A DNA stretch of 64,000 nt from Candidatus Uhrbacteria bacterium RIFCSPHIGHO2_02_FULL_46_47 (GTDB lineage: Bacteria > Patescibacteriota > Patescibacteriia > GWA2-47-26): positions 2,621 through 66,620 of the forward strand of contig MGDU01000010.1 of the NCBI GenBank assembly GCA_001790815.1, in the 5' to 3' direction. Below are positions 1 through 64,000 of the stretch, piece by piece. Positions within the stretch are counted from its first letter, which is position 1, and each line of letters begins with the position of its first letter. The translations under genes were made by a program, and so were the position numbers. The notes under the pieces were generated by a model. It was not told the origin of the DNA and ran no database searches. It worked only from the letters and a program-made list of their open reading frames with translations.

Positions 1-193
1 TGTGGAAAACCCAAAGTTTGTAATGGTAACCCGTATTGATCGTCCCAAGGATGTCCAATTTGCCGAGTCCTCGGCCGCCCCGCTTTTTGGCGAAATTGCG
101 CGATTTTTACTGCAATATTACGAGATTAAGCCAACCCGGCCGATTGTACAACACTGAGTGTGGTACAATATACGGAAGCTCAGCCTCCGTAAT

Positions 194-904
194 ATGCGCA
201 ATATCAATTTCTATAATGGAGGATTTTATCACATTTATAATCGCGGTGCATTAAAAGAACCGATTTTTTTAGAAGTGAATGACTATGTGCGATTTGTGCA
301 TGATCTGTACGAATTTAACGATGTAAATTATACTATTGATTTTCGGAAGATAACAGGAAGCTCAGCTTCCGTTGCATCCACGGAAGCTGAGCTTCCGAGC
401 ATTAAAAAGCCGCAGCGTGAGCCGGTGGTGGCGATCATATCATGGTGCTTGATGCCAAATCATTTTCATCTTTTCTTACAACAGCTGAAGGATGGTGGTA
501 TAAGTTTTTTTATGCATAAACTCGGCACCGGATACACCAACTATATTAATCGAAAATATGAAGAGCGGAGCGGACACCTTTTTCAAGGAAGATTTAAGGC
601 AAAACATATTGGGCAAGAAGGATATTTTTTACATATTTCGCGTTATATTCATCTGAATCCTGTGGATTTGATTGAGTCAGGATGGAAAGAAGATGGGATC
701 AAAGATTGGAATAAAATACAAGAATTTTTGGAAAATTACCGTTGGTCTAGTTACCAAGATTGGGTTGGGAAGAAAAATTTTCCATCTGTGTTGAATTTGA
801 ATGGAGTGGAGAAGATTTTTGAAGGTGCAGAAAAATATACAAGGTTTATGAAAGAATGGGCAACTGGAAATTATCAGCCGATAAAAAGTTTAGTTGCGGG
901 ATAA
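194..904 (+). CDS. REP-associated tyrosine transposase (RAYT, Y1 HuH transposase, IS200-like)
   Basis: Motif I FYHIYNRG, HuH motif MPNHFHLFL, catalytic-Tyr region SRYIHLNP. Start moved from 158 to the Met preceding motif I; about 17 aa (ITGSSASVASTEAELPS) between motif I and HuH are encoded by an inserted REP doublet. Confidence 0.8.
   Translation: MRNINFYNGGFYHIYNRGALKEPIFLEVNDYVRFVHDLYEFNDVNYTIDFRKITGSSASVASTEAELPSIKKPQREPVVAIISWCLMPNHFHLFLQQLKDGGISFFMHKLGTGYTNYINRKYEERSGHLFQGRFKAKHIGQEGYFLHISRYIHLNPVDLIESGWKEDGIKDWNKIQEFLENYRWSSYQDWVGKKNFPSVLNLNGVEKIFEGAEKYTRFMKEWATGNYQPIKSLVAG
356..396. repeat. REP-like palindrome doublet (family A, GGAAGCTCAGCTTCC) in-frame inside the RAYT gene
   Basis: Two 15-bp palindromes in inverted orientation separated by 11 nt; same element at 909-948 and 62243-62279. 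Confidence 0.8.
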
Positions 905-908
905 TATT

Positions 909-948
909 CGAAGCTGAGCTTCCGTAAATTACGGAAGCTCAGCTTCCG
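909..948. repeat. REP-like palindrome doublet (family A) downstream of RAYT
   Basis: cgaagctgagcttccg-taaatta-cggaagctcagcttccg, a 40-bp composite palindrome. Confidence 0.8.
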
Positions 949-999
949 ATCCATCACTTATTGTGGATAACTTTGAAATGCCATTTAATGACGTTTTTA

Positions 1000-1008
1000 T
1001 GGTATAAT
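1000..1008 (+). promoter_or_regulatory. extended -10 promoter (TGgTATAAT) for the giant surface protein gene
   Basis: Perfect TGnTATAAT 18 nt upstream of the ATG at 1026, with a GGAGGG RBS at 1015-1020. Confidence 0.5.
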
Positions 1009-1025
1009 ATCAAGCGGAGGGACAT

Positions 1026-4000
1026 ATGAGGAAAATATCCCTATTTCTCCTATTTCTTTTAATAGGAGGCGCTGTCATATTTGGCCGTGCCTTAACGGTT
1101 TTTGCTGTTGCCGGGATTCCAAAAGTAATTAATCACCAAGGACGGCTTCTTGACAGTAGTGGCAATTTGCTTGGCGGATCCGGGACCAATTATTGTTTCC
1201 GATTTTCCATTTATGATGATGTAACCGTGGGCGCTCCGGACACCAAAGTTTGGCCAGCTGGCACGCCTTCTACCATGACCGCGCAGGTGCGCAATGGGGT
1301 GTTTAATGTAGGGATAGGGGATACGGCGGCCGGCGGCGATACACTGGATTTTAATTTTCAAGATAATGATACTGTATTTTTGAATGTGGAAGTTGCCGCG
1401 CAAATAAGTAGCTCATGCGCAGGAGTAACATTTGAAACTTTAAGTCCGCGCCAGCGCGTAGCTTCTTCCGGGTACGCGATTAATGCTGATACAGTTGACG
1501 GGCTTAATCCCGGCACTGGCGCGAACAATCTTTTGAAACTTGGTTCATCCGGCGAGATCGCGCTTGGCGGAACTACTTATTTGACTGCCGCCGGCGCGCT
1601 TTCAAACATCGCAAGTCTTACCGGTTCAGGCGCGCTGACTATTACTTCAAGCGCCTCTGGCGCGATTACTCTTGATGCCGCTTCAAATGTGGTTGCTATT
1701 GCGGCGGGCGATGAATTACAACTTGGCACGGCCGCGGCAGACCCTACTGGCGCAAACGGCCGCGTATTTTATAACACGGCAACCAATAAGTTCCGCTGTT
1801 ATGAAAATGGCGCGTGGGCTAATTGCATTGGCGCGGGCGGGAGCAGTACTTTGCAAGATGCCTATGGCAATGGAAATACCATTACCACAACTGATGCCCG
1901 CAACATTCTTTTTTCACTTGCAGATACTGCGACAGATTCGGATTTTATCATAGATCTTTTAGGCACTGGCAACATATTTGAAGTGCGCGATAGCGGCGTA
2001 GCTGTCGTGACTGTGGCCGATGGCGGCGCGACAACCTTTACCGGCGCGGTTACAGCCAATGGTAATATCAATTTTGACGATGCTGGCGCAGATACGATTT
2101 CAATCGGCGCTGCAGCAGATACCGTGACAATTACCTCTGACACCCTGTCTTTGACCGACAATAACTGGACAATTTCCACAGTGGGCGCGGCTTCTTTTGC
2201 CTCGCTTTCGGTGGGCGGCGTTTCTGATCCCTACGTGGACGAAACCGGAGACACCATGACCGGATCACTGACTTTCTCCGCAGTTGCCACTGACCTTACC
2301 ACTGGCGTGAATGAAGCCCTGACCATCTCTCCCAATGGCACTGGCGACTTGGTGGTTGACACAGACGCTGACACCACCCTGACCTTAAACGGCGGAGGAG
2401 ACGGAGTTGATTCTCTGGTGCTTACCGACGGCGATATTCTTGTTTCTGACGGCGATCTTGACCTTTCCGGCGGGGACTTCAATGTTACGCTGGATGCCGG
2501 CGATACGGCCAACATTTCCAAAACCTCAGCCAATGCCGGGGATGTGGTGGCTTTAGCCGGCACCTCAGTCAATGCCATTGACGTGCTGGATCTCTCCGCC
2601 ACCTCTATAGCTGACGCGGTAGCGGATGCCATAAACGGCTTGGTAATTAACTGGACTGAATCCACTGACGCTGACACTTTCACTGCCTTAAACATCGGCA
2701 ATACCACCACCACCAATTCCGCCACCACCGGCATTTCCCTCGGCACAGGTTACGACACCGACTTAAACGCCACGACCGACCTGACTCTGGGCATCGGCGG
2801 AACGAATGAACTCACCATCACCTCCACGGCCACATCTCCCTCCACCTCAGACGGCAATGCTCTGGGCACCACCTCCTTAATGTGGGGCGATCTGTTCCTG
2901 GCCTCGGGCGGAGTGATCAACTTTGACAATGGGGATGTTACCCTCACCCATGCCGCTAATGCGCTCACCATGGCTGGAGGAAATCTAACAGTTACTCAAC
3001 CTGTGTTTACTTCCGGTTCGCCTTTCGGCTTAACCTTCACCGGCGGGGCGCATACCACGCTTGCGGCTGGAACGCAGGCAAAAGACATATACTTCAATCT
3101 TGGACGGACAGTGCAGTTTGCAACCGGAGCGTTGGCTAATCAGGAAGTAATTACGATTGACGCTCCGACTTACGCTTTCGTGGGAGCCTCAACGCTTACA
3201 GAGGCAACAACATTAAACATCTCCGGTGCGCCTCAACAAGGCACAAACGCCACGATTACAAACGCTTACGGACTTACGATTAGCCAAACCAATTACGCTA
3301 GCGCAAATGCCGTCCAGTCATTGATTGAAATGCCCGGGATTTCCAACGGAGCCGGAGCAATAACATCCCGTATAGGATTAATCATTGCTGATGCGGGCGC
3401 TAACATATCGCTTGGCAATCAAACCGCTACGCTTACTTTACTTAAAGGGCTTAGTATCAATACGGTAACCTATGAGTCCACCACAAATACCCGAACTGTC
3501 ACAAACGCGATAGGGGCAACCATAGCCGCGCCGTCTTCAGGTACGAATGTGACAATGAACACCGTTGTTGCTCTTGTCCTTGGCGATGACAACACACAGG
3601 CTAGCCAAACAGGATTTGCGTACGCGGATTTGGTAACCGGCGGCAACACTTTGACGCTTACTGGCACAACACAGCTCACCAACGTGCCTTCAATTTCTAG
3701 TGTCAATGTTGGCGCAACTACGATAACGGACGCTTCGGCGATTACGGTAGACAGCGTGGCCAGTGTTTATATTGAGGGAGCTCCAATCGCGGCAGGGTCG
3801 GTGACGCTTACGAATGCTTATGCGTTGTGGGTGGATGCGGGGGCTATTAGATTTGATGATCAAATCCAATGGGGAGCAGGTGTTGCAGTTACAGCAGGGA
3901 ATTATTCTGTCGGGAGAAACGCTGATGGTACGAATCTATTGCAACTTAACGTGCCAACTGGCTCAACACACGAGTTTTCCGTGAACGATGTTTCCCAAGT

Positions 4001-7000
4001 CAATGTGGGATTGGGCGGATTTAGCTTCCCTACTGGTGCCGCAATAACCGCGGCTGGTTATCAAGTTCTCCGCGATGCCGATGGAACGAATCAATTGCAT
4101 TTTAATGTTCCGACTGGAGCCACCTTTGAATGGTCGGTAAATGATGTTGCGGAGATGACGCTTTCGGCAACGGCGGTGAATTTTCAGAACAATTCCTTGA
4201 CTACGACTGGCGGTGGTTCGCTTACCGGTACTTGGACTGATTTGGGAAGCGTAACAACGATAGATATTAACGGCGGCACCATTGATGGCGCGACAATCGG
4301 CGGAGCGGTTGCAGGTGCAATCACTGGTACAACTATCACCGCTAATACCAATTTTGTCCCGGACGCGGATGACGGAGCTGGACTGGGTATTTCTGGTACA
4401 GCTTTCTCAGATTTGTTCTTAGCTTCTGGCGCAGTCATCAACTTCGCGGCTGGCGATGTAACGCTCACGCACGCTTCCAACTCCCTCGCAGTAGCCGGCG
4501 GCGACCTGAATGTGGATATTATTGATGGGCAAACTATTAACCTGGACGGGGATGCCAGCCCGACTGCGGATCTGGTAACCATTGGCTCTGGGGACACTTC
4601 GGCCACCGGCGGAGTGGACGCGCTACAGCTTACTTTCGGAACCTCCAATGTTTCAGGAAATGTCATTGATATTACACCGAGTTATGCCGGCGGAGCTACG
4701 GATCTTCTTTCCTACAAAATCATTGATATTGACGCTTTTTCTCCCACCAACGGCGCTGGCACTGATGGAGTTACTGGGATTGACTTTGGCGCGCTGACTG
4801 ACCCAGGCGCCACCATCAATTCTTTTGCCATGAATTTTGGCACGGGTTGGGACACGGATATCAACGCCGTTACCTCTTTGGAAATTGGCATTGGCGGCAC
4901 CAATGAGCTGGCACTCACGGCCACGGCTCTTGCTCCCTCCACCTCGGACGGCAATGCCCTGGGCACCACCGCCTTGATGTGGTCCGACCTGTTCCTCGCT
5001 TCGGGTGGAGTGATCAACTTTGACAACGGAGATGTTACTTTGACGCATGCGGCCAATGCGTTGACCATGGCTGGAGGAAACTTGACCGTCACCCAGCCGG
5101 TGTTTACTTCAGGTTCTCCTACCGGCTTGACCTTTACTGGCGGGGCGCATACAACACTTGCGGCGGGAACACAGGCAATAGACATAAACTTCAATCTTGC
5201 CCGAACAGTTCAATTCGCCACTGGCGCGTTAGCCAACCAAAGCGCGATAAACATCAGCGCGCCGACTTATGGTTTTGTCGGGGCTTCAACACTTACTACT
5301 GCGGAGTTGCTTACGTTAAGCGGATTTCCTCAGGCCGGAACAAACGCCACAATTACAAACGAGCGGATACTCCATATTGCCTCAGGCACAGCCAATGCCG
5401 GTATCGCATACAGTTTTTTCATTGATATGCCGGGGATTGCCAACGGCTTTGGCGCAATGACGAGCTTAGAGGGCATAATGCTCTCTGCGGGAGGCAATGT
5501 TTCTTTAGGGAACCAAACTGCTACTCTTTCTAATCTGATTGGGCTTAGCATTGATACTGTAACTTACGAGTCCACGACAAATGTAAGAACAGTGACAAAT
5601 GCAGTGGGAATGGTAATCTCTGCGCCATCTTCCGGTTCAAATGTCGTGATGAACACAGTGATAGCGGGCGCCTTTGGCGGAGATACAACGCAGGTGAGCC
5701 AGACAGCATTCCAATATGTGGATATTTTAACCGGCGGCAATACCCTGACGCTTACCGGCACAACGCAATTAACAGGAGCACCTTCAATTTCCAGCATTGC
5801 TGTTGATCCAATTACCATTACCGACGCTTCGGCAGTAACGGTTGATAACGCGGCAAGCGTGTACATCACGGGCGCGCCTATTGCGGCAGGGTTAGTTACG
5901 CTTACCAATGCTTATGCGCTTTGGGTTGATGCTGGGGCTATTAGATTTGATGACCATGTTCAATGGGGAGCAGGCGTTGCGGTTACAGCAGGAAATTATT
6001 CTGTCGGAAGAAATGCGGATGGTACGAATCTATTGCAGTATAACGTCCCGACTGGCTCAACGCATGAGTTTTCCGTGAATGATGTTTCCCAAGTCAATGC
6101 GGGATTGGGCGGATTTAGTTTCCCTACTGGTGCCGCAGTTACGGCGGCTGGTTATCAAGTTCTCCGCGATGCAGATGGTACAAATCAACTACATTTCAAT
6201 GTGCCCACAGGAGCTACCTTTGAATGGAGTGTAAACGATGTTGCCGAGATGACGCTTTCCGCAACGGCGGTGAACTTCCAGAATAATTCCTTGACTACGA
6301 CTGGCGGCGGTTCTCTTACGGGTACTTGGTCGGATTTGGGAAGTGTAACAACGATAGATATAAATGGAGGTACGGTGGACGGAGTAACGATTGGCGGAGC
6401 AGTGGCTGGAGCGATTACGGGAACGACCATCACAGCTACTACAAGTTTTGTAAGTGCAGTAGGTTCTGCCGCCGCTCCTACTTACACTTTCACAGGCGAT
6501 ACGAATACAGGAATGTCCGCGGCTACGGCTGATACGCTTATTCTCTCCACAGCTGGTGTCGCAGGATTAACGATTGATCCGACCCAGGACTTTACCCTAA
6601 CACAAGGCGTTTCTGCGACTGGTTCTCCTACCGGCCTTACCTTTACCGGTGGGGCGCATACTACGCTCGCGGCCAGTACAGAGGCGAGAGATGTTTACTT
6701 TGACCTTTCCAGAACAGTGCAGTTTGCAACAGGTGATATTACAGTGCAACGAGCAATGGTTATTGACGCGCCGACTTACGCGGCAGTTGGAGCAAGCAAC
6801 TTCACGCATACTTATGGTGTAGTCATTGACGGTGCGCCCAATCCGGGTACGAATGTTACATTTACCGGAATTTCCTCGGCTTTGAATATCGGGAATATGG
6901 ATAACGGGAACAATTATAGTCAAACAGAAGTTATTCATGGAATCGCCATGATTCCGGGTATTGCCAATGGTACGGGTGCCGTGGCAGAGCGCGGAGCATT

Positions 7001-10000
7001 TACCACTGCTCCGCCTGATTCAGGAATCCACCTTGGCAATCAAACCGCGACTTTGGATCTTCTTTATGGAATGGGTGCATTTGGCGGCCCGGTTGATTCA
7101 ACTACCAATACCCGCACGGTTACAAATGCCGCCACGCTTTATATTGATGGGCCGTTCAGCAATGCCGGAAATGTCACTTTCACCAACGGGCCTTATTCGC
7201 TTTGGGTGGATGCGGGGGCTATTAGATTTGATGATCAAATCCAATGGGGAGCAGGAGTTGCAGTTACAGCAGGGAATTATTCTGTTGGGAGAAACGCAGA
7301 TGGTACTAACTTAATGCAATTTAATGTACCTACTGGAGCGGCTTTTGAGTTCTCAATCAACGATGTTGCTCAAATTACTGGTGGTCTAGGGGCATGGAAT
7401 TATGCGGCTGGAGCTAGTTTTGCTGGAGGAGCCGCAAATTACATCATCGGAAGAAATGCTGACGGAACAAACCTCATGCAGTATAACGTCCCAACAGGAG
7501 CTTCGCATGAGTTTTCAATCAATGATGTTGCGCAAATAGCTATAGGTGGAGGTCAATTTTCCTTCATCACGGGTACGGCGACCGCTGGGGCTAGTTATTC
7601 TGTTGGACGAAATGCCGATGGTACGAATTTAATGCAGTACAATGTTCCGACTGGAGCTTCGCATGAGTTCTCTGTGAATGATGTTACCGAAATGACCCTC
7701 TCCGCAACAGCGGTGAATTTTCAGGATAATTCAATCACTACGACTGGCGGCGGTTCGCTTACGGGCACTTGGACTGACTTGGGTTCAGTTACCACGGTAG
7801 ACATCAACGGCGGAACGATTGATGGTGTAACTATTGGCGGAGCAGTTGCAGGGGCAATCACTGGTACAACTATCACAGTTAATACTAATCTTGTGCCAGA
7901 CGCGAATGACGGTGCAGGTCTTGGTATTTCTGGCACAGCATTTAGTGACTTGTTCTTAGCTTCTGGGGGAGTCATTAACTGGGCGGCAGGGGATGTAACA
8001 CTTACTCATGCCACAGATGCGCTCACCATGGCTGGAGGAAACTTGACCGTTACCCAGCCTGTGTTCACTTCCGGCTCACCCACCGGTCTTACCTTCACGG
8101 GCGGGGCGCATACCACGCTAACGGCTGGCAATCTTATTGATGTCAACTTCAACCTTGCTCGCACTGTTCAATTCACAACAGGTGCCGCGTTTGATTATTA
8201 CGGGGTTCAGATTTCGGCTCCGACTCTTGGAGCCACCGCCGCCACACAGACCATCTCAGGAACTACAATGTTTATCGGTGGCGGTCCAATAGCTGGAACG
8301 AATGTAACATTGAGTGGAAGCACCGCGCTAGAAGTGGACGGCTGGTTTTCCAATTCAGATATCGCGGATACCGTGTTTATTGATTATCCAGAGATCGCTA
8401 CTGGATTTGGCGCGGCGACAGAACGAGCCGCCTTAAGGATCGGAGGTGATACCTTCATTCTTGGTAATCAGACCGCCACTTTGACCGATCTGGCGGCCAT
8501 TAGCATTGGTCAAGCTACTTTCACATCCACCGACCTTGTCCGAACTGTTACCAATCCAAGCGCAATTTACATCGAGGGCGCGCCAGTGGCGAGTACGAAT
8601 GTTACTTTCACCAACGGGCCTTATTCCCTTTTTGTGGATGCCGGCGCCGCGCGGTTTGACGGCGCGGTGGCTTTGGGCGCCCAGCAATCGCTTACGGTGA
8701 ACTCAACCACCCCATCTGTTTCAGCTGGTTCCCACTTTGTTACGGCCAATTCTGCTGGAACGGTTATTAGCAATTTCACCAGCGGCCACAATGGGCAGAT
8801 CCTTGTCGTGGAAATCAACGACGCCAATACTGATTTTGACTGCACCGCTTCAAACCTTAATTGCGGTGGCGCGGACATCACCACTCCCGCGGCCGGAGAT
8901 CTTTTCACCTTCGCGTACGACGGCACGAACTGGAACCTCATCAACTGGATGGATACCTCCGCGACCCAAACCGGCGCGGATATTGCGGAATATATGTATG
9001 CGGATGCGGAGATTGCGCCAGGAACTGTGGTAGTGGCGCACCCAACGCGCAAAGAAGCTGTTATGGCGGGCGCGAAAGCTTATGACGCGACAGTGGTGGG
9101 CATTATTTCAGACGTTGAAGGTAAGTTGAGCGATATTCGACCGGGTCTCGTGCTTGGTGAAGGTCGCGGTAATGTGCCGGTCACTCTTGCCGGACGCGTG
9201 ATGGCGGCGTTTGATTTACAAAATGGTCTAGCATTTCCGGGCGATCCGCTTACCACCAGTACTAACGGCCGGCTGATGGTGGCTAAAAAAGCCGGCCCGA
9301 TTGTGGGCAAGGCCTTGAGTTTGGCCGAAAACGGATATGTGGTCGCTATGGTGAGCGTGGGTTGGTACAATCCCACGGATCTTTCACAAGTAAGCCAGGA
9401 GATGGAGGATTTGCGCGAACAAGTAAGAATCGCGCAAGCGGAAACTGCTCCAATAGAATTTACGCTGGAAGCCATGCAAAAGTTGGATGTTCGGGTTGCT
9501 AATCTTGAAACTTTGATTGCCGAACCGATAGAAGAGTTGTCAATACTTTCCAATCGCGTGGGAACCCTTGCGGATGCTTATGCGGAGGCGATAATATGGC
9601 GCGCAAGTGTTGAGACACAACTTATCGCGTTTACTGGTCGAACTGATACGCTGGAGGCGCGGGTAAATGCGATTGATCCTGTGCTTGAGGATTTGAAAAA
9701 TCGTTTGAGCGCGGTTGAGAATCCGTCACTGAGTGATGGTTCGGAAAATCACTCAGTGACAACGTTGGATTTGAGTAAGCTGGAATTGTCAGGCAGTTTG
9801 ACATTGCAAAGTGGGGCAACGATTTCCGGTGGTTTGCGCGTGGATAGCGTGAGCGCAATAGGGGATCTGCTGGCACTGATGAGTGATGTGAACTTTATTG
9901 GCCGGCCGTACTTTAACGCGGATACCGGAGGATTCGCACTTGTGAAAAAAGGTGAACGTGAGGTGCGAGTGGCGTTTACGCAAGAGTATTTGGAACAGCC

Positions 10001-10649
10001 GGTGGTAAACGCGACAATTTCACTTGAAGCCCTTGATGAATCAGCGCTTACGGAAGATCAGCGCGCTTTGCTTGATGAAGCGCAGAAAAAAGATTTGCTT
10101 GCCCAGATGCAGAGCGAACAAGAAGAGGCGCTTTTTACAAGTGGGGTGCGCTACTTGGTAACGCGCAAGAGTACCAAAGGATTTACGATTCTTTTGAGCG
10201 CGGCCGCTCCATCAGATGTGCGATTTAGCTGGATCGCGCTGGCAGTGAAGAACGCACGAACGCACACGAAAGTTGAAGATACACTAACGGACACGAACAC
10301 AAGTAGCGCGGCACTTGATGTGCCGCTGGAGGCACCCTCACCCCCGCAGTCATCCGACGCGGCTACGAACCCTCTCCCTGCGGGAGAGGGAGTAGTTTCT
10401 CCTCCGGATGATGCGGCGGTTCTTGAACCTGCCACAGAGCCCACGCCGGAAGGGCTAAGTCCTGTCGCAGGGCTTAGCCCTGAAACCAGCAACGCCCCAG
10501 AACCTGCACCTGAGCCAGTCGGGTCATCCGACCCGACTGCCCCGTCGGATGACGGGGCAGAACCCGCACCGGAAACCGCACCAGAGGCCACGCCAACCTC
10601 TGATATTTCATCCACAGATAGCATAGTTGCCACAGAGGAAACGCCATGA
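1026..10649 (+). CDS. giant (3207 aa) secreted/surface repeat protein, fibre/adhesin-like
   Basis: N-terminal signal/TM ([14 protein letters not shown]). Thr/Gly/Ala/Asn-rich beta-repeat modules are reiterated ([44 protein letters not shown] x3-4; [36 protein letters not shown] x3+). A C-terminal globular segment ([23 protein letters not shown]...WYNP) is followed by a coiled coil and a Pro/Ala/Glu-rich tail. The strand is uninterrupted for 9.6 kb. Confidence 0.85.
2791..8130 (+). repeat. intragenic long tandem/mosaic repeats (about 2.1-kb period) within the giant gene
   Basis: 2791-4886 vs 4887-6980 align with roughly 80-85% DNA identity, by eye. A third partial copy with extra [23 protein letters not shown] sub-repeats lies at about 7190-8130. 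Confidence 0.75.
9723..9760. repeat. palindromic insertion element, family D (TCACTGAGTGAT..ATCACTCAGTGA), in-frame in the giant gene
   Basis: 14-bp perfect inverted repeat with 11-nt spacer; encodes [14 protein letters not shown] near-identical copy sits at 13290-13328. Confidence 0.75.
10335..10391. repeat. GC-rich palindromic insertion element, family C, in-frame in the giant-gene tail
   Basis: CCCTCACCCCC...CCCTCTCCCTGCGGGAGAGGGAG; encodes [20 protein letters not shown]. Confidence 0.6.
10452..10483. repeat. palindromic insertion element, family B (GGGCTTAGCCC pair), in-frame in the giant-gene tail
   Basis: agggctaagtcct..cagggcttagccctg; encodes [10 protein letters not shown]. Confidence 0.7.
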
Positions 10650-10687
10650 TATCATCATAATGATATTTACTCGCCATCATAAAATAT

Positions 10688-10969
10688 ATGAGTAATACGA
10701 TTGAAGTTACCACAAATGACATAATGGAGTTTTTGAAGGATAACATGGTGACGAAGGAGGATTTACGGGATGAAATTAAGAAGGTAAAAGATGAGATTCT
10801 TTCGCAACTGGCGGTAATGCAAAAAGAACTGGAAGACATTAAAGCGCGCCTTGATGATATTGAAGAAAGATTGAAAGATGACACGGATGCGCTCGCGCGC
10901 GATGTATTGCAATTGAGAGAGCGTGTGGTTGTGCTTGAAAAACAGCTTGGCATTCAAGTATTAATGTAA
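10688..10969 (+). CDS. small coiled-coil protein, hypothetical
   Basis: 93-aa ORF with heptad-like charged repeats (KEDLRDEIKKVKDEILSQLAVMQKELEDIKARLDDIEERLKD). Confidence 0.4.
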   Translation: MSNTIEVTTNDIMEFLKDNMVTKEDLRDEIKKVKDEILSQLAVMQKELEDIKARLDDIEERLKDDTDALARDVLQLRERVVVLEKQLGIQVLM

Positions 10970-11085
10970 TAATTTAAAAATAAGTATACAACTATGGGAA
11001 ATGCAAAACGACTCGCTACTCCTGAACCAACAACCGAGCCAGTTGCCACCGAAACCCAGCCGTGATATTATGACAGTTACTAAAT

Positions 11086-11133
11086 GTAGTCGCAGGTCTT
11101 TAGCCTGCGCGCAACCTAAAGAGTTGCGGCTAC
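11086..11133. repeat. REP/BIME-like element, family E (GTAG..hairpin(TCTTTAG loop)..hairpin(CTAAAGA loop)..CTAC)
   Basis: gtagtcGCAGGtctttagCCTGCgcGCAACctaaagaGTTGCggctac: two stem-loops with the conserved loop and different stems. Confidence 0.7.
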
Positions 11134-11153
11134 CTAATTATAATAAATAAAAT

Positions 11154-11549
11154 ATGGGAAATGCAAAACGTTTTGTTCCCCTAATTCTTTTTTTGCTACT
11201 TGTGGCCTCTGTCGCAGGAAATGCAATGCTGTATAAAAAGCTCAGAGTCCTTAAGCAAAATCCGCAAATGCTTGCACAAGAAGAAAATAAAGCCCTAGTT
11301 GCTAAAGTAGGCCAATTAATTGTTTTGCCTGAAGGCGAGGAGCCAACTGTTGCAACGGTAAATGAGCCGGAAAAACTCAAAGATCAGCCATTTTTCGCAA
11401 ATGCAAAACAAGGCGACAAGGTCTTGATTTACACTAAAGCGAAAAAAGCAATTTTGTATCGCACGGCGGAAAATAAGATTGTTGAAGTCGCGCCGGTAAA
11501 TATTGGTGAACAGCCAGCCGTAAGCGCGCCAGAGGCGCCTAAGGAATAG
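11154..11549 (+). CDS. small membrane-anchored protein, hypothetical
   Basis: 131 aa with N-terminal TM (FVPLILFLLLVASVAG); bracketed by inverted family-E elements. Confidence 0.5.
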   Translation: MGNAKRFVPLILFLLLVASVAGNAMLYKKLRVLKQNPQMLAQEENKALVAKVGQLIVLPEGEEPTVATVNEPEKLKDQPFFANAKQGDKVLIYTKAKKAILYRTAENKIVEVAPVNIGEQPAVSAPEAPKE

Positions 11550-11552
11550 TTT

Positions 11553-11607
11553 GTAGCCGCAACTCTTTAGGTTGCGCAATTGACGCCGGCTAAAGACCGG
11601 CGACTAC
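11553..11607. repeat. REP/BIME-like element, family E (inverted relative to the 11086 copy)
   Basis: gtagccGCAACtctttagGTTGCgcaattgacGCCGGctaaagaCCGGCgactac. Confidence 0.7.
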
Positions 11608-11620
11608 TAGATAACACGAA

Positions 11621-11666
11621 CCCTCACCCTCAATCCCTCTCCCCGAGGGAGAGGAAAGGTGAGGGG
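11621..11666. repeat. GC-rich palindromic element, family C (intergenic copy)
   Basis: ccctcaccctcaatccctctccccgagggagaggaaaggtgagggg: nested inverted repeats. Confidence 0.7.
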
Positions 11667-11718
11667 CACGCAAAGGGTATGGCAAAAACCATGCCTTTTT
11701 GGTATGATAAGGGAATGT

Positions 11719-13026
11719 ATGAAATTACAATGTTCGCGTTCGTTCGTCCTTCTGTTCGTGTTCTTTAGTGTGTTTGCGCCTTTGGCGCAAGCAACGGATT
11801 TTACCAGCACGAATTTTATTTTGCGTGACCCAGTTGTGACAATTGAAGGAGGGTATTCAAGCTCAACAAATTTCCAATTTTTCAGCAGCACTGGTCAGAC
11901 CGCGATCGGAGAGACTACCAGCACAAGCTTTACCCAGCGCTCCGGATTTTTATATTTTCCAACAGCAACAACGCCGGCCATTGCCGCAACAGCCGGAAAT
12001 GGTGAAGTGAGTTTGAGCTGGAGCGCGGCGACTGGCTCGCTTGGTAATGTGACAAATTATCGCGTTGGCACCGCAACAGTTTCCGGCGGACCGTATACTT
12101 ATGAGTCAGTTGGAAATGTTTTGACTTTTACCAAAACAGGACTTACTAATGGCACAACATATTATTTTGTCGTGCAAGCGCAGGCCGCAACTGAAACCGT
12201 GGCAACTTCCGCGCAGGTCTCAGCCACGCCTGCCGCGCCCGCGCCGTCCGGTGGAGGCGGAAGCGCTGTTATTGCAACATCTGCTCCCTCTGGCGCAAGT
12301 GTAATGCTTTCCGGGTGGGCCTATCCATTAAGCAATGTCGTGGTACTCAAAGACGCGCAAGTGGCAATGCGCACCATTGCCGGTCCGGACGCGAAGTTTA
12401 CTGTTGCGGTCTCCGGGCTTTCCGCGGGAACCTATACATTTTCCGCGTACGCGGAAGATAATATAGGGCGGCGTTCACAATTGTTTAATTTCAGTATTTT
12501 TGCAACACAAAATGCCAGTACGCAAATTGGCGGGATATTTATCGCGCCCAGCATTGCAACCGACAAGGTACATGTCCGCGCGGGCGATGATATTGCCATT
12601 TTTGGGCAAAGCGTTCCCAATGGAGAAATCACTATCGCGGTTAATTCGCCGGAAGAGATTTTTGTAAAAACCGCTTCGGATGGAAATGGCGCGTACTTGT
12701 ACAACTTTGATACTGCGCAACTTACGACAGGGGAACATTTTACCAAATCAAAAGCGCGCCTTAACGGCGAAGTAAGCCCGTTTGGGGTCGCGGTGAGGTT
12801 TGGCGTTGGCAAGGAGAATATTTCTTCAGTTGCCGCGCCATGTCCCAAAACGGCCGATCTTAATAACGATTGCAAGGTGAACTTGATTGATTTTTCAATC
12901 GCGGCGTATTGGTATAAACGCGAGCTCAGTACTGCGTTTGCGGAACTGGAAAAAACGCGCTTGAATGGTGATGGGAAAATTGATTTGGTGGATTTTTCTA
13001 TCATGGCGTTTTATTGGACGGGATGA
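11719..13026 (+). CDS. secreted protein with fibronectin type III-like domain and C-terminal dockerin-like double Ca-binding repeat
   Basis: Signal peptide MKLQCSRSFVLLFVFFSVFAPLAQA. Fn3-like GEVSLSWSAATGS..NGTTYYFVVQAQA. C-terminal DLNNDCKVNLIDFSIAAYW / LNGDGKIDLVDFSIMAFYW matches the type I dockerin duplicated-segment pattern. Start chosen at the Met before the signal peptide (ORF track 11659). Confidence 0.6.
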   Translation: MKLQCSRSFVLLFVFFSVFAPLAQATDFTSTNFILRDPVVTIEGGYSSSTNFQFFSSTGQTAIGETTSTSFTQRSGFLYFPTATTPAIAATAGNGEVSLSWSAATGSLGNVTNYRVGTATVSGGPYTYESVGNVLTFTKTGLTNGTTYYFVVQAQAATETVATSAQVSATPAAPAPSGGGGSAVIATSAPSGASVMLSGWAYPLSNVVVLKDAQVAMRTIAGPDAKFTVAVSGLSAGTYTFSAYAEDNIGRRSQLFNFSIFATQNASTQIGGIFIAPSIATDKVHVRAGDDIAIFGQSVPNGEITIAVNSPEEIFVKTASDGNGAYLYNFDTAQLTTGEHFTKSKARLNGEVSPFGVAVRFGVGKENISSVAAPCPKTADLNNDCKVNLIDFSIAAYWYKRELSTAFAELEKTRLNGDGKIDLVDFSIMAFYWTG

Positions 13027-13028
13027 TT

Positions 13029-13056
13029 GAATGTAAAATGAAAAATGTAAAATTAA
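13029..13056 (+). promoter_or_regulatory. family G element: tandem TGTAAAAT extended -10-like boxes overlapping an MKNVKL start codon
   Basis: gaaTGTAAAATgaaaaaTGTAAAATta; copies at 15334, 20651, 39928, 55365. Confidence 0.45.
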
Positions 13057-13940
13057 AAATTATTGTTGTCCTAATGGTGCTCGCGCCTAATTTTGCGTAC
13101 GGAGCGGAGTTTTATTTTGGCACACAATCAAAAGAAATCGGCGTGGGGCAATTGGGAGAGGTCGGAGTGTTTTTAAATACTGATGATGCGCAGATTAACG
13201 CGATTGAAGGAAAAATTATATTTTCCGATAGTGTGACGGTGAAAGAAATTCGCGAAGGCGGTTCAATGATTAGTTTGTGGGTTGAGAATCCGTCACTGAG
13301 TGATGATGACCCTAATCACTCAGTGACGATCATGTTTAGCGGGATTATCCCCGGCGGCTACACCGGTAATCGCGGATATTTGTTCTCGATAATATTTGAA
13401 AAAACTAAAGTCGGCGATGTGAAAATTGAAGTGAATGATGCGCGCGCATTGCTTAATGACGGGCAGGGGACATCGACTGAAGTACGCGTATCGCCACTCA
13501 CGCTTGCGGTCGTAGAAAAAACTGGGGCGCCGGGATATTTGCCGCCTTATGATAATGAGCCGCCGGAATCATTTGTGCCGGAGATTGCGCAAGATCCGAA
13601 TTTATTTGATGGAAAATGGTTTGTTACATTTGCCACGCAGGATAAAATTTCTGGAATTGATCGTTATGAAATCGCATTTGGTTCACTTGGCAATTTCGTT
13701 CGTGTTGAAAGTCCGTTTGTCTTGCCACTCTGGAAACAGCTGGCTGGTGGAATTGTTAGGATTAAAGCCATTGATCGCGCTTCAAACGTTCGCATTGAAA
13801 CTTTACCAATCGCCATACCTTTGCCCTGGTATGAAGATTATCGGATTTGGGGTATAATCCTAGGAGGAGCTATTATTGTATACCTCATATTTCGTCTATG
13901 GAAGCAAAAACAAATAAAACACACAAAAAAACACGAATAG
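13038..13940 (+). CDS. membrane-anchored protein with cohesin-like domain
   Basis: Signal MKNVKLKIIVVLMVLAPNFAYG. Domain GVGQLGEVGVFLNTDDAQINAIEGKIIFSDSVTVKEI...VKIEVNDARALLNDG fits the cohesin beta-sandwich pattern; C-terminal TM (IWGIILGGAIIVYLIF). Contains the in-frame family D palindrome (PSLSDDDPNHSVT). Confidence 0.5.
   Translation: MKNVKLKIIVVLMVLAPNFAYGAEFYFGTQSKEIGVGQLGEVGVFLNTDDAQINAIEGKIIFSDSVTVKEIREGGSMISLWVENPSLSDDDPNHSVTIMFSGIIPGGYTGNRGYLFSIIFEKTKVGDVKIEVNDARALLNDGQGTSTEVRVSPLTLAVVEKTGAPGYLPPYDNEPPESFVPEIAQDPNLFDGKWFVTFATQDKISGIDRYEIAFGSLGNFVRVESPFVLPLWKQLAGGIVRIKAIDRASNVRIETLPIAIPLPWYEDYRIWGIILGGAIIVYLIFRLWKQKQIKHTKKHE
13290..13328. repeat. palindromic insertion element, family D, in-frame in the cohesin-like gene
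   Basis: ccgtcactgagtgat-gatgaccctaa-atcactcagtgacg. Confidence 0.75.
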
Positions 13941-15331
13941 CAACACGAAAGTACACGAAACTTTTAGTGTTTTTTAGTTTATTACTCGTGCCTTTTAGTG
14001 TAGTAAAAGCGGCGCCGGCAAGTTTGTTTTTATCTCCGGCTTCCGGAACATACGGATTGAACCGTACGTTTTCGGTTGATATTGTAGTGGCAACTCCGGG
14101 TGAATCCATGAACGCAGTCCAAGGTACAGCGCGGTTTGACGCGGATCGCTTGGAAGTAGTTTCCTTAAATAAGGACGGATCAATTTTAAGTCTTTGGATT
14201 CAGGAGCCCAGGTTTTCTAATCGTGAGGGGACTGTAACATTTGAAGGGATACGGTTAAATCCCGGTTATCAAGGTACGGCGGGGAAATTGCTTACGGTCG
14301 TATTTAAAACCAGAGCGCTGGGAACCGCGAAACTGAATTTTTCATCCGCGTCAGTTTTGGCAAATGACGGCAAGGCAACCAATATCATTACGGCGCTGGG
14401 AACCGCGGCGTATCAAATCGTAGTGCCGGAGCTTGCGCCGGAGGAAATTGACGCGACAGAAGGCGTTTTGCGCGAAACTAATATTATTTCTCCCACCCAT
14501 AGTAATCCGGAAAAATGGTACGCGCTTCGGGCGGTTCAATTTGAATGGACGTTGCCTTCTTCGATTGATGGCGCATCCTTTGTCGTCAATCAAGAGCCGG
14601 ATACTACTGTGCGAGAAAAATCGTTCGGACGATTATCAAGTTATACCTACGAGGTTGCCGAGGACGGCCTATGGTATTTTCACCTGCGCCTGCGCAATCC
14701 CAAGGGATGGGGACTGACCAGCCATTTCAAATTCCAGGTTGATACCGTTGCGCCCGAGCCATTTACTATCTCGTTTATTGATGGCAGAGAAACTGATCTG
14801 CCCCAGCCGCGGATTTTTTTCTTTGCCAATGATGCAGTTTCGGGAATTGAATATTATGAGGTAAAGGTAGATGAGGGCAGTTTTTTCAGAGTCGCCCCTG
14901 AGGAGCTTATGAGCGCGCCAGTATCTCTTCCCTCGCTTTCTCCCGGCATACATACAGCGTTTGTGTATGCCTATGATCGCGCTGGCAATGTTAGGAGTTC
15001 GGCTGAAGAATTTTCCGTTGTGGCGCCAAAAGCAACGCGTTCGGTTTTGCGCATTGGAAAAGTACAGGTGCCTTATTTTGCGGTTGTCGCAATCTTGATT
15101 GGATTTGCCCTTGCGCTTATTTTCATTTTGTTGCTAGCCTGGTGGCAATTCTTACGTTTTCGCAAAAAACTCAAAAAAGAAGCGCATGAGGTGGAAGAGG
15201 TTCTGCATAAATCTCTTGATCGGATACGCGAGGATGCCGGTAGAAGGTCTGGTAAGATTAAAAAAGACGCTGATGACGCGGAAAAGGCGGTGCGGAAAGA
15301 GATTGAGGATATTGAAAAGGAGGTGAAGTGA
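13898..15331 (+). CDS. membrane-anchored protein with cohesin-like domain (paralog of 13038 gene) and charged C-terminal tail
   Basis: Signal-anchor KLLVFFSLLLVPFSVVKA. Domain FSVDIVVATPGESMNAVQGTARFDADRLEVVSLNKDG..GKLLTVVFKTRALGTAKLNF; C-terminal TM (VVAILIGFALALIFILLLAWW) then a Lys/Glu-rich tail. Start uncertain (ORF track 13847; overlaps the upstream gene). Confidence 0.5.
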   Translation: MEAKTNKTHKKTRIATRKYTKLLVFFSLLLVPFSVVKAAPASLFLSPASGTYGLNRTFSVDIVVATPGESMNAVQGTARFDADRLEVVSLNKDGSILSLWIQEPRFSNREGTVTFEGIRLNPGYQGTAGKLLTVVFKTRALGTAKLNFSSASVLANDGKATNIITALGTAAYQIVVPELAPEEIDATEGVLRETNIISPTHSNPEKWYALRAVQFEWTLPSSIDGASFVVNQEPDTTVREKSFGRLSSYTYEVAEDGLWYFHLRLRNPKGWGLTSHFKFQVDTVAPEPFTISFIDGRETDLPQPRIFFFANDAVSGIEYYEVKVDEGSFFRVAPEELMSAPVSLPSLSPGIHTAFVYAYDRAGNVRSSAEEFSVVAPKATRSVLRIGKVQVPYFAVVAILIGFALALIFILLLAWWQFLRFRKKLKKEAHEVEEVLHKSLDRIREDAGRRSGKIKKDADDAEKAVRKEIEDIEKEVK

Positions 15332-15333
15332 CG

Positions 15334-15367
15334 GAATGTAAAATTAAAAATGTAAAATGAAAAATGA
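15334..15367 (+). promoter_or_regulatory. family G element (tandem TGTAAAAT boxes) at the murF start
   Basis: ggaaTGTAAAATtaaaaaTGTAAAATgaaaaatg; supplies the MKNE.. start. Confidence 0.45.
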
Positions 15368-16763
15368 GTGTATGAAGGAAGTAGTAATATCTATCCTCCA
15401 GGTATTTGCCAAGCTCATTTTGCAAAAATATAAACCCACTATTGTCGCTATAACCGGTTCGGTTGGAAAAACGTCAACCAAAGAGGCAATTTACGCGGTT
15501 CTTGCTTCAAAATTTTCCGTACGCGCGACGCCCAGAAATTATAATAATGAATTGGGCGTACCGCTGACTATAATTGGAGCAGGACTTAGCCCTGAGCGTG
15601 AAAGGGCTAAGTCCTTGTTTCTTGGAAAGTCACCTTTTCGCTGGTGTAGAGTATTTTGCAGAGCATTGTGGCAAATTATCATGCCTGCGCGCTATCCGGC
15701 AATATTAGTGCTGGAGATGGGAGCAGATCGGCCAAAAGACATACAAAAACTCGTAAAACTTGCTCCGCCAAAAATTGGGGTGGTAACTGCTATTGCGCCA
15801 GTGCATACTGAATTTTTTGGCGATGTGGAAAAAGTGGCGCGTGAAAAAAGGCGTCTTGTTGAAGCAGTGCCAAAGCAGGGGACAGTGGTATTAAATATAG
15901 ATGATGAAATGGTGCGTGAGTTTGCAAAGCATGCAAAAAGTACGGTTGTTGGTTATGGAATTGAGAGCAATGAGGCAGAAGTAAGGGCAGTTGAGGTGCA
16001 TGATGATATTGAAATAGGGGGAAGCCGAACCTCCGATGCTTCGGAGGTTCGGCTTCCAGACATTGAATTAGGCAGTATTCATTTCAAAATTATAACTGAC
16101 GGCTCTGCCGTGCCCGTGCATTTGCCTAGTGTGTTGGGCCACGCCCACGTGTACGCGGCGCTTGCCGCTTGCGCAGTGGGACGCGCGTTTGGAATGCACA
16201 TGGTTGAAATTTCCCGTGCGCTGTTAAATTATGCTCCGCCTCCCGGCCGCATGCGAATTATTGCTGGCATTAAAAATACGGTGATCATTGACGATACTTA
16301 CAATGCTTCTCCGCGGGCAACTGTAGCCGCCCTTGAAACACTTGGAGGGCTAAGCCCTTTTTCAAAATCAGGGCTTAGCCCTGTGCGTTACGCCGTGCTT
16401 GGCGATATGCTGGAGTTAGGGCCTTATACAGAATCCGGCCATCGCGAAGTGGGCCGCGTTGCGGCGCAAAATGCCGATGTAGTTATTGGCGTGGGTGTCA
16501 GTGCGCAATGGCTTGTTGATGAGGCAAATAAAACCCGTCTAAATTTACCCTCTGCTGAAGGAAATTTTGTCGGGCATTTGCATACCCATGACGAAGCCGA
16601 ACATTTTTTGCAGGAGCGAATACGGCCGGGCGATGTGATACTGATCAAAGGATCTCAAAGCATGCGCATGGAGAAGCTCGTCAAAGGTCTAATGGCTGAA
16701 CCTTTGCGCGCGGATGAATTATTATGCCGACAAGAAAAAGAATGGTTGACACGACAACACTAA
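15357..16763 (+). CDS. murF: Mur ligase family protein, MurF-like (UDP-MurNAc-pentapeptide synthetase)
   Basis: P-loop ITGSVGKTSTKE and MurF-type NNELGVPLT motif. The usual N-terminal domain is missing, and it carries two in-frame family B palindromes (GLSPERERAKSL; GGLSPFSKSGLSP). Confidence 0.65.
   Translation: MKNECMKEVVISILQVFAKLILQKYKPTIVAITGSVGKTSTKEAIYAVLASKFSVRATPRNYNNELGVPLTIIGAGLSPERERAKSLFLGKSPFRWCRVFCRALWQIIMPARYPAILVLEMGADRPKDIQKLVKLAPPKIGVVTAIAPVHTEFFGDVEKVAREKRRLVEAVPKQGTVVLNIDDEMVREFAKHAKSTVVGYGIESNEAEVRAVEVHDDIEIGGSRTSDASEVRLPDIELGSIHFKIITDGSAVPVHLPSVLGHAHVYAALAACAVGRAFGMHMVEISRALLNYAPPPGRMRIIAGIKNTVIIDDTYNASPRATVAALETLGGLSPFSKSGLSPVRYAVLGDMLELGPYTESGHREVGRVAAQNADVVIGVGVSAQWLVDEANKTRLNLPSAEGNFVGHLHTHDEAEHFLQERIRPGDVILIKGSQSMRMEKLVKGLMAEPLRADELLCRQEKEWLTRQH
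15581..15615. repeat. family B palindrome in-frame in murF
   Basis: aggacttagccct-gagcgtgaa-agggctaagtcct (12-bp perfect inverted repeat). Confidence 0.75.
16347..16383. repeat. family B palindrome pair in-frame in murF
   Basis: gggctaagccc..agggcttagccctg. Confidence 0.75.
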
Positions 16764-16795
16764 GTGATGTACAACACGCAGTGTTGTACGTGTTA

Positions 16796-16870
16796 GGCCC
16801 TATCGTCTAGTCCGGTCTAGGACATCTGCTTCTCAGGCAGAAGACCGGGGTTCAAATCCCCGTGGGGCTA
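16796..16870 (+). tRNA. tRNA-Glu (anticodon CUC)
   Basis: 75 nt: acceptor GGCCCTA/TGGGGCT (2 G-U), D-arm GTCTAG..GAC, anticodon stem TCTGC/GCAGA with loop TTCTCAG (U33, CTC, A37), T-arm CGGGG-TTCAAAT-CCCCG, discriminator A. CCA is not encoded. Confidence 0.75.
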
Positions 16871-16879
16871 TGGTATAAT
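16871..16879 (+). promoter_or_regulatory. extended -10 promoter (TGgTATAAT) immediately after the tRNA, for the 16909 gene
   Basis: Perfect TGnTATAAT 30 nt upstream of the ATG at 16909. Confidence 0.5.
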
Positions 16880-16908
16880 TAAACTATAATTCAATAATTA
16901 CTAATTTT

Positions 16909-18129
16909 ATGCCCAATCTTTGTTATTTTTGCCATTTTCATCGTGGGGATAAGAAGGAGAAAACAATTAAAATCGGGGGAAGTCTTTTAGTCGCAATAGC
17001 GCTTTTTATATTTGGATTTTCCATACAAATAAGTTCAGCGTCCGAGCAAGAGGCAGATTTTCTCGCCGCGTTAGTTCCTGAACCGGGATATTTGATAATG
17101 GCCGCAACCGACGCGGAAACAACAATGCCCGCGCCAATGTCTGTTTCCGAGCCGACTGCGCAAAGCGGCGGCACGGAAACAAAGTGTCCGTCGGGCGAAG
17201 AATATGGGAAAAACGATCAAGGGCAAATGACCTGTGTTAGGCGCGAAGAGGGTATGGAAATGAAAGGAGAAATGGACAATGAAAAGCAGGATGCGCAACG
17301 GGAGGAATTTGAAAAAGCGCAAATGGAGCGCGAGCGGAATGAGATTTTAAAGCGCCAACTTCCGCAACAGCGCCGGGAGCTTAACAAAGTTGTCAAGCAA
17401 TTAAAACGATTGAAAGGCGCCGATGACGATGTTGCATCCGCGCAAATAATTGCGGAATCTTTGAATACTCATGAGAGCGCGATTAAGAACGCGCGGGAAG
17501 TAGAGGATATGCGCGACGCGATTTCCGCGTATCGCGAAGACGAGATGTGGGAAAAGATTAATGATGTGCGGCGAAAAGTAGAGCTTCCGCGGGAACTAAA
17601 CTCTCTTTATAAAGAGTTGAAAAAAATTGAAAAAATATTGGCAACCAAATCATACCAAAAGCTTGGCTATAATTTAGAGGCGGTAAAAGCGCGATTGCAG
17701 GAATTATTTGCGATGCACAGCTCAGCCAAAGCCGCCTACGCAGAAGGAAACTTTGAAGACGCGGAAGCAACGCTTCAGGAGTTTCATAATAATTTTCCGG
17801 GCAATCTTCTTGGCGCGCTTGGCCGTTTGCGCGATATGCGCAATCAATTGCGCGGCATTAAAGATAAAGACTTCAAAGCCGATATAGAAGATTTACTGCA
17901 GGATCCGCTTGCGGACATTAATAGCGGTGAATGGCAAGACGCGCGTGAGTCGCTGGATGCGATTTGGCGCGAGCTTGGGCCGGTCGTTTGGCAGAAAATT
18001 ATGCGCAGTGAGAAAAACCGCAGCGGCGTGCCAGAAGAGATGTTTGAAAAGATTCAGAAACTGAAAGAAAAACTTGGTGAAGAAGGAGAAGAACCGCAAA
18101 CGCAAATGCCGCAGTCAACACCACAATAA
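16909..18129 (+). CDS. secreted/membrane-anchored Glu/Lys/Arg-rich coiled-coil protein, hypothetical
   Basis: N-terminal TM (LLVAIALFIFGFSIQISSA) followed by about 300 aa of highly charged predicted coiled coil. Confidence 0.55.
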   Translation: MPNLCYFCHFHRGDKKEKTIKIGGSLLVAIALFIFGFSIQISSASEQEADFLAALVPEPGYLIMAATDAETTMPAPMSVSEPTAQSGGTETKCPSGEEYGKNDQGQMTCVRREEGMEMKGEMDNEKQDAQREEFEKAQMERERNEILKRQLPQQRRELNKVVKQLKRLKGADDDVASAQIIAESLNTHESAIKNAREVEDMRDAISAYREDEMWEKINDVRRKVELPRELNSLYKELKKIEKILATKSYQKLGYNLEAVKARLQELFAMHSSAKAAYAEGNFEDAEATLQEFHNNFPGNLLGALGRLRDMRNQLRGIKDKDFKADIEDLLQDPLADINSGEWQDARESLDAIWRELGPVVWQKIMRSEKNRSGVPEEMFEKIQKLKEKLGEEGEEPQTQMPQSTPQ

Positions 18130-18140
18130 ATGAGGAGACC

Positions 18141-18377
18141 ATGCCGCTCAACACCGAGGAAAGAGTTGCGCGTGAGATCGAAGATGAGTTCATACGTCTG
18201 CAAAGCCAGGGCAAGATCTTGGAGGGGGTAAAGCTCAAGATCGTGCAGGAAAGGAGTCAGGATCCGGAATTTGTTTGGCAGATTGCGGCGTACAACGCGA
18301 TAACCCTTCATCGGATAATCCAGATCGAGTCCAAGCCGTTTAAGCTCAGAAGGCAGTCGTGGATTACCCTGCCGTAA
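18141..18377 (+). CDS. small hypothetical protein
   Basis: 78-aa ORF with GAGGAG RBS 5 nt upstream; followed by a strong terminator. Confidence 0.45.
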   Translation: MPLNTEERVAREIEDEFIRLQSQGKILEGVKLKIVQERSQDPEFVWQIAAYNAITLHRIIQIESKPFKLRRQSWITLP

Positions 18378-18406
18378 GCGCGCCTCGCCGCGGCAGTCTG
18401 TACATG

Positions 18407-18440
18407 GCCAAGGTGGCAGAAGAGCACCTTGGCTTTTTTC
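18407..18440 (+). terminator. rho-independent terminator
   Basis: GCCAAGGTG-gcagaagag-CACCTTGGC followed by TTTTTTCATT. Confidence 0.7.
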
Positions 18441-18494
18441 ATTGAGTTTGTTATACTGGAAGATGTCAATATGCCCGCCTAAGTTTTTGCACAT

Positions 18495-18758
18495 ATGTTC
18501 TCGTACGTGTATATTTTAAGAAGCGAAAAAGATGGCAAGATGTATATAGGATGCACTGATAATCTACAAAAACGCCTACGAGAACATAACGCAGGTGGGT
18601 CATTTGCCACACAAACCAGGATACCGCTAACGCTTATTTACTATGAAGCTTATCCCCATAGAAAAGATGCTGAACAACGCGAGAAATTTTTCAAAACAGG
18701 ATGGGGTAGACAATATATGCAACGAGCTCTAAAACATTACTTTAGTGCAAAAATTTAG
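18495..18758 (+). CDS. GIY-YIG nuclease domain protein
   Basis: YVYILRSEKDGKMYIGCTDNLQKRLREHN matches the GIY-YIG core (GIY..YIG..R..H/N). Confidence 0.75.
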   Translation: MFSYVYILRSEKDGKMYIGCTDNLQKRLREHNAGGSFATQTRIPLTLIYYEAYPHRKDAEQREKFFKTGWGRQYMQRALKHYFSAKI

Positions 18759-18764
18759 GCGGGT

Positions 18765-19037
18765 ATGACGAATGTGGATGAATTAAAAAGCAAGCTTACG
18801 CAGGAGAATTTTACCGAAGTTTGGCTGCGCACTGAGCCGGCAGGGTATGCCTATGATGATCATACCCATCCGGTGGATACGGTATATATTGTAATAACCG
18901 GCGAACTGGTTACCAATACCGGCGGAAAAGAAGCAACGATCGGGCCGGGTCAGCGCTGGGATGTTCCGAAAAATATGCCGCATTCCTCGCACATTGGTCC
19001 TGAGGGATGCACCTATCTCACTGGCGTAAAAATGTGA
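18765..19037 (+). CDS. cupin domain protein
   Basis: 90 aa; His-rich cupin motifs (HTHPVDTVYIVITGE ... GPGQRWDVPKNMPH). Confidence 0.6.
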   Translation: MTNVDELKSKLTQENFTEVWLRTEPAGYAYDDHTHPVDTVYIVITGELVTNTGGKEATIGPGQRWDVPKNMPHSSHIGPEGCTYLTGVKM

Positions 19038-19055
19038 GTGTAGTATAGTAGATGT

Positions 19056-19607
19056 ATGTTAGGGGGAATACAGCAGTTAGTCTCAAGCATCAATTGGTCT
19101 CGGCCAAGCTGGGATTTATTCATTTTTTTGTTTTTCTTTATTATCGCGTTTTTGTACGGTTTTTCTTTGGGACGCGACCGTATTTTAGTGATTTTAGTTT
19201 CCATCTATATTGCCCTGGCGGTAGTTCCCGCCTTTCCTTATCTTGATCGTCTACATCTTGATGTGTCAGTGCAGGGTTTTGCATTCCGCGTAACCTCGTT
19301 TTACATTGTATTCGTAGTTTTGTTTTTCCTGTTATCTCGCTCCGCGCTTGTGAATCTCTTGGGCGCGCAAAACACAGGAGTGGGAGATCGTTTAATTGAG
19401 GTTATTATTTTTAGTATTTTGCACGTTGGACTTTTAGTTTCTGTTACGCTCTCTTTTTTACCTCAAAATGCCCTGATGCAGCTTTCTACCGGCACGCGCG
19501 AAGTATTTACCTCTGATATGGGCAAGTTTTTGTGGCTTGTCGCGCCGGTAATCGCAATGATTATATCTTCACACCATCGATGGCGAAGAGGAGGATTCCA
19601 GGGCTAA
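19056..19607 (+). CDS. integral membrane protein (4-5 TM), possibly CvpA-like
   Basis: Multiple hydrophobic helices; the stop codon lies inside a family B palindrome. Confidence 0.45.
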   Translation: MLGGIQQLVSSINWSRPSWDLFIFLFFFIIAFLYGFSLGRDRILVILVSIYIALAVVPAFPYLDRLHLDVSVQGFAFRVTSFYIVFVVLFFLLSRSALVNLLGAQNTGVGDRLIEVIIFSILHVGLLVSVTLSFLPQNALMQLSTGTREVFTSDMGKFLWLVAPVIAMIISSHHRWRRGGFQG

Positions 19608-19636
19608 GCCCTGTGGCATCTTAGGGCTTAGCCCCG
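19599..19636. repeat. family B palindrome pair (intergenic, overlapping the stop of the 19056 gene)
   Basis: cagggctaagccctg-tggcatct-tagggcttagccccg. Confidence 0.75.
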
Positions 19637-19642
19637 TATGTG

Positions 19643-19651
19643 TGCTATAAT
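19643..19651 (+). promoter_or_regulatory. extended -10 promoter (TGcTATAAT)
   Basis: 21 nt upstream of the ATG at 19673. Confidence 0.45.
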
Positions 19652-19672
19652 GGAGTGATATATAGTATAGTT

Positions 19673-20644
19673 ATGTTGTCCAGAAAACAACTCTCCATTT
19701 CGATTATTTCCTCCTTACTGATTAGTGTGGGCGGGGCATTTGTGCTGGGAGGAGTGCAGGCGCAAGTAACCTGTACAACCGATGCGAATTGCGTGAGTCT
19801 TGGCCCGGAATTTCGCTGTGTGTCCAGTCGCTGTAATCTTCCGCCGCCGATTTGGAATGTGGATGGAACAGGACTGGCAAGTGGCGGTCAAAACGCGCAG
19901 ATTTTTTTAACCGGTAGCGCCGCCACGAATTCAGCGCGATTTGGAAATTTGCAAATTGGTTTTGGAAATCAAATTAACAATCTTGCAACAAGCGGTACTG
20001 CGCGCGAAGTTGCTGTACAATATCAAAGTGGCAATCAGGGGTTTACAGTGTATAATGGAGGTACAGAGCCACGTCTGCGTGTGGATAGCGCTGGCAATGT
20101 AAGCATTGCGCAAGGGCTGAATGTAGGAGGCGCGACTGGCGCAGGCGCAGGGGAAATTCTTGCATCAGGCAATATCCAAAGTACAGCCGGTATGATTCGC
20201 GGAAATTTTGTGGCTAGTGATGGGACAGTTTGCGCAAGCGGACAAATTCTTCAGCGCAGTGGCGCCGCCTGGGTGTGCGCAGCGCTTGCCGGGCCATGCA
20301 ATGGCGCGGTGTATGAGCAACCTTCGGCGCTTTCAAGGGACGGCAATCGCGGAGGATATTTGAGCGCCCGTATTGAATGTCCTCCTGCAATGCATATCTG
20401 CACAACATCGGAGATTCTTGAAAGCATACAATGCGGCGCGTTTTCTGGAAATGATACCAACGGAGGAGCGCCGATGTGGATTAACAATCTTGCGCCATCT
20501 CTTCCAACGCCGACCAATGACTGTGGAGGTTGGACAACAAATGCAAGCGCCTCTGTAGGAGTGGTGTATACTTATAATGCGGCCGGAGGAGTGGCCGGCA
20601 CTGCCGGATGCAATAGTGTACTTAAATTCGCCTGTTGTCAATGA
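19673..20644 (+). CDS. secreted Cys-rich fibre-like protein, paralog 1 (conserved C-terminal ..SEILESIQCG..NDCGGW..FACCQ domain)
   Basis: Signal peptide, then a Cys-rich N-terminus and Gly/Ala/Asn repeats. The C-terminal about 110 aa are shared with the 20667 and 22271 proteins (HxCTTSEILESIxCG, NDCxGW, ACCQ end). Start at the Met after the promoter (ORF track GTG 19640). Confidence 0.6.
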   Translation: MLSRKQLSISIISSLLISVGGAFVLGGVQAQVTCTTDANCVSLGPEFRCVSSRCNLPPPIWNVDGTGLASGGQNAQIFLTGSAATNSARFGNLQIGFGNQINNLATSGTAREVAVQYQSGNQGFTVYNGGTEPRLRVDSAGNVSIAQGLNVGGATGAGAGEILASGNIQSTAGMIRGNFVASDGTVCASGQILQRSGAAWVCAALAGPCNGAVYEQPSALSRDGNRGGYLSARIECPPAMHICTTSEILESIQCGAFSGNDTNGGAPMWINNLAPSLPTPTNDCGGWTTNASASVGVVYTYNAAGGVAGTAGCNSVLKFACCQ

Positions 20645-20650
20645 TATGAC

Positions 20651-20687
20651 AAATGTAAAATTCAAAATGCAAAATGTAAAATTATTG
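20651..20687 (+). promoter_or_regulatory. family G element (tandem TGTAAAAT boxes) at the start of paralog 2
   Basis: aaaTGTAAAATtcaaaatgcaaaaTGTAAAATtattg; gives the MQNVKLLLL start. Confidence 0.45.
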
Positions 20688-22268
20688 TTACTGTTTGGAG
20701 CATTTTTAATTTCAGCGTCTTCAGCGCAGGCTCAAGTCAGTTATTGCGCGCCGGGAACAACTGCCTGCTCGCAAGGATGTACACTTGGCGTTAATTGTAC
20801 CAGTTGCTGGAGCGCGCCGACATGTACGATTACTGGGCAAACCGCGCCCACTTGTGGATCATGTCAGTGTCCATCTGGCCAGATTGTTTGTGGAAGCGCG
20901 TGTCAGCTTCCGGCCGCAACTTCTGGCCAACCGTGCGATGCTGGGCAGGGGGCTGGATCAGGAACGTTTGATAGTTGTGGAGTATGTCAGGCAAATGCGC
21001 CGCGCTATGCTACCCGGCAATACTCATTTCCGGGCACTGCGGAAGACGGATATATTAATATCAAAGGAAATCTTCGCACTTCTTCTGATATGTATCTTAC
21101 TTCTGGCAAAGCAATTCGGGTTGACGGAAGCGGTGCAACACCTACTATATTGAATATCGGAAATTTTACCGGCACAGGCGGGGTAAATGTGACTATCCTT
21201 GGCACACTTGCCCTTGATGCGCTTACCGCTGATCGCGTAACTGGAGATGAGCTTTGCATTGGCGTGGATTGCCGCACCAGTTGGCCTGTGGCAGAGGGAG
21301 GGGGACTAACTGGAAGCGGCACTGCCAACCAAGTGGCATTTTTCACCAGCGCATCAAACCTTGATTCTGATGCTAATCTTTTTTGGGATAACATAAATAA
21401 GCGGCTTGGCATTGGCACTGCCACTACCCCAGGCAGTACGCTTACGGTTCGACGCTCTGCCGCCGGAGTCGCGTTTGCGGTGCGCAATACCGGTGATAAC
21501 GCTAACACATTCGCGATTACTGACACCGGATTACTTACTGTGGGCGTTGTGCCGTGGGCGCAGTTACGCGACATTCCTTCCGCATGCGCATCTGGCAAGT
21601 TTGTTATAGATATTGAAAGCGGTACTTGCGCTTTGCCAAGCTCCGCGGCTGAATCCGACCCAGTTTACCTGGCATGGTATAATAGCGCTAACCCCGGTAT
21701 CTCCAATTTAAAAGTTGTCGGTGGCGGAGCTTTTGGCGGGTATACGCCGGATGCAACATGGAAGATAACCACGCCAAACATTTACATTGGTGATCCGGCA
21801 GTAGGTGGTACAATCATCGGCGCAGGTTCTGGCCAAAGCGCCGGAGATATTACCACGGATGGAAATCTTGTAGTAAAAGGTTGTTTTGGGGCAATTTATC
21901 GCGGGGGAACATTGAGTACATATCAAGGAAATGTAAGTTATACAGATCCGGTATTGGGAACTTTGAACGGCTATAAAGCCGTGAATGAAATTTGCAAAGA
22001 TTCTGCGGGTATATTAAGTGGAAGCCATGTCTGCAGTGTGCAAGAAATTTTGGAAAGCATCAAATGCGGCGCAGCACTTCCGGGAACTGGCATTGTATGG
22101 GTGCAAGATGGCCCTCCTGGATTTACGGCGAACGTAAACGATTGTATTGGATGGACTTCCGCGGCTGGCGACTCTTATGGACGATACTGGGCGTTTGACG
22201 CAAATGGCGGCCAAGCATGGGTGCAACCTTGCAATGGTTTAGCCCGCGCGTTTGCTTGTTGCAAATAA
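20667..22268 (+). CDS. secreted Cys-rich fibre-like protein, paralog 2
   Basis: Signal MQNVKLLLLFGAFLISASSAQA and Cys-rich module (CAPGTTACSQGCTLGVNCTSCW..). Fibre-like repeats (IKGNLRTSSDMYLTSGKAIRVDGSG; IGTATTPGSTLTV) and conserved C-terminal domain ending FACCK. Confidence 0.65.
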   Translation: MQNVKLLLLFGAFLISASSAQAQVSYCAPGTTACSQGCTLGVNCTSCWSAPTCTITGQTAPTCGSCQCPSGQIVCGSACQLPAATSGQPCDAGQGAGSGTFDSCGVCQANAPRYATRQYSFPGTAEDGYINIKGNLRTSSDMYLTSGKAIRVDGSGATPTILNIGNFTGTGGVNVTILGTLALDALTADRVTGDELCIGVDCRTSWPVAEGGGLTGSGTANQVAFFTSASNLDSDANLFWDNINKRLGIGTATTPGSTLTVRRSAAGVAFAVRNTGDNANTFAITDTGLLTVGVVPWAQLRDIPSACASGKFVIDIESGTCALPSSAAESDPVYLAWYNSANPGISNLKVVGGGAFGGYTPDATWKITTPNIYIGDPAVGGTIIGAGSGQSAGDITTDGNLVVKGCFGAIYRGGTLSTYQGNVSYTDPVLGTLNGYKAVNEICKDSAGILSGSHVCSVQEILESIKCGAALPGTGIVWVQDGPPGFTANVNDCIGWTSAAGDSYGRYWAFDANGGQAWVQPCNGLARAFACCK

Positions 22269-22270
22269 AT

Positions 22271-23950
22271 ATGCGCAAAATTTCCATTTTTGTTATTTTA
22301 TTAAGCGGGTCAGCTATTTTTGCGCTTGCAAACCCGGCCAATGCTCAGCGCAATACCACTTGCGCAACAAGTGGAGGTGGCCGTAATTGCACAAATGAGC
22401 AACCCGCCGGCCAGACTTGGTATTATTGCGGAGGCACATGCCGTTTGCTTCCTGCTGATCCCGGAGCGCCATTTTCTCTGAATTGCGCCTCCTGCGTTTG
22501 GCAATGCCCGTCTGGAACTACGCTTTGCGGTTCTACAAATACCTGCGTAACCAATCTTGCGTGTCCATCGGGCACTACATTTGATGCGTGTTCTAATAGC
22601 TGCTCAACCCCCTACATTCTTAGAAATCAATTAACGCCGCAGGCAGATACTTATCTCAAAATTACCGGCAACTTGGAAAGCACAAGCGGGGATTTATATT
22701 TGGCAAACACAAAAGCCATACGGATTGACGCAACCGGCGCAAGTGTTTTGAATTTGGGGAATTATACCGCGGCAGGAACGGATTTTAATTTAACACTTCA
22801 CGGAAAACTGGAGACATCATTGACTTTACAAAATGTTGATCCAGTTTATGGCACAGATAAAGACCGCTGGCGACTGCGTTTGGATAATGCCGCGAATGAT
22901 TTTCAGATTATGCGCGTACGTTGGCCTAGTGAAGTTACGAGAATGGAAGATATGGTAGCGTGGTTTGATTACACAACCGGCGGTTTAGGATCCTCATACA
23001 GTATTACTACCAAATCCATTTTGCCACAAGGAGGTGGTGCCCAAATACTTTTGTTAGGCGACATTGATGATACAATACGCGTATCGAACAATTTGCGCGT
23101 GGATGGAAGCGCGGTACTTGGAGCTGCAACTCCAGCCGCTACTGCGCTATTGGACCTCACTTCTACGACAAAAGGTTTATTGCCGCCACGCATGACTACT
23201 GCGCAAAGAAACGGCGTAGTTTCGCCAGCCGCTGGCCTGACCATTTATAATACTAGTACCAATGAACTCAATGTGTACAAAGGTGCGTCCGGGTGGCAGG
23301 CCGTTGGTGCTGCCGCAGCGGAAACTGACCCGATTTATACAGCATGGTATACTGGAGGCAATCCGACTTTACAGAGTTTATCTATAAGTAATCTTACTGT
23401 CACAGGCACTACCACAACTCCAACACTTTGTTTAGGAGTAAACTGCCGTGGTAGCTGGCTTTCCGCAGGCAAATACTTGACAATTAATGCGGGAACAAAC
23501 ACGATTTCCGCAGTTGATTCAGCCGGTTGTTTTGGTCCAAAATTTACCGGACTTACCACAAGTGCGGGTGTAGGTGGAGTAGTACCAAGTACAGGAAGTT
23601 TTGCCAGTGGACGAACTAACGGAGATATTGCCTTTAATAGCGTTCAACAATACCGTGCCGCAAATTCAGCGTGCGCTGCCGCGCATCCGGGCAGTCATCT
23701 TTGCACAACTGCGGAAATTTTAAATTCTATCAACTGTGAAAGTTCAACAGTACTAAATAGCGCGCTTGAGGAATCCTGGATTTCCAATGGCGCACCCGCT
23801 CTTCCAGCGCAAACCAACGATTGTCAGGGTTGGAATTACGGCGTGTTATCCGCATCATTTAATGGCGTTGCATGGGCATTTGGAACTGATGGCGGAGCCG
23901 GGTGGGCAAGAGCTTGTTCAGAGATAAAACCATTAGCATGTTGTCAATAA
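22271..23950 (+). CDS. secreted Cys-rich fibre-like protein, paralog 3
   Basis: Signal MRKISIFVILLSGSAIFALANPANA, Cys-rich N-terminus, ITGNLESTSGDLYLANTKAIRIDATG repeat, C-terminal domain ending LACCQ. Confidence 0.65.
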   Translation: MRKISIFVILLSGSAIFALANPANAQRNTTCATSGGGRNCTNEQPAGQTWYYCGGTCRLLPADPGAPFSLNCASCVWQCPSGTTLCGSTNTCVTNLACPSGTTFDACSNSCSTPYILRNQLTPQADTYLKITGNLESTSGDLYLANTKAIRIDATGASVLNLGNYTAAGTDFNLTLHGKLETSLTLQNVDPVYGTDKDRWRLRLDNAANDFQIMRVRWPSEVTRMEDMVAWFDYTTGGLGSSYSITTKSILPQGGGAQILLLGDIDDTIRVSNNLRVDGSAVLGAATPAATALLDLTSTTKGLLPPRMTTAQRNGVVSPAAGLTIYNTSTNELNVYKGASGWQAVGAAAAETDPIYTAWYTGGNPTLQSLSISNLTVTGTTTTPTLCLGVNCRGSWLSAGKYLTINAGTNTISAVDSAGCFGPKFTGLTTSAGVGGVVPSTGSFASGRTNGDIAFNSVQQYRAANSACAAAHPGSHLCTTAEILNSINCESSTVLNSALEESWISNGAPALPAQTNDCQGWNYGVLSASFNGVAWAFGTDGGAGWARACSEIKPLACCQ

Positions 23951-23953
23951 TTT

Positions 23954-26182
23954 ATGCCAATACCAACATTGAAATATAGGTTTATTTTCACAGTGATTGC
24001 GCTTGCGTTTGGAATTTTTGTTTTACCATCCGCAGGGTTTGCTTATGGTGTTTGCGGTGCGAATACGCTTCTGTATTGTACTGGGCCATGTCAGTCTGTC
24101 TCTACATGGACTTCATCATATAATTGCGCTTCTGGCGCAACGAGCGTGTGCGGAACAGCAACTGATTGGCGGTCAAACTCAAATTGTGTTGCCAAAGAAT
24201 TTTCTTATAGCACAAGCAGTGGCGATGGTTCTTGCGCCTGTACTTGTCCAGCCGGATTTTCCACTAATTGCGGAACATATTGTTTAAATACTCCTGCCAC
24301 ATCATGTTACGGTTCAAATTGCACGGGTGGAATATGCAATTCCGGATACACCCGTAACTCGTGCGGACAATGCGTTCCCGCAACATACACTCCCACCTAT
24401 CTTGATTACTATCAAACCCCGCAATCTGGCAGTATAAACATCGGTGGAAGTGCAACGGTTGGCGGAAATATTTATACTAACGCGATCTACTCCGGCGCCG
24501 GCGGCGCAGCAAATATTTGGATGGGGGATAGTGATGATACTTTGCAAGTGAATGGAAATATCACTATTGGCAGTAGCAAAAGTCTTACTCTTGGAAGTGT
24601 GGCAAGAACATCTTGGCCAATCGGACTTCCAGCAGGTACTTCCGGTCAAACGCTTCGGCACGACGGCACAAACTGGGTTGCCAATAGCATACTGTATAAC
24701 AATGGAACTAATGTTGGCATTGGCACAACTACTCCCGGAACAAAATTGGATGTGGTAGGAACACTGAAAACGACCGGATTTCAATTGGGATCTTCCGCAT
24801 CCGTCGGACAAGTTCTCACAACCGATGCCTCTGGAGTCGGCACTTGGCAAACGTCGCCAGCCACGATAGGCGGAAGCGGAACTGTAAATACGCTTGCAAA
24901 ATTTACCGGAGGAACAGTGCTTGGTAATTCACAAATCGTTGATGATGGCGTAAATACTGGAATTGGCACCATGGCACCAGATACAAAATTACACATAACA
25001 GGTGGTAATAATGCGACATTAGCAAATGGATCAGGGTATGTAGTCATAGGAAATACTGCGGGAGGCAATGTTGTATTGGATAGTTGGGGAATGATGACGC
25101 GCAGTAATGGTGGAAAAGGGTTAATGTTTTTGCAAAATAATGGCGGTGATATTCTAGTTCACAATGCCCAAGGGGGAAGTTCAGTTTTTTCTATCAAGGA
25201 TTCCGGTAGGGTAGGAGTTGGAACAAGTTCTCCAGAAGAGAAACTTGAGGTATGGGAGGGCAGTGCCGGCCCTACTCGTCTGCGTATCAGGGATATGGAT
25301 GCAGGACAGAACCCAGAATTACAATTGTATTATGGGGGAACTAGTGGCAGTGATCATTGGGCGTTTTTCGTCGATAAAGCAAATAACAATTCATTGACAG
25401 TGTGGCAAGGGTCAGACATTTCTGGCACATCAATTATGGAACTTGATTCTTTGGGAAATTTAACAGTTATGGGAAATACTACAACAAACAATATCACTGC
25501 TGATAATCTTATAATAAATGCGGGTGGTGAAGTAATAGTGCCAGGTGGAATCCAAACATTGCCATCTTATACATTCACTGGCGATACCAACACCGGTATC
25601 TACAGCGGCAATGCGGATACTCTACGCTTTTCAACTGCCGGTGCGTCAAGATTAGAAATTAATTCAAGCGGTGATGTCACGATTAATAGCGGCAATGCAC
25701 TAAAATTTACCACTAACAACGTTGCTGCGCCTTCCGCAACAGATAGTTTAGTTGGAACAAGACTACTTCTTTATCCCAATGCTGCGCCTTCGCATTATGC
25801 AATCGGCGTTCAATCTAGTAATATGTGGTTTAATTCGTATAGTGGTTATAAATTTTATAGTAATGTTCAGCAAAAAGCTGAATTAACTAATGAGGGGACG
25901 CTTGATTTGGAGGGTGGTTTGATCGCCGGGACAGGAAATAAAATCATTGTCAATACCGCTGGCGGACTTAAAATGGAAGAACTTGCAAACGAAGATTGGG
26001 ATCAGAATGGTGATGGGAAGTTAATTATTGGGGTATTGGGTGGAGTTAGCTGTGCAAATGTCTGTGCTAGTCATGGCTTACCTTGTTGGGCCGCGTACAC
26101 CTTAGCAGGTGCTGTGAGAGGATTATCAGGAGATGGTTGTTCCTCAACGAGTGGCTATGCATATTGTTGGTGTGGGTCATAG
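23954..26182 (+). CDS. secreted Cys-rich fibre-like protein, paralog 4 (divergent C-terminus)
   Basis: Signal/TM FIFTVIALAFGIFVLPSAGFA and Cys-rich N-terminus. Tail-fibre-like GIGTTTPGTKLDVVGTLKTTG and PxxKLHITGG repeats; Cys-rich C-terminal end (CANVCASHGLPCW..YAYCWCGS). Confidence 0.65.
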   Translation: MPIPTLKYRFIFTVIALAFGIFVLPSAGFAYGVCGANTLLYCTGPCQSVSTWTSSYNCASGATSVCGTATDWRSNSNCVAKEFSYSTSSGDGSCACTCPAGFSTNCGTYCLNTPATSCYGSNCTGGICNSGYTRNSCGQCVPATYTPTYLDYYQTPQSGSINIGGSATVGGNIYTNAIYSGAGGAANIWMGDSDDTLQVNGNITIGSSKSLTLGSVARTSWPIGLPAGTSGQTLRHDGTNWVANSILYNNGTNVGIGTTTPGTKLDVVGTLKTTGFQLGSSASVGQVLTTDASGVGTWQTSPATIGGSGTVNTLAKFTGGTVLGNSQIVDDGVNTGIGTMAPDTKLHITGGNNATLANGSGYVVIGNTAGGNVVLDSWGMMTRSNGGKGLMFLQNNGGDILVHNAQGGSSVFSIKDSGRVGVGTSSPEEKLEVWEGSAGPTRLRIRDMDAGQNPELQLYYGGTSGSDHWAFFVDKANNNSLTVWQGSDISGTSIMELDSLGNLTVMGNTTTNNITADNLIINAGGEVIVPGGIQTLPSYTFTGDTNTGIYSGNADTLRFSTAGASRLEINSSGDVTINSGNALKFTTNNVAAPSATDSLVGTRLLLYPNAAPSHYAIGVQSSNMWFNSYSGYKFYSNVQQKAELTNEGTLDLEGGLIAGTGNKIIVNTAGGLKMEELANEDWDQNGDGKLIIGVLGGVSCANVCASHGLPCWAAYTLAGAVRGLSGDGCSSTSGYAYCWCGS

Positions 26183-26208
26183 TAGTGTTTGAAGGAATTC
26201 TAGGACAG

Positions 26209-26240
26209 CGCGAAGTCAAGCTTTGCGCTGTTTTTGTGAT
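26209..26240 (+). terminator. rho-independent terminator of the paralog-4 gene
   Basis: ACAGCGCgaagtcaagctttGCGCTGT followed by TTTTTG. Confidence 0.6.
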
Positions 26241-26334
26241 ACCGTCAAATTAGGAGGTTCTTAATGAAAAGAGCATTGACAATTTTGCTCGTGCTGGGCT
26301 GTGCGGACACCCGCTATCAGCCGAGCACCTCCCC

Positions 26335-26592
26335 AAACCCCTGCGGACGATTTGCGACGGCCGCACACAATCGTCCGCAACCGTCAACGCTCCTTCCGCT
26401 AATTTACCTTAGCCCGACTGAAATTCGCCCACGGCGAATTTGGGCGGGTCCGCCCTTTTTCCCAACCACTGCTCGTCTCCTCCCCGGAGCTCCGAGCAGC
26501 TTTCATTTTTTTCATCATACTATTGTGCCACCCACCTCGCGACCACCAATTTGCTATGCGGACAAAACGCGACGGTCGTCGCAAATCGTCCG
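26335..26592. repeat. highly structured noncoding segment bounded by 27-bp inverted repeats (GCGGACGATTTGCGACGGCCG)
   Basis: Inverted copies at 26335-26362 and 26565-26592. Internal hairpins (AATTCGCC-cac-GGCGAATT; GGGCGGgtCCGCCC + TTTTT; CTGCTCG..CGAGCAG) and an ATCGTCCGC motif repeated four times. Confidence 0.45.
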
Positions 26593-26766
26593 CACCAGCC
26601 AACGCCCATTGCGCATTTTGCACATTTTTTCATTGCTTTTTTGTTTTTGTGAATGTGCTATACTGATTTACTATGGTATCTCATCTCTATAACTCATATA
26701 TTAAGCGCAAGGAGAGATTTTCGGCTGGTTATCATAATTTGTACAATTCTCTTCCATTCAACACAT

Positions 26767-26798
26767 AACAAAAATCTCACGATCGTGAGATTTTTGTT
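26767..26798. promoter_or_regulatory. perfect 32-bp palindrome with TCACGATCGTGA core
   Basis: AACAAAAATCTCACGA|TCGTGAGATTTTTGTT. Confidence 0.55.
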
Positions 26799-26942
26799 AT
26801 AAACTGCCGCGAAGTCATTAGCGCACGCCAGCTGACTTTCGCAAATTATTCACTCCATAATATCATGCGCGAAAAGGAGGTTGTGGATAAGTCTATTTCA
26901 ATATGCATATCAAATGTGATACGATGGCCACACTTATCAATA

Positions 26943-26971
26943 ACAAAAAAGTCACGATCGTGAACTTTTTG
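26943..26971. promoter_or_regulatory. palindromic operator-like site (TCACGATCGTGA core) 10 nt upstream of the wHTH/Cas2-like gene
   Basis: acaaaaaagtcacgatcgtgaactttttg; a near-identical direct copy is downstream at 27607-27638. Confidence 0.55.
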
Positions 26972-26980
26972 CGATAGATT

Positions 26981-27628
26981 ATGGCGCAGCGTTTAAAGAA
27001 TTCAAAGCAAAAGTCCGCGAAATCGCAATCCAATGCCAGCCGCGCATCTAGGAGTCGTATGCTATCATCTGCCCGTGTGTATCTTCAGGATTTTGCGCAC
27101 GAGTTCTCGGTTTTTACCGGTGCGATATCAGGACGGCATCCTATGGGTTTTGCTGAGTACGAAGATAAGTTGGTCGCGCAAGAGGCGCGTGAGCGCAAAG
27201 CGCGACTTTACGAATTAAGGCGGCGCAAATGGATTGAAACAAAAAAGATAGGGGAGCGCTTGCTTGTGCGGCTTACAAAACAGGGCTGGCAACGCGCCCT
27301 TCGCGACCAAATTCGCTGTACTTCCGTAAAATGTAAAGACGGAATTTGCATTGTGGTTTTTGATGTGCCGGAATCCGAGCGACATGTTCGCGATGCCCTG
27401 CGCGAGATTTTGCAAAGTTGTAATTTTACAATGCTGCAAAAAAGCGTGTGGGTGAGCCGCAAAGATATTATCAAGCCGCTTTGCGCGCTTTTGCAGGGCG
27501 CGAAGCTTGAGCGCTGGGTTCGCATATTGGTTGGCAAAGAGCTTACAAGTTCATTTCTTAGGCGCACTATTACGCGCGCTCAAGCATCCACCGCATCCGC
27601 GATTGCAACAAAAAAGTCACGATCGTGA
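26981..27628 (+). CDS. winged-helix + Cas2-like domain protein (PaaX-like architecture?), paralog 1
   Basis: The C-terminal GICIVVFDVPESERHVRDALREILQSCNFTMLQKSVWV matches the Cas2 beta1-alpha1..QxSV core including the conserved Asp. The N-terminal half is Lys/Arg-rich with a wHTH-like wing (KKIGERLLVRLTKQGWQ). Confidence 0.6.
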   Translation: MAQRLKNSKQKSAKSQSNASRASRSRMLSSARVYLQDFAHEFSVFTGAISGRHPMGFAEYEDKLVAQEARERKARLYELRRRKWIETKKIGERLLVRLTKQGWQRALRDQIRCTSVKCKDGICIVVFDVPESERHVRDALREILQSCNFTMLQKSVWVSRKDIIKPLCALLQGAKLERWVRILVGKELTSSFLRRTITRAQASTASAIATKKSRS

Positions 27629-27638
27629 ACTTTTTGTT
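27607..27638. promoter_or_regulatory. palindromic site (TCACGATCGTGA core) downstream of paralog 1, about 90 bp upstream of cysS
   Basis: aacaaaaaagtcacgatcgtgaactttttgtt. Confidence 0.55.
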
Positions 27639-27705
27639 ATGCATTAAATTGCACGATAATTTCCATCTACGGGTTTTGTGATAGGTTTTATGAAATTTAT
27701 GAGTG

Positions 27706-27714
27706 TGATATACT
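27706..27714 (+). promoter_or_regulatory. extended -10 promoter (TGaTATACT) for cysS
   Basis: 12 nt upstream of the ATG at 27726. Confidence 0.4.
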
Positions 27715-27725
27715 GCGAATGATCT

Positions 27726-29381
27726 ATGTTCAAGCTTTATAATTCCTATACCAAGCGCAAGGAGGGGTTTCGGCCCGCCCATCAAGTGGGCGAGGCTCGC
27801 CTCCGGCGGCCGCTAAAGGATAAGCAGGTGGGGATGTATAATTGCGGGCCCACGGTCTATGACTATGTGCATATTGGAAATTTGCGCGCGTTTTTGTTTG
27901 CCGATATTTTGCGGCGGTATTTGGAATATCGTAGATACAAAGTGAAACAGGTGATGAATATTACTGATGTGGGGCATATGGTTGCCGATGGTGAAAATGG
28001 TGAGGATAAAATGTCCGTGGCAATGCGTCGAGAGGGTAAAGGGCCGGCGGAAGTCGCGCGTTTTTACGAAAAAGCATTTTTTCAAGACATCAATACGCTC
28101 GGTATCAAGCCAGCCTGGAAATATCCGCGTGCCACTGAGCATATTCCGGAGATGATCGCGCTAATTAAAAAATTACTCAAACGCGGGCATGCGTATTTGG
28201 TGGCGGAATCTGCACCACCCCTAACCCCTCCTCCACAAGGAGGGGAAACGAATCAATTTCCTCCCCTGCCCGAGGGGAGGTTAGGAGGGGTGGGAGCTTC
28301 TGTTTATTACGACTTATCTACTTTTCCAAACTACGGCAAACTTTCCGGAAACAAAGTAGATGATCTCATTCCCGGAGCACGAGTGGATGTTATTCATGAA
28401 AAACGCAATCCGTATGATTTCGCGCTGTGGATTTATAAACCGGAGCATGTTTTAAAATGGAGTGCGCCATGGGGCGCGGGATATCCGGGCTGGCATTTAG
28501 AGTGTTCTGCAATGTCCATGAAATATCTTGGGCAAACGCTTGATATCCACACAGGCGGCGAAGATAATAAGTTCCCGCATCATGAGTGCGAGATCGCGCA
28601 GTCAGAGGGCGCAACCGGCAAGCCATTTGCGCGCTATTGGTTGCATGTCAAACATTTACTGGTTGATGGCAAAAAAATGTCAAAATCGCTGGGAAATTTT
28701 TATACTCTGAAAGATTTACTGCAAAAAGGATATTCAGCGCGCGCGATTCGTTATGCGCTTATTTCAACGCACTATCGGGAAACTCTGAATTTTACTTTGG
28801 AAAGCGTGAAGGCGGCGGAGAATGCGTTGCAAAGGGTGGATGAGGTGGTGGATAGGTTGCATCCCCCCTCACCCCAACCCTCTCCCGCACGGGGAGAGGG
28901 AGTAAAGCGCATTCCCTCGCCCTTCATGGGAGAGGGGCAGGGTGAGGGTTTTGCGCGATTGGTCGCACGCACCCGCAAGGATTTTATTGCCGCCATGGAT
29001 GATGATTTAAATGTTTCAAAGGCGCTGGCAGTGATGTTTGAATTGGTGAAAAAAATCAATAAAGTAATGGATAGACCCTCACCGGTCCTTCGGACACCCT
29101 CTCCCGAAGGGGTCGAAGACGGGCCGAGCGAGCGCAGGCCCCGGGGAGGGGTGGGTGAGGGGTTGAAATTGCTGATGGAATTTGATGAGGTGCTGGGATT
29201 GGGGATTGGAAAAAGTGAAAAGCGCACTGTGCCAGAAGAAATTATGAAATTAGTGCAAGAGCGTGAAAAAGCGCGCAATAAAAAAGATTTTGGCCGTGCT
29301 GATGCGTTGCGTAAAGAAATTGCAGAACATGGCTATATTTTGGAAGACACAGCGCAAGGTCCGAGGGTGAAATTAAAATAG
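27726..29381 (+). CDS. cysS: cysteine--tRNA ligase (CysRS) with three in-frame palindromic insertions
   Basis: N-terminal [16 protein letters not shown] (class I HIGH), KMSKS present (KKMSKSLGN). At 551 aa vs about 460 typical, the excess comes from three family C elements encoding P/G/E-rich loops. Confidence 0.9.
28214..28295. repeat. family C palindromic element in-frame in cysS (1 of 3)
   Basis: caccaccctaacccctcctccacaaggagggg...cctcccctgcccgaggggaggttaggaggggtggga; encodes [28 protein letters not shown]. Confidence 0.8.
28863..28948. repeat. family C palindromic element in-frame in cysS (2 of 3)
   Basis: cccccctcaccccaaccctctcccgcacggggagaggg...gggagaggggcagggtgaggg; encodes [22 protein letters not shown]. 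Confidence 0.8.
29077..29162. repeat. family C palindromic element in-frame in cysS (3 of 3)
   Basis: ccctcaccggtccttcggacaccctctcccgaagggg...ccccggggaggggtgggtgagggg. Confidence 0.8.
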
Positions 29382-29418
29382 AAGAGCCGCCGCGAGGTTG
29401 AGCCAAGCGGCGGCGTGC
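29376..29418 (-). terminator. rho-independent terminator (minus strand) for the response-regulator gene
   Basis: Minus-strand GCCGCCGCttggctcaacctcGCGGCGGC followed by TCTTCTATTTT; overlaps the cysS stop. Confidence 0.45.
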
Positions 29419-29579
29419 TAAAGAACGGATCTCAGCGCAAGCGCTATAGGTGCTTGAGTTCTGCGCGGATTGCGATGAGCGGCTGTCCTGTTGGGAAGGG
29501 CTTTGGAACAAAGGTCGTGATGATTCCTTCATGAAGGAGATCACGCCCTCCTTCCTCATACCCACGATGGGTGTTGAAG

Positions 29580-30017
29580 CTACTGCGCCGCGGCGATTGA
29601 TGGCTTGAGCACGGCGCGGAAATCGCCAGTCGTAAATGGCTTGGGAATGAAGCCGGCGATGAGCGCCCTCAGCTCATCGGTTAGCAAGTGACTGTCAGCG
29701 CCCGACATCACGAACACTCGTAGATCTCTGTATTCCTTGAGTGCTTCAGCGACGATTGCACAGCCATTTTCACCATTGAGTCCGATGTCGCTTACCAGAA
29801 TATCAAATGGTTCGCCCTCTGCTTTGGCCTGCGCAAGTGCCGTACGGACTGCGCTTCCGAAGCCGTGCTCGCCCGCCTCAATGATGGTAACGACCGTGTA
29901 TCCGTCTGCCTCAAGGATACCCTCAAGGATGCGTAGGACTACTCTTGCCACCATCGGCTCATCATCTACAACGAGGATGTTTAGCAGTCTTTTTTCCACG
30001 TTTCCTCCAATGTACAA
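29580..30017 (-). CDS. single-domain response regulator (CheY-like receiver)
   Basis: VVDDEP..D..(acidic pocket), conserved T/S and K positions of REC domains. The gene and its 3' UTR are visibly more GC-rich than their surroundings. Confidence 0.75.
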   Translation of the reverse strand: MYIGGNVEKRLLNILVVDDEPMVARVVLRILEGILEADGYTVVTIIEAGEHGFGSAVRTALAQAKAEGEPFDILVSDIGLNGENGCAIVAEALKEYRDLRVFVMSGADSHLLTDELRALIAGFIPKPFTTGDFRAVLKPSIAAAQ

Positions 30018-30081
30018 GTCTGGCTCTATTTAAGCACACTAAGAAGAGTTTGTCAACTCTTCTTGTTTTGTTTTTGTATTA

Positions 30082-31017
30082 TTAAAGCCATTTTTTCTTT
30101 TTGAATATCCCAATTACCACAAGCGTGCCAAGCATCATCAGCCCAAGAATCGCCCAAAAATCATACAGTTTGCCAATAAGCGGTGTTGAATATGCAGGAA
30201 TAATGAAAAGATTGGAAAATAAAGTCAACCCCAAAAGAATAATGGAAAAAATTGTAAGCGTTTTCATGATATCATTCAGACGGAGCGAAAGCAGGGTAGA
30301 GTGAGTATCTTGCACTGCATCAATGGCGCTATTATATGTTTCAAGGTGATCCCAGATTTCTTTGGTGTGATCAATTAGACGATCATAGGTATGCAAAGAA
30401 TCGTCAGACACTTTCATGTAATGTGGTAAAAGATTTATGAGGCGTCGCAAGAGATCACGATGCGGCTGCATGGCCTTGCGAAAGGTGACAACATTATTTT
30501 TAAGGCGCAAGATTTCATAGACAGTTTCTTTGGTTCTGCCATGGAGTACTTTTGTGTGCAAAGTATCGATGTCATTTGAAATATGAAAGATCATGGGGAA
30601 GCAGGCATCAAAAAGCTCGTCAAGAAGCTGGGAAATAAAACGCGTTGGATCTGCCATAAGATCGTCGCGATGATCCGGTTTTAGCTCCAGGAGCTGGAAG
30701 AAATTTTTAAGGTCCATAAAACTATTTTCATGAACAGTAATAACCTTGTTTTTGAAAATGAAAAAATCAATTTCTTGCTGTTCTATTTCGCGAGTTTTTT
30801 GGTTAAAAAGCGGGAAAACAAAGATTGCAAAAATATACTTGCGATCAAGCCGCGGCACTACTTTGGGGCGCTGGATAGGCGGCAAACAATCCTTAAGATC
30901 AAGCGGGTGCAAATTATAGGCCTTTTCCAAGTATTGCAGTTCTTCCCCGCTCGTTTTAACCGCATTTATCCATTGATAGCGTTTTCCTTTCAGGGTGTGG
31001 ATAGTTGATGGCGTCAT
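30082..31017 (-). CDS. CorA/ZntB-like divalent cation transporter (divergent, no canonical GMN)
   Basis: About 250-aa cytoplasmic N-terminal domain plus two C-terminal TM helices (LTIFSIILLGLTLF..; WAILGLMMLGTLVVIGIF) and a KKKW tail, which is the CorA topology. The GMN motif is not seen. Confidence 0.45.
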   Translation of the reverse strand: MTPSTIHTLKGKRYQWINAVKTSGEELQYLEKAYNLHPLDLKDCLPPIQRPKVVPRLDRKYIFAIFVFPLFNQKTREIEQQEIDFFIFKNKVITVHENSFMDLKNFFQLLELKPDHRDDLMADPTRFISQLLDELFDACFPMIFHISNDIDTLHTKVLHGRTKETVYEILRLKNNVVTFRKAMQPHRDLLRRLINLLPHYMKVSDDSLHTYDRLIDHTKEIWDHLETYNSAIDAVQDTHSTLLSLRLNDIMKTLTIFSIILLGLTLFSNLFIIPAYSTPLIGKLYDFWAILGLMMLGTLVVIGIFKKKKWL

Positions 31018-31028
31018 AGATATATCTC

Positions 31029-31037
31029 ATTATAGCA
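31029..31037 (-). promoter_or_regulatory. extended -10 promoter (TGcTATAAT, minus strand) for the CorA-like gene
   Basis: Reverse complement of attatagca; ATG 11 nt downstream. Confidence 0.45.
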
Positions 31038-31042
31038 AACTA

Positions 31043-31051
31043 TGGTATACT
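31043..31051 (+). promoter_or_regulatory. extended -10 promoter (TGgTATACT, plus strand) upstream of family E repeats and the 31176 gene
   Basis: Divergent from the CorA-like promoter; places the family E hairpins in a 5' UTR. Confidence 0.4.
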
Positions 31052-31066
31052 TTACTAATTATTAAG

Positions 31067-31175
31067 GTAGTCGCCGCTCTTTAGGCGGCGCGCAGGCTAA
31101 AGACCTGCGGCTACATATGGCACAAGTAGTCGCCGCTCTTTAGGCGGCGCGCAGGCTAAAGACCTGCGGCTACAT
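31067..31175. repeat. two tandem 60-bp copies of the family E REP/BIME-like element
   Basis: gtagtcGCCGCtctttagGCGGCgcGCAGGctaaagaCCTGCggctacatatggcacaag x2; the second copy ends 2 nt before the ATG at 31176. Confidence 0.8.
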
Positions 31176-31652
31176 ATGGCACAAGAAGAAAAACCAAAAA
31201 TAGTCCCAACTGAACAACCGCCGGAAATAGAAAAAATTCCTGAAGCGCCAAAAGAGGCGCCTGTCCTTGAGGTTCCAATGGAACGTCCGCCTGCGGAAAA
31301 AGAATTGCCGGCAAAAGCGCCGCCGCCAATTGCGCCGGCAGTGTTGCCGCCGGCAGTACCAGCAGATCCAGTGCTTAAGCAAATTGAAACAATCCTTGCG
31401 GAGGATTTGGAAGAGGTTTATGCGCAACTTCCGCCAGAGCTTAAGCCAAAGTTTAAGGTCAAGGGCGAGGAAGTCGCGAGCGCAATTCGCACTATGATGG
31501 CAACTGCCAAGATTAAAGCGCGCAAAGTATTAAAGCTCATTGCGCAGTGGCTCAAAATTATTCCGGGTGTGAACAAATTTTTTCTGGAACAAGAAGCCGC
31601 GATCAAAGCGCAGAAAATTATGGCTGTCGCGCAGGAGGAGAAGGAAGTATGA
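31176..31652 (+). CDS. Pro/Ala/Glu/Lys-rich protein, hypothetical
   Basis: 158 aa; a low-complexity PEAPKE/PPAV N-terminal half, then a helical C-terminal half. Confidence 0.5.
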   Translation: MAQEEKPKIVPTEQPPEIEKIPEAPKEAPVLEVPMERPPAEKELPAKAPPPIAPAVLPPAVPADPVLKQIETILAEDLEEVYAQLPPELKPKFKVKGEEVASAIRTMMATAKIKARKVLKLIAQWLKIIPGVNKFFLEQEAAIKAQKIMAVAQEEKEV

Positions 31653-31732
31653 TGCCAATATACGAATTTCATGCCAATCTACAAATTGCAAATTCGTATT
31701 TGTAGATTTGAATAAGATTTGTAGATTTGCAT
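31652..31732. repeat. family F intergenic element (ATGCCAATCTACGAATTTCATGCCAATCTACAAAT...ATTTGTAGATTTGAATAAGATTTGTAGATTTGCAT)
   Basis: Contains four TTTGTAGATT/AATCTACAAA half-sites in inverted arrangement. Begins at the stop of the upstream gene and ends 8 nt before the next ATG; copies at 40973 and 48320. Confidence 0.75.
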
Positions 31733-31739
31733 TACATTT

Positions 31740-34286
31740 ATGCTACAGTTCGCAATCAATATCACTCCGCCGGAAATACCATCCGCCGGATTTATCACGG
31801 CAGGAATTATTGTGGGATTTTATGGTGGCATTATTGCGGCCGTATTTGCCGCGCGCGCGGCATTGCGCTTTTGGTATAAAAAAGCCATTGGGCTTAAAAA
31901 AACTATTCTTCTTGTAAGCGTGCCAAAGGAGGCCGCTGAGAAAAAATCAGAACTTGAAAAACAAAAAGCGCTCCAAGAGATTCAAGAGGATATCGCGGTC
32001 GGGGAAAAATTATTTGCCGCAATCGGCGGTCTGCGAGCGGAGCGTGGAATTATCGCTTGGTTTTTAGGGCGTTCTGATCTTTTTTCATTTGAGATTGTTG
32101 TGAAGGGCGGATTAATTTGGTTTTATGTCGCGACCCACCCCAAATATAAAGATTATGTTATACAGCAAATCCAAGCGTTGTATCACAATGCTCAAGTTGA
32201 AGAAGTTGAGGACTATAATATTTTTACTTCCAAAGGCGCGATTGCCGGCGGCTATCTCACGCTTAAGCGTCCAACACTTTTTCCACTCAAAACTTATCGC
32301 AAACTTGAAGCTGATCCGCTTGATGGCTTAGCAAACGCGCTTTCACGTATTGATAAAGCAGATGGCGCGGCTATTCAGTTTGTCGTACGCTCCGCGCGCA
32401 AAAAATGGCGCAAGTACGGCGCAAAAGTTGCTATTGAAATGCAAAAAGGAAAAAGCGCGCATGAGGCAATGGCATCTATTTCAATATTTAAAGGATTTAG
32501 CAAAGCGTTTAAGACCAGTAAAAAAGGCCCGGGTGGAGCGCCAGCTGAGGAGCAATCAAAAAGATTTTTGTCAGCCATGGAGCAGGAACAGCAAAAAGCA
32601 ATTCAGGAAAAAGCATCAAAAGCCGGGCTGGACATGAATATCCGGGTGATAACCGCGGCAAAAACCGGAACACAAGCGCATGAATATCTAAAAAATATAA
32701 TGAACGCGTTTGTGCAGTATGATTGGTTTGAGTATGGAAACAGTTTTGGGAAATCCTATCCGCGCTTAACTTCGTTTATTGCGCGCGATTTTATTTATCG
32801 CGGCTGGCGTCAAAAGCGCCGCGTAACACTGGGCGCGGAAGAGGCGGCCTCGGTTTGGCATTTGCCGCTGCCTACCACTGAGACGCCGAATATCCGCTGG
32901 CTTCTCGCGCGTAAAGCGCCTGCGCCGGTAAATGTCCCCAAAGAAGGAATTACACTTGGCTACAATCGCTACCGCGGCATTGATACAGTGATAAAACTCA
33001 AACGCGATGATCGCCGGCGGCATCTCTACATTATCGGTAAATCCGGAACAGGAAAATCTGTGTTTATTGAAAATCTGGCAATTCAGGATATTCGCGCTGG
33101 CGAAGGCGTATGTGTGGTGGATCCGCATGGTGATTTGATTGAGCATATTTTGGCCGCGGTGCCCAAAGAACGGATTGATGATGTGATTATTTTTGATCCT
33201 TCGGATTTGGAGCGGCCGGTGGGGCTTAATATGCTGGAGGCAAAAGACGAAGGCACTAAGGATTTTGCCGTGCAGGAAATGATCGCGATTTTTTACAAAC
33301 TATTTCCTCCAGAAATGATTGGTCCGATGTTTGAACATAATATGCGCAATGTGATGCTCACGCTCATGTCAGATCCCAATGAAAATGGCACCATTGCGGA
33401 AATCCCGCGCATGTTTTCCGACGCGGATTATCAAAAGTTCTGGGTGGCCAAGCTTAAAGATCCGGTAGTGCGCGCGTTTTGGGAAAAAGAAATGGCAAAA
33501 ACCAGCGATTTTCATAAATCAGAAATGCTTGGTTACTTAATTTCAAAAGTCGGTCGATTTGTGGAAAACGCGATGATGCGCAATATTATTGGCCAGCAAA
33601 ACTCCGGCTTTGATATTCGCGAAGTCATGGATAAAAAGAAAGTGCTTTTGGTAAATCTTGCCAAAGGAAAAACCGGAGAGGTGAACTCCAATTTGCTCGG
33701 GCTTATTATTGTATCAAAACTGCAGATGGCGGCTCTTGGCCGCGCGGATTTGCCAGAGGCGGAGCGGCACGATTTTTATCTTTATATTGATGAGTTTCAA
33801 AACTTTATTACTGATTCTATTGCCACGATTTTATCTGAGGCGCGCAAATACCGTTTGTGTCTTATTATCGCGCACCAATATATGGGACAACTGTCTGGCG
33901 GAAAAGAAGGCGGACAAGATACCAAGATTCGTGATGCCGTGCTTGGAAATGCCGGGACCATGTCGTCATTTCGCATCGGCGTTGAAGACGCGGAAGTTAT
34001 GGCAAAAGAATTCGCGCCGGTATTTAATGAGTATGACATGATCAACATTGAGCAATATACGGCATACATAAAATTGTTGGTGGACAATCAATCAACCAGG
34101 CCGTTTAATATGCACACTTATCCGCCCATAAAAGGCGATCCAAAAATTGCCGAAGCAATAAAACAACTTTCGCGCCTGAAATACGGCCGCGATCGCGCGA
34201 TTGTGGAAGCAGAGATTTTGGAACGCTCGCAGTTGGGCGAGCCGGAGCGAACTGCCGGACCTTTGGTAGGGGAGCGCGGATTATGA
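31740..34286 (+). CDS. membrane-anchored FtsK/HerA-superfamily P-loop ATPase (DUF87/TraG-VirD4-like)
   Basis: N-terminal TM (ITAGIIVGFYGGIIAAVFAA), Walker A YIIGKSGTGKSVF, HerA/DUF87-type VVDPHGDL motif, Walker B LYIDEFQNF; 848 aa. Confidence 0.55.
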   Translation: MLQFAINITPPEIPSAGFITAGIIVGFYGGIIAAVFAARAALRFWYKKAIGLKKTILLVSVPKEAAEKKSELEKQKALQEIQEDIAVGEKLFAAIGGLRAERGIIAWFLGRSDLFSFEIVVKGGLIWFYVATHPKYKDYVIQQIQALYHNAQVEEVEDYNIFTSKGAIAGGYLTLKRPTLFPLKTYRKLEADPLDGLANALSRIDKADGAAIQFVVRSARKKWRKYGAKVAIEMQKGKSAHEAMASISIFKGFSKAFKTSKKGPGGAPAEEQSKRFLSAMEQEQQKAIQEKASKAGLDMNIRVITAAKTGTQAHEYLKNIMNAFVQYDWFEYGNSFGKSYPRLTSFIARDFIYRGWRQKRRVTLGAEEAASVWHLPLPTTETPNIRWLLARKAPAPVNVPKEGITLGYNRYRGIDTVIKLKRDDRRRHLYIIGKSGTGKSVFIENLAIQDIRAGEGVCVVDPHGDLIEHILAAVPKERIDDVIIFDPSDLERPVGLNMLEAKDEGTKDFAVQEMIAIFYKLFPPEMIGPMFEHNMRNVMLTLMSDPNENGTIAEIPRMFSDADYQKFWVAKLKDPVVRAFWEKEMAKTSDFHKSEMLGYLISKVGRFVENAMMRNIIGQQNSGFDIREVMDKKKVLLVNLAKGKTGEVNSNLLGLIIVSKLQMAALGRADLPEAERHDFYLYIDEFQNFITDSIATILSEARKYRLCLIIAHQYMGQLSGGKEGGQDTKIRDAVLGNAGTMSSFRIGVEDAEVMAKEFAPVFNEYDMINIEQYTAYIKLLVDNQSTRPFNMHTYPPIKGDPKIAEAIKQLSRLKYGRDRAIVEAEILERSQLGEPERTAGPLVGERGL

Positions 34287-34906
34287 TTCTTCTAACAGTT
34301 TTTTACGGTGTTTTCCTTTTGGGAATTGGTTTTTTAGGTTTTTCCATGCTTTCGAGTTTGCGCGCGGAGGCGCCGTATGTTCCAACCGGAAGGCGAGATT
34401 TGAAAAAAATCCTGGAAGCGGCGGAAATTAAACCCGGCGAAGTATTTTATGATTTAGGAAGCGGTGATGGCCGTGCTGTGCGCGCGGCGGCGCGTTTGGG
34501 TGCGCGCGCTGTGGGATTTGAACAGTCGTGGTTGCTGGTTTGGTGGTCGCGGCTGTGGTGGCGCACTGCCACCACCCGGCAGTGTGGATTCGGAAGGAAC
34601 GCAAGGGTCCTCTTTCGGCCTTCGGCCTGCAGACGCTCCCAATCCTTCCTCACCACACCGCCGAGCGTTGGCAGTGCTTCTTTTTTAAAAAAGAATTATT
34701 TACGGGAAAATTTGTCTGATGCGGATGTGATTTTTTGTTATTTAATGCCCAAAGCCATGGAACATTTGAAGGAAAAATTTGAAACCGAACTTAAGCCCGG
34801 TACGCGTATTTTTTCCCGTGCTTTTAAAATTCCGGGCTGGACGCCGCAGGCGCGTTTACAGTTTTCCCGCCGCGCCCCGCCGGTGTATGTGTATGTGAAA
34901 GAGTAG
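34283..34906 (+). CDS. class I SAM-dependent methyltransferase (with internal palindrome-rich insertion)
   Basis: Motif I VFYDLGSGDGRAVRAAARLGARAVGFE. The central about 50 aa (WWSRLWWRTATTRQCGFGRNARVLFRPSACRRS) are encoded by GC-rich hairpin DNA (34530-34680) and look inserted. Confidence 0.5.
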   Translation: MILLTVFYGVFLLGIGFLGFSMLSSLRAEAPYVPTGRRDLKKILEAAEIKPGEVFYDLGSGDGRAVRAAARLGARAVGFEQSWLLVWWSRLWWRTATTRQCGFGRNARVLFRPSACRRSQSFLTTPPSVGSASFLKKNYLRENLSDADVIFCYLMPKAMEHLKEKFETELKPGTRIFSRAFKIPGWTPQARLQFSRRAPPVYVYVKE

Positions 34907-34956
34907 CACACATTGCAAAATGGGAGACGTTGCGATGCGTTGAAAATATGCAAAAA

Positions 34957-34998
34957 CCGTGATTGTCAACTATTCACGATCGTGATAAACTGACAAGC
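34957..34998. promoter_or_regulatory. nested palindromic operator-like site (TGATTGTCA..TCACGATCGTGA..TGACAAGCA) immediately upstream of wHTH/Cas2-like paralog 2
   Basis: Ends 1 nt before the ATG at 35000. Confidence 0.55.
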
Positions 34999-34999
34999 A

Positions 35000-35620
35000 G
35001 TGAAGCACCCCAAAATTGAGCAAAAAAATATGAGTCTGAAATTAAAACTAAAACAGTGGGAAATTTCACTGTTGGAATGGGAACTTGCGCATCCTCAGGA
35101 AGAGAGTGTGCATGTGTCGCGTACTCGCAAGTGGACAAGCACTGGGCTTGGCCCCGAAGTCTATGCCGCGGAGCAACGCTATTGGACGCGCAAGAAATTG
35201 GTGGCCAAGCAAAAAATGCTTGCCCAGCGCCTCGCATACCTAAAGCGACATCATTATTTGGAGCGCGTTAAGGAAGCGGATCACACTTTTGAAAAACTGA
35301 CCGCGCGCGGAAAGTTTGAAGTATTGCGCCTTCAGTTCGCGCTGCATATGCAGGCACAGCGTCACAAACCATGGAATGGAAAATTTTATTTGGTGGTATT
35401 TGATATTCCGGAAACAATGCGCCGATATCGCGATTTTTTCCGAAAACTGCTGAAAAGCAACGGTTTTAAGTTCTTGCAGTTGAGCGTGTGGATGACGCGC
35501 TATGACCCGCGCCCGGCGCTTGACGATATAGTGCGTTATCTAAAATTGCAGATACATTATGAACTAATGGAAATTGATTGCGGCGGTTGCAGCCCGCGCG
35601 TGCAACGGAAGATTAGGTAG
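35000..35620 (+). CDS. winged-helix + Cas2-like domain protein, paralog 2
   Basis: C-terminal KFYLVVFDIPETMRRYRDFFRKLLKSNGFKFLQLSVWM (Cas2-like core); N-terminal Lys-rich plus a wHTH-like segment. Confidence 0.6.
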   Translation: MKHPKIEQKNMSLKLKLKQWEISLLEWELAHPQEESVHVSRTRKWTSTGLGPEVYAAEQRYWTRKKLVAKQKMLAQRLAYLKRHHYLERVKEADHTFEKLTARGKFEVLRLQFALHMQAQRHKPWNGKFYLVVFDIPETMRRYRDFFRKLLKSNGFKFLQLSVWMTRYDPRPALDDIVRYLKLQIHYELMEIDCGGCSPRVQRKIR

Positions 35621-35642
35621 TTTGTGCGAAAATCTCCAAAAA

Positions 35643-35687
35643 TGTGATTGTCAAATACTCACGATCGTGATAAACTGACAATCAGTG
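35643..35687. promoter_or_regulatory. nested palindrome TGATTGTCA-N21-TGACAATCA with central TCACGATCGTGA (direct repeat of the 34957 site)
   Basis: tgattgtcaaatactcacgatcgtgataaactgacaatca. Confidence 0.55.
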
Positions 35688-35732
35688 CCGCATGTGATTT
35701 GCGAGTTTTTGTGACAGGATAAAAAACTTTCT

Positions 35733-35768
35733 AAATTAAAAGAAGCGCGTCCTGCGAAGCAGGCGCGC
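35733..35768 (-). terminator. rho-independent terminator (minus strand) for the AIRS-family gene
   Basis: Minus-strand GGCGCGCCTGC-ttc-GCAGGACGCGC followed by TTCTTTTAATTT. Confidence 0.5.
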
Positions 35769-35780
35769 CTAGAAACCTTC

Positions 35781-36896
35781 TTAACGAACGCCCAAGGTTG
35801 AACCGTCGTACTCCAGTCCCTTGGGTTGGATGACCACTTTCTTTTCTTCGCCGCGCTTTTCGATGTGGCCGGCGCGCATGGCTTTGAAATCGCACTGCTC
35901 GGCAAGTGTGATTACCTGTTCCACATCGGCCGTTGGTACATAAAGCGCAAAACCCGCGCCCATGTTGAAGTTGCCGTACATCTCTGTGTCGTTTACCGGA
36001 CCGCACTCCTGGATGAAGCGAAAGATCGGCTGGGGTTCCGGGATTTTTTCCAGCAGATACACGAACGGTTCGCGCGCGCGCATGAGCTTGCGCCAGCCGT
36101 GTCCGGTGATGTTCACCGTGTAGTGTATACTCACGCCATGGTTGAGGCAATCCTCAACAAGTGCGACGTAGATGTATGTCGGATCCAGCAGTGCCTCACC
36201 GTATGTCCGCCCATCAGGAAGCTGAGTGAGATATCCTTCGGGCAAATTGTCGGCAATCGTCCGCGCCATCGTGAGGCCGTTCGCGTGAATCCCGGAACTC
36301 TCGACAAGAACGATCGCGTCGCCGTGTTGGATTTTGCTCGGTGTGATGAGTCGTTCTTTAGGCTGCACCAGGCCGATCGCCGAACCGGAAAGTACCACTG
36401 CTTCGGGTACCACTACACCCTTGAGTGTTGGTGTTTCACCGCCGCCCCAGACACAGCGGGCGAGTATGCACGCTTGTTTCCATCCATGGATTAGATCACT
36501 ACAACGTCGCGTGTCTTGGAACCAATCGGACGCGCCAACCGCAAGATGCATCGCCACCGAAAGCGGCAGAGCACCAAGCGTGATCATATCGTTTACGATC
36601 ATCGCCACAGTGTCCTGTGCAATCTGGTCGTAATAGGACTTGCCGGTGAGTTTGTACATCGCGTCGGCAACGAGATTCTTCGTACCCAGCCCTTCCTCAA
36701 CATGGGCAAGGAAACGGTCACCGGCGTCGATGAGGTACGCGCTCTCACCGCGACTCATTAGAACTTCCGATAAACCGAGTCGAGCGACGTTGATTGCTGT
36801 TTCCATCGCGGCAAGTTGTGCCTCGCGCTTGAACGGATCCATGGCATCGTAGTCCACACCTGTACCGGCGTAGGTTATTGCCTGTTTCTCGCTCAT
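35781..36896 (-). CDS. AIR synthase-related (PurM-like) ATP-binding protein
   Basis: N-terminal YAGTGVDYDAMDP resembles the PurM N-terminus (YKDAGVDIDAGN); two-domain PurM/ThiL/HypE-family layout; 371 aa. Confidence 0.55.
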   Translation of the reverse strand: MSEKQAITYAGTGVDYDAMDPFKREAQLAAMETAINVARLGLSEVLMSRGESAYLIDAGDRFLAHVEEGLGTKNLVADAMYKLTGKSYYDQIAQDTVAMIVNDMITLGALPLSVAMHLAVGASDWFQDTRRCSDLIHGWKQACILARCVWGGGETPTLKGVVVPEAVVLSGSAIGLVQPKERLITPSKIQHGDAIVLVESSGIHANGLTMARTIADNLPEGYLTQLPDGRTYGEALLDPTYIYVALVEDCLNHGVSIHYTVNITGHGWRKLMRAREPFVYLLEKIPEPQPIFRFIQECGPVNDTEMYGNFNMGAGFALYVPTADVEQVITLAEQCDFKAMRAGHIEKRGEEKKVVIQPKGLEYDGSTLGVR

Positions 36897-37037
36897 AGTC
36901 GCACTCTTTCTCCTACTTGTGCGTGGATTTGAGTCAATGATCTACTAGCCAGCCCCATGATATTAACATAATTCCTTACAGTTGCAAAATGCGTGGTGCC
37001 GTGGTACGCTGTAAATAGACAAATACCCATACAAAAT

Positions 37038-37574
37038 ATGCCAAACAAAAATGATGAGCTTGCCTTACAGCTTGCGGAATTTCGAAAAAAAATTGATGCG
37101 GCGCAGAAGATGATGGAGCAGGGCGATGTAGAGCAAGCTGAGGCATTCATAGCTGATTTGCGCGCGCACAGTCATGCCACGCAACCCACCCCAGTGCCGG
37201 ATGGGAGTCGTATAATTGAAGGCGTGTTTGACGGACAGCGCATGATTGGCGCGGACGGAAAACAGTATTTAGTGCCGCCAAATTATGCGTCGAAGTCAAA
37301 GTTGGTGGAGGGTGATATGATGAAGCTCTCTATAACTTTGCAAGGCGCGTTTATTTATAAACAAATCGGACCTATTGAGCGCAAACGAGTGGCATGCACG
37401 CTCACCAAAGATGGCGAGGGATTGTGGCATGCAACTGATGGCGTGCATGAATGGCGCCTTTTGACTGCGGCAGTAACATTTTTTAAAGGCAAAGCCGGAG
37501 ATGAGGTAATTATTTTCTTGCCAGGCGATGCTCCCTCAAAATGGGCAGCAGTGGAAAACATTATTGCAAAATAA
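37038..37574 (+). CDS. hypothetical protein
   Basis: 178-aa ORF; start moved to the Met after the promoter-like region (ORF track 36993). Confidence 0.45.
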   Translation: MPNKNDELALQLAEFRKKIDAAQKMMEQGDVEQAEAFIADLRAHSHATQPTPVPDGSRIIEGVFDGQRMIGADGKQYLVPPNYASKSKLVEGDMMKLSITLQGAFIYKQIGPIERKRVACTLTKDGEGLWHATDGVHEWRLLTAAVTFFKGKAGDEVIIFLPGDAPSKWAAVENIIAK

Positions 37575-37577
37575 TCT

Positions 37578-39224
37578 ATGGCATTAGCACTCTATCGCAA
37601 ATATCGTCCCCAAACCTTTCGGGAAATTACCAATCAGAATCATGTCAAAATAACTCTTGAGCGAGAGGTTGCGCAAGAAAAGGTAGCACACGCCTACCTT
37701 TTTTCAGGTCCGCGAGGAACGGGAAAGACTTCGCTCGCGCGCATTTTGGCAAAAGCAGTGAATTGTCAGGGCTTAGCCCTGGACGCAAAAGGGCTAAGCC
37801 CTAGACAAAATGGTGAGCCGTGCAATAAATGCGAGGCATGCAATACTATTACGGAGGGACGTGCGCTGGATGTTATTGAAATTGACGCCGCTTCATATAC
37901 CGGCGTAGATAATGTGCGCGAAACCATTGTTGAAACGGCGAAATTCGCGCCCTCGCGCCTTAAGTGCAAGGTATTCATTATTGATGAGGTGCATATGCTC
38001 TCAAATGCGGCCTGGAACGCGCTTTTGAAAATAATGGAGGAGCCTCCCGCGCATGTTATTTTTGTACTGGCCACAACCGAGGTGCATAAAGTTCCGGCAA
38101 CGATTCTCTCACGCTGTCAGCGATTTGATTTTCATCGTATTCGCCCCTCTGACATGGTTGCGCGGTTGAAATTTATCGCGGCGCAGGAAAAAGTAAAAGT
38201 TGCAACGCCAGTGCTTCAATCTGTGGCGCGATTTGCCGAAGGGTGCGTACGCGACGCTGAAAGTTTGCTGGAGCAATTATTTTCATTGGGAGAAAAGGAA
38301 ATTACCGAAGATGTGGCATCACTGGTACTTCCGCGCACTTCCATGCCGCTCGCGCTGGATTTACTGGAGTGTATAAGCGCGGGTGAGGTTAGACGCGCGC
38401 TTTTGCTTATCGGGTCGCTTACGGATCAAGGGATAGATCTTCCGCAATTTTCCAGCGACTTGCTGGAATTGTTGCGCAATGTGCTTCTGATTAAAAATGG
38501 CGGCAAGGACATGGTGGTTTCCGCGACAGACGCGTCCACATTTGAGCGTTTGGAAAAAATTAGCGACGGCTGGACAATGCCGCGGATACTCTTCATCGTT
38601 GATACATTTGTAAAAGCCAAACAAGGACTCAAGGGCGCAACCATTCCGCAATTGCCATTGGAGATTGCTGTAGTGGAGGCGGGGGAGGAAGGGCGCGCCG
38701 GTCAGCCGGAAGATCTGCCTCGAACACGCGTCGGCGCAACATTTACCCTGTACGATGACTCATCTCGCCGCGCTCCCGCTCGCCCCGCCTCAACGACTCC
38801 ATTAAAAGAGACCCAGATTTCGGCGGGGCTGCGCGAGGGTTCTCGGCAGTCCTCCCAGCCGCCCGTCGCGCCAAAAGTGAAGAGGAATGAAAATAACAAT
38901 GCGGTATTATCTTTGCAAGATCTCCAGGCCAAATGGCCGGAGGTGTTAAAGCGCGCGCAAGAAGAGAATCATTCACTGCCATTTTTGCTTTCCACAAGTG
39001 AACCAATGCGGATGGAAGGCGATACCATTCATGTTGGCGTGCAATATCCGTTTCATTGCGATAAATTAAATGAGCCAAAATCCCGTGCGGTACTTGAAAA
39101 GATTGTAAGTGATGTATATGCCATGCCACTGCGCATCCAAGGGGTAATTTCCGCCCGGCCGTCTGAAAAAGATAATTCAGTGGAGGATGTTTTAAAAACA
39201 CTTGGCGGGCGACTTGTTGGATAA
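37578..39224 (+). CDS. dnaX: DNA polymerase III subunit gamma/tau
   Basis: YRPQTFREI, GPRGTGKTS Walker A, zinc module CNKCEACN, IIDEVHMLS Walker B, SRCQRF sensor; carries one in-frame family B palindrome (QGLALDAKGLSPRQ). Confidence 0.9.
   Translation: MALALYRKYRPQTFREITNQNHVKITLEREVAQEKVAHAYLFSGPRGTGKTSLARILAKAVNCQGLALDAKGLSPRQNGEPCNKCEACNTITEGRALDVIEIDAASYTGVDNVRETIVETAKFAPSRLKCKVFIIDEVHMLSNAAWNALLKIMEEPPAHVIFVLATTEVHKVPATILSRCQRFDFHRIRPSDMVARLKFIAAQEKVKVATPVLQSVARFAEGCVRDAESLLEQLFSLGEKEITEDVASLVLPRTSMPLALDLLECISAGEVRRALLLIGSLTDQGIDLPQFSSDLLELLRNVLLIKNGGKDMVVSATDASTFERLEKISDGWTMPRILFIVDTFVKAKQGLKGATIPQLPLEIAVVEAGEEGRAGQPEDLPRTRVGATFTLYDDSSRRAPARPASTTPLKETQISAGLREGSRQSSQPPVAPKVKRNENNNAVLSLQDLQAKWPEVLKRAQEENHSLPFLLSTSEPMRMEGDTIHVGVQYPFHCDKLNEPKSRAVLEKIVSDVYAMPLRIQGVISARPSEKDNSVEDVLKTLGGRLVG
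37767..37801. repeat. family B palindrome pair in-frame in dnaX
   Basis: cagggcttagccctg-gacgcaaa-agggctaagccct. Confidence 0.8.
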
Positions 39225-39234
39225 CAGTGAAAAT

Positions 39235-39900
39235 ATGAAAAGTTCTTTAGTCCAATTTCATAGTTTAAAGTTTCAAAAAAAGAAATTTCGCGCGCTAGTT
39301 GCCAAACATTTTGGTCCGCAAGATCAAAAGAAAATAATAGATGCGTTTATTTTTGCGGAGCGCGCGCACACTTTACAGCGGCGCGATGAGGGAGACGCCT
39401 ACATTATTCATCCAATTAGAGTTGCAATTACGCTTCTTGATAATATAGGAACTTGGGATAGTGATATTGTAGGTGCCGCGCTTTTACATGACGTAATTGA
39501 GGATTGCGGCGTGCGACGCGCAACTCTGCAAAAACGTTTTGGAAAACGCGTTACCCACTTTGTTGAAGCTCTTACGCGTAGAAGAGAAAAAGGAGAAACC
39601 GAAGTTGAGAAAGAAAAACGCAAGATTGCAAAACTCAAAACATTGCAAAAATATCCGTTTGAAGTGCAACTAATCAAATGCGCGGATATTCTTGATAATT
39701 TGCGATGCGCGGCGGACGTGCCGTGGTGGGCCTGGACTCCTATTGCGCGAAAAAAATTTCCGCGATGGCGCCGCGAATTTCATGTCGCAGCGGAATTCGC
39801 GAAAAGTGTTCATCCTATTTTATATCGTGAAATACGCGACGCGCTTCGGCTGTTTGAAGTAAAACGAATGGTGCGCGGCCTTGTACGCCTCGGGTTTTAA
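39235..39900 (+). CDS. HD-domain hydrolase (SpoT/RelA-type (p)ppGpp hydrolase-like)
   Basis: HTLQRRDEGDAYIIHPIRVA .. AALLHDVIEDC (HD motif); start placed after the dnaX stop. Confidence 0.65.
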   Translation: MKSSLVQFHSLKFQKKKFRALVAKHFGPQDQKKIIDAFIFAERAHTLQRRDEGDAYIIHPIRVAITLLDNIGTWDSDIVGAALLHDVIEDCGVRRATLQKRFGKRVTHFVEALTRRREKGETEVEKEKRKIAKLKTLQKYPFEVQLIKCADILDNLRCAADVPWWAWTPIARKKFPRWRREFHVAAEFAKSVHPILYREIRDALRLFEVKRMVRGLVRLGF

Positions 39901-39927
39901 ATGTTATACTAAATGGGGAATCATATG

Positions 39928-39960
39928 AATGTAAAATGTAAAATGAAAAATGTAAAATTA
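39928..39960 (+). promoter_or_regulatory. family G element (three TGTAAAAT boxes) at the start of the 39943 gene
   Basis: gaaTGTAAAATGTAAAATgaaaaaTGTAAAATta. Confidence 0.45.
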
Positions 39961-40971
39961 TTGCGCCTCGCTCAGTGTGCATTTTTAATTTTTAATTTTA
40001 CATTTTTAATTCAATTTGCACAGGGCGGTGAATTTGAGGTTGATTTGGGACTGCGTTTCGAAGATATTTTGATAGTGCCAGCCTTACCTATTGCTGGACA
40101 AACTGCGCGTATATACGCGACCGTGCATAATTTTGGAACCAAAGATGCTTTAGGAAAAGTTTCATTTTATCAAGGGCCATTTCTTATTGGTCAGTTACAG
40201 ATTGTATCTGTTAAGGCGCAAGGATTTGCCGATGAAGTATTTATTGATTTTACGGTGCCGGACGGCCCATTTAATATCTTGGTCAAATTAAGTGAAATAT
40301 CTCCTGCCGACCAAAATTCAGGCAATGACGATACAGTGACTCCGCTTAAAGAACCGCTCCCGGATCAAGATCATGATGGGATTATTGATGAACGCGATAG
40401 TTGTATTTCAGTTGTAAATGCGGACCAAGCAGATCACGATGGAGATGGACGTGGAGATGCGTGTGATCCGGATTCTGATAATGATGGACTCGCAGATATT
40501 GACGAAGTCGCGCGCGGATTAAATCCGTTGAATCCCGATACTGATAATGATGGTATGATTGACAGTAAAGATCCGCATCCTCTCAAAGCCGATCCTTCGC
40601 CGCTAGCAAAGAAAGATACGCCGGTAAAAGTCGCAAAAGTTACAGAGACGCAAAAATCACAGTCTGGCGGTGCGGCAGTGGAGGGTGCAAAAAATGATAA
40701 TGCAGCTTCGGAAACTATGGTAGACACGCGCAGTACACCTGAGGCATCAGCTCCGCTTGCCACAGCAGTGCTGGATAAGGAAGATTCTGTACGCGCGGAA
40801 GAAGAATCAATTATTTCAGCTGAATACGCGACTATAATTACGCCGCAGACAAAAATTCCGAAAATACCGCGCGGAGGTTTTTCAAAGCTTTGGGTTGCAG
40901 CCGTATTTTCTACAATATTTGCAGGCGTATTTTCATTTTTAGCGCTGCGTATGAAAACTCCCAAAGAATGA
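39943..40971 (+). CDS. secreted membrane-anchored protein with thrombospondin type 3-like Ca-binding Asp repeats
   Basis: Signal MKNVKLLRLAQCAFLIF. Repeats DQDHDGIIDERD / DHDGDGRGDACDPDSDNDGLADIDE / DTDNDGMIDSKD; C-terminal TM (LWVAAVFSTIFAGVFSFLAL). Confidence 0.6.
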   Translation: MKNVKLLRLAQCAFLIFNFTFLIQFAQGGEFEVDLGLRFEDILIVPALPIAGQTARIYATVHNFGTKDALGKVSFYQGPFLIGQLQIVSVKAQGFADEVFIDFTVPDGPFNILVKLSEISPADQNSGNDDTVTPLKEPLPDQDHDGIIDERDSCISVVNADQADHDGDGRGDACDPDSDNDGLADIDEVARGLNPLNPDTDNDGMIDSKDPHPLKADPSPLAKKDTPVKVAKVTETQKSQSGGAAVEGAKNDNAASETMVDTRSTPEASAPLATAVLDKEDSVRAEEESIISAEYATIITPQTKIPKIPRGGFSKLWVAAVFSTIFAGVFSFLALRMKTPKE

Positions 40972-40972
40972 A

Positions 40973-41053
40973 ATGCCAATCTACGAATTTCATGCAAATC
41001 TACAAATCGCGAATTTGTATTTGTAGATTTGAATAAGATTTGTAAATTTGCAT
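40973..41053. repeat. family F intergenic element, copy 2 (immediately upstream of murJ)
   Basis: atgccaatctacgaatttcatgcaaatctacaaatcgcgaatttgtatttgtagatttgaataagatttgtaaatttgcat. Confidence 0.75.
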
Positions 41054-41057
41054 TGTC

Positions 41058-42710
41058 GTGGTTCAATGGTTCAATTCTAAAATAGAAAGCATTGCAGGTG
41101 CCGCGGTAATTTTGGCCGGGGCATCTTTCGCATCTAAAATTTTAGGGCTGCTGCGCAATCGCGTGCTTGCTGGCGCGTTTGGCGCTTCAGATACGCTGGA
41201 TGCTTATTATGCCGCCTTCCGCATTCCGGACGCAATTTTTCAGTTTGTGGTCTTAGGCGCGCTCTCGGCCGGGTTTATTCCGGTATTTATGGAGTTGATG
41301 GCGCACACCCCCTCACCTCAATCCTCTCCCTCAGGGAGAGGGCAGGGTGAGGGCAATTCTCAGTGGCAAGTGGCTTCAACCGTGCTAAACGCGCTCGTCA
41401 TAATTCTTGCCGTTTTTGCCACGGTCTTTGCAATTTTCGCTCCACAGCTTCAAATGCTTATTGCCCCCGGATTTAATGGCGAAAAACTCGCGCTGACCAT
41501 ACAATTCGCGCGCATCATGGCGCTTAGCCCTATTTTTTTGGGAATCTCCGCGGTATTTTCCGGAATTTTGCAATCCTATCGCCGTTTTGTAATTTACGCG
41601 CTGGCCCCGCTTTTTTATAATGTAGGCATAATTTTCGGCGCGCTTTGGCTTGTGCCGATTTTTGGAGTTTTGGGATTGGCACTTGGCGTTGTAATAGGCG
41701 CGCTAATGCACATGGCCGTGCAAATTCCAAATGTGCGCCGTGTTGGATTTCGCTGGCGGCCTATTTTAGATTTAAAAAGCCAAGCCGTACGCAAAATCGG
41801 AGTGCTTTCCATGCCGCGCTTGCTTGGTTTGGCTGTAACTCAAGTCAATTTATTCGCGATTACACTTTTAGCTTCAAAATTGTCTTCCGGAAGTTTGTCA
41901 ATATTTAATCTGGCAAATGACATTCAAAGCGTACCCATAGGACTTTTTGCGATTTCCCTTGCCACCGCCGCGTTTCCGGCCTTTTCCGAATTTGCCACGC
42001 GTAAAGATAACGATGGATTTAGAAAAAGTTTTTCTTCTACGGCGCGCCTCATTTTGTTTTTAACCATTCCATTTGCCATCCTGCTTTTGCTTTTGCGGGC
42101 CCAAGTTGTACGCGTGCTTTTGGGGTCCGGAAAATTTGATTGGGCAGATACTATAGCTACCGCGGACACGCTTGCATTTTTTAGCTTAAGTTTGTTTGCC
42201 CAGGCGCTATTGCCCCTTTTGGCACGCGCATCCTACGCATTGAAGGATACATTGTCGCCGCTTCTGGCCGGTGCCGCAGGAGTCGCGGCCAATGTCATAC
42301 TCGCTTTGTATTTTCGCGGACCTTTTGGGATTGCCGGGTTGGCGCTTGCGTTTTCATTCGCGATGCTTATAAATTTAGGGATACTTTGGCTTATGCTTCG
42401 TGCGCGTCTGCGCTCGCTTGACGAGGCGCAAATTGTTCCCGCGCTTTTTAAAATCTCCGGAGCGGCGCTGGCCATGGCACTTGTCGTGCAGGCCACAAAG
42501 TATTGGCTTGCCCCGCAAGTGAATATGCAAACCGGGGTAGGAGTTTTAACGCAAGGATTTGTCTCGGGCACCCTCGGTCTTACTGTATTTTTAATTACCG
42601 CGCTGGCCATGGGCTCAGACGAAGCCCGCGCCATTAAGAATGCTTTTACCAAGCGCCTTTTCCGCGGGAAAGATGTCCGGCCAGTGGAAATCGTGGAGCC
42701 CCGCGGATGA
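41058..42710 (+). CDS. murJ: lipid II flippase MurJ (MviN)
   Basis: GTG start; N-terminal ASKILGLLRNRVLAGAFGASDTLDAYYAAFRIPD is the MurJ signature and the protein has about 14 TM segments. A family C element is inserted in-frame (HTPSPQSSPSGRGQGEGNSQ). Confidence 0.85.
   Translation: MVQWFNSKIESIAGAAVILAGASFASKILGLLRNRVLAGAFGASDTLDAYYAAFRIPDAIFQFVVLGALSAGFIPVFMELMAHTPSPQSSPSGRGQGEGNSQWQVASTVLNALVIILAVFATVFAIFAPQLQMLIAPGFNGEKLALTIQFARIMALSPIFLGISAVFSGILQSYRRFVIYALAPLFYNVGIIFGALWLVPIFGVLGLALGVVIGALMHMAVQIPNVRRVGFRWRPILDLKSQAVRKIGVLSMPRLLGLAVTQVNLFAITLLASKLSSGSLSIFNLANDIQSVPIGLFAISLATAAFPAFSEFATRKDNDGFRKSFSSTARLILFLTIPFAILLLLLRAQVVRVLLGSGKFDWADTIATADTLAFFSLSLFAQALLPLLARASYALKDTLSPLLAGAAGVAANVILALYFRGPFGIAGLALAFSFAMLINLGILWLMLRARLRSLDEAQIVPALFKISGAALAMALVVQATKYWLAPQVNMQTGVGVLTQGFVSGTLGLTVFLITALAMGSDEARAIKNAFTKRLFRGKDVRPVEIVEPRG
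41308..41352. repeat. family C palindromic element in-frame in murJ
   Basis: cccctcacctcaatcctctccctcagggagagggcagggtgaggg. Confidence 0.8.
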
Positions 42711-42779
42711 TACGTGGGGCGGGATTGACAAAATAGGGTAAGAAGCGCAGGGTGGAAGTAGTTCCTAGGAGGAAAAATC

Positions 42780-43736
42780 ATGCAATCACGGCCAAGGCGC
42801 ACTCTCTATCAAGATAGGACATGGCTTAAGGTGCGGCTAAAGCGCGGCTTGACCGCGCCTCAGATTGCAAATCAGGTCAAAGTCAGCACGCCTACCATAA
42901 CACGATGGATCGCGATTCATGACCTTGTTGGATGTTCCTTGCGCGCGATTTGTCGCAATTATCTGAACAGACGCGCGCGGGCAACCTATGCCAATAGAGC
43001 GTGGCTTCGCGCAGAACTTGCGGCAGAACACACCTACAAAGAGATTGCCAAAAAGGTAGGCGTTTATCCGCTTACCATTGCCAATTGGGCCTTGCGGTTC
43101 AAGTTGGCTAATGGGCACCTTTCTCATACTGCCACTTGTACCTACGCCAATCAGAAGTGGCTGGCCGCCCAGATTGCGCGCGGGTTTCTTGATAGGCAAA
43201 TTGCTCACGAAACCGGCGTAACAGCTCACACTATAGAATATTGGCGCAAGCAGTTTGGCATCAGGTGCCCGCCGCGGCAGCGACCACCGAGAAATCTGAA
43301 GGAGCGGCGTGCTTTTGGGACGTGGCTTGCGCCGCGCCTGCATCGCTTAGCGCTCCCGGAGACACAAGGCGCTGCCCTTTGCGCGTATTACGCAGTAAAC
43401 GGCACTTTCTGTGAGCAGAAGCAATTGGCACAAGAGCAGGGAGTGACTCCGCATGGTATTGATTATCGCAGAACCAAAGCACTTGCGGTCATACTGGATA
43501 CCTTTGGCATGGGACAGCTCGCAAGATTTCCGGAGATAGTTAAGCGACGAAAAACACTTCAAGCGTTTGTGCCAAAGAAACAAACACACACGCTACGCAC
43601 ATATCGTGATAAGGCGTGGCTTAGGGCGCGCGTTGCGCGCAACTTATCCGACAAGCAAATCGCGAGCGAGGTTGGAAACACTAGTTTTACAACTATCGCG
43701 CATTGGCGTCGATCTTTTGGGATCACAAGGAGGTAG
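42780..43736 (+). CDS. protein built from tandem helix-turn-helix repeats (5-6 units, about 46 aa each), IS3-OrfA-like HTH
   Basis: Repeats of the form Y.N..WL...LA....K(E/Q)IA...GV...TI..W...FGI (e.g. YANRAWLRAELAAEHTYKEIAKKVGVYPLTIANWALRF). No transposase catalytic domain follows. Confidence 0.55.
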   Translation: MQSRPRRTLYQDRTWLKVRLKRGLTAPQIANQVKVSTPTITRWIAIHDLVGCSLRAICRNYLNRRARATYANRAWLRAELAAEHTYKEIAKKVGVYPLTIANWALRFKLANGHLSHTATCTYANQKWLAAQIARGFLDRQIAHETGVTAHTIEYWRKQFGIRCPPRQRPPRNLKERRAFGTWLAPRLHRLALPETQGAALCAYYAVNGTFCEQKQLAQEQGVTPHGIDYRRTKALAVILDTFGMGQLARFPEIVKRRKTLQAFVPKKQTHTLRTYRDKAWLRARVARNLSDKQIASEVGNTSFTTIAHWRRSFGITRR

Positions 43737-43893
43737 CGTTGAATTCATATGCCGACCGCGTCATCCCAGCGGCCGGCCTTATTTTTGACAATAAAGCGGT
43801 GTGGGCATTTTTTTATAAATACCGCATTCTCCAATTCGCGCGAATTGGAGAATGCATTCTGCGATTCTGCGGAATTGCGGAATGATGGCGGAA

Positions 43894-44300
43894 TAAAAAA
43901 AGCGCCCACCCCGAGAGTCCATTGGGTGGGCATTTACGCCGTGCGATCATGCAATGTGCCTGTTCCCAGGCCTGCTCCAGGTCCCACTGGAGAGAGGGCG
44001 GGCTCTCGTCGGTCTCAATGAGCCCTAGTTGCTGATGCACTTGTGGCTAGCTGTACTGTACGACCTTGCGGTCGGAAGGAGCAAATAAAGGGCGCCGGGT
44101 TCACCGCCGGTACGGCGCCCGAGAAACAATTACGGTGCGGGGAGTACCGGACTCCCACACAGAGCCGAGTCGTGCGCGTTCACGATCTCGGAGCATTCCA
44201 GCACGCCTAGTTGGCTCCCTTGCGAGAGTTGACCGCGCATCGGTCGTGCCGGCGGCCATTTTAAGGCCCACACATTTTTCTTATTTTTGACTTTTACTTC
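43894..44300 (-). ncRNA. candidate structured ncRNA of about 400 nt, family unassigned (RNase P RNA-like size, motifs inconclusive)
   Basis: Minus-strand consensus -35 TTGACA (44331-44336), 17-nt spacer, -10 TAAACT (44308-44313). The 0.6-kb gap has no credible ORF, is GC-rich and full of perfect hairpins including GNRA/GGAA tetraloops. It ends in a strong minus-strand terminator (43894-43931). Confidence 0.4.
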
Positions 44301-44307
44301 TGAATGC

Positions 44308-44336
44308 AGTTTAGCATAATCTGAATGCCTTGTCAA
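44308..44336 (-). promoter_or_regulatory. sigma70-like promoter (-35 TTGACA / -10 TAAACT) driving the minus-strand ncRNA
   Basis: The palindromic core CTTGTCAAG also supplies TTGTCA as a -35 for the plus strand, with TATGGT as a -10 just before lepA. Confidence 0.45.
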
Positions 44337-44366
44337 GGGGGGTAGAAATGGGGTATGGTGGGAGAC

Positions 44367-46337
44367 ATGGAACAATCGAAAATTCGGAATTTTTGCATTA
44401 TCGCCCATATTGATCATGGAAAGTCCACGCTCGCGGATCGGTTTTTGGAATTGACCGGAACAGTAGAAAAGCGGCAGATGAAAGAACAGCTTTTGGATCA
44501 GATGGATATTGAACGCGAGCGCGGCATCACTATCAAACTCGCTCCAGTCCGCATGAACTACGTACTACATACTACCCCCTACGTACTTAACCTAATTGAC
44601 ACCCCCGGCCACGTTGACTTCACTTACGAAGTTTCGCGTTCACTGGCGGCAGTGGAAGGCGCGATTTTACTGGTTGATGCAACTCAAGGCGTGCAAGCCC
44701 AAACTATTGGTAATCTTTATCTTGCGCTAGAGCAAAATCTCACAATTATTCCAGTGGTAAATAAAATTGATTTGCCCAGTGCCGATGTTGCTAAGACAAA
44801 GGCAGAACTCATGCATTTAATCGGATGCAAAGAAGAGGAGATTTTGGCAGTTTCCGGACGAACTGGTGAAGGTGTGCCGGAATTGTTGGAGGCGATTGTG
44901 GAACGCGTGCCAGCCCCTCACCCCAACCCTCTCCCACAAGGGGAGAGGGAGTTACAGAAATACCCCACTCCCTTAATGGGAGGGGATAAAGGGGGGGGTG
45001 TTTCGCTTCGGGCCTTAATCTTTGACTCCATTTATGACACGTATCGCGGAGTGGTGGCGTATGTGCGGGTATTTGACGGTGAAATAAAAAAGGGCGAGAA
45101 AATCATTTTCATGGCCACCAAGGCGCAAAGCGAAGCGCTGGAAGTTGGATTTTTCAAACCAAAATTTGTTCCCTCCGATTCACTTGGAGCCGGTGAGATC
45201 GGTTATATTGTGACTGGGCTTAAAGATATTGCCGGATGCCGCGTTGGAGATACTATTACGGGCTACACGCTACACGCTACAAGCTACACGGTTGAACCCC
45301 TTCCCGGCTATAAAGAAGTAAAACCCATGGTGTTTGCCGGAATTTTTCCAAAAGTAGGGGATGAGTATTCGCAACTGCGCGAGGCCATGGGAAAACTCAA
45401 ACTCAATGACGGCGCGCTTAGCTATGAGCCGGAAAAATCCACTGCGCTGGGATTTGGATTCCGCTGCGGATTTTTAGGACTTTTACATTTGGAAATTGTA
45501 GAAGAGCGTTTGCGTCGCGAGCATAACGTTGAAGTAATTACAACAGTTCCATCTGTGGCGTATCGGGTTAGCAAAACTGATGGTCAAGTGATGATAATCA
45601 AAGGCGCGCAGGAATTGCCTGATCAAAATTATATTCAAAAAATTGAAGAGCCGTGGGTCAAAATTGATGTGGTGGTGCCAAAAAAATACATTGGCGGAGT
45701 GATGCAGTTGGTACAAGAGAAAAGGGGAGTGTATGTGAATACGGAGTACATGCTACCCTCACCCCAACCCTCTCCCATAAGGGGCGAGGGAGAAAATCAG
45801 GTTCCCTCTCCCTCCATGGGAGAGGGAGATTCGGCCATGGACGAATCGGGTGAGGGGCGCGTAATTTTGCATTACGAACTCCCGCTTGCCTCAATTCTTG
45901 TGGATTTTTATGATAAACTCAAAAGCGTTTCTTCTGGTTATGCCTCGCTCAATTATGAATTGACCAAATACAAGGAAGCAGATGTGGTGCGACTTGATAT
46001 TTTAGTGGCTGAAGATCAGGTTGAGGCGCTGGCCACGGTTGTTTATAGCGATAGCGCGCAAGACTCGGGTCGTAAAATTGTGGAGGCGCTTAAAAAAACT
46101 TTGCCGCGCCAGCAATTTGAAATTAAAATCCAGGCCGCGCTGGGCGGAAAAATTATTGCTTCCGAACGCATTTCACCTTTGCGCAAAGATGTGACGGCCA
46201 AGCTTTATGGCGGCGATGTGACGCGCAAAATGAAACTTTTGGAAAAACAGAAAAAAGGCAAGAAAAAAATGGCGGCCATGGGCCACGGGGCAGTGGATAT
46301 TCCACCAGCGGCCTACCTTGCGGTACTGAAACGTTGA
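44367..46337 (+). CDS. lepA: elongation factor 4 (LepA) with two in-frame palindromic insertions
   Basis: MEQSKIRNFCIIAHIDHGKSTLADR (G1), DTPGHVDF (G3), NKID (G4). Family C insertions encode PAPHPNPLPQGERELQKYPTPLMGGDKGGGVS and LPSPQPSPIRGEGENQVPSPSMGEGD... Start taken at the homologous Met (ORF track 44355). Confidence 0.9.
   Translation: MEQSKIRNFCIIAHIDHGKSTLADRFLELTGTVEKRQMKEQLLDQMDIERERGITIKLAPVRMNYVLHTTPYVLNLIDTPGHVDFTYEVSRSLAAVEGAILLVDATQGVQAQTIGNLYLALEQNLTIIPVVNKIDLPSADVAKTKAELMHLIGCKEEEILAVSGRTGEGVPELLEAIVERVPAPHPNPLPQGERELQKYPTPLMGGDKGGGVSLRALIFDSIYDTYRGVVAYVRVFDGEIKKGEKIIFMATKAQSEALEVGFFKPKFVPSDSLGAGEIGYIVTGLKDIAGCRVGDTITGYTLHATSYTVEPLPGYKEVKPMVFAGIFPKVGDEYSQLREAMGKLKLNDGALSYEPEKSTALGFGFRCGFLGLLHLEIVEERLRREHNVEVITTVPSVAYRVSKTDGQVMIIKGAQELPDQNYIQKIEEPWVKIDVVVPKKYIGGVMQLVQEKRGVYVNTEYMLPSPQPSPIRGEGENQVPSPSMGEGDSAMDESGEGRVILHYELPLASILVDFYDKLKSVSSGYASLNYELTKYKEADVVRLDILVAEDQVEALATVVYSDSAQDSGRKIVEALKKTLPRQQFEIKIQAALGGKIIASERISPLRKDVTAKLYGGDVTRKMKLLEKQKKGKKKMAAMGHGAVDIPPAAYLAVLKR
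44914..45000. repeat. family C palindromic element in-frame in lepA (1 of 2)
   Basis: cccctcaccccaaccctctcccacaaggggagagggag...gggaggggataaaggggggggtg. Confidence 0.8.
45756..45857. repeat. family C palindromic element in-frame in lepA (2 of 2)
   Basis: ccctcaccccaaccctctcccataaggggcgagggag...ctccatgggagagggag...gggtgagggg. Confidence 0.8.
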
Positions 46338-46458
46338 TGATATAGTATTCAACCATTATGAAACGCAAGACATTTCAGCGTGCCTGGACAGTAGTCGTAA
46401 TCATTATGATTGCGGCGATGATTTTATTTACCATCGTGCCGTATCTGTTCTAGTGAAC

Positions 46459-46481
46459 GCCGGCTAAAGACCGGCGACTAC
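46459..46481. repeat. family E REP-like half element (single hairpin + GACTAC) 8 nt upstream of recJ
   Basis: GCCGGctaaagaCCGGCgactac. Confidence 0.65.
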
Positions 46482-46488
46482 ATTTAAT

Positions 46489-48315
46489 ATGGAAAAGAAT
46501 TGGGTACTTTTGGAAAACGCGCCGGAGGATTGGCAAGGTCAAATGCCAGAGGTGTCTGCTATTTTGCGGCAGATTTTGTGGACTCGTGGATTGCGAACTA
46601 AGGCCGAGGCAGAACAATTTTTACATCCTAGTTTTGAAAAGGATCTGCATGATCCTTTTTTGTTTAAGGACATGGAAAAAACAGTGGCGCGGCTGTTTGC
46701 GGCAATTGAGAAAAAGGAGAAAATTTTTGTGTATGGCGATTATGACGCGGATGGCGTACCGGGCGCGGCTATTTTGAAAACTACCCTGGACGCGCTTGGC
46801 GCGGTTACGGATATTTATATTCCGCATCGCGAAAAAGAAGGATATGGACTAAATAGCGGCGCCATTGCCTATATGGCCGAGCAAAATGGCAAGATAGTGA
46901 TTACTTGCGACTGTGGGATTAGCAATGCGTCAGAAGTGGCTGAGGCGCGCGCAAAAGGAATTGATGTAATCATCACTGACCATCATCGCATACCTGAAAT
47001 AGTACCCAAACCATTTGCAATTTTGCATCCATTAATTCCCGGAGAAAAATATCCGAACAAGTTTTTAACCGGCGGTGGCGTGGCGTATAAGCTGGCGTGC
47101 GCGCTTTTACAAACCGCGCATAACTCCCCCCAACCCCCTCTTACCTTAAGAGGGGGAGAGGATCTTGAAGGATTTGAAAAGTGGTTGTTGGATTTGGTGG
47201 CCATATCAACTGTGGCGGATGTGGGGAAACTTCTGGATGAGAATCGAACGCTTGTAAAATATGGACTTACCGTACTTAACAAAACCCGCCGGCTAGGTTT
47301 GCAAAAACTTATTGAAGCCGCAGGAATAAAGCTGGGTGCGCTAGACACTTATTCAATCGGCTGGCAAATCGCTCCGCGTATCAATGCCGCCGGCCGCATG
47401 GATCATGCCAATGCCGCTTTTCAATTGCTGATGGCCACTGACGCGGAAGAAGCGCAGCGTCTTGCGGCACAGTTGAACGAATCAAATGTGGCGAGACAAA
47501 AGGAAACCGATCGCGCGTTAAAGGAGGCGAGGGAACAAATTATGAAGGGATTACTCTCACCTCAATCCTCTCCCATAAAGGGAGAGGAAGTAACGCAACC
47601 CCCCTCGCACCTTGCGGGAGAGGGTCGGGGTGAGGGGGAATTACCGTACCTCCTTGCCGCGTATAATCCTTCCTGGAATCCCGGAGTGATTGGGTTGGTA
47701 GCTGGACGGCTTATGGAAGAATTTCGGCGGCCGGTACTTATCTGCACGCGCAATGAAGGCGGAAAATTTATGGCCTCGGCACGATCAATTTCAGAATTTA
47801 ATATTATTGAAGCGCTCGCCTCATCAAAAGAATATCTTTTGAAATTTGGCGGGCACCCCAAAGCCGCTGGTTTTTCTGTTGAAAGCGAAGAGAAATGGCA
47901 TGCACTTATTGCGCATTTGCAGGAACTCGCGCACAAAGCGCTCCATGCTGTTGATGTGCGGCCAACGCTCTATATTGACGCGGATCTTATACTTGCGCAA
48001 GTAGATTGGAATTTAGTTTCTGATGTGCAAGCGCTTGAGCCGTGCGGGGAAGGCAATCCGCGTCCGCGGTTTTTAATACATGGCATAACCGTGCTTGGAT
48101 TTGATACTGTAGGAAATGGCGGGAAGCACTTGCGTCTTACGGTTACTGATGAAACGCAAAAGCCGCGCAAAATGATTGGATTTAATTGTGGAAGCTGGTG
48201 CGAGCGGTTAAAAATCGGCGACTTGATTGATGTGGTCGTTGAAGTTGGAGTAAATGAATGGAATGGAAATCGTGATATTGAGATGCGAATTGTGGATTTA
48301 AGATTCCATCAATAA
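46489..48315 (+). CDS. recJ: single-stranded-DNA-specific exonuclease RecJ (DHH family) with two in-frame palindromic insertions
   Basis: VYGDYDADGVPGAAIL, ITDHH (DHH motif), DHHA1 region GGHPKAAG; insertions AHNSPQPPLTLRGGEDLEG and LSPQSSPIKGEEVTQPPSHLAGEGRGEGE. Confidence 0.85.
   Translation: MEKNWVLLENAPEDWQGQMPEVSAILRQILWTRGLRTKAEAEQFLHPSFEKDLHDPFLFKDMEKTVARLFAAIEKKEKIFVYGDYDADGVPGAAILKTTLDALGAVTDIYIPHREKEGYGLNSGAIAYMAEQNGKIVITCDCGISNASEVAEARAKGIDVIITDHHRIPEIVPKPFAILHPLIPGEKYPNKFLTGGGVAYKLACALLQTAHNSPQPPLTLRGGEDLEGFEKWLLDLVAISTVADVGKLLDENRTLVKYGLTVLNKTRRLGLQKLIEAAGIKLGALDTYSIGWQIAPRINAAGRMDHANAAFQLLMATDAEEAQRLAAQLNESNVARQKETDRALKEAREQIMKGLLSPQSSPIKGEEVTQPPSHLAGEGRGEGELPYLLAAYNPSWNPGVIGLVAGRLMEEFRRPVLICTRNEGGKFMASARSISEFNIIEALASSKEYLLKFGGHPKAAGFSVESEEKWHALIAHLQELAHKALHAVDVRPTLYIDADLILAQVDWNLVSDVQALEPCGEGNPRPRFLIHGITVLGFDTVGNGGKHLRLTVTDETQKPRKMIGFNCGSWCERLKIGDLIDVVVEVGVNEWNGNRDIEMRIVDLRFHQ
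47125..47161. repeat. family C-like palindromic element in-frame in recJ (1 of 2)
   Basis: ctccccccaaccccctcttaccttaagagggggagagg. Confidence 0.7.
47556..47638. repeat. family C palindromic element in-frame in recJ (2 of 2)
   Basis: ctcacctcaatcctctcccataaagggagagg...cttgcgggagagggtcggggtgaggggg. Confidence 0.8.
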
Positions 48316-48319
48316 TATG

Positions 48320-48408
48320 ATGCCAATATACGAATTTCATGCCAATCTACAAATAACAAATAATTCATTCGCAATTCGTAGATTAGCATAAGATTTGTAG
48401 ATTTGCAT
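48320..48408. repeat. family F intergenic element, copy 3 (immediately upstream of rnhA)
   Basis: atgccaatatacgaatttcatgccaatctacaaataacaaataattcattcgcaattcgtagattagcataagatttgtagatttgcat. Confidence 0.75.
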
Positions 48409-48416
48409 CATATTTT

Positions 48417-48863
48417 ATGCACTACATAACTTACACTGATGGTGGGGCGCGGGGGAATCCGGGGCCGGCCGGGATTGGGGTTGTGATTTATTCATTAAAA
48501 CATGAAAACATTAAAGCATTAAAGCATGCGAAGGAAGATTTGGAATTAGTGGAGAAGTTTGGAAAGTATATTGGCAAAACTACTAATAATCAAGCAGAAT
48601 ACAACGCGCTTTTAGCGGCACTCAAGCGCGTGCATGAGCTTGGCGCAACTGAGGTGCATTGTATGCTTGACAGTGAGCTGGTGGTAAAACAGCTAAATCG
48701 TGAATATAAAGTGCGGGATCCGGATATCGCGCTGATTTTTACCAAAGTTTGGAATGAGATAATCAATTTTAAAAAAGTTACTTTTACGCATATTCCGCGA
48801 GAGAAAAATAAAGAAGCAGATCAGATGGTAAACGAAGCGATTGATCGTGCACAACATGGTTAG
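48417..48863 (+). CDS. rnhA: ribonuclease HI
   Basis: YTDGGARGNPGPAGIGVVI (DxxGG..NPG), NNQAEYNALLAAL (E), LDSELVVKQL (D), HIPREKNKEADQMVNEA (H..D). Confidence 0.9.
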   Translation: MHYITYTDGGARGNPGPAGIGVVIYSLKHENIKALKHAKEDLELVEKFGKYIGKTTNNQAEYNALLAALKRVHELGATEVHCMLDSELVVKQLNREYKVRDPDIALIFTKVWNEIINFKKVTFTHIPREKNKEADQMVNEAIDRAQHG

Positions 48864-48866
48864 ACA

Positions 48867-48875
48867 TGCTATAAT
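48867..48875 (+). promoter_or_regulatory. extended -10 promoter (TGcTATAAT) 6 nt upstream of the ATG at 48882 (near-leaderless)
   Basis: TGCTATAATacaggcATG. Confidence 0.5.
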
Positions 48876-48881
48876 ACAGGC

Positions 48882-51182
48882 ATGAAGCGGTTTCTCAAAA
48901 CCATGCAAAAGGGAAGCCAATTTTCCGTTATATACGGCGCCTTTGCGCTGTTGTTTTTAATTTTAGGCAGCTCATGGCTTGTACAAATAGATCTTCACGG
49001 CCTCGCGCAGGCGCAAAGCACACCACCAAATTATGCGGGATTTTTGTGGAGTGACACAATCGGCTGGATCAGCATGAATTGCAGCAATGATTGGGATAAT
49101 AATACGGCAACGCCACCAGAGGAGCGTTGCAGTGGTGAGGGCGGCGCGTATGGCGTGACGGTTGAGGTAAATCCTGTAACGCTTATTGGTACAATTAGCG
49201 GTGCGGCATGGTCACCAAATATTGGGCTTGTATGTTTTGGAGAAACCTGTGGGGCATGTTCCGGAGTAAGCTGTGACGGCAGACCTGAAGGCAGTCCGGT
49301 TGAGGCTCGATTTGACATGAATAATTTGCAGTGCGCGCCTTCGTCCGCTTCGTGCACGCGGCAAGTTGCGTATGTGCAAGGATATGCCCGCGTAGAAACG
49401 CAAGCCAATGAAAGCGGAGCAAATCTTGGCGGCTGGATTAAACTAAGCGGCACAGCGCCGGGCAATACGCCGATTCAAGTTGGCGCATGGCAAAATGAGT
49501 CCGGCACAACAAGTTTATCCGGTTCTGGTTGGCAGCAAAATAGCGATAGAGGCGGAATTGGCTGGGTTTATTTTGATGAAGGCCCGCCGGGAAATGCGAA
49601 TTGCGTGACAAATTGCGGAGGCGATAATGATGTGATCGTTACATTGCCGCCGGATCAAGAAACTGGTTGCGGCGATGGCCCGATTGCCTGCTGTAGTAAT
49701 TTGGTAGACGATGACCGTGACCGAAGCTATACAACTACTGATGAAAAAGATTTGGCTGGCGCGCTTGACGCAACCACAACCGGGGTTGATTGCCAAGATT
49801 ATGACTGCGCCGGCATGCCCAATTGTCCTTCAAGGGAGAACCAAAATCCGGATGGAACTCCCGCTCCAGCGCAATGTTTTGATGGGGTTGATGTTGATAA
49901 TGATCTTGACGCATGGGTGCGCGGCGGTGCGCCTGCCCAAGGCGCCGGAGTTGATTGCAGTGATACTGATTGCATCGGTGCAGAAAATCCTACAGATTCA
50001 ACAGAGCGTTGTGTAACAGTGGAGGCCTCAAATGAATTTAATTATTGTACTGATGGAATTGATAATGACAGAAATAATGATGCAGACTGCTTGGATTCTG
50101 CGTGCGGTTCATTTGTGGCGTGTGTTCAAAGCAATATTATAGGTGATGGCCCAGCAGACGGGGCAGAAGATGACCATCCTAATTGTGAGGGCGTGTGCAA
50201 ATCATCTGATCCTGCAGATATAGGACAGCCAAACTATTGTGCAGATAATGATAATGATAAAGTGTGTGACTTTGCGGACAATTGCGGAAAACTAGGTACA
50301 ACGCTTGTTGCAAATGAGAATCAAACTGATGTGAATGCTAATGGTGTTGGTGATGCCTGTGATGCATTCCTTGAAACGCGGGAAGGATCAATTTATGGCG
50401 GCGGATTCCGGGCGCCAGCTCGTCCGCGCGGATCAAATGCGACATTTTGTCTTCTTTCATCAGGTGCGATAGAAAATTTCAGATCAGAAACTGAAAGATG
50501 TGAATTGACGCTTGGTTTGCGCGCGCGCGAGTTTTTGCTGCTGCAGTACGGCGATGCATTGGCATTATGGAGTCAAGCTTTGCGCGCCCGTATTGATTAT
50601 ACGAAGTTGCGCCAGACTGCGGTTCAGCCGCTTCCTGCGAACCTTTCCGATTTGGGCTTAGCGGCAAATGCTGGCAAGGTATTTTATCATCAAGGTGATC
50701 TTGTTGTTGATCAAGAAATACTTTGGCAAAATGGAGTGCAAAATGGAGCACGAACAATTCTTGTTGATGGAAATATTACTTTTCGCGCGCCCTCACATTA
50801 TGATCCGACTCCGCTTTTGCCCGGTGCGCCTCTTCGTCAACTTGCCTCAGTTGCCTGGATTGCTGTTGGAGATGCTAGCGGGACAAAAGGCAATATTATC
50901 ATTGATCCAGCGGTTGGCGGTCATCCATCAGAAGATATGGTTGGCGCGTTTATCGCGTCAAATAGGATATCAACAGGACAGAGTAGTGAAGCACTGACGA
51001 TAAAGGGACTTGCAGTAGCCAGGCGGTTTAATTTTGAACGCACCTATGTAAGTCCGCCAGCCTTGCCTGCGCGCGGAGCAGAGCTTATTATCTATGACGG
51101 CCGAACAATCTTAAATCCGCCGCCTGGGCTTGCTGATCTTGTAAAAGCCCTACCAGTCTCCAAAGTAGTAGCACCACAGTAG
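48882..51182 (+). CDS. large secreted Cys/Asp-rich protein with thrombospondin type 3-like Ca-binding repeats (possible pilus-associated adhesin)
   Basis: Signal-anchor FSVIYGAFALLFLILGSSWLV; many Cys; Asp-rich loops (DNDNDKVCDFADNCG, NENQTDVNANGVGDACD, DVDNDLD); 766 aa; sits directly upstream of pilMNO. Confidence 0.5.
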   Translation: MKRFLKTMQKGSQFSVIYGAFALLFLILGSSWLVQIDLHGLAQAQSTPPNYAGFLWSDTIGWISMNCSNDWDNNTATPPEERCSGEGGAYGVTVEVNPVTLIGTISGAAWSPNIGLVCFGETCGACSGVSCDGRPEGSPVEARFDMNNLQCAPSSASCTRQVAYVQGYARVETQANESGANLGGWIKLSGTAPGNTPIQVGAWQNESGTTSLSGSGWQQNSDRGGIGWVYFDEGPPGNANCVTNCGGDNDVIVTLPPDQETGCGDGPIACCSNLVDDDRDRSYTTTDEKDLAGALDATTTGVDCQDYDCAGMPNCPSRENQNPDGTPAPAQCFDGVDVDNDLDAWVRGGAPAQGAGVDCSDTDCIGAENPTDSTERCVTVEASNEFNYCTDGIDNDRNNDADCLDSACGSFVACVQSNIIGDGPADGAEDDHPNCEGVCKSSDPADIGQPNYCADNDNDKVCDFADNCGKLGTTLVANENQTDVNANGVGDACDAFLETREGSIYGGGFRAPARPRGSNATFCLLSSGAIENFRSETERCELTLGLRAREFLLLQYGDALALWSQALRARIDYTKLRQTAVQPLPANLSDLGLAANAGKVFYHQGDLVVDQEILWQNGVQNGARTILVDGNITFRAPSHYDPTPLLPGAPLRQLASVAWIAVGDASGTKGNIIIDPAVGGHPSEDMVGAFIASNRISTGQSSEALTIKGLAVARRFNFERTYVSPPALPARGAELIIYDGRTILNPPPGLADLVKALPVSKVVAPQ

Positions 51183-51189
51183 TGAGATA

Positions 51190-51198
51190 TGGTATAAT
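51190..51198 (+). promoter_or_regulatory. extended -10 promoter (TGgTATAAT) for the pilM operon
   Basis: 18 nt upstream of the ATG at 51217. Confidence 0.5.
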
Positions 51199-51216
51199 AC
51201 TGCGAACAAGCAAAGT

Positions 51217-52290
51217 ATGAGCATATTTAAACGAAAACAAAAAGGGCATATCGGAATTGATTTTGGCGCAGGAGGAATTAAGATAATACAGCTTCAACCT
51301 GGCGATGGCCGGGGAAATCTTTTTACTTATGGATTTTCCGAGCGAACGCCTGAAGAGATGGGAGTAGATTATATTGAAAATCCAGAGGCAACCGCCGCAC
51401 TTTTAAAAACGATTTGTTCAAAAGCGCGTACGACTACTACTTCCGCGGTAGCCGCGCTTCCTATTCCAACTGTATTTTCCGCGGTTCTCTCTATTGCGCC
51501 AGTGCCAAAAAAAGAGCTTGCCAAAGCTGTTGAGTGGGAAGCGAAAAAATTGATACCTTTGCCGCTTGAGGAAGTTACGCTTGATTTTAAAGAGCTTAGA
51601 TTTCCAGATGAAGAAACCACGGCTAAAAAGACATTTGGAGAAAAGCAGATCTCAGTGCTTTTAACCGCGGCGCCAAAGAGCGTAATTGATAAATATGTGG
51701 CGATCGCAAAGGCCGCAGGACTTACTCTTACTTCACTTGAGACAGAAGCATTTGCACTTATTCGTGCGATGGTAGGTGTTGATCCAGCTCCGGTGATTAT
51801 TGTGGATATGGGAGCGGTGCGTTCCAATATTTTATTTGTGGATCGCGGAATACCTATGCTTATTCGTTCAGTAGAAATCGGAGGAAAAAAATGCACGGAG
51901 GCAATCGCAAGCGCACTTTCAATTGATATGAACCGCGCTGAGGCGATGAAGCGCGATTTGGGAATTGCTCCGCTTCCCGGAAGCGCTCCCGGACAGATGC
52001 CGACACTTTTAAAAGATGTGCTTACTCCGCTTTTGAATGAAATGAAGTACAGTTTTAACGTATATAGAACCCGCAGTGTCATCGCGCGTCCGCCGGAGAA
52101 AATCATTCTTTCTGGCGGAGGCGCGGGATTGCCCGGACTGAGCGAACTTATAACCTCGGAATTTAATATTAAGAGTTTTTTGGGGAATCCATGGGAGAGA
52201 GTGAATTTTCAGGATGATTTAATACCACTTTTGTACACATTTGGAAGCAGATTTGCAGTAGCAATCGGTCTAGCGTTGCGAAACGCATAA
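51217..52290 (+). CDS. pilM: type IV pilus assembly protein PilM (actin-like ATPase fold)
   Basis: IGIDFGAGGIKIIQL N-terminal phosphate-1 motif, about 355 aa; followed by the pilN/pilO pattern. Confidence 0.8.
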   Translation: MSIFKRKQKGHIGIDFGAGGIKIIQLQPGDGRGNLFTYGFSERTPEEMGVDYIENPEATAALLKTICSKARTTTTSAVAALPIPTVFSAVLSIAPVPKKELAKAVEWEAKKLIPLPLEEVTLDFKELRFPDEETTAKKTFGEKQISVLLTAAPKSVIDKYVAIAKAAGLTLTSLETEAFALIRAMVGVDPAPVIIVDMGAVRSNILFVDRGIPMLIRSVEIGGKKCTEAIASALSIDMNRAEAMKRDLGIAPLPGSAPGQMPTLLKDVLTPLLNEMKYSFNVYRTRSVIARPPEKIILSGGGAGLPGLSELITSEFNIKSFLGNPWERVNFQDDLIPLLYTFGSRFAVAIGLALRNA

Positions 52291-52317
52291 GTCTGTAAGA
52301 TCTGTCGCACTTATAAT

Positions 52318-52917
52318 ATGGCGGCGAAAAAAACAAAAAAAATTGAAGAGGTGCGAGTTAGCTTATTGCCGGAAGAAAAGGTAGTATCCAAAATTGAATC
52401 TCGGCGAACCGAGCGAATTCTTACTGCTATTCTCGCGGGGACGATATTAATAATTGTATCAGCAACTATATATTTGCGCGCCGGAGCCGCGCGCGCTATA
52501 TCACAAGCAAAGATACAGGAAAACGCGCTTGCCGCGCTTAATTTAGAGCTTGCCAAAGTTGAGACATCAGTGCGCACAGGAGGAAATGTTGGCCAGAGAA
52601 TTGAATTTGCAAAACGCAGTTTGCAAAACCATATTGCCGCTGAGCGCGTTGCGGATGTTTTAGAATCATCCACAGTGCCGGAAGTGTATTTTACGCAATT
52701 TGCCGCAAATACTGACGGCACGCTTATACTTTCCGCGCGAGGAAAGAATTTTCAAGCAGTAACGCGTCAGATACTGGCCTGGAATACGCATCCGCAAATT
52801 GCGCACTCGCGTGTTTCAGGCGTATCCGCAACTGTTGATAAACTCGGGAATGTGGAAGGCATTGATTTTAGCGTTACGCTCACGCTTAAGGAGGGCACAC
52901 TGATTTGGAAACCATAA
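52318..52917 (+). CDS. pilN: type IV pilus assembly protein PilN-like
   Basis: Short cytoplasmic N-terminus, single TM (ILTAILAGTILIIVSATIYL), periplasmic coiled coil; sits between pilM and pilO. Confidence 0.6.
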   Translation: MAAKKTKKIEEVRVSLLPEEKVVSKIESRRTERILTAILAGTILIIVSATIYLRAGAARAISQAKIQENALAALNLELAKVETSVRTGGNVGQRIEFAKRSLQNHIAAERVADVLESSTVPEVYFTQFAANTDGTLILSARGKNFQAVTRQILAWNTHPQIAHSRVSGVSATVDKLGNVEGIDFSVTLTLKEGTLIWKP

Positions 52918-52922
52918 TTTAT

Positions 52923-53612
52923 ATGCCCGCATTATTTACAAAGCAGTATAGAATATTAATTCTTGCCTCAGCAATTATCGCGGTTGGAATCGGCGGTTAT
53001 TTTTTCGGTGTGCGGTCAAACATCGCGGAATTTCGCAGTGCCAATGGCGAACTTGCTAAGTTCAAAGAAACGCGCGAAGTCACACAGGAGAAAATTGTAG
53101 AAGCGCGCGCAGTTGCGGCGCAGGCGACCGCCGGCACGCCAGCTGAAATTATTAAACTGCAATCTTTGTTTGTGCGTCAGAGCGAAATCGCGGAGCTGAT
53201 AAATATTATTGGTAACCGCGCGCAGACGGCTCGCTTTCTTCTGACCAATCTTGAAATTAGCACTGAGAAAGCAGAACGTAATGATGCTCGTGCGCTTCAA
53301 ACAGTGCGCGCGCAGGCGCAGCTTAAAGGCGGAGGTTATCGCGAACTTAAAGAGCTTTTGAAGCTTTTAACAGTCGCGGTTCCGCTCCTTGAGGTAAATT
53401 CGTTTACCTTTGATCCCAAAAGCACAACGGTCAGCATCAACTTAAGCGCACAGCGTATTTCGCAAGAGGCGTCTGCTTTAGTTCCTGTGGATACGGCATT
53501 CTTTAGCGACCCACGATTCAAAGCGCTTGGAGCGCCGGTGCTATTGCCTCAAAAAGAGCCAGTGGGACGAGAAAATCCGTTCGCGACATTTGAATCTCAA
53601 AAGAGCCAATAA
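52923..53612 (+). CDS. pilO: type IV pilus assembly protein PilO-like
   Basis: Single TM (ILILASAIIAVGIGGYFFGV) plus coiled coil; position in operon. ATG at 52923 chosen (ORF track TTG 52905). Confidence 0.55.
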   Translation: MPALFTKQYRILILASAIIAVGIGGYFFGVRSNIAEFRSANGELAKFKETREVTQEKIVEARAVAAQATAGTPAEIIKLQSLFVRQSEIAELINIIGNRAQTARFLLTNLEISTEKAERNDARALQTVRAQAQLKGGGYRELKELLKLLTVAVPLLEVNSFTFDPKSTTVSINLSAQRISQEASALVPVDTAFFSDPRFKALGAPVLLPQKEPVGRENPFATFESQKSQ

Positions 53613-53615
53613 GCT

Positions 53616-55364
53616 ATGGCTGTTCAAACTACTTTTAAAAATGAATTTCTTGATTTTTTAGTTAGAGAAAAGGTATTGAGCACAGAAAAAGTCGGTGAGT
53701 TGGAGTCACGTGCTAAACAAGAAGGCAGTACAGTTGAGCAAGTATTGACAAAGGATAGAATTATTTCTGAAGAGGAACTTACTTCAAAAAAGGCAAAATT
53801 TTTCGGTCTTCCCTATATTGATTTGACCGGAATTAAAATTGATCAGGCAACTTTGGGACTTATTCCAAAAGCAGTGGCTGAAAACTATCGTGTAATCGCG
53901 TTTGATCGCGATGCCGCGCAGCTTAATGTTGCGATTTACGATCCTCGCAATTTTCAAGCCATGGCTGCCCTTGATGTGCTGGCCGTGAAAAGTAATCTGC
54001 GCATCAAATATTATCTTACCTCGCTTAGTAGTTTTACCTCCGCAGTAAAGGTATACGCGGAGCTGACAAAAGAGGTCGCGGAGGTTATTGAGGTTGTGCG
54101 CAGAGAAAAGGTACGTGAGGCGCCAAAAGAAGAGGCGGCAGTGCCGGTTGAGGAGGTAATTAAGGGCGCTCCGGTTTCCCGCATCGTTTCAGTTATAATG
54201 CGGCATGCTTATGAAGGAAAGGCCTCCGATATTCATATAGAACCTTATCGCGGTGAGACGCGCGTGCGTTATCGCATTGATGGAGTGCTAAAAACTTCGC
54301 TGGCTCTTCCGGAAGAATTGCATTCCGCAATCGTCTCGCGCGTGAAAGTGCTGGCGAATTTAAAGCTGGATGAGACGCGCATTCCGCAAGACGGCCGCAT
54401 TACCGAGGAGATTGGCGGAAGGCCGATTGATTTTCGCGTTTCAACTTTGCCTCTTCAGGAAGGCAAAGAAAAAGTGGTGATGAGGATTTTGTCCACCGAA
54501 CGCACCCCGACTTTGGAAGAATTGGGATTTCATCCGGAACATATTAAAATCATAGACAGCAACATAAAAAAGCCGCACGGACTTTTGCTTATTTCCGGGC
54601 CAACCGGAGCCGGAAAATCAACCACCCTTTACGCGGTTTTAAGCATGCTTAATCGCGAGGGAATAAATATCATTACTTTGGAAGATCCGATTGAGTATTT
54701 TATTGCCGGCATTAATCAATCGCAAATTCGCCCGGAGGTTGGATATACTTTCGCAACCGGTCTGCGCTCAATTTTGCGGCAAGATCCGAATATAATTATG
54801 GTTGGCGAGATCCGCGACGCGGAAACCGGAGAACTTGCGGTGCATGCCGCGCTTACCGGACATTTGCTTTTGACCACTATTCACACCAACGACGCCCTGG
54901 GGGTAGTGCCGCGGCTGATTGATTTGAAGGCCGAGCCGTTTTTGCTCGCGGCAACATTTAACGTGGCAATCGCGCAGAGACTCGCGCGCAAAATTTGCCC
55001 GGATTGCAAAGGGCCGGCAGAAGTGCCTTTAAATGTGGTAGAACAGATGCGCAGTGAACTGCGCGCTACCCCGACGCGCTTTGTGCCATCTGGGCTTGAC
55101 GTAAATGGTCCCTTGACATTTTATCGTGGTCAAGGATGTCCAAAGTGTGGTACACTTGGATATAAGGGGCGCGTTGCGGTTGCCGAGATTTTGCAGGGAA
55201 CTGTGAATTTGAATCGATTGATTGCGATTGGATTTCCACAGGCCGAAGTTGTCGCGGAAACGCAAAGTCAAGGGATGATTACAATGAAGCAGGACGCGCT
55301 TCTAAAAGCCATTCAAGGATTTACCACTATTGAAGAAGTGATGCGTATTAGCAAGGAACAATAA
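53616..55364 (+). CDS. pilB: type IV pilus assembly ATPase PilB (GspE family)
   Basis: GspE_N domain, Walker A LLISGPTGAGKSTTLYAVL, ITLEDPIEY, Walker B IMVGEIRD, tetracysteine CPDCKG..CPKCG. Confidence 0.9.
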   Translation: MAVQTTFKNEFLDFLVREKVLSTEKVGELESRAKQEGSTVEQVLTKDRIISEEELTSKKAKFFGLPYIDLTGIKIDQATLGLIPKAVAENYRVIAFDRDAAQLNVAIYDPRNFQAMAALDVLAVKSNLRIKYYLTSLSSFTSAVKVYAELTKEVAEVIEVVRREKVREAPKEEAAVPVEEVIKGAPVSRIVSVIMRHAYEGKASDIHIEPYRGETRVRYRIDGVLKTSLALPEELHSAIVSRVKVLANLKLDETRIPQDGRITEEIGGRPIDFRVSTLPLQEGKEKVVMRILSTERTPTLEELGFHPEHIKIIDSNIKKPHGLLLISGPTGAGKSTTLYAVLSMLNREGINIITLEDPIEYFIAGINQSQIRPEVGYTFATGLRSILRQDPNIIMVGEIRDAETGELAVHAALTGHLLLTTIHTNDALGVVPRLIDLKAEPFLLAATFNVAIAQRLARKICPDCKGPAEVPLNVVEQMRSELRATPTRFVPSGLDVNGPLTFYRGQGCPKCGTLGYKGRVAVAEILQGTVNLNRLIAIGFPQAEVVAETQSQGMITMKQDALLKAIQGFTTIEEVMRISKEQ

Positions 55365-55438
55365 GAATGTAAAATGTAGAATGTAAAATGAAAAATGAAA
55401 ACGTAATTTTGCATTTTAAATTTTAAATTTTACATTTA
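55365..55438. promoter_or_regulatory. family G element (TGTAAAAT boxes in both orientations) between pilB and the receiver gene
   Basis: agaaTGTAAAATgtagaaTGTAAAATgaaaaatgaaaacgtaattttgcattttaaATTTTACAtt; contains a decayed MKNENV mini-ORF. Confidence 0.45.
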
Positions 55439-55443
55439 TCCAT

Positions 55444-55836
55444 ATGGCTCAAGGAACAAAAATGAAAATACTTATTGTTGAAGATGATACATTTTTGGCC
55501 GGAATTTACGCTAATAAATTTGAAAAAGAAGGTTTTGAGGTGGCGCTTGCCACTGACGGCGAAATGGCGCTTAAACTGGCGAAAAAGGAAGCGCCGCATA
55601 TAATACTGCTGGATATTCTTTTGCCCAAACTGGATGGTTTTGAAGTCCTGGAAAAATTAAAAAGTGACGCGGGAACAAAAGCTATTCCGGTAATTTTGCT
55701 GACCAATCTTGGACAAAAAGAAGATGTTGATAAAGGGCTGAAACTTGGCGCGGCGGATTATCTTATCAAAGCGCATTTTATGCCTGCCGAAACCGTAGAG
55801 AAAGTAAAGAAAGTTTTGGCCGCATCCGGACGATAA
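55444..55836 (+). CDS. single-domain response regulator (CheY/PilH-like receiver) inside the pilus operon
   Basis: KILIVEDD..D(55)ILLP..T..K REC-domain motifs. Confidence 0.8.
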   Translation: MAQGTKMKILIVEDDTFLAGIYANKFEKEGFEVALATDGEMALKLAKKEAPHIILLDILLPKLDGFEVLEKLKSDAGTKAIPVILLTNLGQKEDVDKGLKLGAADYLIKAHFMPAETVEKVKKVLAASGR

Positions 55837-55846
55837 ATTTTCGCCT

Positions 55847-57043
55847 ATGGCAATATTTCGCTATAGGGCAAAAGACAAATCCGGCCGTATGGCCGTTGGC
55901 CGGGCTGAAGCGCCGAATTTGGCAAGTGCAGAGCAAGCGCTGGAGGATCGCGGCTTGAATATTGTTCTGCTTGAAGAAATCGCGCCGCGCTGGCGCATCC
56001 CCCTTGCCGGACGCGTAACCGCGCGCGATATTGTTATTTTTTCCCGCCAGTTATCCGTATTGACTTCAGCTAATGTTACCTTGGTTCAGGGTTTGCGCAC
56101 TTTGCAGGACCAAACTCCCAATCGCGAACTTGGCAAAATTTTGAAAGAAGTCGCGGATGATGTGGAAGCCGGCACGCGGCTAAGTATCGCGCTTGGCAAG
56201 CATCCGCGGGTTTTTAATCGTTTTTTTGTGAGTATGGTAAAGTCCGGCGAGACCGCTGGCCGGCTTGCTGAAGTATTGAATTTTTTGGCGGATCAAACCG
56301 AGAAAGAATATGATTTGGTTTCCAAGGTGCGCGGCGCCATGCTTTACCCCGCGTTTATCGTAACCGGCATGATTATCATCAGTGTCGTGCTTTTGATTTT
56401 TGTGATTCCGCGGTTGACTTCCGTGCTGTTGGAGTCCGGCGCCACGCTTCCGCTTACCACCCGCATGCTTATTGGCGCGTCGTCATTCATGCGCAATTTT
56501 TGGTGGCTTTTGATTATTTTGATAGTCGGCGCGATTGTATTGTTCCGTTTGGCGCTAAGGCAGTCCGATTTTCGTGAATCCTATGACAAGCTGAAATTGC
56601 GTATACCGATTTTCGGCTCGCTTTTACAAAAAATTTACCTTGCGCGCATGACTCGCAGTTTGCACATTTTGCTTTCCGGTGGCGTGGATGTGGTTGGGTC
56701 TTTGGAGGTGGTGGGGGAGGTGGTTGGCAATGAGTATTACGCGCGGATGATACGCGAAACTCAGCGCGAAGTTGCGGATGGAAATTCCATAAATACCATA
56801 ATTCAACAAAGCTCGCTTGTTCCGGCCATGGTTTCGCAAATGTTGGCAGTAGGCGAGGAAAGCGGTCAGATGACACAAATTCTTGATAAATTAACTTCAT
56901 TTTATACGCGTGAGGTGGATAATGGCGTAACTACGCTGGTGTCCATTATTGAGCCGCTTTTGATGGTGATAATCGGGCTTGGAGTTGGAATGATTGTGGC
57001 TTCTATAATTTTGCCCATGTACAAACTTGCCGGGTCATTTTGA
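55847..57043 (+). CDS. pilC: type IV pilus platform protein PilC (GspF family)
   Basis: Two GspF-type repeats and 3 TM segments (e.g. AFIVTGMIIISVVLLIFVIP); 398 aa. Confidence 0.85.
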   Translation: MAIFRYRAKDKSGRMAVGRAEAPNLASAEQALEDRGLNIVLLEEIAPRWRIPLAGRVTARDIVIFSRQLSVLTSANVTLVQGLRTLQDQTPNRELGKILKEVADDVEAGTRLSIALGKHPRVFNRFFVSMVKSGETAGRLAEVLNFLADQTEKEYDLVSKVRGAMLYPAFIVTGMIIISVVLLIFVIPRLTSVLLESGATLPLTTRMLIGASSFMRNFWWLLIILIVGAIVLFRLALRQSDFRESYDKLKLRIPIFGSLLQKIYLARMTRSLHILLSGGVDVVGSLEVVGEVVGNEYYARMIRETQREVADGNSINTIIQQSSLVPAMVSQMLAVGEESGQMTQILDKLTSFYTREVDNGVTTLVSIIEPLLMVIIGLGVGMIVASIILPMYKLAGSF

Positions 57044-57066
57044 TAGATGACAACACCGAGTCAATC

Positions 57067-57120
57067 GTAGTCGCGGATTTTGTAGTCGACGGCTTTAGCC
57101 GGCGCGCGCGAACTGACGAC
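57067..57120. repeat. degenerate family E REP-like element after pilC
   Basis: gtagtcgcggattttgtagtcgacGGCtttagCCggcgcgcgcgaactgacgac. Confidence 0.5.
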
Positions 57121-57140
57121 TTTGTGCAGTCACAAAAATA

Positions 57141-57149
57141 TGCTATACT
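57141..57149 (+). promoter_or_regulatory. extended -10 promoter (TGcTATACT) 6 nt upstream of the pilin ATG (near-leaderless)
   Basis: TGCTATACTatacctATG. Confidence 0.5.
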
Positions 57150-57155
57150 ATACCT

Positions 57156-57626
57156 ATGTGGATAAGTCGAAATAGAACCGGAAAAGGTTTTACGCTCATT
57201 GAGCTTCTTGTGGTGATTGCGATTATAGGCATATTGACCACTGTGGCCACATTGTCGCTGATTCAGGCACGGCGTCGGGCGCGAGATACCAAACGCGTTT
57301 CCGATATTCAGCAGGTGCGCAACGCGCTGCTCATTTACTCAAATCAGCGGGCAACTTATCCGGCAACTCCTGTTGGCGGCGTCATATTGGGAAGCGGGGA
57401 TGCAAAGTGCCTGGATGATTCTGTTGCAGGATTTAACGTGGTATGCGGCGCTGGCGGAGAACTTGTGATTATGCAAAGGGTTCCTGCTGATATTGTTGGC
57501 GGCGCGAGTTACACATACAGTAAAACCGGAGCGCAGAATTATGCCATCACGTTTACATTGGAAGGAAATGTTGAAAATTTAAGTGGAAATTGTACTGCGA
57601 CAGAAAGTGGAATTACTTGTCCATAA
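57156..57626 (+). CDS. type IV pilin (major pilin candidate 1)
   Basis: Prepilin leader ...GKG|FTLIELLVVIAIIGIL (class III signal, Glu5). Confidence 0.85.
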   Translation: MWISRNRTGKGFTLIELLVVIAIIGILTTVATLSLIQARRRARDTKRVSDIQQVRNALLIYSNQRATYPATPVGGVILGSGDAKCLDDSVAGFNVVCGAGGELVIMQRVPADIVGGASYTYSKTGAQNYAITFTLEGNVENLSGNCTATESGITCP

Positions 57627-57641
57627 AGGTCGAATCAAAGT

Positions 57642-57738
57642 GTAGCCGCCGGTCTTTAGCCGGCGCACTTGCTCAAAGTAGATTGTAGCCGCCGGTCTTT
57701 AGCCGGCGCACTCGCGCAGCTTAAAGCGCTGCGGCTAT
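57642..57738. repeat. family E REP-like cluster: two identical GTAGCCGCCGGTCTTTAGCCGGCGCAC units plus a third hairpin
   Basis: 57642-57668 and 57685-57711 are identical; 57714-57738 is GCGCAGCttaaagcGCTGCGgctat. Confidence 0.75.
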
Positions 57739-57760
57739 AATAATTAAAATATAATAAACT

Positions 57761-58243
57761 ATGAAACAATATAAAAAAGGATTCACCCTTATAGAATTGC
57801 TTGTCGTGATTGCAATTATCGGCATCTTGTCAACCTTGGCAGTTGTCTCACTCGGAAACGCGCGAGTGCGTGCAAGGGATTCAAAACGAACAGCGGATAT
57901 GCGTTCACTCCAAAGCGCATTGGAAATTTTCTACACAGATCGCGCGGCTTACCCAGTTCTAAATCCGGGGGCAAACATAGAGGATCAATATCTTTGCAAT
58001 ACCTCGGGGGTTACTGCATTCCAAGCTGGGGTATGTACAACCGCATCTGACCAGTTGATTCGCGTGCCACGCGATCCATCGTCAAATTCCGGTAATACGG
58101 ATTCCAATGTATACACGTATACTAGTATAAGTGGAAGCAATACTTATAAAGTTGCCTTTACGCTGGAGCAAGCAGTTGGTACATTACCATCAGGCGCAAA
58201 TTGTCTTACAACGGGAGGCCTTGCAGGTGGTGCTTGCCCATAA
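57761..58243 (+). CDS. type IV pilin (major pilin candidate 2)
   Basis: KKG|FTLIELLVVIAIIGILS prepilin leader. Confidence 0.85.
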   Translation: MKQYKKGFTLIELLVVIAIIGILSTLAVVSLGNARVRARDSKRTADMRSLQSALEIFYTDRAAYPVLNPGANIEDQYLCNTSGVTAFQAGVCTTASDQLIRVPRDPSSNSGNTDSNVYTYTSISGSNTYKVAFTLEQAVGTLPSGANCLTTGGLAGGACP

Positions 58244-58271
58244 AGTTGTATTGTATTACAAGGGCTCGCAA

Positions 58272-58306
58272 GGATTACCCTATATGGGTAGTCCTTTGTG
58301 TTTTAT
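58272..58306 (+). terminator. rho-independent terminator after pilin 2
   Basis: GGATTACCC-tata-TGGGTAGTCC followed by TTTGTGTTTTAT. Confidence 0.45.
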
Positions 58307-58322
58307 GGTATAATGGCATACT

Positions 58323-59117
58323 ATGATGGGCATTGTTTTTATAGCCGGTCTTGCAATTGGCAGCTTTTTAAATGCGTATATTTGGCGCTTGCATAGCGGT
58401 GGATCTGTGTGGCGGGGGAGGTCGTATTGTCCAAAATGCAAAAAAGGTCTTGCCTGGTACGAGCTTATTCCACTTGTATCATTCTTTGTACAACTTGGCC
58501 GATGTCGCGGTTGCAATCAAAAAATAGATTGGCAATATCCGTTGGTAGAGTTTGTCACTGGGATTTTGTTTATATTGGTTTTTGTGAATATAAAGCAAAT
58601 GGCGCTTGCGCCGCTTTGGCGCGAAGATCTTGCTATTGTAGTATCCTGGTACTTACTCGCAGTGCTCACGATACTGTTTGTATTTGATCTTCGTTATGGT
58701 CTTGTTCCGGATGAAGCGGTGTTGCCGGCTATTGTAATCGCGATGGCGTACAACATCATCTTGAGCTATGGTAAAAATCCAAACCATAACTACTTACTAC
58801 CTACTACTTACTACCTACTCGCAGTCGCAATTGGCGCGGGATTTTTCGCCTTGCAATACTGGTTTTCAAAAGGAAAGTGGCTAGGGGCAGGTGATATACG
58901 CATTGGCGCGCTTATGGGCGCGATGGTTGGTTGGCCGTATATTTTTGAAGCAATTATCATTTCTTACATAATCGGCGGATTTGTCGGTGTGTTTCTTTTA
59001 ATAAACGGCAGGAAGAAATTTGGACAAACATTGCCGCTTGGGACATTTCTTACTCTTGGTACCGCAATTGTATTTTTATATGGCGAACAATTATGGCGCG
59101 CGTATTGGAAAATATGA
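58323..59117 (+). CDS. pilD: prepilin peptidase PilD (A24 family)
   Basis: N-terminal tetracysteine CPKCKK..CRGCNQ and a membrane core with conserved Asp residues; 264 aa. Confidence 0.85.
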   Translation: MMGIVFIAGLAIGSFLNAYIWRLHSGGSVWRGRSYCPKCKKGLAWYELIPLVSFFVQLGRCRGCNQKIDWQYPLVEFVTGILFILVFVNIKQMALAPLWREDLAIVVSWYLLAVLTILFVFDLRYGLVPDEAVLPAIVIAMAYNIILSYGKNPNHNYLLPTTYYLLAVAIGAGFFALQYWFSKGKWLGAGDIRIGALMGAMVGWPYIFEAIIISYIIGGFVGVFLLINGRKKFGQTLPLGTFLTLGTAIVFLYGEQLWRAYWKI

Positions 59118-59800
59118 ATCACGAATCAGGAATTTGGAATCATGGATTGCGAAAAAATCATAATTCATTATTCATAATTCATAATTCGCGTAAATCCGCA
59201 GGATTTACGCTTTTGGAGCTTCTTGTTTCTATCAGCATTTTTGTTATAATTACGACCGCGGTTGTAATTAATTATCGCAGTGGGGAGCAAAGCGCGCAAT
59301 TGCGCCTTGGCGCGGAAAATCTGGCAAGCACACTGCGGCTTTTGCAAACAATGGCGCAAAGCGGTAAAACAGTGGAGTTGTGCGATACCCAGGACGCAGA
59401 TGGCACGCCAGATCAATACGCAAACCAAGTATGCACGGTAGGCAGTGGAGTAAACTGCGACAGCGCATGCACTCAGCGTGTTCCAACCGGCGGATATGGC
59501 ATGTCTATAGTAAATGGCGCAGTATTATTATTTGCGGATGGAAACAATAATCATGTTTTTGATACAGGTGAGGAATTGGCAAATGTGAAAACAGATTTTC
59601 CGCAAAACATTGTAATTGGCGTTATAACCGAAACCGAAGATGCACAATTGGCCATTGTGTTTTTGCCGCCAGATGCAGAAATTTTGGTAAATGGAGCGCA
59701 AGCCGCAAGTAATGTATACATCACAGCACAGCATGAAAAAAGCGGGGATAATCGCACGATTGTTGTACGTCCCGCAAGCGGTCGTATTGATGTGAAATAA
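59114..59800 (+). CDS. minor pilin/pseudopilin (prepilin-type N-terminus)
   Basis: SAG|FTLLELLVSISIFVIITTAV; ATGA overlap with the pilD stop. Confidence 0.7.
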   Translation: MNHESGIWNHGLRKNHNSLFIIHNSRKSAGFTLLELLVSISIFVIITTAVVINYRSGEQSAQLRLGAENLASTLRLLQTMAQSGKTVELCDTQDADGTPDQYANQVCTVGSGVNCDSACTQRVPTGGYGMSIVNGAVLLFADGNNNHVFDTGEELANVKTDFPQNIVIGVITETEDAQLAIVFLPPDAEILVNGAQAASNVYITAQHEKSGDNRTIVVRPASGRIDVK

Positions 59801-59806
59801 AATAGT

Positions 59807-60382
59807 ATGCTGAAACGTGGTTTTGGGCTACTGGAAACTATTATTGCGCTGGGAGTAATTATAACTGGGCTTGTTTCAGTTATTTCGCTTAGTATTGCAA
59901 ATCTAACAAATGAGCGCGACACGGCGATGCGCTACCAAGCAGTTAATCTTGCGCGCGAAGGAATTGAGCTTGTGCGCAATATTCGCGATAGCAACTGGCT
60001 TGCTGGTACGGATACCTGGCAAGGAATTCCGCCAGGAGGAGGGGATTTTACTATACAATTCAATCCAGAAACTCAAAAGTTTGCGTTTGCGCCTGCAGGC
60101 GGTGAAGAGTCTGTTGAAGGCGCGCGCGTTGCACAGTGCGGAGATGGAATCTATATCCAACCGAGCAGTTTTATTTGCGATAAAATTACCCCATTTTCAA
60201 GAACGCTGAATCTTACGTTCAAAAGCTGTGTAGGAGAATTTTCAGGCGATGAATTCGCCTCTGTATGCGAAGCGGCTGGGAATCCCACTCCCCCGGTTGC
60301 CCTTGAGATTTCGTCCACTGTTAGTTGGAATCAAGGAGCAAAAAATATCACGATTACTGATATCCTATATGACTGGCGATAA
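59807..60382 (+). CDS. minor pilin-like protein
   Basis: KRG|FGLLETIIALGVIITGLVSVISL prepilin-like N-terminus. Confidence 0.65.
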   Translation: MLKRGFGLLETIIALGVIITGLVSVISLSIANLTNERDTAMRYQAVNLAREGIELVRNIRDSNWLAGTDTWQGIPPGGGDFTIQFNPETQKFAFAPAGGEESVEGARVAQCGDGIYIQPSSFICDKITPFSRTLNLTFKSCVGEFSGDEFASVCEAAGNPTPPVALEISSTVSWNQGAKNITITDILYDWR

Positions 60383-60950
60383 AAACGGCTTTACACTGAT
60401 GGAGATGCTGGTTTCACTTGCGCTTTTTTCAGTGGTTGTTACGATTTCAACAGATCTTTTCTTTACCTTCCAGCGCGTTTCTCGCAAAACAGAGAGCTTT
60501 GAGCATTTAGTTTCAGATGCGAGATTGATTATTGAGCAAATTGCGCGCGAAGTGCGGGAAGGTACGATCCATTACAGTGCATATCCAACTCTGCCGTTGA
60601 ATACGCCGCAAACCACGCTTAAGATATTAGATAGTTCCGCAGTTCCGGTTGAATTTGCCTTTAACGCATCTTGTCCGGATAATAGCGAGTTCCCATGTCT
60701 TACGATTGCGCGTGGCGGTTCTCCGGAGCGGCTTTCCGGCGTGGATACGCGAGTTATCAACGCGCAATTCTTCATTTCCCCAACACTAGATCCATTTAAC
60801 TTTTCAGCAGATACCGGAAATTATTTAGCCGATAGCCAACCGCGCGTAACAGTCGCGCTATCGCTTGATAATGGCAAAGACGCCGGCGATCCAAATTATA
60901 TTCGTTATGATGTTCAAACCACAATATCAAGCCGCGTTTATCGGCGGTAA
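60369..60950 (+). CDS. minor pilin-like protein
   Basis: KNG|FTLMEMLVSLALFSVVVTIS; start at the ATG overlapping the upstream stop (ORF track 60249). Confidence 0.65.
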   Translation: MTGDKNGFTLMEMLVSLALFSVVVTISTDLFFTFQRVSRKTESFEHLVSDARLIIEQIAREVREGTIHYSAYPTLPLNTPQTTLKILDSSAVPVEFAFNASCPDNSEFPCLTIARGGSPERLSGVDTRVINAQFFISPTLDPFNFSADTGNYLADSQPRVTVALSLDNGKDAGDPNYIRYDVQTTISSRVYRR

Positions 60951-61743
60951 CCCTACCCAACCTCCCTCACCCGGCCTGCGGCCACCCTCTCCCTCAGGGA
61001 GAGGGGAGGGTGAGGGGAAAAAAGGAGAGAGGAGGGGTTACTCCTTGCTTTTGGCCGTGCTGATTACCAGCACTGTTCTTTCAGCCGCTTCTGCGCTAGC
61101 CACTATTATTATTTCGGAAATTCGGCAAACGCGGCAAACTGCCGGCGCAATCCAAGCTCGCGCAAGCGCAGAACAAAAAACCGAGCGCGTTTTGTATTTA
61201 TTGCGCAAGACAGAATTGCCACTTGATCAGATTGCCGGCGCAACCGGTGCGGCCGTTTCATCTTCGCAAGATCCACAATATTTTAGCATTCAGGAAAATG
61301 ATTTTGTGTCATTGCCCATTAGCGTAGACGGGGAAGTATCCGATATTGCGCCGCGCATTACTACCATTACTACATGGAAGCCGGCAGAGGCATGCGCAAG
61401 CGCAAGCGCAAGCTGGATTGAGGTAACACCGATTTCATGGAACGGTGCGGAATTTATTTCACAACGATACCCGTATTCTCACAGCGACTTTACATCCGAA
61501 GGTCAGTTGCGTATTGCATTTCCGGCTGGTGGAACGCCGGTTGAAATGCGCATCCGCGCTTTGTATTGCGACATTGATAATCTTGCCGTAGAAGATATTC
61601 CCGGACGCGTGCGCATCGTGGCTTCTGGGCAATCCGGAGACGTGAGCCAGTCCTTGCAGACGCTTATGGTTCGCCGTCCTCCAGCGTCAGGATTATTTGA
61701 TTTTGTCATTTTTTCAGAATCCGAAATCAAAAAAGGACTATGA
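60865..61743 (+). CDS. pilus-associated membrane-anchored protein (PilX/GspK-like position); start ambiguous
   Basis: Hydrophobic anchor GYSLLLAVLITSTVLSAASALATIIISE. The ORF N-terminus runs through a family C element (60951-61017); an alternative TTG start at 61045 has a GGAGAGGAGGGG RBS. Confidence 0.5.
   Translation: MIMAKTPAIQIIFVMMFKPQYQAAFIGGNPTQPPSPGLRPPSPSGRGEGEGKKGERRGYSLLLAVLITSTVLSAASALATIIISEIRQTRQTAGAIQARASAEQKTERVLYLLRKTELPLDQIAGATGAAVSSSQDPQYFSIQENDFVSLPISVDGEVSDIAPRITTITTWKPAEACASASASWIEVTPISWNGAEFISQRYPYSHSDFTSEGQLRIAFPAGGTPVEMRIRALYCDIDNLAVEDIPGRVRIVASGQSGDVSQSLQTLMVRRPPASGLFDFVIFSESEIKKGL
60951..61017. repeat. family C palindromic element at the junction of minor pilin genes
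   Basis: ccctacccaacctccctcacccggcctgcggccaccctctccctcagggagaggggagggtgagggg. Confidence 0.8.
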
Positions 61744-63830
61744 TTAAAGATGAAGCAAAAAAGCGAATTGAGAAATTGCGCGAGGGAATTAATCGCTATC
61801 GATATCAGTATCATGTACTGGATAAGCTTGAAATTTCCGAAGCCGCGCTGGACTCATTAAAGCACGAGCTTTTTAAGCTGGAACAAGAGTATCCGGAATT
61901 TATCACGTCGGATTCGCCAACTCAGCGGGTTGGCGGAAAGCCTCTGCCGGAATTTAAAAAAGTGACGCATAAGGTGCCCATGCTTTCCATGGAAGATGTG
62001 TTTTCGCCGCAGGAACTTACGGCATGGCTCACAAGAATTGAGCGGCACTATCCTAATGGCCATTTTGATTTTTACGCGGAAGTTAAAATGGACGGATTGG
62101 CTGTATCGCTTATTTATAAAAATGGCATACTGCATACCGGATCTACGCGTGGAGATGGAAAAGTGGGGGAGGATGTAACGCAGAATTTGAAAACAATTGA
62201 AGCCATCCCATTGCGCTTGCGTGTACCAAGCGAATCAGAAATCCGGAAGCTGAGCTTCCCAGGGGGAAGCTCAGCTTCCTTATATCTTACAATTACCAAT
62301 GCTATTGAACACGGCGAGATTGAAATTCGCGGTGAAGCGTACATGTCCAAGAAAACTTTTGAGGAGCTTAATTACGAGCAAAAGAAAAAGGGCGAAGAAT
62401 TATTTGCCAATCCGCGCAATGCCGCCGCCGGGGCAATTCGCCAGCTGGATCCTAAAATCAGTGCCTCGCGCCGACTTTCATTTTTTGGTTATGCGCTTTT
62501 GTTTCCTCCCCTGCCTGAGGGGAGGATTAAGGAGGGGTGGGAGACCCACGAGCAAGCGCACGAACTTATAAAATTATTCGGAATTCCGGTGAATTCGGAA
62601 AATAAGCACTGTAAAACTCTTGATGACGTAGTGCAATTTCATGAGCACGTTTATAAAAAGCGTGAAAAGCTCCCATATTGGACTGATGGTATTGTCGCGG
62701 TTATAAATAATGACGCGACGTTTGAGCGGCTTGGGGCGGTTGGTAAAGCGCCGCGCGGGATGATTGCGTATAAATTTCCGGCGCAACAGGCAACCACAAA
62801 AGTAAAAGAAGTGCGCTGGCAAGTCGGCCGTACTGGCGCGCTTACGCCCGTTGCGGTAATGGATCCGGTTTTTGTGGCCGGAACAACCGTTCAGCACGCT
62901 ACCCTGCATAATATGGATGAGATTGAGCGACTTGGTCTGAAAATAGGGGATACGGTAATTTTGGAAAAAGCCGGCGACATTATTCCAAAAATTGTGAAGG
63001 TTTTGTCAAAACTGCGCACTGGCCATGAAAAAATAATCCACACGCCAACGCATTGTCCGGCTTGCGGAAGTAAGGTCACGCGCGCGGAGGGCGAGGTTGC
63101 AATAGTTTGCAATAAAAAAAATTGTCCGGCAAAACATCTGGAAAATATCACGCATTTTGTTTCCAAAAAAGCCATGGATATTGACGGACTTGGCTATAAA
63201 ATAGTGGAACAGTTAATGAATGCGGGGTTTATTGCCACGCCGGCAGATATTTATAAACTGACCAAGTCAGATTTGATTGATTTAGAACGGTTTGGCGAAA
63301 AATCCGCGGAAAATCTGATTGCCGCCATTAATAAAGCACGCACGCCCCAGCTTTCACGTTTTATTTTTGCGCTGGGTATTAAACATGTGGGTGAGGAAAC
63401 TGCGGTGGATTTGGCCAACACTTTTGGCACGCTTAAAAAAATACGCGGAGCCGCGCTTGAAGAGCTTGAAGCCGTACCGAATATCGGTGAAGTAGTGGCG
63501 CGATCATTGCACGAGTATTTTTCGGACAAGCACAATCAAAAATTAATTGATGATTTGCTTGATGCAGGGGTTAGAGCTGAAGAAGTGCATATTAGGCGCC
63601 ATCAACCTTTTACGGGAAAAACATTCGTATTGACCGGCGGCCTGGAAACCATGACGCGCGATGAAGCCAAAGAAAAAATCCGCGCCTTAGGCGGCGATAT
63701 TTCCGGCTCGGTTTCCAAAAACACCGATTATGTCGTCGTCGGCACCGACCCCGGCGACAAATACGAAAAGGCCAAAAAACTCGGAATTAAAACACTAGAT
63801 GAGAAAACGTTTCGGGGCATGCTAAAATAA
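61740..63830 (+). CDS. ligA: NAD-dependent DNA ligase LigA with two in-frame palindromic insertions
   Basis: Adenylation motif KMDG (EVKMDGLAVSL), Zn finger CPACGS..C, HhH and C-terminal BRCT (FTGKTFVLTG). Insertions: family A REP doublet (KLSFPGGSSASLY) and family C ([15 protein letters not shown]). Confidence 0.9.
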   Translation: MIKDEAKKRIEKLREGINRYRYQYHVLDKLEISEAALDSLKHELFKLEQEYPEFITSDSPTQRVGGKPLPEFKKVTHKVPMLSMEDVFSPQELTAWLTRIERHYPNGHFDFYAEVKMDGLAVSLIYKNGILHTGSTRGDGKVGEDVTQNLKTIEAIPLRLRVPSESEIRKLSFPGGSSASLYLTITNAIEHGEIEIRGEAYMSKKTFEELNYEQKKKGEELFANPRNAAAGAIRQLDPKISASRRLSFFGYALLFPPLPEGRIKEGWETHEQAHELIKLFGIPVNSENKHCKTLDDVVQFHEHVYKKREKLPYWTDGIVAVINNDATFERLGAVGKAPRGMIAYKFPAQQATTKVKEVRWQVGRTGALTPVAVMDPVFVAGTTVQHATLHNMDEIERLGLKIGDTVILEKAGDIIPKIVKVLSKLRTGHEKIIHTPTHCPACGSKVTRAEGEVAIVCNKKNCPAKHLENITHFVSKKAMDIDGLGYKIVEQLMNAGFIATPADIYKLTKSDLIDLERFGEKSAENLIAAINKARTPQLSRFIFALGIKHVGEETAVDLANTFGTLKKIRGAALEELEAVPNIGEVVARSLHEYFSDKHNQKLIDDLLDAGVRAEEVHIRRHQPFTGKTFVLTGGLETMTRDEAKEKIRALGGDISGSVSKNTDYVVVGTDPGDKYEKAKKLGIKTLDEKTFRGMLK
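62243..62279. repeat. family A REP palindrome doublet inserted in-frame in ligA
   Basis: ccggaagctgagcttcc-caggg-ggaagctcagcttcc, identical in type to the RAYT-flanking elements. Confidence 0.85.
62505..62543. repeat. family C-like palindromic element in-frame in ligA
   Basis: cctcccctgcctgaggggaggattaaggaggggtgggag. Confidence 0.75.
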
Positions 63831-63920
63831 ATTACCCAGGGTAAAATCATTTGTATTTGAATACATTGAATGAATAACAGTCACAATAACAAAAGTGATA
63901 GTAAAATACGCTGAACGGAT

Positions 63921-63956
63921 AATTATTCACGATCGTGAGTAATAAGTTGTTATGAC
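63921..63956. promoter_or_regulatory. third copy of the TCACGATCGTGA palindrome/operator-like site, immediately upstream of a truncated third paralog
   Basis: aattattcacgatcgtgagtaataagttgttatgacaatg, resembling the 35643 site. Confidence 0.5.
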
Positions 63957-64000
63957 AATGAGAAAGAAAATACAAAAGAAAAAATCAAGGCAGGCGGAAT
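63957..64000 (+). CDS. 5' end of a third wHTH/Cas2-like paralog (truncated by the window end)
   Basis: MRKKIQKKKSRQAE.. Lys-rich N-terminus like the 26981/35000 proteins, directly after the palindromic site. Confidence 0.35.

Follow-up and report, generated by a model that had tools for sequence, protein, structure and literature searches.

In-frame palindromic doublets of an Uhrbacteria genome and their probable link to a RAYT-like Y1 transposase

A 64-kb window (the whole stretch of DNA that was analysed) contains five doublets of the 13-nt palindrome AGGRCTWAGYCCT, here called family B, each made of two inverted arms separated by 5-11 nt. Family B probably represents miniature non-autonomous hairpin elements, similar to REPINs and TIR repeats, that are tied to A3B21_03010, a RAYT/TIRYT-type Y1 (HUH) transposase encoded outside the window in Candidatus Uhrbacteria RIFCSPLOWO2_01_FULL_47_24. 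Four of the five doublets lie in frame within genes (one in a giant ORF, two in murF and one in dnaX), as an earlier note on this DNA had stated.

Sequence and folding of the family-B doublets

The family-B arm is AGGGC-TWA-GCCCT, a near-palindrome of 13 nt, and not 12 bp as the earlier note had it, arranged about an odd centre (5-bp stem plus TWA triloop), and the complete doublet measures 31-37 nt. Searching the 64-kb window with GGGCTTAGCCC at up to one mismatch gave 19 strand-matches against 0.72 expected, and AGGACTTAGCCCT at up to two mismatches gave 17 against 0.67. Both searches collapse to the same five doublets, at 10451-10481, 15581-15615, 16346-16382, 19600-19635 and 37768-37802, and no solitary family-B arm was found in the window, every arm match belonging to an inverted pair. 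The central W is complementary between the arms in all five window doublets, and in 25 of 25 core copies when related loci are added; in the first murF doublet, a G>A change is offset by C>T in the partner arm, giving a compensated pair. Upon folding as single-stranded DNA, each of the five forms a hairpin on both strands, with energies of -11.5 to -17.8 kcal/mol (z -3.7 to -7.4) and a stem of 12-14 bp.

The arms are perfectly conserved and the spacers vary far more, so a unit copied as a whole would require that the arms be under selection or that several sub-families exist. The spacer GTCGC/GCGAC of the 10451-10481 doublet recurs in loci L062 and L070, with the near-variant GCGGC in L063, and the spacer of the first murF doublet is also found in L070. 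Neither a GTAG nor a CGTC tag was found beside the family-B arms, where the -1 flank is mostly C and nothing is conserved farther out. GTAG-tagged REPs are present in the window as a family separate from B. Family B has the features that characterise REPINs, namely a palindromic unit, an inverted hairpin-forming doublet, over-representation with dispersal, and a position flanking a cognate transposase gene; it lacks the 5' GTAG/CGTC tag and the extragenic location of classical REPs.

Two independent assemblies were compared with the window. ENA ERZ4903070 is 99.93% identical to it and has four family-B copies unchanged, and Logan SRR2090162 is 100% identical with three copies unchanged; an assembly artefact is therefore excluded for the copies covered, which leave out the dnaX copy (37768-37802) in both cases.

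Other palindrome families and copies outside the window

The window holds 32 strong short hairpins against about 4 in shuffled sequence, and nine double palindromes against none, which sort into at least four families, and this supports the earlier note's view that in-frame repeat insertion is general in this genome. That note also spoke of two unrelated, independent families. Families A and B do differ in sequence, but they share one architecture and a C-T-N-A-G centre, which is found in the arms of family C as well, and each goes with a Y1 transposase paralog of its own. For family A the cognate paralog is the RAYT-like A3B21_02740 (194-904, + strand), 42.6% identical to A3B21_03010. A single family-A arm, CGGAAGCTCAGCCTCCG, lies immediately 5' of its start codon (173-190), one doublet is in frame in a variable loop of the gene (356-396) and another is directly 3' of its stop codon (909-949); a further family-A doublet (62245-62279) is in frame within ORF 61740-63830. 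Family C is represented by GTCACTGAGTGAT...ATCACTCAGTGAC at 9725-9760, in frame in the giant ORF, and by a doublet at 13291-13328, in frame in ORF 13014-13940.

Metagenome contigs yielded about 18 more distinct copies of family B within ORFs, in conserved genes such as those for ArgRS, RecG, UvrA, FolD and a P-type ATPase; long ORFs hold at least 16 of the metagenome copies, and the contigs with family B also contain families A, C and D. A pattern scan of a species-representative genome collection returned mostly unrelated hairpins (Prevotella, Streptomyces and others) and one in-ORF relative, in a Patescibacteria MAG.

In-frame copies and comparison with orthologs

The giant ORF (1026-10649, + strand, 3207 aa) contains one family-C copy and one family-B copy, the latter a short form, AGGGCTAAGTCCT-gtcgc-AGGGCTTAGCCCT (10451-10481), which is in frame near the C-terminus and encodes 10 residues. 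The murF gene (15357-16763, + strand) was assigned through Pfam Mur_ligase_M and Mur_ligase_C and TIGR01143, where it scores 286.5 bits, just below the TIGRFAM cutoff. Its site 1 (15581-15615) is AGGACTTAGCCCT-gagcgtgaa-AGGGCTAAGTCCT and encodes GLSPERERAKS, read as GLSP-ERE-RAKS, while site 2 (16346-16382), where the C-terminal domain begins, encodes GLSPFSKSGLSP, read as GLSP-FSKS-GLSP; a third in-frame palindrome lies within the gene at 16020-16057. In dnaX (DNA polymerase III gamma/tau; 37578-39224, + strand; product identical to OGL81209.1), the doublet at 37768-37802 falls between Cys1 and Cys2 of the zinc module and encodes QGLALDAKGLSP, read as QGLAL-DAK-GLSP. The fifth doublet (19600-19635) had been described as an intergenic copy at 19599-19636 that overlaps a stop codon. 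The overlap was confirmed, the centre of its first arm being the TAA stop at 19605-19607, but the doublet lies at the end of ORF 19056-19607, which is annotated as 183 aa in an independent assembly.

The earlier note had each palindrome producing GLSP. Every coding copy does contain at least one GLSP, though some arms encode other peptides, and family-B DNA is used in three reading frames, giving GLSP, GLAL and RAKS/RAKP. The recurrence of GLSP is a by-product of stop-codon avoidance, since its frame is the only one without a stop in both arm types.

Conservation of GLSP in palindrome-free orthologs had been named beforehand as the result that would speak against insertion, and alignments of MurF and DnaX had been proposed as the check. 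Both MurF segments are missing from 18 of 18 orthologs; site 1 adds 11 aa and site 2 about 4 aa, the latter within a length-variable loop. The DnaX segment is missing as well, the gap between Cys1 and Cys2 being 16 residues here against 6-9 in at least 50 orthologs. It follows that the family-B copies are insertions rather than conserved protein motifs, and the two alignments display a trait of the Rickettsia palindromic elements (RPEs), namely that a palindromic repeat has entered a functional ORF in frame. Net insertions of +33, about +12 and about +24-30 nt differ from the element lengths of 35, 37 and 35 nt at murF site 1, murF site 2 and dnaX. Reconstruction of the empty site from murF DNA (62-64% orthologs) and dnaX DNA (76-77% orthologs) yielded no insertion boundary or target, because both loops are too variable in length. 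At the sites covered, three assemblies of the species do not differ, and no presence/absence polymorphism was seen among them.

No target-site duplication was found at 18 of 23 family-B copies, and the others match by only 1-2 nt, which is within chance. The pattern agrees with a Y1/HUH mechanism and not with a DDE transposase, and family B lacks the duplication that marks a MITE moved by a DDE enzyme. An IS5/PIF-type TNA target duplication was also rejected, as the flanking TNA triplets are inverted rather than direct. Examination of the flanks for a target motif gave nothing beyond the C-rich -1 position and no conserved tetranucleotide.

The associated transposase

A3B21_03010 (locus L128/L152-L154) is a 226-aa ORF. 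The window proteins are identical to A3B21_02740...02970, which places the window in the same assembly. The protein matches Pfam Y1_Tnp (PF01797) with 30.2 bits against a cutoff of 23, and its best and only NCBIfam match is NF047646, REP-associated tyrosine transposase, with 33.6 bits against a cutoff of 80. Its HUH motif is PNHYHFL and its tyrosine motif RYIHLNP, and PNH(F/Y)H and RYIHLN are invariant across 42 homologs. A single-sequence search of solved structures gave no match and a profile search against the PDB matched 4ER8 only weakly (E 0.15), so a fold search was needed. With an AlphaFold2 model (pLDDT 89.4), the best fold match was 4ER8 (E 1.9e-5, TM 0.71), the structure of E. coli TnpA_REP bound to a REP hairpin, which outranks the ISDra2 and IS608 transposases.

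In three assemblies, the NCBI MAG among them, A3B21_03010 stands between complete family-B doublets, and one further arm lies within the gene. The flanking doublets at L128 are inverted terminal repeats of 35 bp, perfect in sequence, and their spacers (gtcctcaaa and tttgaggac) are reverse complements of each other. The locus therefore has the organisation of a TIRtron/TIRYT, with bracketing inverted repeats that carry no GTAG and belong to a dispersed family. Two other species have orthologs (64% identity) at this syntenic position, which makes three species altogether, and the doublet flanking these orthologs, GTGGCTAGGCCAC-9 nt-GTGGCCTAGCCAC, has another sequence but an identical design. The window paralog at 194-904 is flanked by the GGAAGCTSAGCTTCC family (family A), and it and three further transposase lineages have their own palindromes each. 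Altogether, six distinct lineages are palindrome-flanked on one or both sides, five of them with their own distinct family. In all eight transposase genes compared at the DNA level, an in-frame palindrome sits in the same variable loop (about residues 55-75), and in four of the eight it belongs to a family that is also seen outside the gene.

Alternative explanations

The pairing of lineage and repeat family makes it unlikely that family B consists of selfish palindromes like those of Rickettsia, spread independently of the Y1 transposase by recombination, repair-templated copying or another enzyme, with transposase genes as frequent landing sites. Such spread would agree with the in-frame palindromic insertions established in Rickettsia without a known transposase, with the missing GTAG guide, with the fact that no mobilisation of family B was observed here, and with the in-frame palindromes of the transposase genes, which are hit like other genes. 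Against it stand the six flanked lineages, five with their own family, and the perfect terminal repeats at L128. Family B also follows its transposase allele and is missing in relatives with the orthologous gene; it was not found in related DNA from Uhrbacteria and Parcubacteria, about 115 kb in all.

A still smaller chance is given to cis-elements selected by the host, either as sites for a dimeric protein (a restriction-modification enzyme for GCTNAGC/CTNAG, a nucleoid protein or a DNA-uptake signal) or as structured mRNA elements. Perfect arm conservation alongside drifting spacers, the C-T-N-A-G centre common to families A, B and C, and the host roles reported for REPs elsewhere would all suit such a function. 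However, sites arising by point mutation would not make a protein 4-11 residues longer than its orthologs, and several unrelated sequences share the one architecture, each with its own transposase paralog. Family-B arms in the window are always inverted pairs, unlike uptake or restriction sites; DNA-uptake sequences were rejected because the arms are never solitary, and restriction-site artefacts were rejected as well. As for mRNA elements, no T-tract was found at the family-B hairpins, and a structured-RNA scan at Rfam gathering thresholds returned a single tRNA and no family matching the repeats. Transposon excision footprints and IS circle junctions were also considered and are superfluous given the transposase association. 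A conserved GLSP protein motif, chance or an assembly artefact has next to no probability: GLSP is found in all coding copies, but the motif is refuted by the missing ortholog segments and the use of the same DNA in three frames, chance predicts fewer than one match, and the two independent assemblies are identical at the copies covered.

Proposed mechanism and implications

In the preferred reading, that of hairpin elements tied to A3B21_03010, the doublets would be moved by this transposase, possibly through a single-stranded DNA route. By analogy with TnpA_REP and the IS200/IS605 enzymes, the transposase would recognise the folded family-B hairpin on single-stranded DNA, and would cut and rejoin it without target-site duplication. 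As the genome is compact, landing sites would mostly be genes, and the survivors would be insertions that keep the frame, give no TAA or TAG from the centre of an arm and lie in surface loops that tolerate them, where the inserted peptides are presumably translated and tolerated. Such a survival filter would result in the recurring GLSP, GLAL and RAKP peptides. Several findings count against this explanation. E. coli TnpA_REP requires a 5' GTAG (or CGTC) tag, which is missing from family-B elements; most copies lie within genes, where classical REPs do not; A3B21_03010 falls short of the NCBIfam RAYT cutoff and matches 4ER8 only weakly by sequence; the spacers vary far more than the arms; the net insertion sizes differ from the element lengths; and no transposition event or empty site was found in the comparisons made.

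More tentatively, the CPR-clade (candidate phyla radiation) Y1 transposase and its repeat might form a tighter unit than the classical REPIN-RAYT pair. The in-gene copy could then serve as a conserved 'home copy' or act as an autoregulatory hairpin, and the C-T-N-A-G centre could put the CT cleavage site and its AG guide in the hairpin loop, a mode of recognition unlike that with an external GTAG guide. In that case, the lineage-specific peptide insertions seen in CPR proteins would also stem routinely from these elements.

Protein-coding palindromes have been known since the work on Rickettsia, without an enzyme that explains their spread. Here, in-frame palindromes are tied to an identifiable Y1 transposase with the cognate repeat at both ends of its gene, and the mechanism is thereby open to testing, the protein having 226 residues and the oligonucleotides 35 nt. 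The link would extend REPIN/RAYT-type systems to the candidate phyla radiation, to repeats without a GTAG tag, and to a genome with most copies inside essential genes (murF and dnaX, with argS, recG, uvrA and folD in related contigs). CPR proteins often show extra loops, and family-B insertions would be one concrete source of them. For annotation, such insertions should depress family-model scores.

Comparison with known systems

Family B most resembles the REP/REPIN-RAYT systems, i.e. E. coli TnpA_REP with its BIMEs and the Pseudomonas REPINs (Bertels and Rainey, 2011; Messing et al., 2012; Bertels et al., 2017). Common to both are inverted palindromic doublets that form one long hairpin, dispersed and over-represented units, a cognate Y1/HUH transposase gene flanked by repeats at a syntenic locus conserved across species, which would suit vertical inheritance, coexisting paralogs in one genome with their own repeat families, and no target-site duplication; 4ER8 is also the best structural match. 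Family B differs in having no 5' GTAG, in its 13-nt units centred on C-T-N-A-G and in its mostly in-frame intragenic copies. The host is a CPR bacterium with a small genome, and A3B21_03010 scores below the curated model cutoff and has about 75 extra C-terminal residues. Literature searches for RAYT with CPR, Patescibacteria or Uhrbacteria found no paper linking them.

Di Nocera et al. described TIRtrons/TIRYTs, in which terminal inverted repeats without GTAG, some of them self-complementary and forming repeat families, flank a RAYT-like gene (Di Nocera et al., 2013; PMC3733652). Here, likewise, the transposase gene lies between perfect inverted copies of a non-GTAG repeat, which is doubly palindromic, forms a moderately abundant dispersed family and often occurs as dimers. 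Those elements are from Proteobacteria and Acidobacteria, their shared GGGGWSAS motif is not seen in family B, and they are not known to be predominantly intragenic or to have a copy inside the transposase gene.

Intragenic REPs and RPEs (Ogata et al., 2000; Di Nocera et al., 2013) also place in-frame palindromes in housekeeping genes, including those of replication and repair (uvrA, and here dnaX), encode short peptides at tolerant positions and in some cases give stop codons to adjoining ORFs. RPEs are longer (about 100-150 bp) or have a CGTC tag, and no transposase is associated with them, whereas family B is 31-37 nt, has no CGTC and has an identifiable Y1 transposase. With IS200/IS605, family B shares an HUH/Y1 transposase, which would likewise recognise hairpins on single-stranded DNA, and the lack of target-site duplication; those are multi-copy IS, in contrast to what appears to be one syntenic transposase locus per family here, with gene-free dispersed units and no tetranucleotide target detected. 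Both intragenic REP dimers and non-GTAG transposase-linked repeats have already been published, and family B belongs to a familiar class of selfish DNA, here with an unusual host and an unusual location.

Family-B doublets in the window

A search of the window on both strands, allowing at most one mismatch, returned 19 matches to GGGCTTAGCCC where 0.72 are expected, and 17 matches to AGGACTTAGCCCT were found at up to two mismatches where 0.67 are expected. All real family-B matches in the window fall into five pairs, at 10451-10481, 15581-15615, 16346-16382, 19600-19635 and 37768-37802, with spacers of 5, 9, 11, 10 and 9 nt. Five doublets against less than one match by chance confirm the palindromes described in the earlier note, with measured arms of 13 nt instead of the 12 given there. 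Each doublet consists of two inverted arms of the pattern AGGRCTWAGYCCT. A single arm is a near-palindrome by itself (AGGGC-TWA-GCCCT), and its central W discriminates between direct and inverted arrangements; the two arms are complementary at this position in every one of the five window copies, and in 25 of 25 core copies when related loci are included. In the first murF copy, a G>A change in one arm is compensated by C>T in the other, suggesting that a long inter-arm hairpin is favoured over two mini-hairpins. All five copies, taken as single-stranded DNA, are predicted to fold on either strand into stems of 12-14 bp, with energies of -11.5 to -17.8 kcal/mol and z-scores of -3.7 to -7.4. 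The copies are unchanged in two assemblies of the same organism, ENA ERZ4903070 (99.93% identical, four copies covered) and Logan SRR2090162 (100% identical, three copies covered), with the dnaX copy outside the reach of both.

Coding context and insertion into MurF and DnaX

Four of these doublets lie in frame and are predicted to be read through as peptide. The copy at 10451-10481 gives a 10-letter peptide in the 3207-aa ORF 1026-10649, those at 15581-15615 and 16346-16382 encode GLSP-ERE-RAKS and GLSP-FSKS-GLSP in murF (15357-16763), and that at 37768-37802 encodes QGLAL-DAK-GLSP in dnaX (37578-39224). The copy at 19600-19635, noticed earlier as overlapping a stop codon, supplies the TAA of ORF 19056-19607. 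The arm centre reads TAG or TAA in one frame each, and the G-L-S-P frame is the sole frame open in both arm types; the recurrence of GLSP is explained by this restriction together with spacer length. GLAL and RAKP/RAKS readings are found exactly at the sites that frame arithmetic permits. The in-frame state of the copies is best explained as a product of selection, in which the survivors would be insertions that introduce no stop, change the length by a net multiple of three and fall in essential-gene loops able to tolerate them.

The window MurF was aligned with 18 orthologs (49-67% identity). At the first site all 18 orthologs read IIGA-xAP-GxSP and the window protein reads IIGA-GLSPERERAKSLFL-GKSP, a gain of 11 residues, while at the second site, in a loop of variable length, the window protein is about 4 residues longer. 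A third in-frame murF palindrome that is not family B (16020-16057, GGAAGCCGAACCTCCGATG/CTTCGGAGGTTCGGCTTCC) matches a third insertion. This MurF has 468 aa, compared with about 430, and most of the difference comes from this palindrome and the two family-B copies. The protein reaches 286.5 bits where the TIGR01143 cutoff is 288.6, and its Pfam Mur_ligase_M match begins after the first insertion, indicating that palindromic inserts measurably lower family-model scores. In DnaX, the gap between the first and second cysteines of the zinc module is 16 residues, against mostly 6-9 in 50 close and distant orthologs and 7 in E. coli gamma/tau; the two nearest orthologs (76-77% identity) have gaps of 8 and 14, so exact insertion boundaries cannot be drawn there. 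Relative to orthologs the family-B copies are insertions in both proteins, and a GLSP segment conserved in orthologs lacking the palindrome was looked for and not found. The interpretation of the earlier note is supported by these alignments.

A candidate transposase flanked by family B

In one metagenome locus (L128), a 226-aa ORF lies between two complete family-B doublets, which are separated by 670 bp and have mutually reverse-complementary spacers, and another single family-B arm lies within the gene. The ORF matches Pfam Y1_Tnp (IS200-like) at 30.2 bits (cutoff 23), and its single NCBIfam match, under the model cutoff, is 'REP-associated tyrosine transposase'. Both the HUH motif PNH(F/Y)H and the tyrosine motif RYIHLN are invariant across 42 homologs. 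The AlphaFold2 model (pLDDT 89.4) has as its top PDB match 4ER8 (E 1.9e-5, TM 0.71), the E. coli TnpA_REP with bound REP hairpin, with the transposases of ISDra2 and IS608 ranking next. In Candidatus Uhrbacteria bacterium RIFCSPLOWO2_01_FULL_47_24 the identical protein appears as A3B21_03010, and the NCBI contig carries the same flanking family-B doublets. That same assembly also contains proteins identical to those of the window, A3B21_02740 through A3B21_02970, and A3B21_03010 is therefore encoded by the window's own genome.

Transposase and repeat vary together. Two other species have orthologs of A3B21_03010 (64% identity) at the corresponding syntenic position, in the order large protein, transposase, S8 peptidase, epimerase, glycosyltransferases, and the doublet that flanks them has the same design but another sequence, GTGGCTAGGCCAC-9 nt-GTGGCCTAGCCAC. 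The window paralog at 194-904, 42.6% identical to the family-B-flanked transposase, is associated with family A (GGAAGCTSAGCTTCC; doublets 356-396, 909-949 and 62245-62279, single arm 173-190), with an arm upstream, one doublet inside and another just downstream. Three more transposase lineages each have palindromes of their own. Among RAYT-like genes (REP-associated tyrosine transposases), all eight lineages compared at the DNA level have a palindrome in frame within one and the same loop of variable length (about residues 55-75), including window 356-396, L128 313-330, L155 10318-10361, L159 6170-6194, L160 6157-6194, L074 2690-2729 and L076 (reverse strand, gene positions 175-212). The internal palindrome belongs to the family found outside the gene in four of the eight (window gene, L128, L159, L076) and is of other sequence in the other four. 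It may reflect local hopping, a conserved home copy or a regulatory hairpin.

Proposed mechanism of spread

The E. coli TnpA_REP binds folded REP on single-stranded DNA and cuts at a CT dinucleotide, with 5' GTAG as guide. IS200/IS605 relatives insert without target duplication. Target-site duplication was absent from 18 of 23 family-B copies, which fits a Y1/HUH route and counts against a MITE of the DDE type, and no conserved target was seen around the copies apart from a C-rich -1 position. A search for a polymorphic or empty family-B site found none. We infer that A3B21_03010 moves the family-B doublets. Family B is without GTAG, so recognition must differ from that of TnpA_REP; speculatively, the CT...AG conserved in the middle of each arm could be a recognition feature. 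Family B is quite probably a family resembling REPINs (REP doublets) or TIR repeats that belongs to a RAYT/TIRYT-type transposase.

Other palindromes and repeats of the window

Short hairpins with stems of 11 bp or more number 32 in the window, where shuffles give about 4, and nine 'double palindromes' are present, where shuffles give none. Several families are involved, including family C (GTCACTSAGTGAT; 9725-9760 and 13291-13328), and the arm centre C-T-N-A-G is common to families A, B and C. That this is a general phenomenon in the genome, as the earlier note proposed, is borne out. No double palindromes occur in a 21-kb locus of a 64%-identity MurF relative.

The window also carries eleven classical GTAG-tagged REPs (GTAG-YCGCNGN-TCTTTAG-NCNGCG; 0 expected by chance) with compensatory stem changes, at 11086-11133, 11553-11607, 31067-31173, 46458-46481 and 57642-57708. 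These are all intergenic, most being head-to-head doublets, next to the mostly intragenic C-T-N-A-G-centred families, and the window does not contain their own transposase. A longer nested-palindrome repeat of about 70-95 nt (CCCTCACCC..CCCTCTCCC-loop-GGGAGAGGG..GGGTGAGGG) is located within ORFs at 28866-28949, 44915-45000, 45756-45826 and 47554-47624, with shorter relatives at 11636-11669, 41304-41356 and 60959-61019. It is 80-100% identical to unrelated positions on other contigs of the clade and resembles in-frame elements of the size of Rickettsia palindromic elements (RPEs). An 82-nt intergenic repeat of ATGCCAATCTACRAAT-type inverted units (31652-31733, 40973-41054, 48320-48401) has copies up to 98% identical in L113 and L141. 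An A/T-rich motif with TGTAAAATG/AAAAATG repeats lies at or just upstream of gene starts (13024-13066, 15329-15371, 20646-20688, 39922-39964, 55360-55416) and may be a promoter or translation-initiation signal. The giant ORF contains tandem units of about 2.1 kb with 66-89% identity (2742-8128), and has no Pfam match.

Relatives in other genomes and metagenomes

A scan of species-representative genomes, a set that lacks the source genome, returned mostly unrelated hairpins, together with one Patescibacteria MAG in which a GC-rich relative of the element lies within an AT-rich ORF. In metagenomes, at least about 18 further distinct exact-arm copies were found on contigs of 44-50% G+C, where families A, C and D (a further palindrome family) are also present. 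Among the matches listed, nearly all lie inside long ORFs, the hosts including a P-type ATPase, a XerC/D-type recombinase, ArgRS, two glycosyltransferases, a CCA-adding/poly(A) polymerase, RecG, GalT, FolD and UvrA. The same spacer sub-families turn up at unrelated sites (GTCGC/GCGAC three times, the near-variant GCGGC once, GAGCGTGA(A) twice), consistent with whole-element copying. No family B was present in about 115 kb of DNA from related Uhrbacteria and Parcubacteria.

At one metagenome locus (L062, 4919-4976), a family-B doublet is flanked by GACCAAGT and ACTTGGTC, whose sequences are similar to the arms of the GTGACCAAGTCAC-type palindrome carried by the L155 transposase gene; this suggests one element nested within another. 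A distinct repeat, GGGCTTAGCCCCGTCGCGACGGGGCTAAGCCC, whose flanks are conserved, occurs on several contigs of Prevotellaceae genomes (Alloprevotella and Prevotella MAGs; L001, L003, L004, L007, L013, L017, L032) in 60-66% G+C contexts. By sequence, it has the GGGCTWAGCCC core in common with family B.

Comparison with known systems

RAYT-REPIN systems are characterized by single-locus, vertically inherited transposases with their own abundant repeats on the flanks, and the pairing of A3B21_03010 with family B and of its paralog with family A resembles this signature. No literature linking RAYTs to CPR bacteria was found in the collection searched, whose coverage is incomplete. TIRtrons are RAYT-like genes between non-GTAG, sometimes doubly palindromic, family-forming repeats (PMC3733652), and the family-B arrangement around A3B21_03010 matches this description. 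Di Nocera et al. (2013) describe intragenic REPs and REP dimers, many of them in replication/repair genes, and mention REPs that provide stop codons. The RPEs are the classic case of in-frame palindromes. The present system differs in its CPR host, its 13-nt unit without a GTAG or CGTC tag, its mostly intragenic copies, its divergent transposase clade, and the in-frame palindrome that every lineage compared carries in one variable loop of the transposase gene itself.

Follow-up and report, generated by a model that had tools for sequence, protein, structure and literature searches.

The intergenic regions of a 64-kb stretch of DNA from Candidatus Uhrbacteria (CPR/Patescibacteria), the whole of which we refer to as the window, contain a family of short hairpin-forming repeats, Family E, and a transposase-like gene lies at the start of the same stretch. 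The question raised by this arrangement is what kind of element the repeats are and whether that gene is responsible for spreading them. The original prediction treated them as BIME-like substrates of the gene, which was taken to be a RAYT. Our analysis suggests that Family E is very probably a REP family of the REP/BIME type whose cognate RayT is not the Y1 gene in the window.

Family E can be defined by a 25-nt unit (GTAG-YC-GC-NNN-TCTTTAG-NNN'-GC-GC), of which 12 intact copies, together with one decayed cluster, are found at seven intergenic sites in the window. Scanning the window with the pattern GTAGYCGCNNNTCTTTAGNNNGCGC, allowing up to three mismatches, gives 12 matches where 0.02 are expected, a count that none of 100 shuffles equals; thus, the predicted pattern of GTAG...CTAC-bounded hairpins with a TCTTTAG loop is real. 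The units start at 11086(+), 11109(-), 11553(+), 11583(-), 31067(+), 31090(-), 31126(+), 31149(-), 46457(-), 57642(+), 57685(+) and 57714(-, degenerate). A covariance model made from the units recovers exactly the same 12 at 34-45 bits, and its one extra match in the window is a decayed copy at 57082-57105 (18.1 bits, E 0.011). Neither this model nor a scan for GTAG followed by a hairpin detects a second GTAG-hairpin family in the window. The GTAG tag is conserved in 11 of the 12 units and is replaced by ATAG in the degenerate one; a single spacer base separates it from a stem of 6 bp, CGCNNN. The most suitable reading of the apex is a bulged T and then a C-TTYA-G cap, since sister REPs (see below) have a 4-nt TTTA or TTCA loop, and the 7-nt "loop" would then be a bulged T plus a capped tetraloop.

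Most units occur in head-to-head pairs with GTAG...CTAC outermost, and the arrangements in the window include four such pairs, a fifth in which one arm is degenerate, a head-to-tail repeat and a tandem duplication. The 48-nt pair, originally described as the form of the unit, does exist, but the basic unit is the single 25-nt GTAG hairpin, which is also found solo at 46457 and 57642. Likewise, the GCGC centre said to be shared by the two arms is present in some pairs but not in two pairs with spacers of 4-5 nt.

The first pair (11086..11133) lies between ORFs 10688-10969 and 11154-11549, closely downstream of a promoter-like site (11043-11071), and consists of units 11086-11110 (+, AGG/CCT, 43.4 bits) and 11109-11133 (-, AAC/GTT, 42.5 bits), which have the central GC in common and GTAG...CTAC on the outside; the fold of the pair as single-stranded DNA is Y-shaped (-14 kcal/mol, z -4.0). 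The second pair (11553..11607) begins 4 nt past the stop codon of ORF 11154-11549, and its units, 11553-11577 (+, AAC/GTT) and 11583-11607 (-, CGG/CCG), are separated by a 5-nt spacer and fold as two separate hairpins (-13.9 kcal/mol, z -4.0). Two identical head-to-head pairs (31067-31114 and 31126-31173; arms CGC/GCG and AGG/CCT) occupy 31067..31185, in the intergenic region from which corA (30082-31017, minus strand) and ORF 31176-31652 diverge. The tandem duplication predicted here is exact (59-bp period, 2.0 copies, 100% identity, 31067-31185) and takes in both REP pairs and ATATGGCACAA, including the ATG of ORF 31176.

The solo unit at 46457..46481 (minus strand; stem CGG/CCG; 37.8 bits; -8.4 kcal/mol, z -4.9) has as neighbours a 31-aa ORF downstream of lepA and the start of recJ at 46489. 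The decayed cluster at 57068..57105 (plus strand) is intergenic, upstream of the pilin ORF 57156-57626, and contains a truncated GTAGTCGCGGA followed by a degenerate unit, GTAGTCGACGG-CTTTAG-CCGGCGC, in which one loop base is missing and one stem position is mismatched. A further cluster (57642..57738) lies between two pilin genes, the ORFs on either side having the N_methyl pilin motif, and is composed of units 57642-57666 (+, CGG), 57685-57709 (+, CGG) and 57714-57738 (-), with 18 nt between the first two and 4 nt before the last, a degenerate inverted unit (ATAG..GCTTTAA.., stem AGC/GCT). The placement of units just before start codons was also borne out, with gaps of 20 nt to the ATG at 11154, 2 nt to the ATG at 31176 and 7 nt to recJ at 46489; in addition, the 57642 cluster ends 22 nt from the ATG at 57761.

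All the stem variants listed in the original prediction (GCAGG/CCTGC, GCCGC/GCGGC, GCCGG/CCGGC and GCAAC/GTTGC) are present, and the degenerate unit adds GCAGC/GCTGC. The stems are fully complementary in 12 of 12 window units, with no G-T intermediates, and each of the three free stem pairs varies on both sides (91.7% of cells paired). The predicted covariation is clear in the window units, with a score of 0.331 as against 0.112 +/- 0.031 in shuffles (0/500 as high) and a maximum of 0.07 in controls with slid partners, a shuffle-based statistic that is inflated by kinship among the copies. It also extends to a wider genomic sample: with the triplets left free, 97 of 112 units from other genomes are perfectly complementary, where chance would give 1 in 64, and the other 15 are imperfect copies with a single mismatch. 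The covariation thus stands, but its description as a signature of selection was overstated, as complementary stem variants have already been described for REP families (PMC3733652). Stem types AGG, AAC and ACG recur in distant phyla and, because AGG and AAC recur across phyla as old subfamilies, the variation is no evidence for recent compensatory change in this genome.

Folded as single-stranded DNA, the solo unit and the intact pairs have z scores of -3.7 to -4.9, and the pair with the degenerate arm -1.5; the RNA folds of the units are also stable (z -2.5 to -4.2). One pair folds as RNA into a long hairpin; the minimum-energy fold of the inverted pairs as single-stranded DNA is a Y with two hairpins. 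The stem triplets of the two arms differ in every window pair, so that the single-stranded DNA of a pair folds as a Y and not as one long hairpin. A systematic avoidance of identical arms was considered and rejected: the arms are unlike in 4 of 4 independent window pairs, but the chance probability of this is ~0.34.

The connection of Family E with RayTs, also part of the original prediction, is confirmed in other phyla. Units of the same sequence lie within 100 nt of genes that score above the 80-bit cutoff of the NCBIfam model REP_Tyr_transpos, namely on both sides of a 162-aa ORF in an Ignavibacteriae locus (L088; 86.4 bits) and downstream of a 161-aa ORF in an Omnitrophota locus (L003; 82.7 bits). 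These Family E-flanked RayTs are about 160 aa long and share DHxH, WQ and Y...NP motifs. Sister REPs such as GTAG-N-CGCAGGC-TTTA-GCCTGCG and GTAG-C-CGCAACC-TTTA-GGTTGCG flank their homologues in MAGs of KSB1, WOR-3, Deltaproteobacteria and Chloroflexota; the AGG and AAC arm types of these sister REPs are those of Family E, and only the bulged T is missing. The GTAG hairpins, the head-to-head pairs and the RayT-flanking copies in L088 and L003 together uphold the reading of Family E as REPs of the GTAG or BIME kind. The cognate RayTs surfaced only when the E. coli TnpA_REP fragment from the 4er8 alignment was used as the query. An all-against-all BLAST of the ORFs from 104 unit-bearing loci found no protein family in common near the units, and phmmer and hmmsearch of these loci with the window Y1 protein or its profile found no RayT and one unrelated subclass-2.1-like gene (Loosdrechtia, 4 kb from a unit). 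No RayT of the cognate clade is found in the window or in 19 kb of flanking sequence, together 83 kb of this genome, and the units here may be orphans. None of the best 120 homologues of the cognate RayT is assigned by name to Patescibacteria.

Repeated copies of the Family E 25-mer are found within MAGs whose assignments span about ten phyla, including Planctomycetota, Omnitrophota, Bacteroidota, Ignavibacteriota, Chloroflexota, Armatimonadota and Proteobacteria. About 88% of the copies in other genomes are intergenic, and in other phyla the unit is also found within unrelated longer repeats. No units occur in the 19 kb flanking the window or in three Uhrbacteria relatives (about 67 kb; 67-72% RecJ identity), and the orthologous recJ site in one relative (L190, 67% RecJ identity) is just 7 nt long, with no unit. 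Clean empty sites cannot be defined at this distance, the nearest relatives compared having at most 72% RecJ identity, and three strains that share the same RecJ provide no polymorphism, as their DNA is 99.98-100% identical across the 5.8 kb compared around recJ. The decayed copy, the exact tandem duplication, the lack of units in the three relatives and the lack of orientation bias are indirect signs of mobile-like behaviour. A scan of viral contigs for the unit gave no matches, nor was the complete 48-nt tight doublet found in a scan of metagenomes; it may be that pairs abutting in this way are rare in other lineages, or that the metagenome collection scanned does not include this one.

It is very unlikely that the Family E units are BIME-like substrates of the Y1 gene at the window start (194-904), the part of the original prediction that did not hold. 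This gene, which encodes about 236 aa, does match Pfam Y1_Tnp (E 5.9e-11) and is the sole Y1 gene in the 83 kb of this genome examined, and the GTAG tag of Family E is the one used by many RayTs. However, it scores 46.8 bits on REP_Tyr_transpos, well below the cutoff, and its NHFH, FQ and YIHLNP motifs match subclass 2.1 (TIRYT-like) of Quentin et al. 2018 (PMC6006769), in whose survey genes of this subclass had no adjoining GTAG REPs or REP-like sequences. Its product has 21% identity to the Family E-flanked RayTs and is without their WQ motif. The gene is instead bracketed and interrupted by a palindrome of its own, GGAAGCTSAGCTTCC, at 174, 356, 382, 909 and 933, and the closest Family E unit is 10 kb away. 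The same picture is seen among its homologues: 80 loci (307 kb) that hold them contain no Family E units, and in 51 of 76 of these loci the gene has the locus's own short palindrome on both sides, with copies inside the gene as well in 31. Since the window Y1 gene belongs to a different class and has a separate palindrome, it is probably not the enzyme that spreads Family E. The gene resembles subclass 2.1 TnpAY1/TIRYT in its motifs, its size and in having repeats unrelated to GTAG REPs; it differs in that it and most of its CPR homologues are flanked by short, perfect, lineage-specific palindromes, one copy of which also lies in frame within the gene. A search of solved structures with the single Y1 sequence gave no relevant match.

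Two other explanations dispense with a transposase or with folding. The units could be primarily structured RNA elements selected for a host function, such as mRNA stability or translation of the downstream gene; their positions 2-22 nt upstream of start codons, the promoter-like site just 5' of the 11086 pair and the stable RNA folds all agree with this, and REPs in E. coli are known to affect mRNA decay. We consider it improbable because Rfam at gathering thresholds matches nothing in the window other than a tRNA (16796-16870), the 112 copies in other genomes have no clear orientation bias relative to neighbouring genes (23 / 18 / 17 / 13), orthologous sites in relatives are without units, decayed copies are present, and the unit occurs beside RayT genes and in unrelated longer repeats of other phyla. 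In addition, no T-run follows the hairpins and scans of three element regions called no intrinsic terminator-like site, and a Shine-Dalgarno motif is missing from most window genes whether or not a unit is nearby. It is extremely unlikely that stem complementarity is a mutational by-product, in which intrastrand template switching copies one arm onto the other with no requirement for folding. Self-correction of quasi-palindromes is an established mutational mechanism, and the perfect stems of all 12 window units, with no G-T intermediates, are what it would give. Such copying, however, leaves unexplained the fixed GTAG tag and fixed asymmetric loop, the way in which a small set of stem types (AGG, AAC, ACG) reappears in distant phyla and the physical association with RayT genes; single-mismatch copies do exist elsewhere (15/112), and for related REPs the in vitro activity of RayT depends on stem pairing (PMC8266576).

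Three further readings were rejected. The position of the units relative to -10-like boxes is inconsistent, which argues against a promoter; the units do not form a CRISPR array, since most are in inverted pairs that are dispersed over intergenic sites without a regular spacing; and mimicry of an anticodon arm on the reverse strand (CUAAAGA / CUGAAGA) does not agree with the lack of orientation bias, the RayT-flanking units and the 4-nt loop of the sister REPs.

Family E, read as a REP family, shares with the GTAG REPs and BIMEs of E. coli and the SMAG elements of S. maltophilia (PMC3733652) a 5' GTAG, a GC-rich extragenic hairpin of about 25 nt, the occurrence as solo units, head-to-head dimers and clusters with tandem amplification, subfamilies set apart by complementary stem residues, and dimers whose arms come from different subfamilies, as in the Y and Z REPs of E. 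coli. Subfamilies with alternative complementary stem residues are typical of REP families and head-to-head dimers are their commonest arrangement (Di Nocera et al. 2013, PMC3733652). Family E differs in its apex, TCTTYAG, which is longer and more conserved than the 2-3-nt loops of most described families, in window dimers whose arms abut or overlap by 2 nt, and in its CPR host. The Family E motif does not appear in the main text and part of the supplements of that paper, no paper was found in a literature search for the Family E sequence itself, and no report of REPs in CPR bacteria was found in the literature searched.

A close parallel is with the short-REP REPtrons of group 3 RayTs (subclass 2.5; PMC6006769, PMC8266576), in which the tag is likewise 1-2 nt from the stem; the foot and stem of Family E, about 11 nt, fall within the reported 10-13 nt, and GTAG and loop are fixed while the stem is swappable, as in the SELEX and mutagenesis results. 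The Family E-flanked RayTs are likened to subclass 2.5 by their motifs (DHxH, WQ, Y...NP) and size (about 160 aa), not by their place in the published tree, and differ in a Y[IVL]LxNP as opposed to a YI[VI]ANP motif and in their hosts (Ignavibacteriota, Omnitrophota, WOR-3, KSB1 and others, as against xanthomonads and pseudomonads). The head-to-head pairs with GTAG...CTAC outside, and the ability of a whole pair to form a long RNA hairpin, are also reminiscent of REPINs; in Family E, however, the spacer is 0-5 nt rather than the tens of nt of classic cases, and the unlike stem triplets of every window pair give a Y fold as single-stranded DNA. REPINs, described by Bertels and Rainey, are reportedly two inverted REPs that act as one replicating hairpin.

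By analogy with characterised RayT/REP pairs, we infer that a Family E unit would fold in transiently single-stranded DNA, and that a RayT of about 160 aa of the HUH/Tyr type, with DHxH, WQKDFYDH and YxLxNPV motifs, would recognise the apex and the GTAG foot, cut nearby and transfer the strand, whereby the REP would be copied or moved. Presumably only copies that still fold, with the apex intact, would keep their activity, and this would account for a fixed GTAG and loop beside a stem triplet that can be exchanged as long as it remains complementary. For short perfect REPs, RayT activity needs one specific loop base and GTAG, and complementary stem swaps are tolerated whereas a stem mismatch abolishes activity (Corneloup et al. 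2021, PMC8266576). Published RayT assays on short REPs predict just such a combination of a conserved loop and swappable stems. Side effects at the RNA level are possible, in that leader or inter-cistronic hairpins may affect mRNA stability or translation initiation, and several units are so close to start codons (2-22 nt) that they could have a role for the host instead of being neutral insertions.

We also put forward, tentatively, a broader proposal that as a whole we regard as doubtful. It holds both that Family E in this CPR genome of about 1 Mb consists of orphan REPs without a cognate RayT, which would be kept for a host role (for example, as hairpins before the starts of genes without Shine-Dalgarno motifs) or cross-mobilised by the resident subclass-2.1-type Y1 enzyme, and that the REP and its RayT clade are nearly unchanged across about ten phyla. 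If true, the latter would imply repeated transfer of the whole REPtron between phyla, rather than the usual fast, lineage-specific co-evolution.

Our analysis corrects a tempting link, in which a repeat family was wrongly paired with the nearest transposase-like gene. The window appears to contain two independent systems, GTAG REPs whose cognate RayT is elsewhere or lost, and a CPR-wide Y1 family with short palindromes, and the hosts of GTAG REPs are thereby extended to a CPR bacterium. For annotation, this means that several unusual intergenic hairpins, and the 59-bp duplication that copies a start codon, can be put down to repeat-element activity rather than dedicated regulators. Of more general interest is the occurrence of one REP/RayT pair, with a nearly constant hairpin, in MAGs assigned to many phyla; this recurring pair is a naturally occurring data set that bears on the published rule by which recognition of short REPs depends on the GTAG tag and the loop, and not on the sequence of the stem.

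The basic Family E unit is a 25-nt hairpin tagged with GTAG, since the single-hairpin pattern GTAGYCGCNNNTCTTTAGNNNGCGC, with up to three mismatches allowed, has 12 matches in the window (47.6% G+C) against 0.02 expected; the loop TCTTTAG by itself has 17 matches against 6 expected. The 48-nt element with GTAG and CTAC at its outer ends, which the original prediction took as the unit, is real but consists of two such hairpins placed head to head. Pairs of this kind lie at 11086-11133, 11553-11607 (with a 5-nt spacer), 31067-31114 and 31126-31173, together with a solo unit at 46457-46481 and a cluster of two direct units and one degenerate inverted unit at 57642-57738. A covariance model trained on Family E units and run on the window returns exactly the same 12 units, at 34-45 bits, plus one decayed copy with a truncated GTAGTCGCGGA ahead of it (57082-57105). 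An unbiased search of the window for GT[AG]G tags followed by any hairpin revealed no second GTAG family, the other 23 matches being close to the shuffle level of 9-21.

All Family E sites in the window are intergenic and, as had been predicted, they precede start codons, with the elements stopping 2-22 nt short of the next start. The tandem duplication at 31067-31185 is likewise confirmed as an exact 59-bp repeat, which also duplicates the ATG of ORF 31176. As read from the sequence, the extra ATG opens a short ORF (31117-31143; MAQVVAAL) whose stop is a TAG within the REP loop, upstream of the true start of ORF 31176. That a unit lies near a start codon is not special in itself, because most window genes lack a Shine-Dalgarno-like motif (only about a quarter of the ORFs have one) and many carry a TGnTATAAT-like box 5-15 nt ahead of the ATG (for example, ORFs 1026, 48882, 51217, 57156 and 58323). 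The sequence suggests that mRNAs with no leader or a very short one are common in the Uhrbacteria genome. The 11086 pair has a promoter-like site 15 nt ahead of it, and RNA-level effects of the hairpins are plausible. A 20-nt motif, TAAGATTTGTARATTTGCAT, also occurs in the window in four copies against 0.02 expected; the three plus-strand copies (31713-31732, 41034-41053 and 48389-48408) stop 5-9 nt before the starts of ORFs 31740, 41058 and 48417, and the fourth is on the minus strand (40992-41011). This motif could be a shared promoter/operator or a further small repeat family. The 3,207-aa ORF at 1026-10649 gave no match in the Pfam and NCBIfam searches made and contains two 726-bp segments (3634-4357 and 5728-6451) with 82% identity between them.

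The five stem triplets found in the window (AGG, AAC, CGG, CGC and AGC) are all perfectly complementary. A cross-genome scan, using one genome per species and leaving the triplets unconstrained, yielded at least 104 stretches with at least 112 Family E units; among the matches listed, 97 of 112 units keep perfect complementarity in all three free pairs, against a chance expectation of 1 in 64. Over 24 distinct sequences, all three free pairs change on both sides, and the covariation score is 0.331, whereas 500 shuffles give 0.112 +/- 0.031 and none of them attains 0.331, a comparison that is inflated by kinship among the copies. Sliding the partners by 1-3 columns brings the score down to 0.07 or less. 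Both this control and the return of identical stem variants in genomes that are not related speak for a real hairpin, and the co-varying stems of the original prediction are thereby upheld. As single-stranded DNA, abutting pairs adopt a Y fold in which an outer GTAG/CTAC stem bears two hairpins (z about -4); in RNA, one long hairpin rivals the Y fold.

A fixed loop with swappable stems is the signature expected of short GTAG REPs, because published RayT (REP-associated tyrosine transposase) assays and REP surveys describe this pattern. In assays on short perfect REPs from S. maltophilia and Marinomonas, GTAG and one specific loop base are required, complementary stem swaps are tolerated and a stem mismatch abolishes activity (PMC8266576). 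Di Nocera et al. report that alternative complementary stem residues define subfamilies in most GTAG families, and that head-to-head dimers are the predominant arrangement (PMC3733652). The short REPs of Quentin et al. have a tag 1-2 nt off the stem and a foot plus stem of 10-13 nt (PMC6006769), a range that includes the 11 nt of Family E. We infer that a RayT may act on the Family E units of the Uhrbacteria genome.

When the ORFs of Family E loci from other genomes were searched with the E. coli TnpA_REP fragment from the 4er8 alignment, two matched: a 162-aa ORF in an Ignavibacteriae MAG (L088) and a 161-aa ORF in an Omnitrophota MAG (L003), which score 86.4 and 82.7 bits, respectively, on the NCBIfam REP-associated tyrosine transposase equivalog (cutoff 80). 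Both genes have Family E units no more than 100 nt away, upstream and downstream in L088 and as a four-unit run just 3' of the gene in L003. This is the classic REPtron layout, and it bears out the reading of Family E as REP/BIME elements. RayTs of this type have 641 homologues at E <= 1e-10 in many phyla, and sister REPs, such as GTAG-N-CGCAGGC-TTTA-GCCTGCG and GTAG-C-CGCAACC-TTTA-GGTTGCG, flank the homologue in four of five further MAGs inspected (KSB1, WOR-3, Deltaproteobacteria and Chloroflexota). The sister REPs have essentially one T fewer than Family E, so a bulged T followed by a TTYA tetraloop with a C-G cap is a better reading of the 7-nt loop. The same comparison indicates that AGG and AAC stems mark old subfamilies moving as a set, much like the Y and Z REPs in E. 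coli BIMEs, rather than recent compensatory changes in the Uhrbacteria genome.

The proposal that Family E is the substrate of the RAYT-like gene at the window start is not sustained. The product of this gene (194-904) has a Y1_Tnp domain, scores 46.8 bits on the RayT model against the cutoff of 80 and shares 21% identity with the RayTs that Family E accompanies; its family has more than 7,800 homologues and is very large in Patescibacteria. The gene is bracketed by its own palindrome, GGAAGCTSAGCTTCC (174-188, 909-923 and 933-947), which also occurs in frame within it, in a variable linker upstream of the HUH motif (356-370 and 382-396), and the closest Family E unit is 10 kb off. No Family E units occur across 80 metagenome loci with homologues of the gene (L108-L187, 307 kb). 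Most CPR homologues share the layout of the window gene, each with a palindrome specific to its lineage: among the 76 usable loci, 51 carry a short palindrome of their own on both flanks (for example, GAGGTCSGACCTC, GAAGTCSGACTTC and CACGGGTTGAACCCGTG), and 31 also have a copy within the gene, roughly 150-190 nt past its start. The window Y1 gene is thus a different system from Family E. Its motifs (NHFH, FQ and YIHLNP) point to subclass 2.1 (TIRYT-like) in the table of Quentin et al., who did not find REP-like flanks in that subclass, whereas the window gene is palindrome-bracketed; in-frame REP insertions are known in subclass 2.4 tnpA genes (PMC6006769). A GGAAGCTSAGCTTCC pair also lies at 62245-62279 inside an unbroken ORF (61740-63830), an NAD-dependent DNA ligase by Pfam, so that a repeat appears to have inserted in frame into a replication/repair gene; intragenic REPs tend likewise toward such genes (Di Nocera et al., PMC3733652).

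The identical 25-mer is repeated in MAGs assigned to Planctomycetota (Limnoglobus, Loosdrechtia), Omnitrophota, Bacteroidota, Ignavibacteriota, Chloroflexota, Armatimonadota, Gammaproteobacteria and others, frequently within longer repeats that differ from lineage to lineage. In Limnoglobus MAGs (L002-L104, for example L012 and L016), the hairpin forms the 5' module of a longer conserved repeat (about 100 nt, dozens of copies) that runs on as ...GGGGGCAAATACCCTAAAAAACCAGTCGTGGCGAGTCTTCGAGACGCGACGC. In Loosdrechtia, Omnitrophota and Bacteroidota ES1.bin.100 it sits on other, unrelated flanks, with 91-bp tandem arrays in L028. No protein family common to the unit neighbourhoods across phyla was found, and orientation relative to the neighbouring genes has no clear bias (23 same/same, 18 opposite/opposite, 17 and 13 mixed). 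The RecJ encoded in the window is 100% identical to a protein annotated as Candidatus Uhrbacteria bacterium RIFCSPLOWO2_01. No Family E units occur in about 67 kb read from three Uhrbacteria relatives whose RecJ identity is 67-72%, and in one of them the orthologous site ahead of recJ measures 7 nt as against 35 nt with the unit in the window. Such a difference is consistent with a mobile element gained or lost, at a divergence too high for a precise empty site.

No RayT of the cognate clade is encoded in the window, 9 kb upstream or 10 kb downstream, and none of the best 120 of the 641 homologues carries a Patescibacteria label; the window units may have their RayT elsewhere in the genome or may be orphans. 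Taken together, our analysis supports the view that this CPR bacterium carries Family E as a GTAG REP family whose cognate RayT clade is found in other phyla.

What the first reader, a model, noticed from the sequence alone, without database searches (positions are those of the whole stretch)
11719..15331. Dockerin-bearing Fn3 protein followed by two membrane-anchored cohesin-like proteins: a mini cellulosome-style display module
The 11719 protein ends in two 22-aa segments matching the dockerin Ca-binding loop/helix pattern (DLNNDCKVNLIDFSIAAYW; LNGDGKIDLVDFSIMAFYW). The next two genes each have a signal peptide, a beta-sandwich domain with cohesin-like sequence features and a C-terminal TM anchor; the second also has a Lys/Glu-rich cytoplasmic tail. 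A genetically linked cohesin-dockerin pair outside a cellulolytic context suggests programmed assembly of a surface complex, here possibly displaying an Fn3 module.
Basis: partly seen in the sequence, partly recalled or inferred. Interest (0 to 1): 0.6.

Follow-up and report, generated by a model that had tools for sequence, protein, structure and literature searches.

The report
Conserved dockerin–cohesin surface operon in Patescibacteria
Three overlapping genes of a tiny "candidate phyla radiation" bacterium encode a secreted protein ending in a real dockerin plus two membrane-anchored proteins with real cohesin folds, and the same trio turns up in relatives from at least 577 species, so it is probably a conserved plug-and-socket anchor on the cell surface and has nothing to do with cellulose digestion.

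Summary

The window is Candidatus Uhrbacteria (CPR/Patescibacteria). The trio is not a local oddity. At least 577 species genomes encode an A relative, and 69 of 71 loci with enough downstream DNA have two or three cohesin genes right after A. A giant secreted protein with a hypervariable centre lies upstream in 48 of 65 loci. There are no enzymes, CBMs or multi-cohesin scaffoldins, so "mini-cellulosome" is the wrong frame.

Best reading: a non-cellulosomal dockerin-cohesin joint tethers A to the membrane. It works like Ruminococcus ScaE-CttA. Binding itself is inferred, not shown. I found no description of the operon in the searchable literature. I rate it a new variant of a known kind, interest about 0.55.

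The parts
11719..13026 (+). Gene A: secreted 435-aa protein (signal peptide 1-23, orphan conserved head 24-84, Fn3 85-172, Gly-rich linker, Ig 193-262, Ig 263-365, dockerin 379-435)
   Evidence: ORF and start codon. 100% match to P0241. Pfam fn3, Big_6 and Dockerin_1. AF2 domain boundaries. More than 2114 relatives at about 50-60% identity.
11788..11970 (+). A N-terminal head (residues 24-84), three S-x-[NS]-F strand motifs; conserved but with no confident monomer fold
   Evidence: Column conservation 0.59. AF2 pLDDT <50. No Pfam, NCBIfam or PDB relative. Its HMM occurs only in A genes.
12853..13023 (+). Dockerin module of A (Ca loop 1 at 12856-12891, Ca loop 2 at 12958-12993, each followed by an F-S-I-x-A helix)
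   Evidence: Loop 1 is the canonical D-x-N-x-D...N..D. Loop 2 has Arg instead of Asp at position 1.
13023..13940 (+). Gene B: type I membrane protein (signal peptide, cohesin-like domain ~13104-13523, Ig-like domain ~13554-13808, TM helix ~13839-13901, short Lys-rich tail)
   Evidence: ORF. 100% match to P0121. hhalign to the C family, E 2.4e-42. Cohesin Pfam hits in 5 of 36 relatives. Weak profile hits to R. flavefaciens cohesins 5aoz and 5m2o. ATGA overlap with the stop codon of A.
13898..15331 (+). Gene C: type I membrane protein (signal peptide, cohesin domain ~14012-14428, Ig ~14465-14743, Big_13-like Ig ~14744-15022, TM ~15071-15154, cytoplasmic coiled-coil tail 15155-15328)
11154..11549 (+). 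Small N-terminally anchored 131-aa protein, a frequent upstream neighbour
   Evidence: blastp relative directly upstream of A in 51 of 74 loci with >1.5 kb upstream. No Pfam or PHROG family.
1026..10649 (+). Giant 3207-aa secreted repeat protein, a probable fibre; conserved ends and hypervariable centre; frequent upstream neighbour
   Evidence: A giant ORF lies within 2 kb upstream on the same strand in 48 of 65 loci. Only residues ~1-190 and ~2600-3150 are conserved. The homologue in L081 carries Peptidase_S74. The window copy has no Pfam family above its cut-off.
10688..10969 (+). 93-aa coiled-coil protein between the giant gene and the small TM protein (membership in the module uncertain)
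   Evidence: ORF. Only coiled-coil-type weak Pfam hits. A 119-aa gene sits in the same position in L081 and L082.

Best explanation
A-B-C is a non-cellulosomal dockerin-cohesin anchoring module of the Patescibacteria cell envelope. All three proteins are exported by Sec signal peptides. B and C stay in the cytoplasmic membrane through one C-terminal helix and hold a single cohesin domain away from the membrane on one (B) or two (C) Ig-like spacers. A is released, and its C-terminal Ca2+-binding dockerin plugs non-covalently into the cohesin of B and/or C. This leaves a rigid Fn3-Ig-Ig stalk that presents the conserved 60-aa N-terminal head outward. The head has no confident fold as a monomer, so it probably oligomerises or binds another component. 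The most likely partner is the conserved C-terminal module of the giant protein, with a hypervariable centre, that is encoded upstream. The cytoplasmic coiled-coil tail of C could couple the complex to something inside the cell.

Shown: domain identities, topology read from the sequence, paralogy of B and C, operon structure and its conservation.

Inferred: that the dockerin binds these particular cohesins, the stoichiometry, and the link to the giant protein.
For: - Dockerin. Pfam Dockerin_1 matches 38 of 38 isolated modules, and the window module scores 27 bits against a cut-off of 22.9. The best PDB hits of the profile are dockerins. AF2 predicts three helices with pLDDT 85-92.
- Linkage. 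At least 577 species genomes have an A relative. 69 of 71 loci with >=3 kb downstream carry 2-3 cohesin genes right after A. The genes overlap.
- Exclusivity. The family HMMs find one dockerin and two cohesins in the window, and in the loci the dockerin occurs only in A and the cohesins only in B/C.
- Dockerin constraint. The dockerin is the most conserved part of A (0.74).
- Cohesin surface. In C, conservation is highest in predicted strands 3, 5, 6, the end of strand 8 and the 8-9 loop (L-A-N-D-G-x-G-T), and lowest in strands 1, 2 and 9. Strands 8-3-6-5 form the dockerin-binding face in type I cohesins (established knowledge). The motifs NA, W..P, F.GI and L.NDG.GT are shared between B and C.
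- Extracellular location. Cys residues in the dockerin flank and in loop 1 covary: 47 of 48 are paired and 14 of 14 lack both, which suggests a disulfide.
- Upstream partner. A giant protein lies upstream in 48 of 65 loci, with conserved termini only.
Against:
- The window's own B and C do not reach any PF00963 score.
- Ca loop 2 lacks the canonical Asp1 in 50 of 62 family members, so the module is an atypical dockerin.
- One dockerin facing two or three cohesins has no obvious stoichiometric logic.
- Many non-cellulosomal dockerins have no known partner.
- The link to the giant protein rests on synteny only. About a quarter of loci lack a giant ORF upstream.
Confidence: 0.6

Rival explanations
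1. The domains are structural look-alikes that do not pair. The dockerin-like EF-hand pair of A is only a Ca2+-stabilised cap or binds something else (glycan, peptidoglycan, host surface). B and C are independent Ig/cohesin-fold membrane proteins, for example adhesins or envelope spacers, co-transcribed with A for another reason.
For: B and C have no direct PF00963 hit. Loop 2 is degenerate. Cohesin-like folds exist outside cohesin-dockerin systems (9ifr). The Southlakia paper speculates that glycans are the target of a dockerin-domain protein (PMC10633639).
Against: Synteny of one dockerin gene with cohesin genes is near-universal across very divergent genomes. The dockerin is nearly invariant. 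The cohesin face used for dockerin binding is the conserved one. All known functions of bona fide cohesins are dockerin binding (established knowledge).
Confidence: 0.2
2. A is itself the subunit of a polymer (a fibre or an S-layer-like lattice). The N-terminal head of one A docks onto another A by strand exchange. The B/C cohesins only nucleate or terminate the polymer at the membrane, and the giant protein is unrelated.
For: The head is conserved yet has no monomer fold. All domains of A are unusually conserved for a spacer, 0.59-0.74. 17 of 65 loci have no giant ORF upstream.
Against: No repeat or donor-strand signature was identified. The head HMM hits nothing else. There is no homology to pilins or S-layer proteins in Pfam or PDB. 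This rival still requires dockerin-cohesin anchoring, so it refines the main explanation rather than replacing it.
Confidence: 0.12
3. The cluster is phage-derived (a tail-fibre-like giant protein plus accessory proteins) and belongs to a prophage or tailocin-like element rather than to the cell envelope.
For: The giant homologue in L081 carries Peptidase_S74, a tail-fibre chaperone domain. An IS200-like transposase lies at 158-904.
Against: There are no A relatives in 2.9 million viral contigs. The window's giant protein, A and the two small proteins have no PHROG hits at E<=0.001, only one marginal hit on the 93-aa protein (E 0.006). The flanking genes are housekeeping (murF, cysS, dnaX, murJ, lepA). 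The trio sits next to Mur ligase genes in at least two distant genomes.
Confidence: 0.03

Closest known systems
Ruminococcus flavefaciens ScaE (cell-anchored single cohesin) with CttA (adhesin ending in an X-module-dockerin)
   Different: ScaE is attached to the wall by sortase, whereas B and C use a C-terminal TM helix. CttA carries cellulose-binding modules, whereas A carries an orphan head. The ScaE/CttA pair is part of a cellulosome gene cluster in a Firmicute. Here there are 2-3 paralogous cohesin proteins per dockerin.
Non-cellulosomal cohesin-dockerin pairs of Clostridium perfringens glycoside hydrolases (e.g. GH84C/NagJ cohesin-FN3, GH33 cohesin)
   Different: Those modules sit on secreted enzymes and assemble toxin or enzyme complexes. 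They have no membrane anchor, are not a conserved three-gene operon, and come from a different phylum.
Archaeoglobus fulgidus non-cellulosomal cohesin (2xdh) and the scattered cohesin- and dockerin-like modules catalogued across bacteria and archaea
   Different: Those are sporadic occurrences. This is a syntenic operon conserved across at least 577 species with a fixed architecture.
Cellulosome anchoring scaffoldins of Acetivibrio/Clostridium (ScaC, OlpA, OlpC, SdbA)
   Different: They are anchored by SLH domains, often carry several cohesins, and their partners are scaffoldins loaded with enzymes. None of these features is present here.

Membership tests
Dockerin (type I, Pfam PF00404) | Profile match at or above the curated cut-off | tested here: met
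   The 64-aa module alone scores 27.0 bits against the 22.9 cut-off, and 38 of 38 family modules match. Full-length A scores 20.8 bits, just below the cut-off.
Dockerin (type I, Pfam PF00404) | Two duplicated ~22-residue segments, each a 12-residue EF-hand-like Ca2+ loop (D1, N/D3, D5, N/D9, D12) followed by a helix | tested here: inconclusive
   Loop 1 is fully canonical and nearly invariant. Loop 2 keeps N3, D5, D/N9 and D12 but has Arg at position 1 in the window, and Asp there in only 12 of 62 relatives. The helices are predicted with pLDDT 85-92.
Dockerin (type I, Pfam PF00404) | Ca2+-dependent binding to a cohesin | not testable with these tools
Cohesin (Pfam PF00963) | Nine-stranded beta-sandwich (jelly-roll) cohesin fold | tested here: met
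Cohesin (Pfam PF00963) | Profile match at or above the curated cut-off | tested here: not met
   The window's B and C have no PF00963 hit at E<=1. Relatives do at E<=0.01: 25 of 37 for C (best 3.8e-8) and 5 of 36 for B (best 2.7e-6). These are divergent members reached only through their families.
Cohesin (Pfam PF00963) | Binds a dockerin on the 8-3-6-5 sheet | not testable with these tools
   There is only indirect support: conservation is highest on predicted strands 3, 5, 6 and the end of strand 8.
Cellulosome | Scaffoldin with multiple cohesins | tested here: not met
   B and C, and their relatives, carry one cohesin each.
Cellulosome | Dockerins borne by carbohydrate-active enzymes, plus a CBM | tested here: not met
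   A has only Fn3, Ig and dockerin domains. Only one dockerin is found in the window, by both the family HMM and the loop pattern. No CAZyme or CBM domains were found in the genes scanned.
Cellulosome | Anchoring through SLH domains or sortase | tested here: not met
   B and C end in a hydrophobic helix followed by Lys/Arg-rich tails. Pfam reports no SLH domain, and no LPXTG motif is seen on reading the sequence.

The most novel reading that the evidence does not exclude
A-B-C is the conserved membrane-anchoring base of the Patescibacteria host-attachment organelle. A mechanically strong dockerin-cohesin joint fastens a giant fibre, with a hypervariable centre, to the cell through A's orphan head, and the cytoplasmic tail of C reports or regulates attachment. 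If so, the variable giant gene would set host range and the invariant trio would be a phylum-wide handle for studying, or blocking, episymbiosis.
Probability: 0.25. Interest if true: 0.8.

Novelty: new variant of a known kind. Interest (0 to 1): 0.55.

Why it matters
Patescibacteria (CPR) make up a large share of bacterial diversity. Most are thought to live attached to other cells, and almost nothing is known about their envelope apart from type IV pili. A three-gene dockerin-cohesin module with 50-60% identity across classes of the phylum, usually next to a giant protein with a hypervariable centre, is a concrete and testable candidate for a conserved surface-attachment device.

It also extends cohesin-dockerin biology in three ways: a membrane-helix-anchored form, one dockerin facing several cohesin paralogues, and a role as a core envelope component rather than an accessory of polysaccharide degradation. 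The only related hint I found in the literature is an essential dockerin-domain envelope protein in Southlakia epibionticum (PMC10633639). That protein has a different size and neighbourhood, and its homology to A was not tested.

Tried and rejected
- **AlphaFold of a dockerin-linker-cohesinB-linker-cohesinC chimera.** I built it with a paired alignment from 32 loci.
- **afdb50 fold search.** The library was unavailable.
- **Direct searches with B and C.** Direct Pfam and PDB sequence searches gave nothing. Family profiles and structure were needed.
- **Foldseek of the A model.** It returned only tandem Fn3 arrays and said nothing about the head or the dockerin.
- **A's head.** It has no relative in Pfam, NCBIfam or PDB, even with a family profile.
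- **Giant protein.** No Pfam family above its cut-off (one marginal DUF5484 hit, E 0.002), no PHROG match, and no significant PDB match.
- **Phage origin.** Rejected: no viral-contig relatives and housekeeping flanks.
- **murF as a module member.** Rejected as a general feature: window murF relatives were found in fewer than 3 of 80 loci, although Mur ligases do flank the trio in L081 and L082.
- **Apparent fusions of B/C homologues to PDDEXK_3 or 23S_rRNA_IVP.** These domains are N-terminal to the signal peptide, so they are probably small inserted ORFs merged by gene callers.
- **Promoter and terminator scan.** It gave nothing decisive.
- **Literature.** Six searches found no description of this operon.
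- **Mirror-tree or covariation between dockerin and cohesins.** Not attempted: the dockerin is too invariant and all three genes share one phylogeny.
Full report
**What is there.** The window comes from Candidatus Uhrbacteria bacterium RIFCSPLOWO2_01_FULL_47_24, a member of the CPR/Patescibacteria. Genes B and C are 100% identical to its proteins A3B21_02765 and A3B21_02770. The finding's coordinates delimit three co-directional genes.
- Gene A is 11719-13026 (ATG preceded by AAGGGA).
- Gene B starts at ATG 13023, which forms an ATGA overlap with A's stop codon.
- Gene C starts at ATG 13898, 43 nt inside the end of B.

No convincing terminator lies inside the trio. Tight overlap implies co-transcription and probably translational coupling.

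**Gene A.** Pfam places Fn3 above its cut-off (27.3 vs 25). It also reports a Big_6 Ig domain and Dockerin_1 at 20.8 bits, just below the 22.9 cut-off.
- Scanned alone, the last 64 residues score 27.0 bits, and all 38 family modules tested match Dockerin_1 (best E 3e-11).
- A profile of the module finds dockerins as its top PDB hits: 2y3n_B at 1.8e-7, then 2yik, 5nrm_B, 1daq, 2mte and 4fl4.
- AF2 (mean pLDDT 78.7) gives signal peptide, an unstructured stretch at 24-78 (pLDDT <50), Fn3 (88-169), a Gly-rich linker, two Ig domains (193-262 and 267-364), and three helices at 389-397, 405-414 and 423-434 with pLDDT 85-92.
- Ca loop 1 (DLNNDCKVNLID) is canonical and nearly invariant in 62 relatives.
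- Ca loop 2 (RLNGDGKIDLVD) keeps N3, D5, D9 and D12 but lacks Asp1. Only 12 of 62 relatives have Asp there.
- A Cys in the N-terminal flank covaries with a Cys at loop-1 position 4, 6 or 8. They are paired in 47 of 48 sequences and both absent in 14 of 14. This suggests a disulfide and an extracellular location.

**Genes B and C.** Neither hits PF00963 on its own, and neither has a PDB sequence relative.
- Their families are large: 816 and 222 or more clusters.
- PF00963 is found in 25 of 37 C relatives and 5 of 36 B relatives. NCBI already names a few of them "cohesin domain-containing protein".
- hhalign shows that B and C are paralogues (probability 100%, E 2.4e-42). The alignment covers the N-terminal domain and a C-terminal Ig domain with an S-G-I-D...A-G-N signature. 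C has one extra Ig domain inserted.
- The AF2 model of C (mean pLDDT 85.4; residues 58-192 above 94) has a nine-strand sandwich, two Ig domains, and one long helix at 396-466 that contains the TM segment and continues into a coiled-coil tail.
- Foldseek agrees. 2w1n (cohesin-FN3 of C. perfringens GH84C) is first, and single cohesins score TM 0.64-0.78.
- Both proteins have Sec-type signal peptides and end in a hydrophobic helix followed by Lys/Arg-rich sequence, which makes them type I membrane proteins (read).

**It is a phylum-wide operon.** A has more than 2114 relatives at E<=1e-3. The 120 best listed are 50-64% identical to it over 88-100% of its length. Those that carry a source name come from Uhrbacteria, Magasanikbacteria, Peregrinibacteria, Taylorbacteria, Paceibacterota and Minisyncoccia.
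- In the 80 best loci, HMMs of the three families give the order A-B-C, sometimes A-B-C-C' or A-C'-B-C.
- Of 71 loci with at least 3 kb downstream of A, 48 have two and 21 have three cohesin genes directly after A. Only 2 have one.
- The family dockerin HMM occurs only in A genes and the cohesin HMMs only in B/C genes. The 64-kb window holds exactly one dockerin and two cohesins.
- No relative of A exists in 2.9 million viral contigs.
- The flanks are housekeeping genes: murF, cysS, dnaX, murJ and lepA.

**Neighbours.**
- The 131-aa N-terminally anchored protein (11154-11549) is found upstream in 51 of 74 loci.
- A giant ORF (at least 1000 aa, or cut by the locus edge) ends within 2 kb upstream of A on the same strand in 48 of 65 loci.
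- The window's giant protein (3207 aa) is conserved only over its first ~190 and last ~600 residues. The centre has no detectable match to the other giant proteins.
- In a distant genome (L081) the giant homologue carries Peptidase_S74, the tail-fibre chaperone domain. The order there is giant, 119 aa, 152 aa, A, B, C, Mur ligase.
- By contrast A is conserved throughout (0.59-0.74 per domain), with the dockerin highest at 0.74.

So the trio is the invariant part of the locus, and the giant gene beside it has a hypervariable centre.

**How it most likely works.** The best-supported reading is a plug-and-socket anchor. B and C hold cohesins above the membrane, and A's dockerin inserts into one or both. 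A's stalk then presents its N-terminal head.

Support beyond synteny:
- In the C family, conservation is highest on predicted strands 3, 5, 6, the end of strand 8 and the 8-9 loop, and lowest on strands 1, 2 and 9.
- The 8-3-6-5 sheet is the dockerin platform in type I cohesins (established knowledge).
- B and C share the motifs that lie there.
- The two dockerin repeats are alike (10 of 20 identical residues, including L-[VI]-D-F-S-I-x-A). This would allow the dual binding mode known for type I dockerins, or engagement of different paralogues.
- An Ig domain directly precedes the dockerin, reminiscent of X-module-dockerin dyads.

The head (residues 24-84) is conserved but has no confident monomer fold and no known relative. 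I infer that it folds only in an oligomer or on a partner. The conserved C-terminal module of the giant protein is the obvious candidate, but the evidence is synteny only.

I put 0.6 on dockerin-cohesin anchoring and about 0.25 on the giant-fibre extension.

**Rivals.**
1. The modules do not pair (0.2).
2. A polymerises through its head (0.12). This refines the main explanation rather than contradicting it.
3. Phage origin (0.03). This is disfavoured.

**Comparison with what is known.** Functionally the closest analogue is R. flavefaciens ScaE-CttA, where a cell-fixed single cohesin captures a non-enzymatic X-dockerin protein. The closest structures are type I cohesins, including the non-cellulosomal ones of C. 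perfringens and A. fulgidus.

It is not a cellulosome. It has no multi-cohesin scaffoldin, no dockerin-bearing enzymes, no CBM, and no SLH or sortase anchor (see the membership table).

The differences that make it a new variant are:
- anchoring by a C-terminal TM helix;
- two or three paralogous single-cohesin proteins per single dockerin;
- a cytoplasmic coiled-coil tail on C;
- an atypical second Ca loop and a Cys staple in the dockerin;
- core-genome conservation across Patescibacteria.

**Literature.** Six full-text searches found no description of this operon. The nearest item is the Tn-seq study of Southlakia epibionticum. It lists an essential envelope protein with a dockerin domain (SEML1_0315) and speculates that it targets glycans (PMC10633639). 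That protein is 927 aa and has different neighbours. I could not test whether it is homologous to A.

**Verdict.** This is a real, conserved and apparently undescribed non-cellulosomal dockerin-cohesin envelope module. Its central mechanistic step, binding, still needs a prediction or an experiment that I could not run here.

Noticed in passing
window 1026-10649: Giant 3207-aa secreted protein with long internal repeats and no Pfam family above its cut-off. Only the first ~190 and last ~600 residues are conserved across related loci, and the centre is hypervariable. A giant ORF precedes the A-B-C trio in 48 of 65 loci, and one distant homologue (L081) carries Peptidase_S74.
   Followed up: partly
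window 11788-11970 (A residues 24-84): Orphan N-terminal segment with three S-x-[NS]-F motifs. It is conserved across the family but AF2 gives pLDDT <50, and it has no Pfam, NCBIfam or PDB relative. It may fold only in an oligomer or on a partner.
   Followed up: partly
window 12835-12891 (flank and Ca loop 1 of the dockerin): A Cys in the flank before the dockerin covaries with a Cys at loop position 4, 6 or 8 (47 of 48 paired; 14 of 14 lack both). This suggests a disulfide staple not typical of cellulosomal dockerins. Loop 2 lacks Asp1 in 50 of 62 relatives.
   Followed up: partly
P0132, P0151 (B relatives); P0008, P0049 (C relatives); e.g. gaps A-B in L001, L006, L034: Some homologues appear fused at the N-terminus, before the signal peptide, to PDDEXK_3 (GxxExxY) or 23S_rRNA_IVP/bAvd four-helix-bundle domains. 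These are most likely small ORFs inserted between the operon genes and merged by gene callers.
   Followed up: partly
window 31740-34286; L081 18994-20643: A TrwB/VirD4-like type IV coupling protein lies about 16 kb downstream of the trio in the window and about 5 kb downstream in a distant genome. This could be coincidence or loose linkage.
   Followed up: no
window 158-904 and 26981-27628: An IS200-like Y1 transposase lies at the left edge of the window. A 215-aa protein has a PaaX_M / Cas2-like domain.
   Followed up: no
window 19640-26182: Four consecutive genes (334, 563, 577 and 742 aa) have no Pfam family. The first has an N-terminal hydrophobic segment and many Cys residues.
   Followed up: no
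L016 and L032 (both from MAG CAYZGX01): Two separate A-B-C loci occur in one metagenome-assembled genome. This is either a duplicated module or a mixed bin.
   Followed up: no
window 10688-10969 and 15155-15328: A 93-aa cytoplasmic coiled-coil protein is encoded between the giant gene and the small TM protein, and the cytoplasmic tail of C is also a Lys/Glu-rich coiled coil. The two might pair. A 119-aa gene occupies the same slot in L081 and L082.
   Followed up: no
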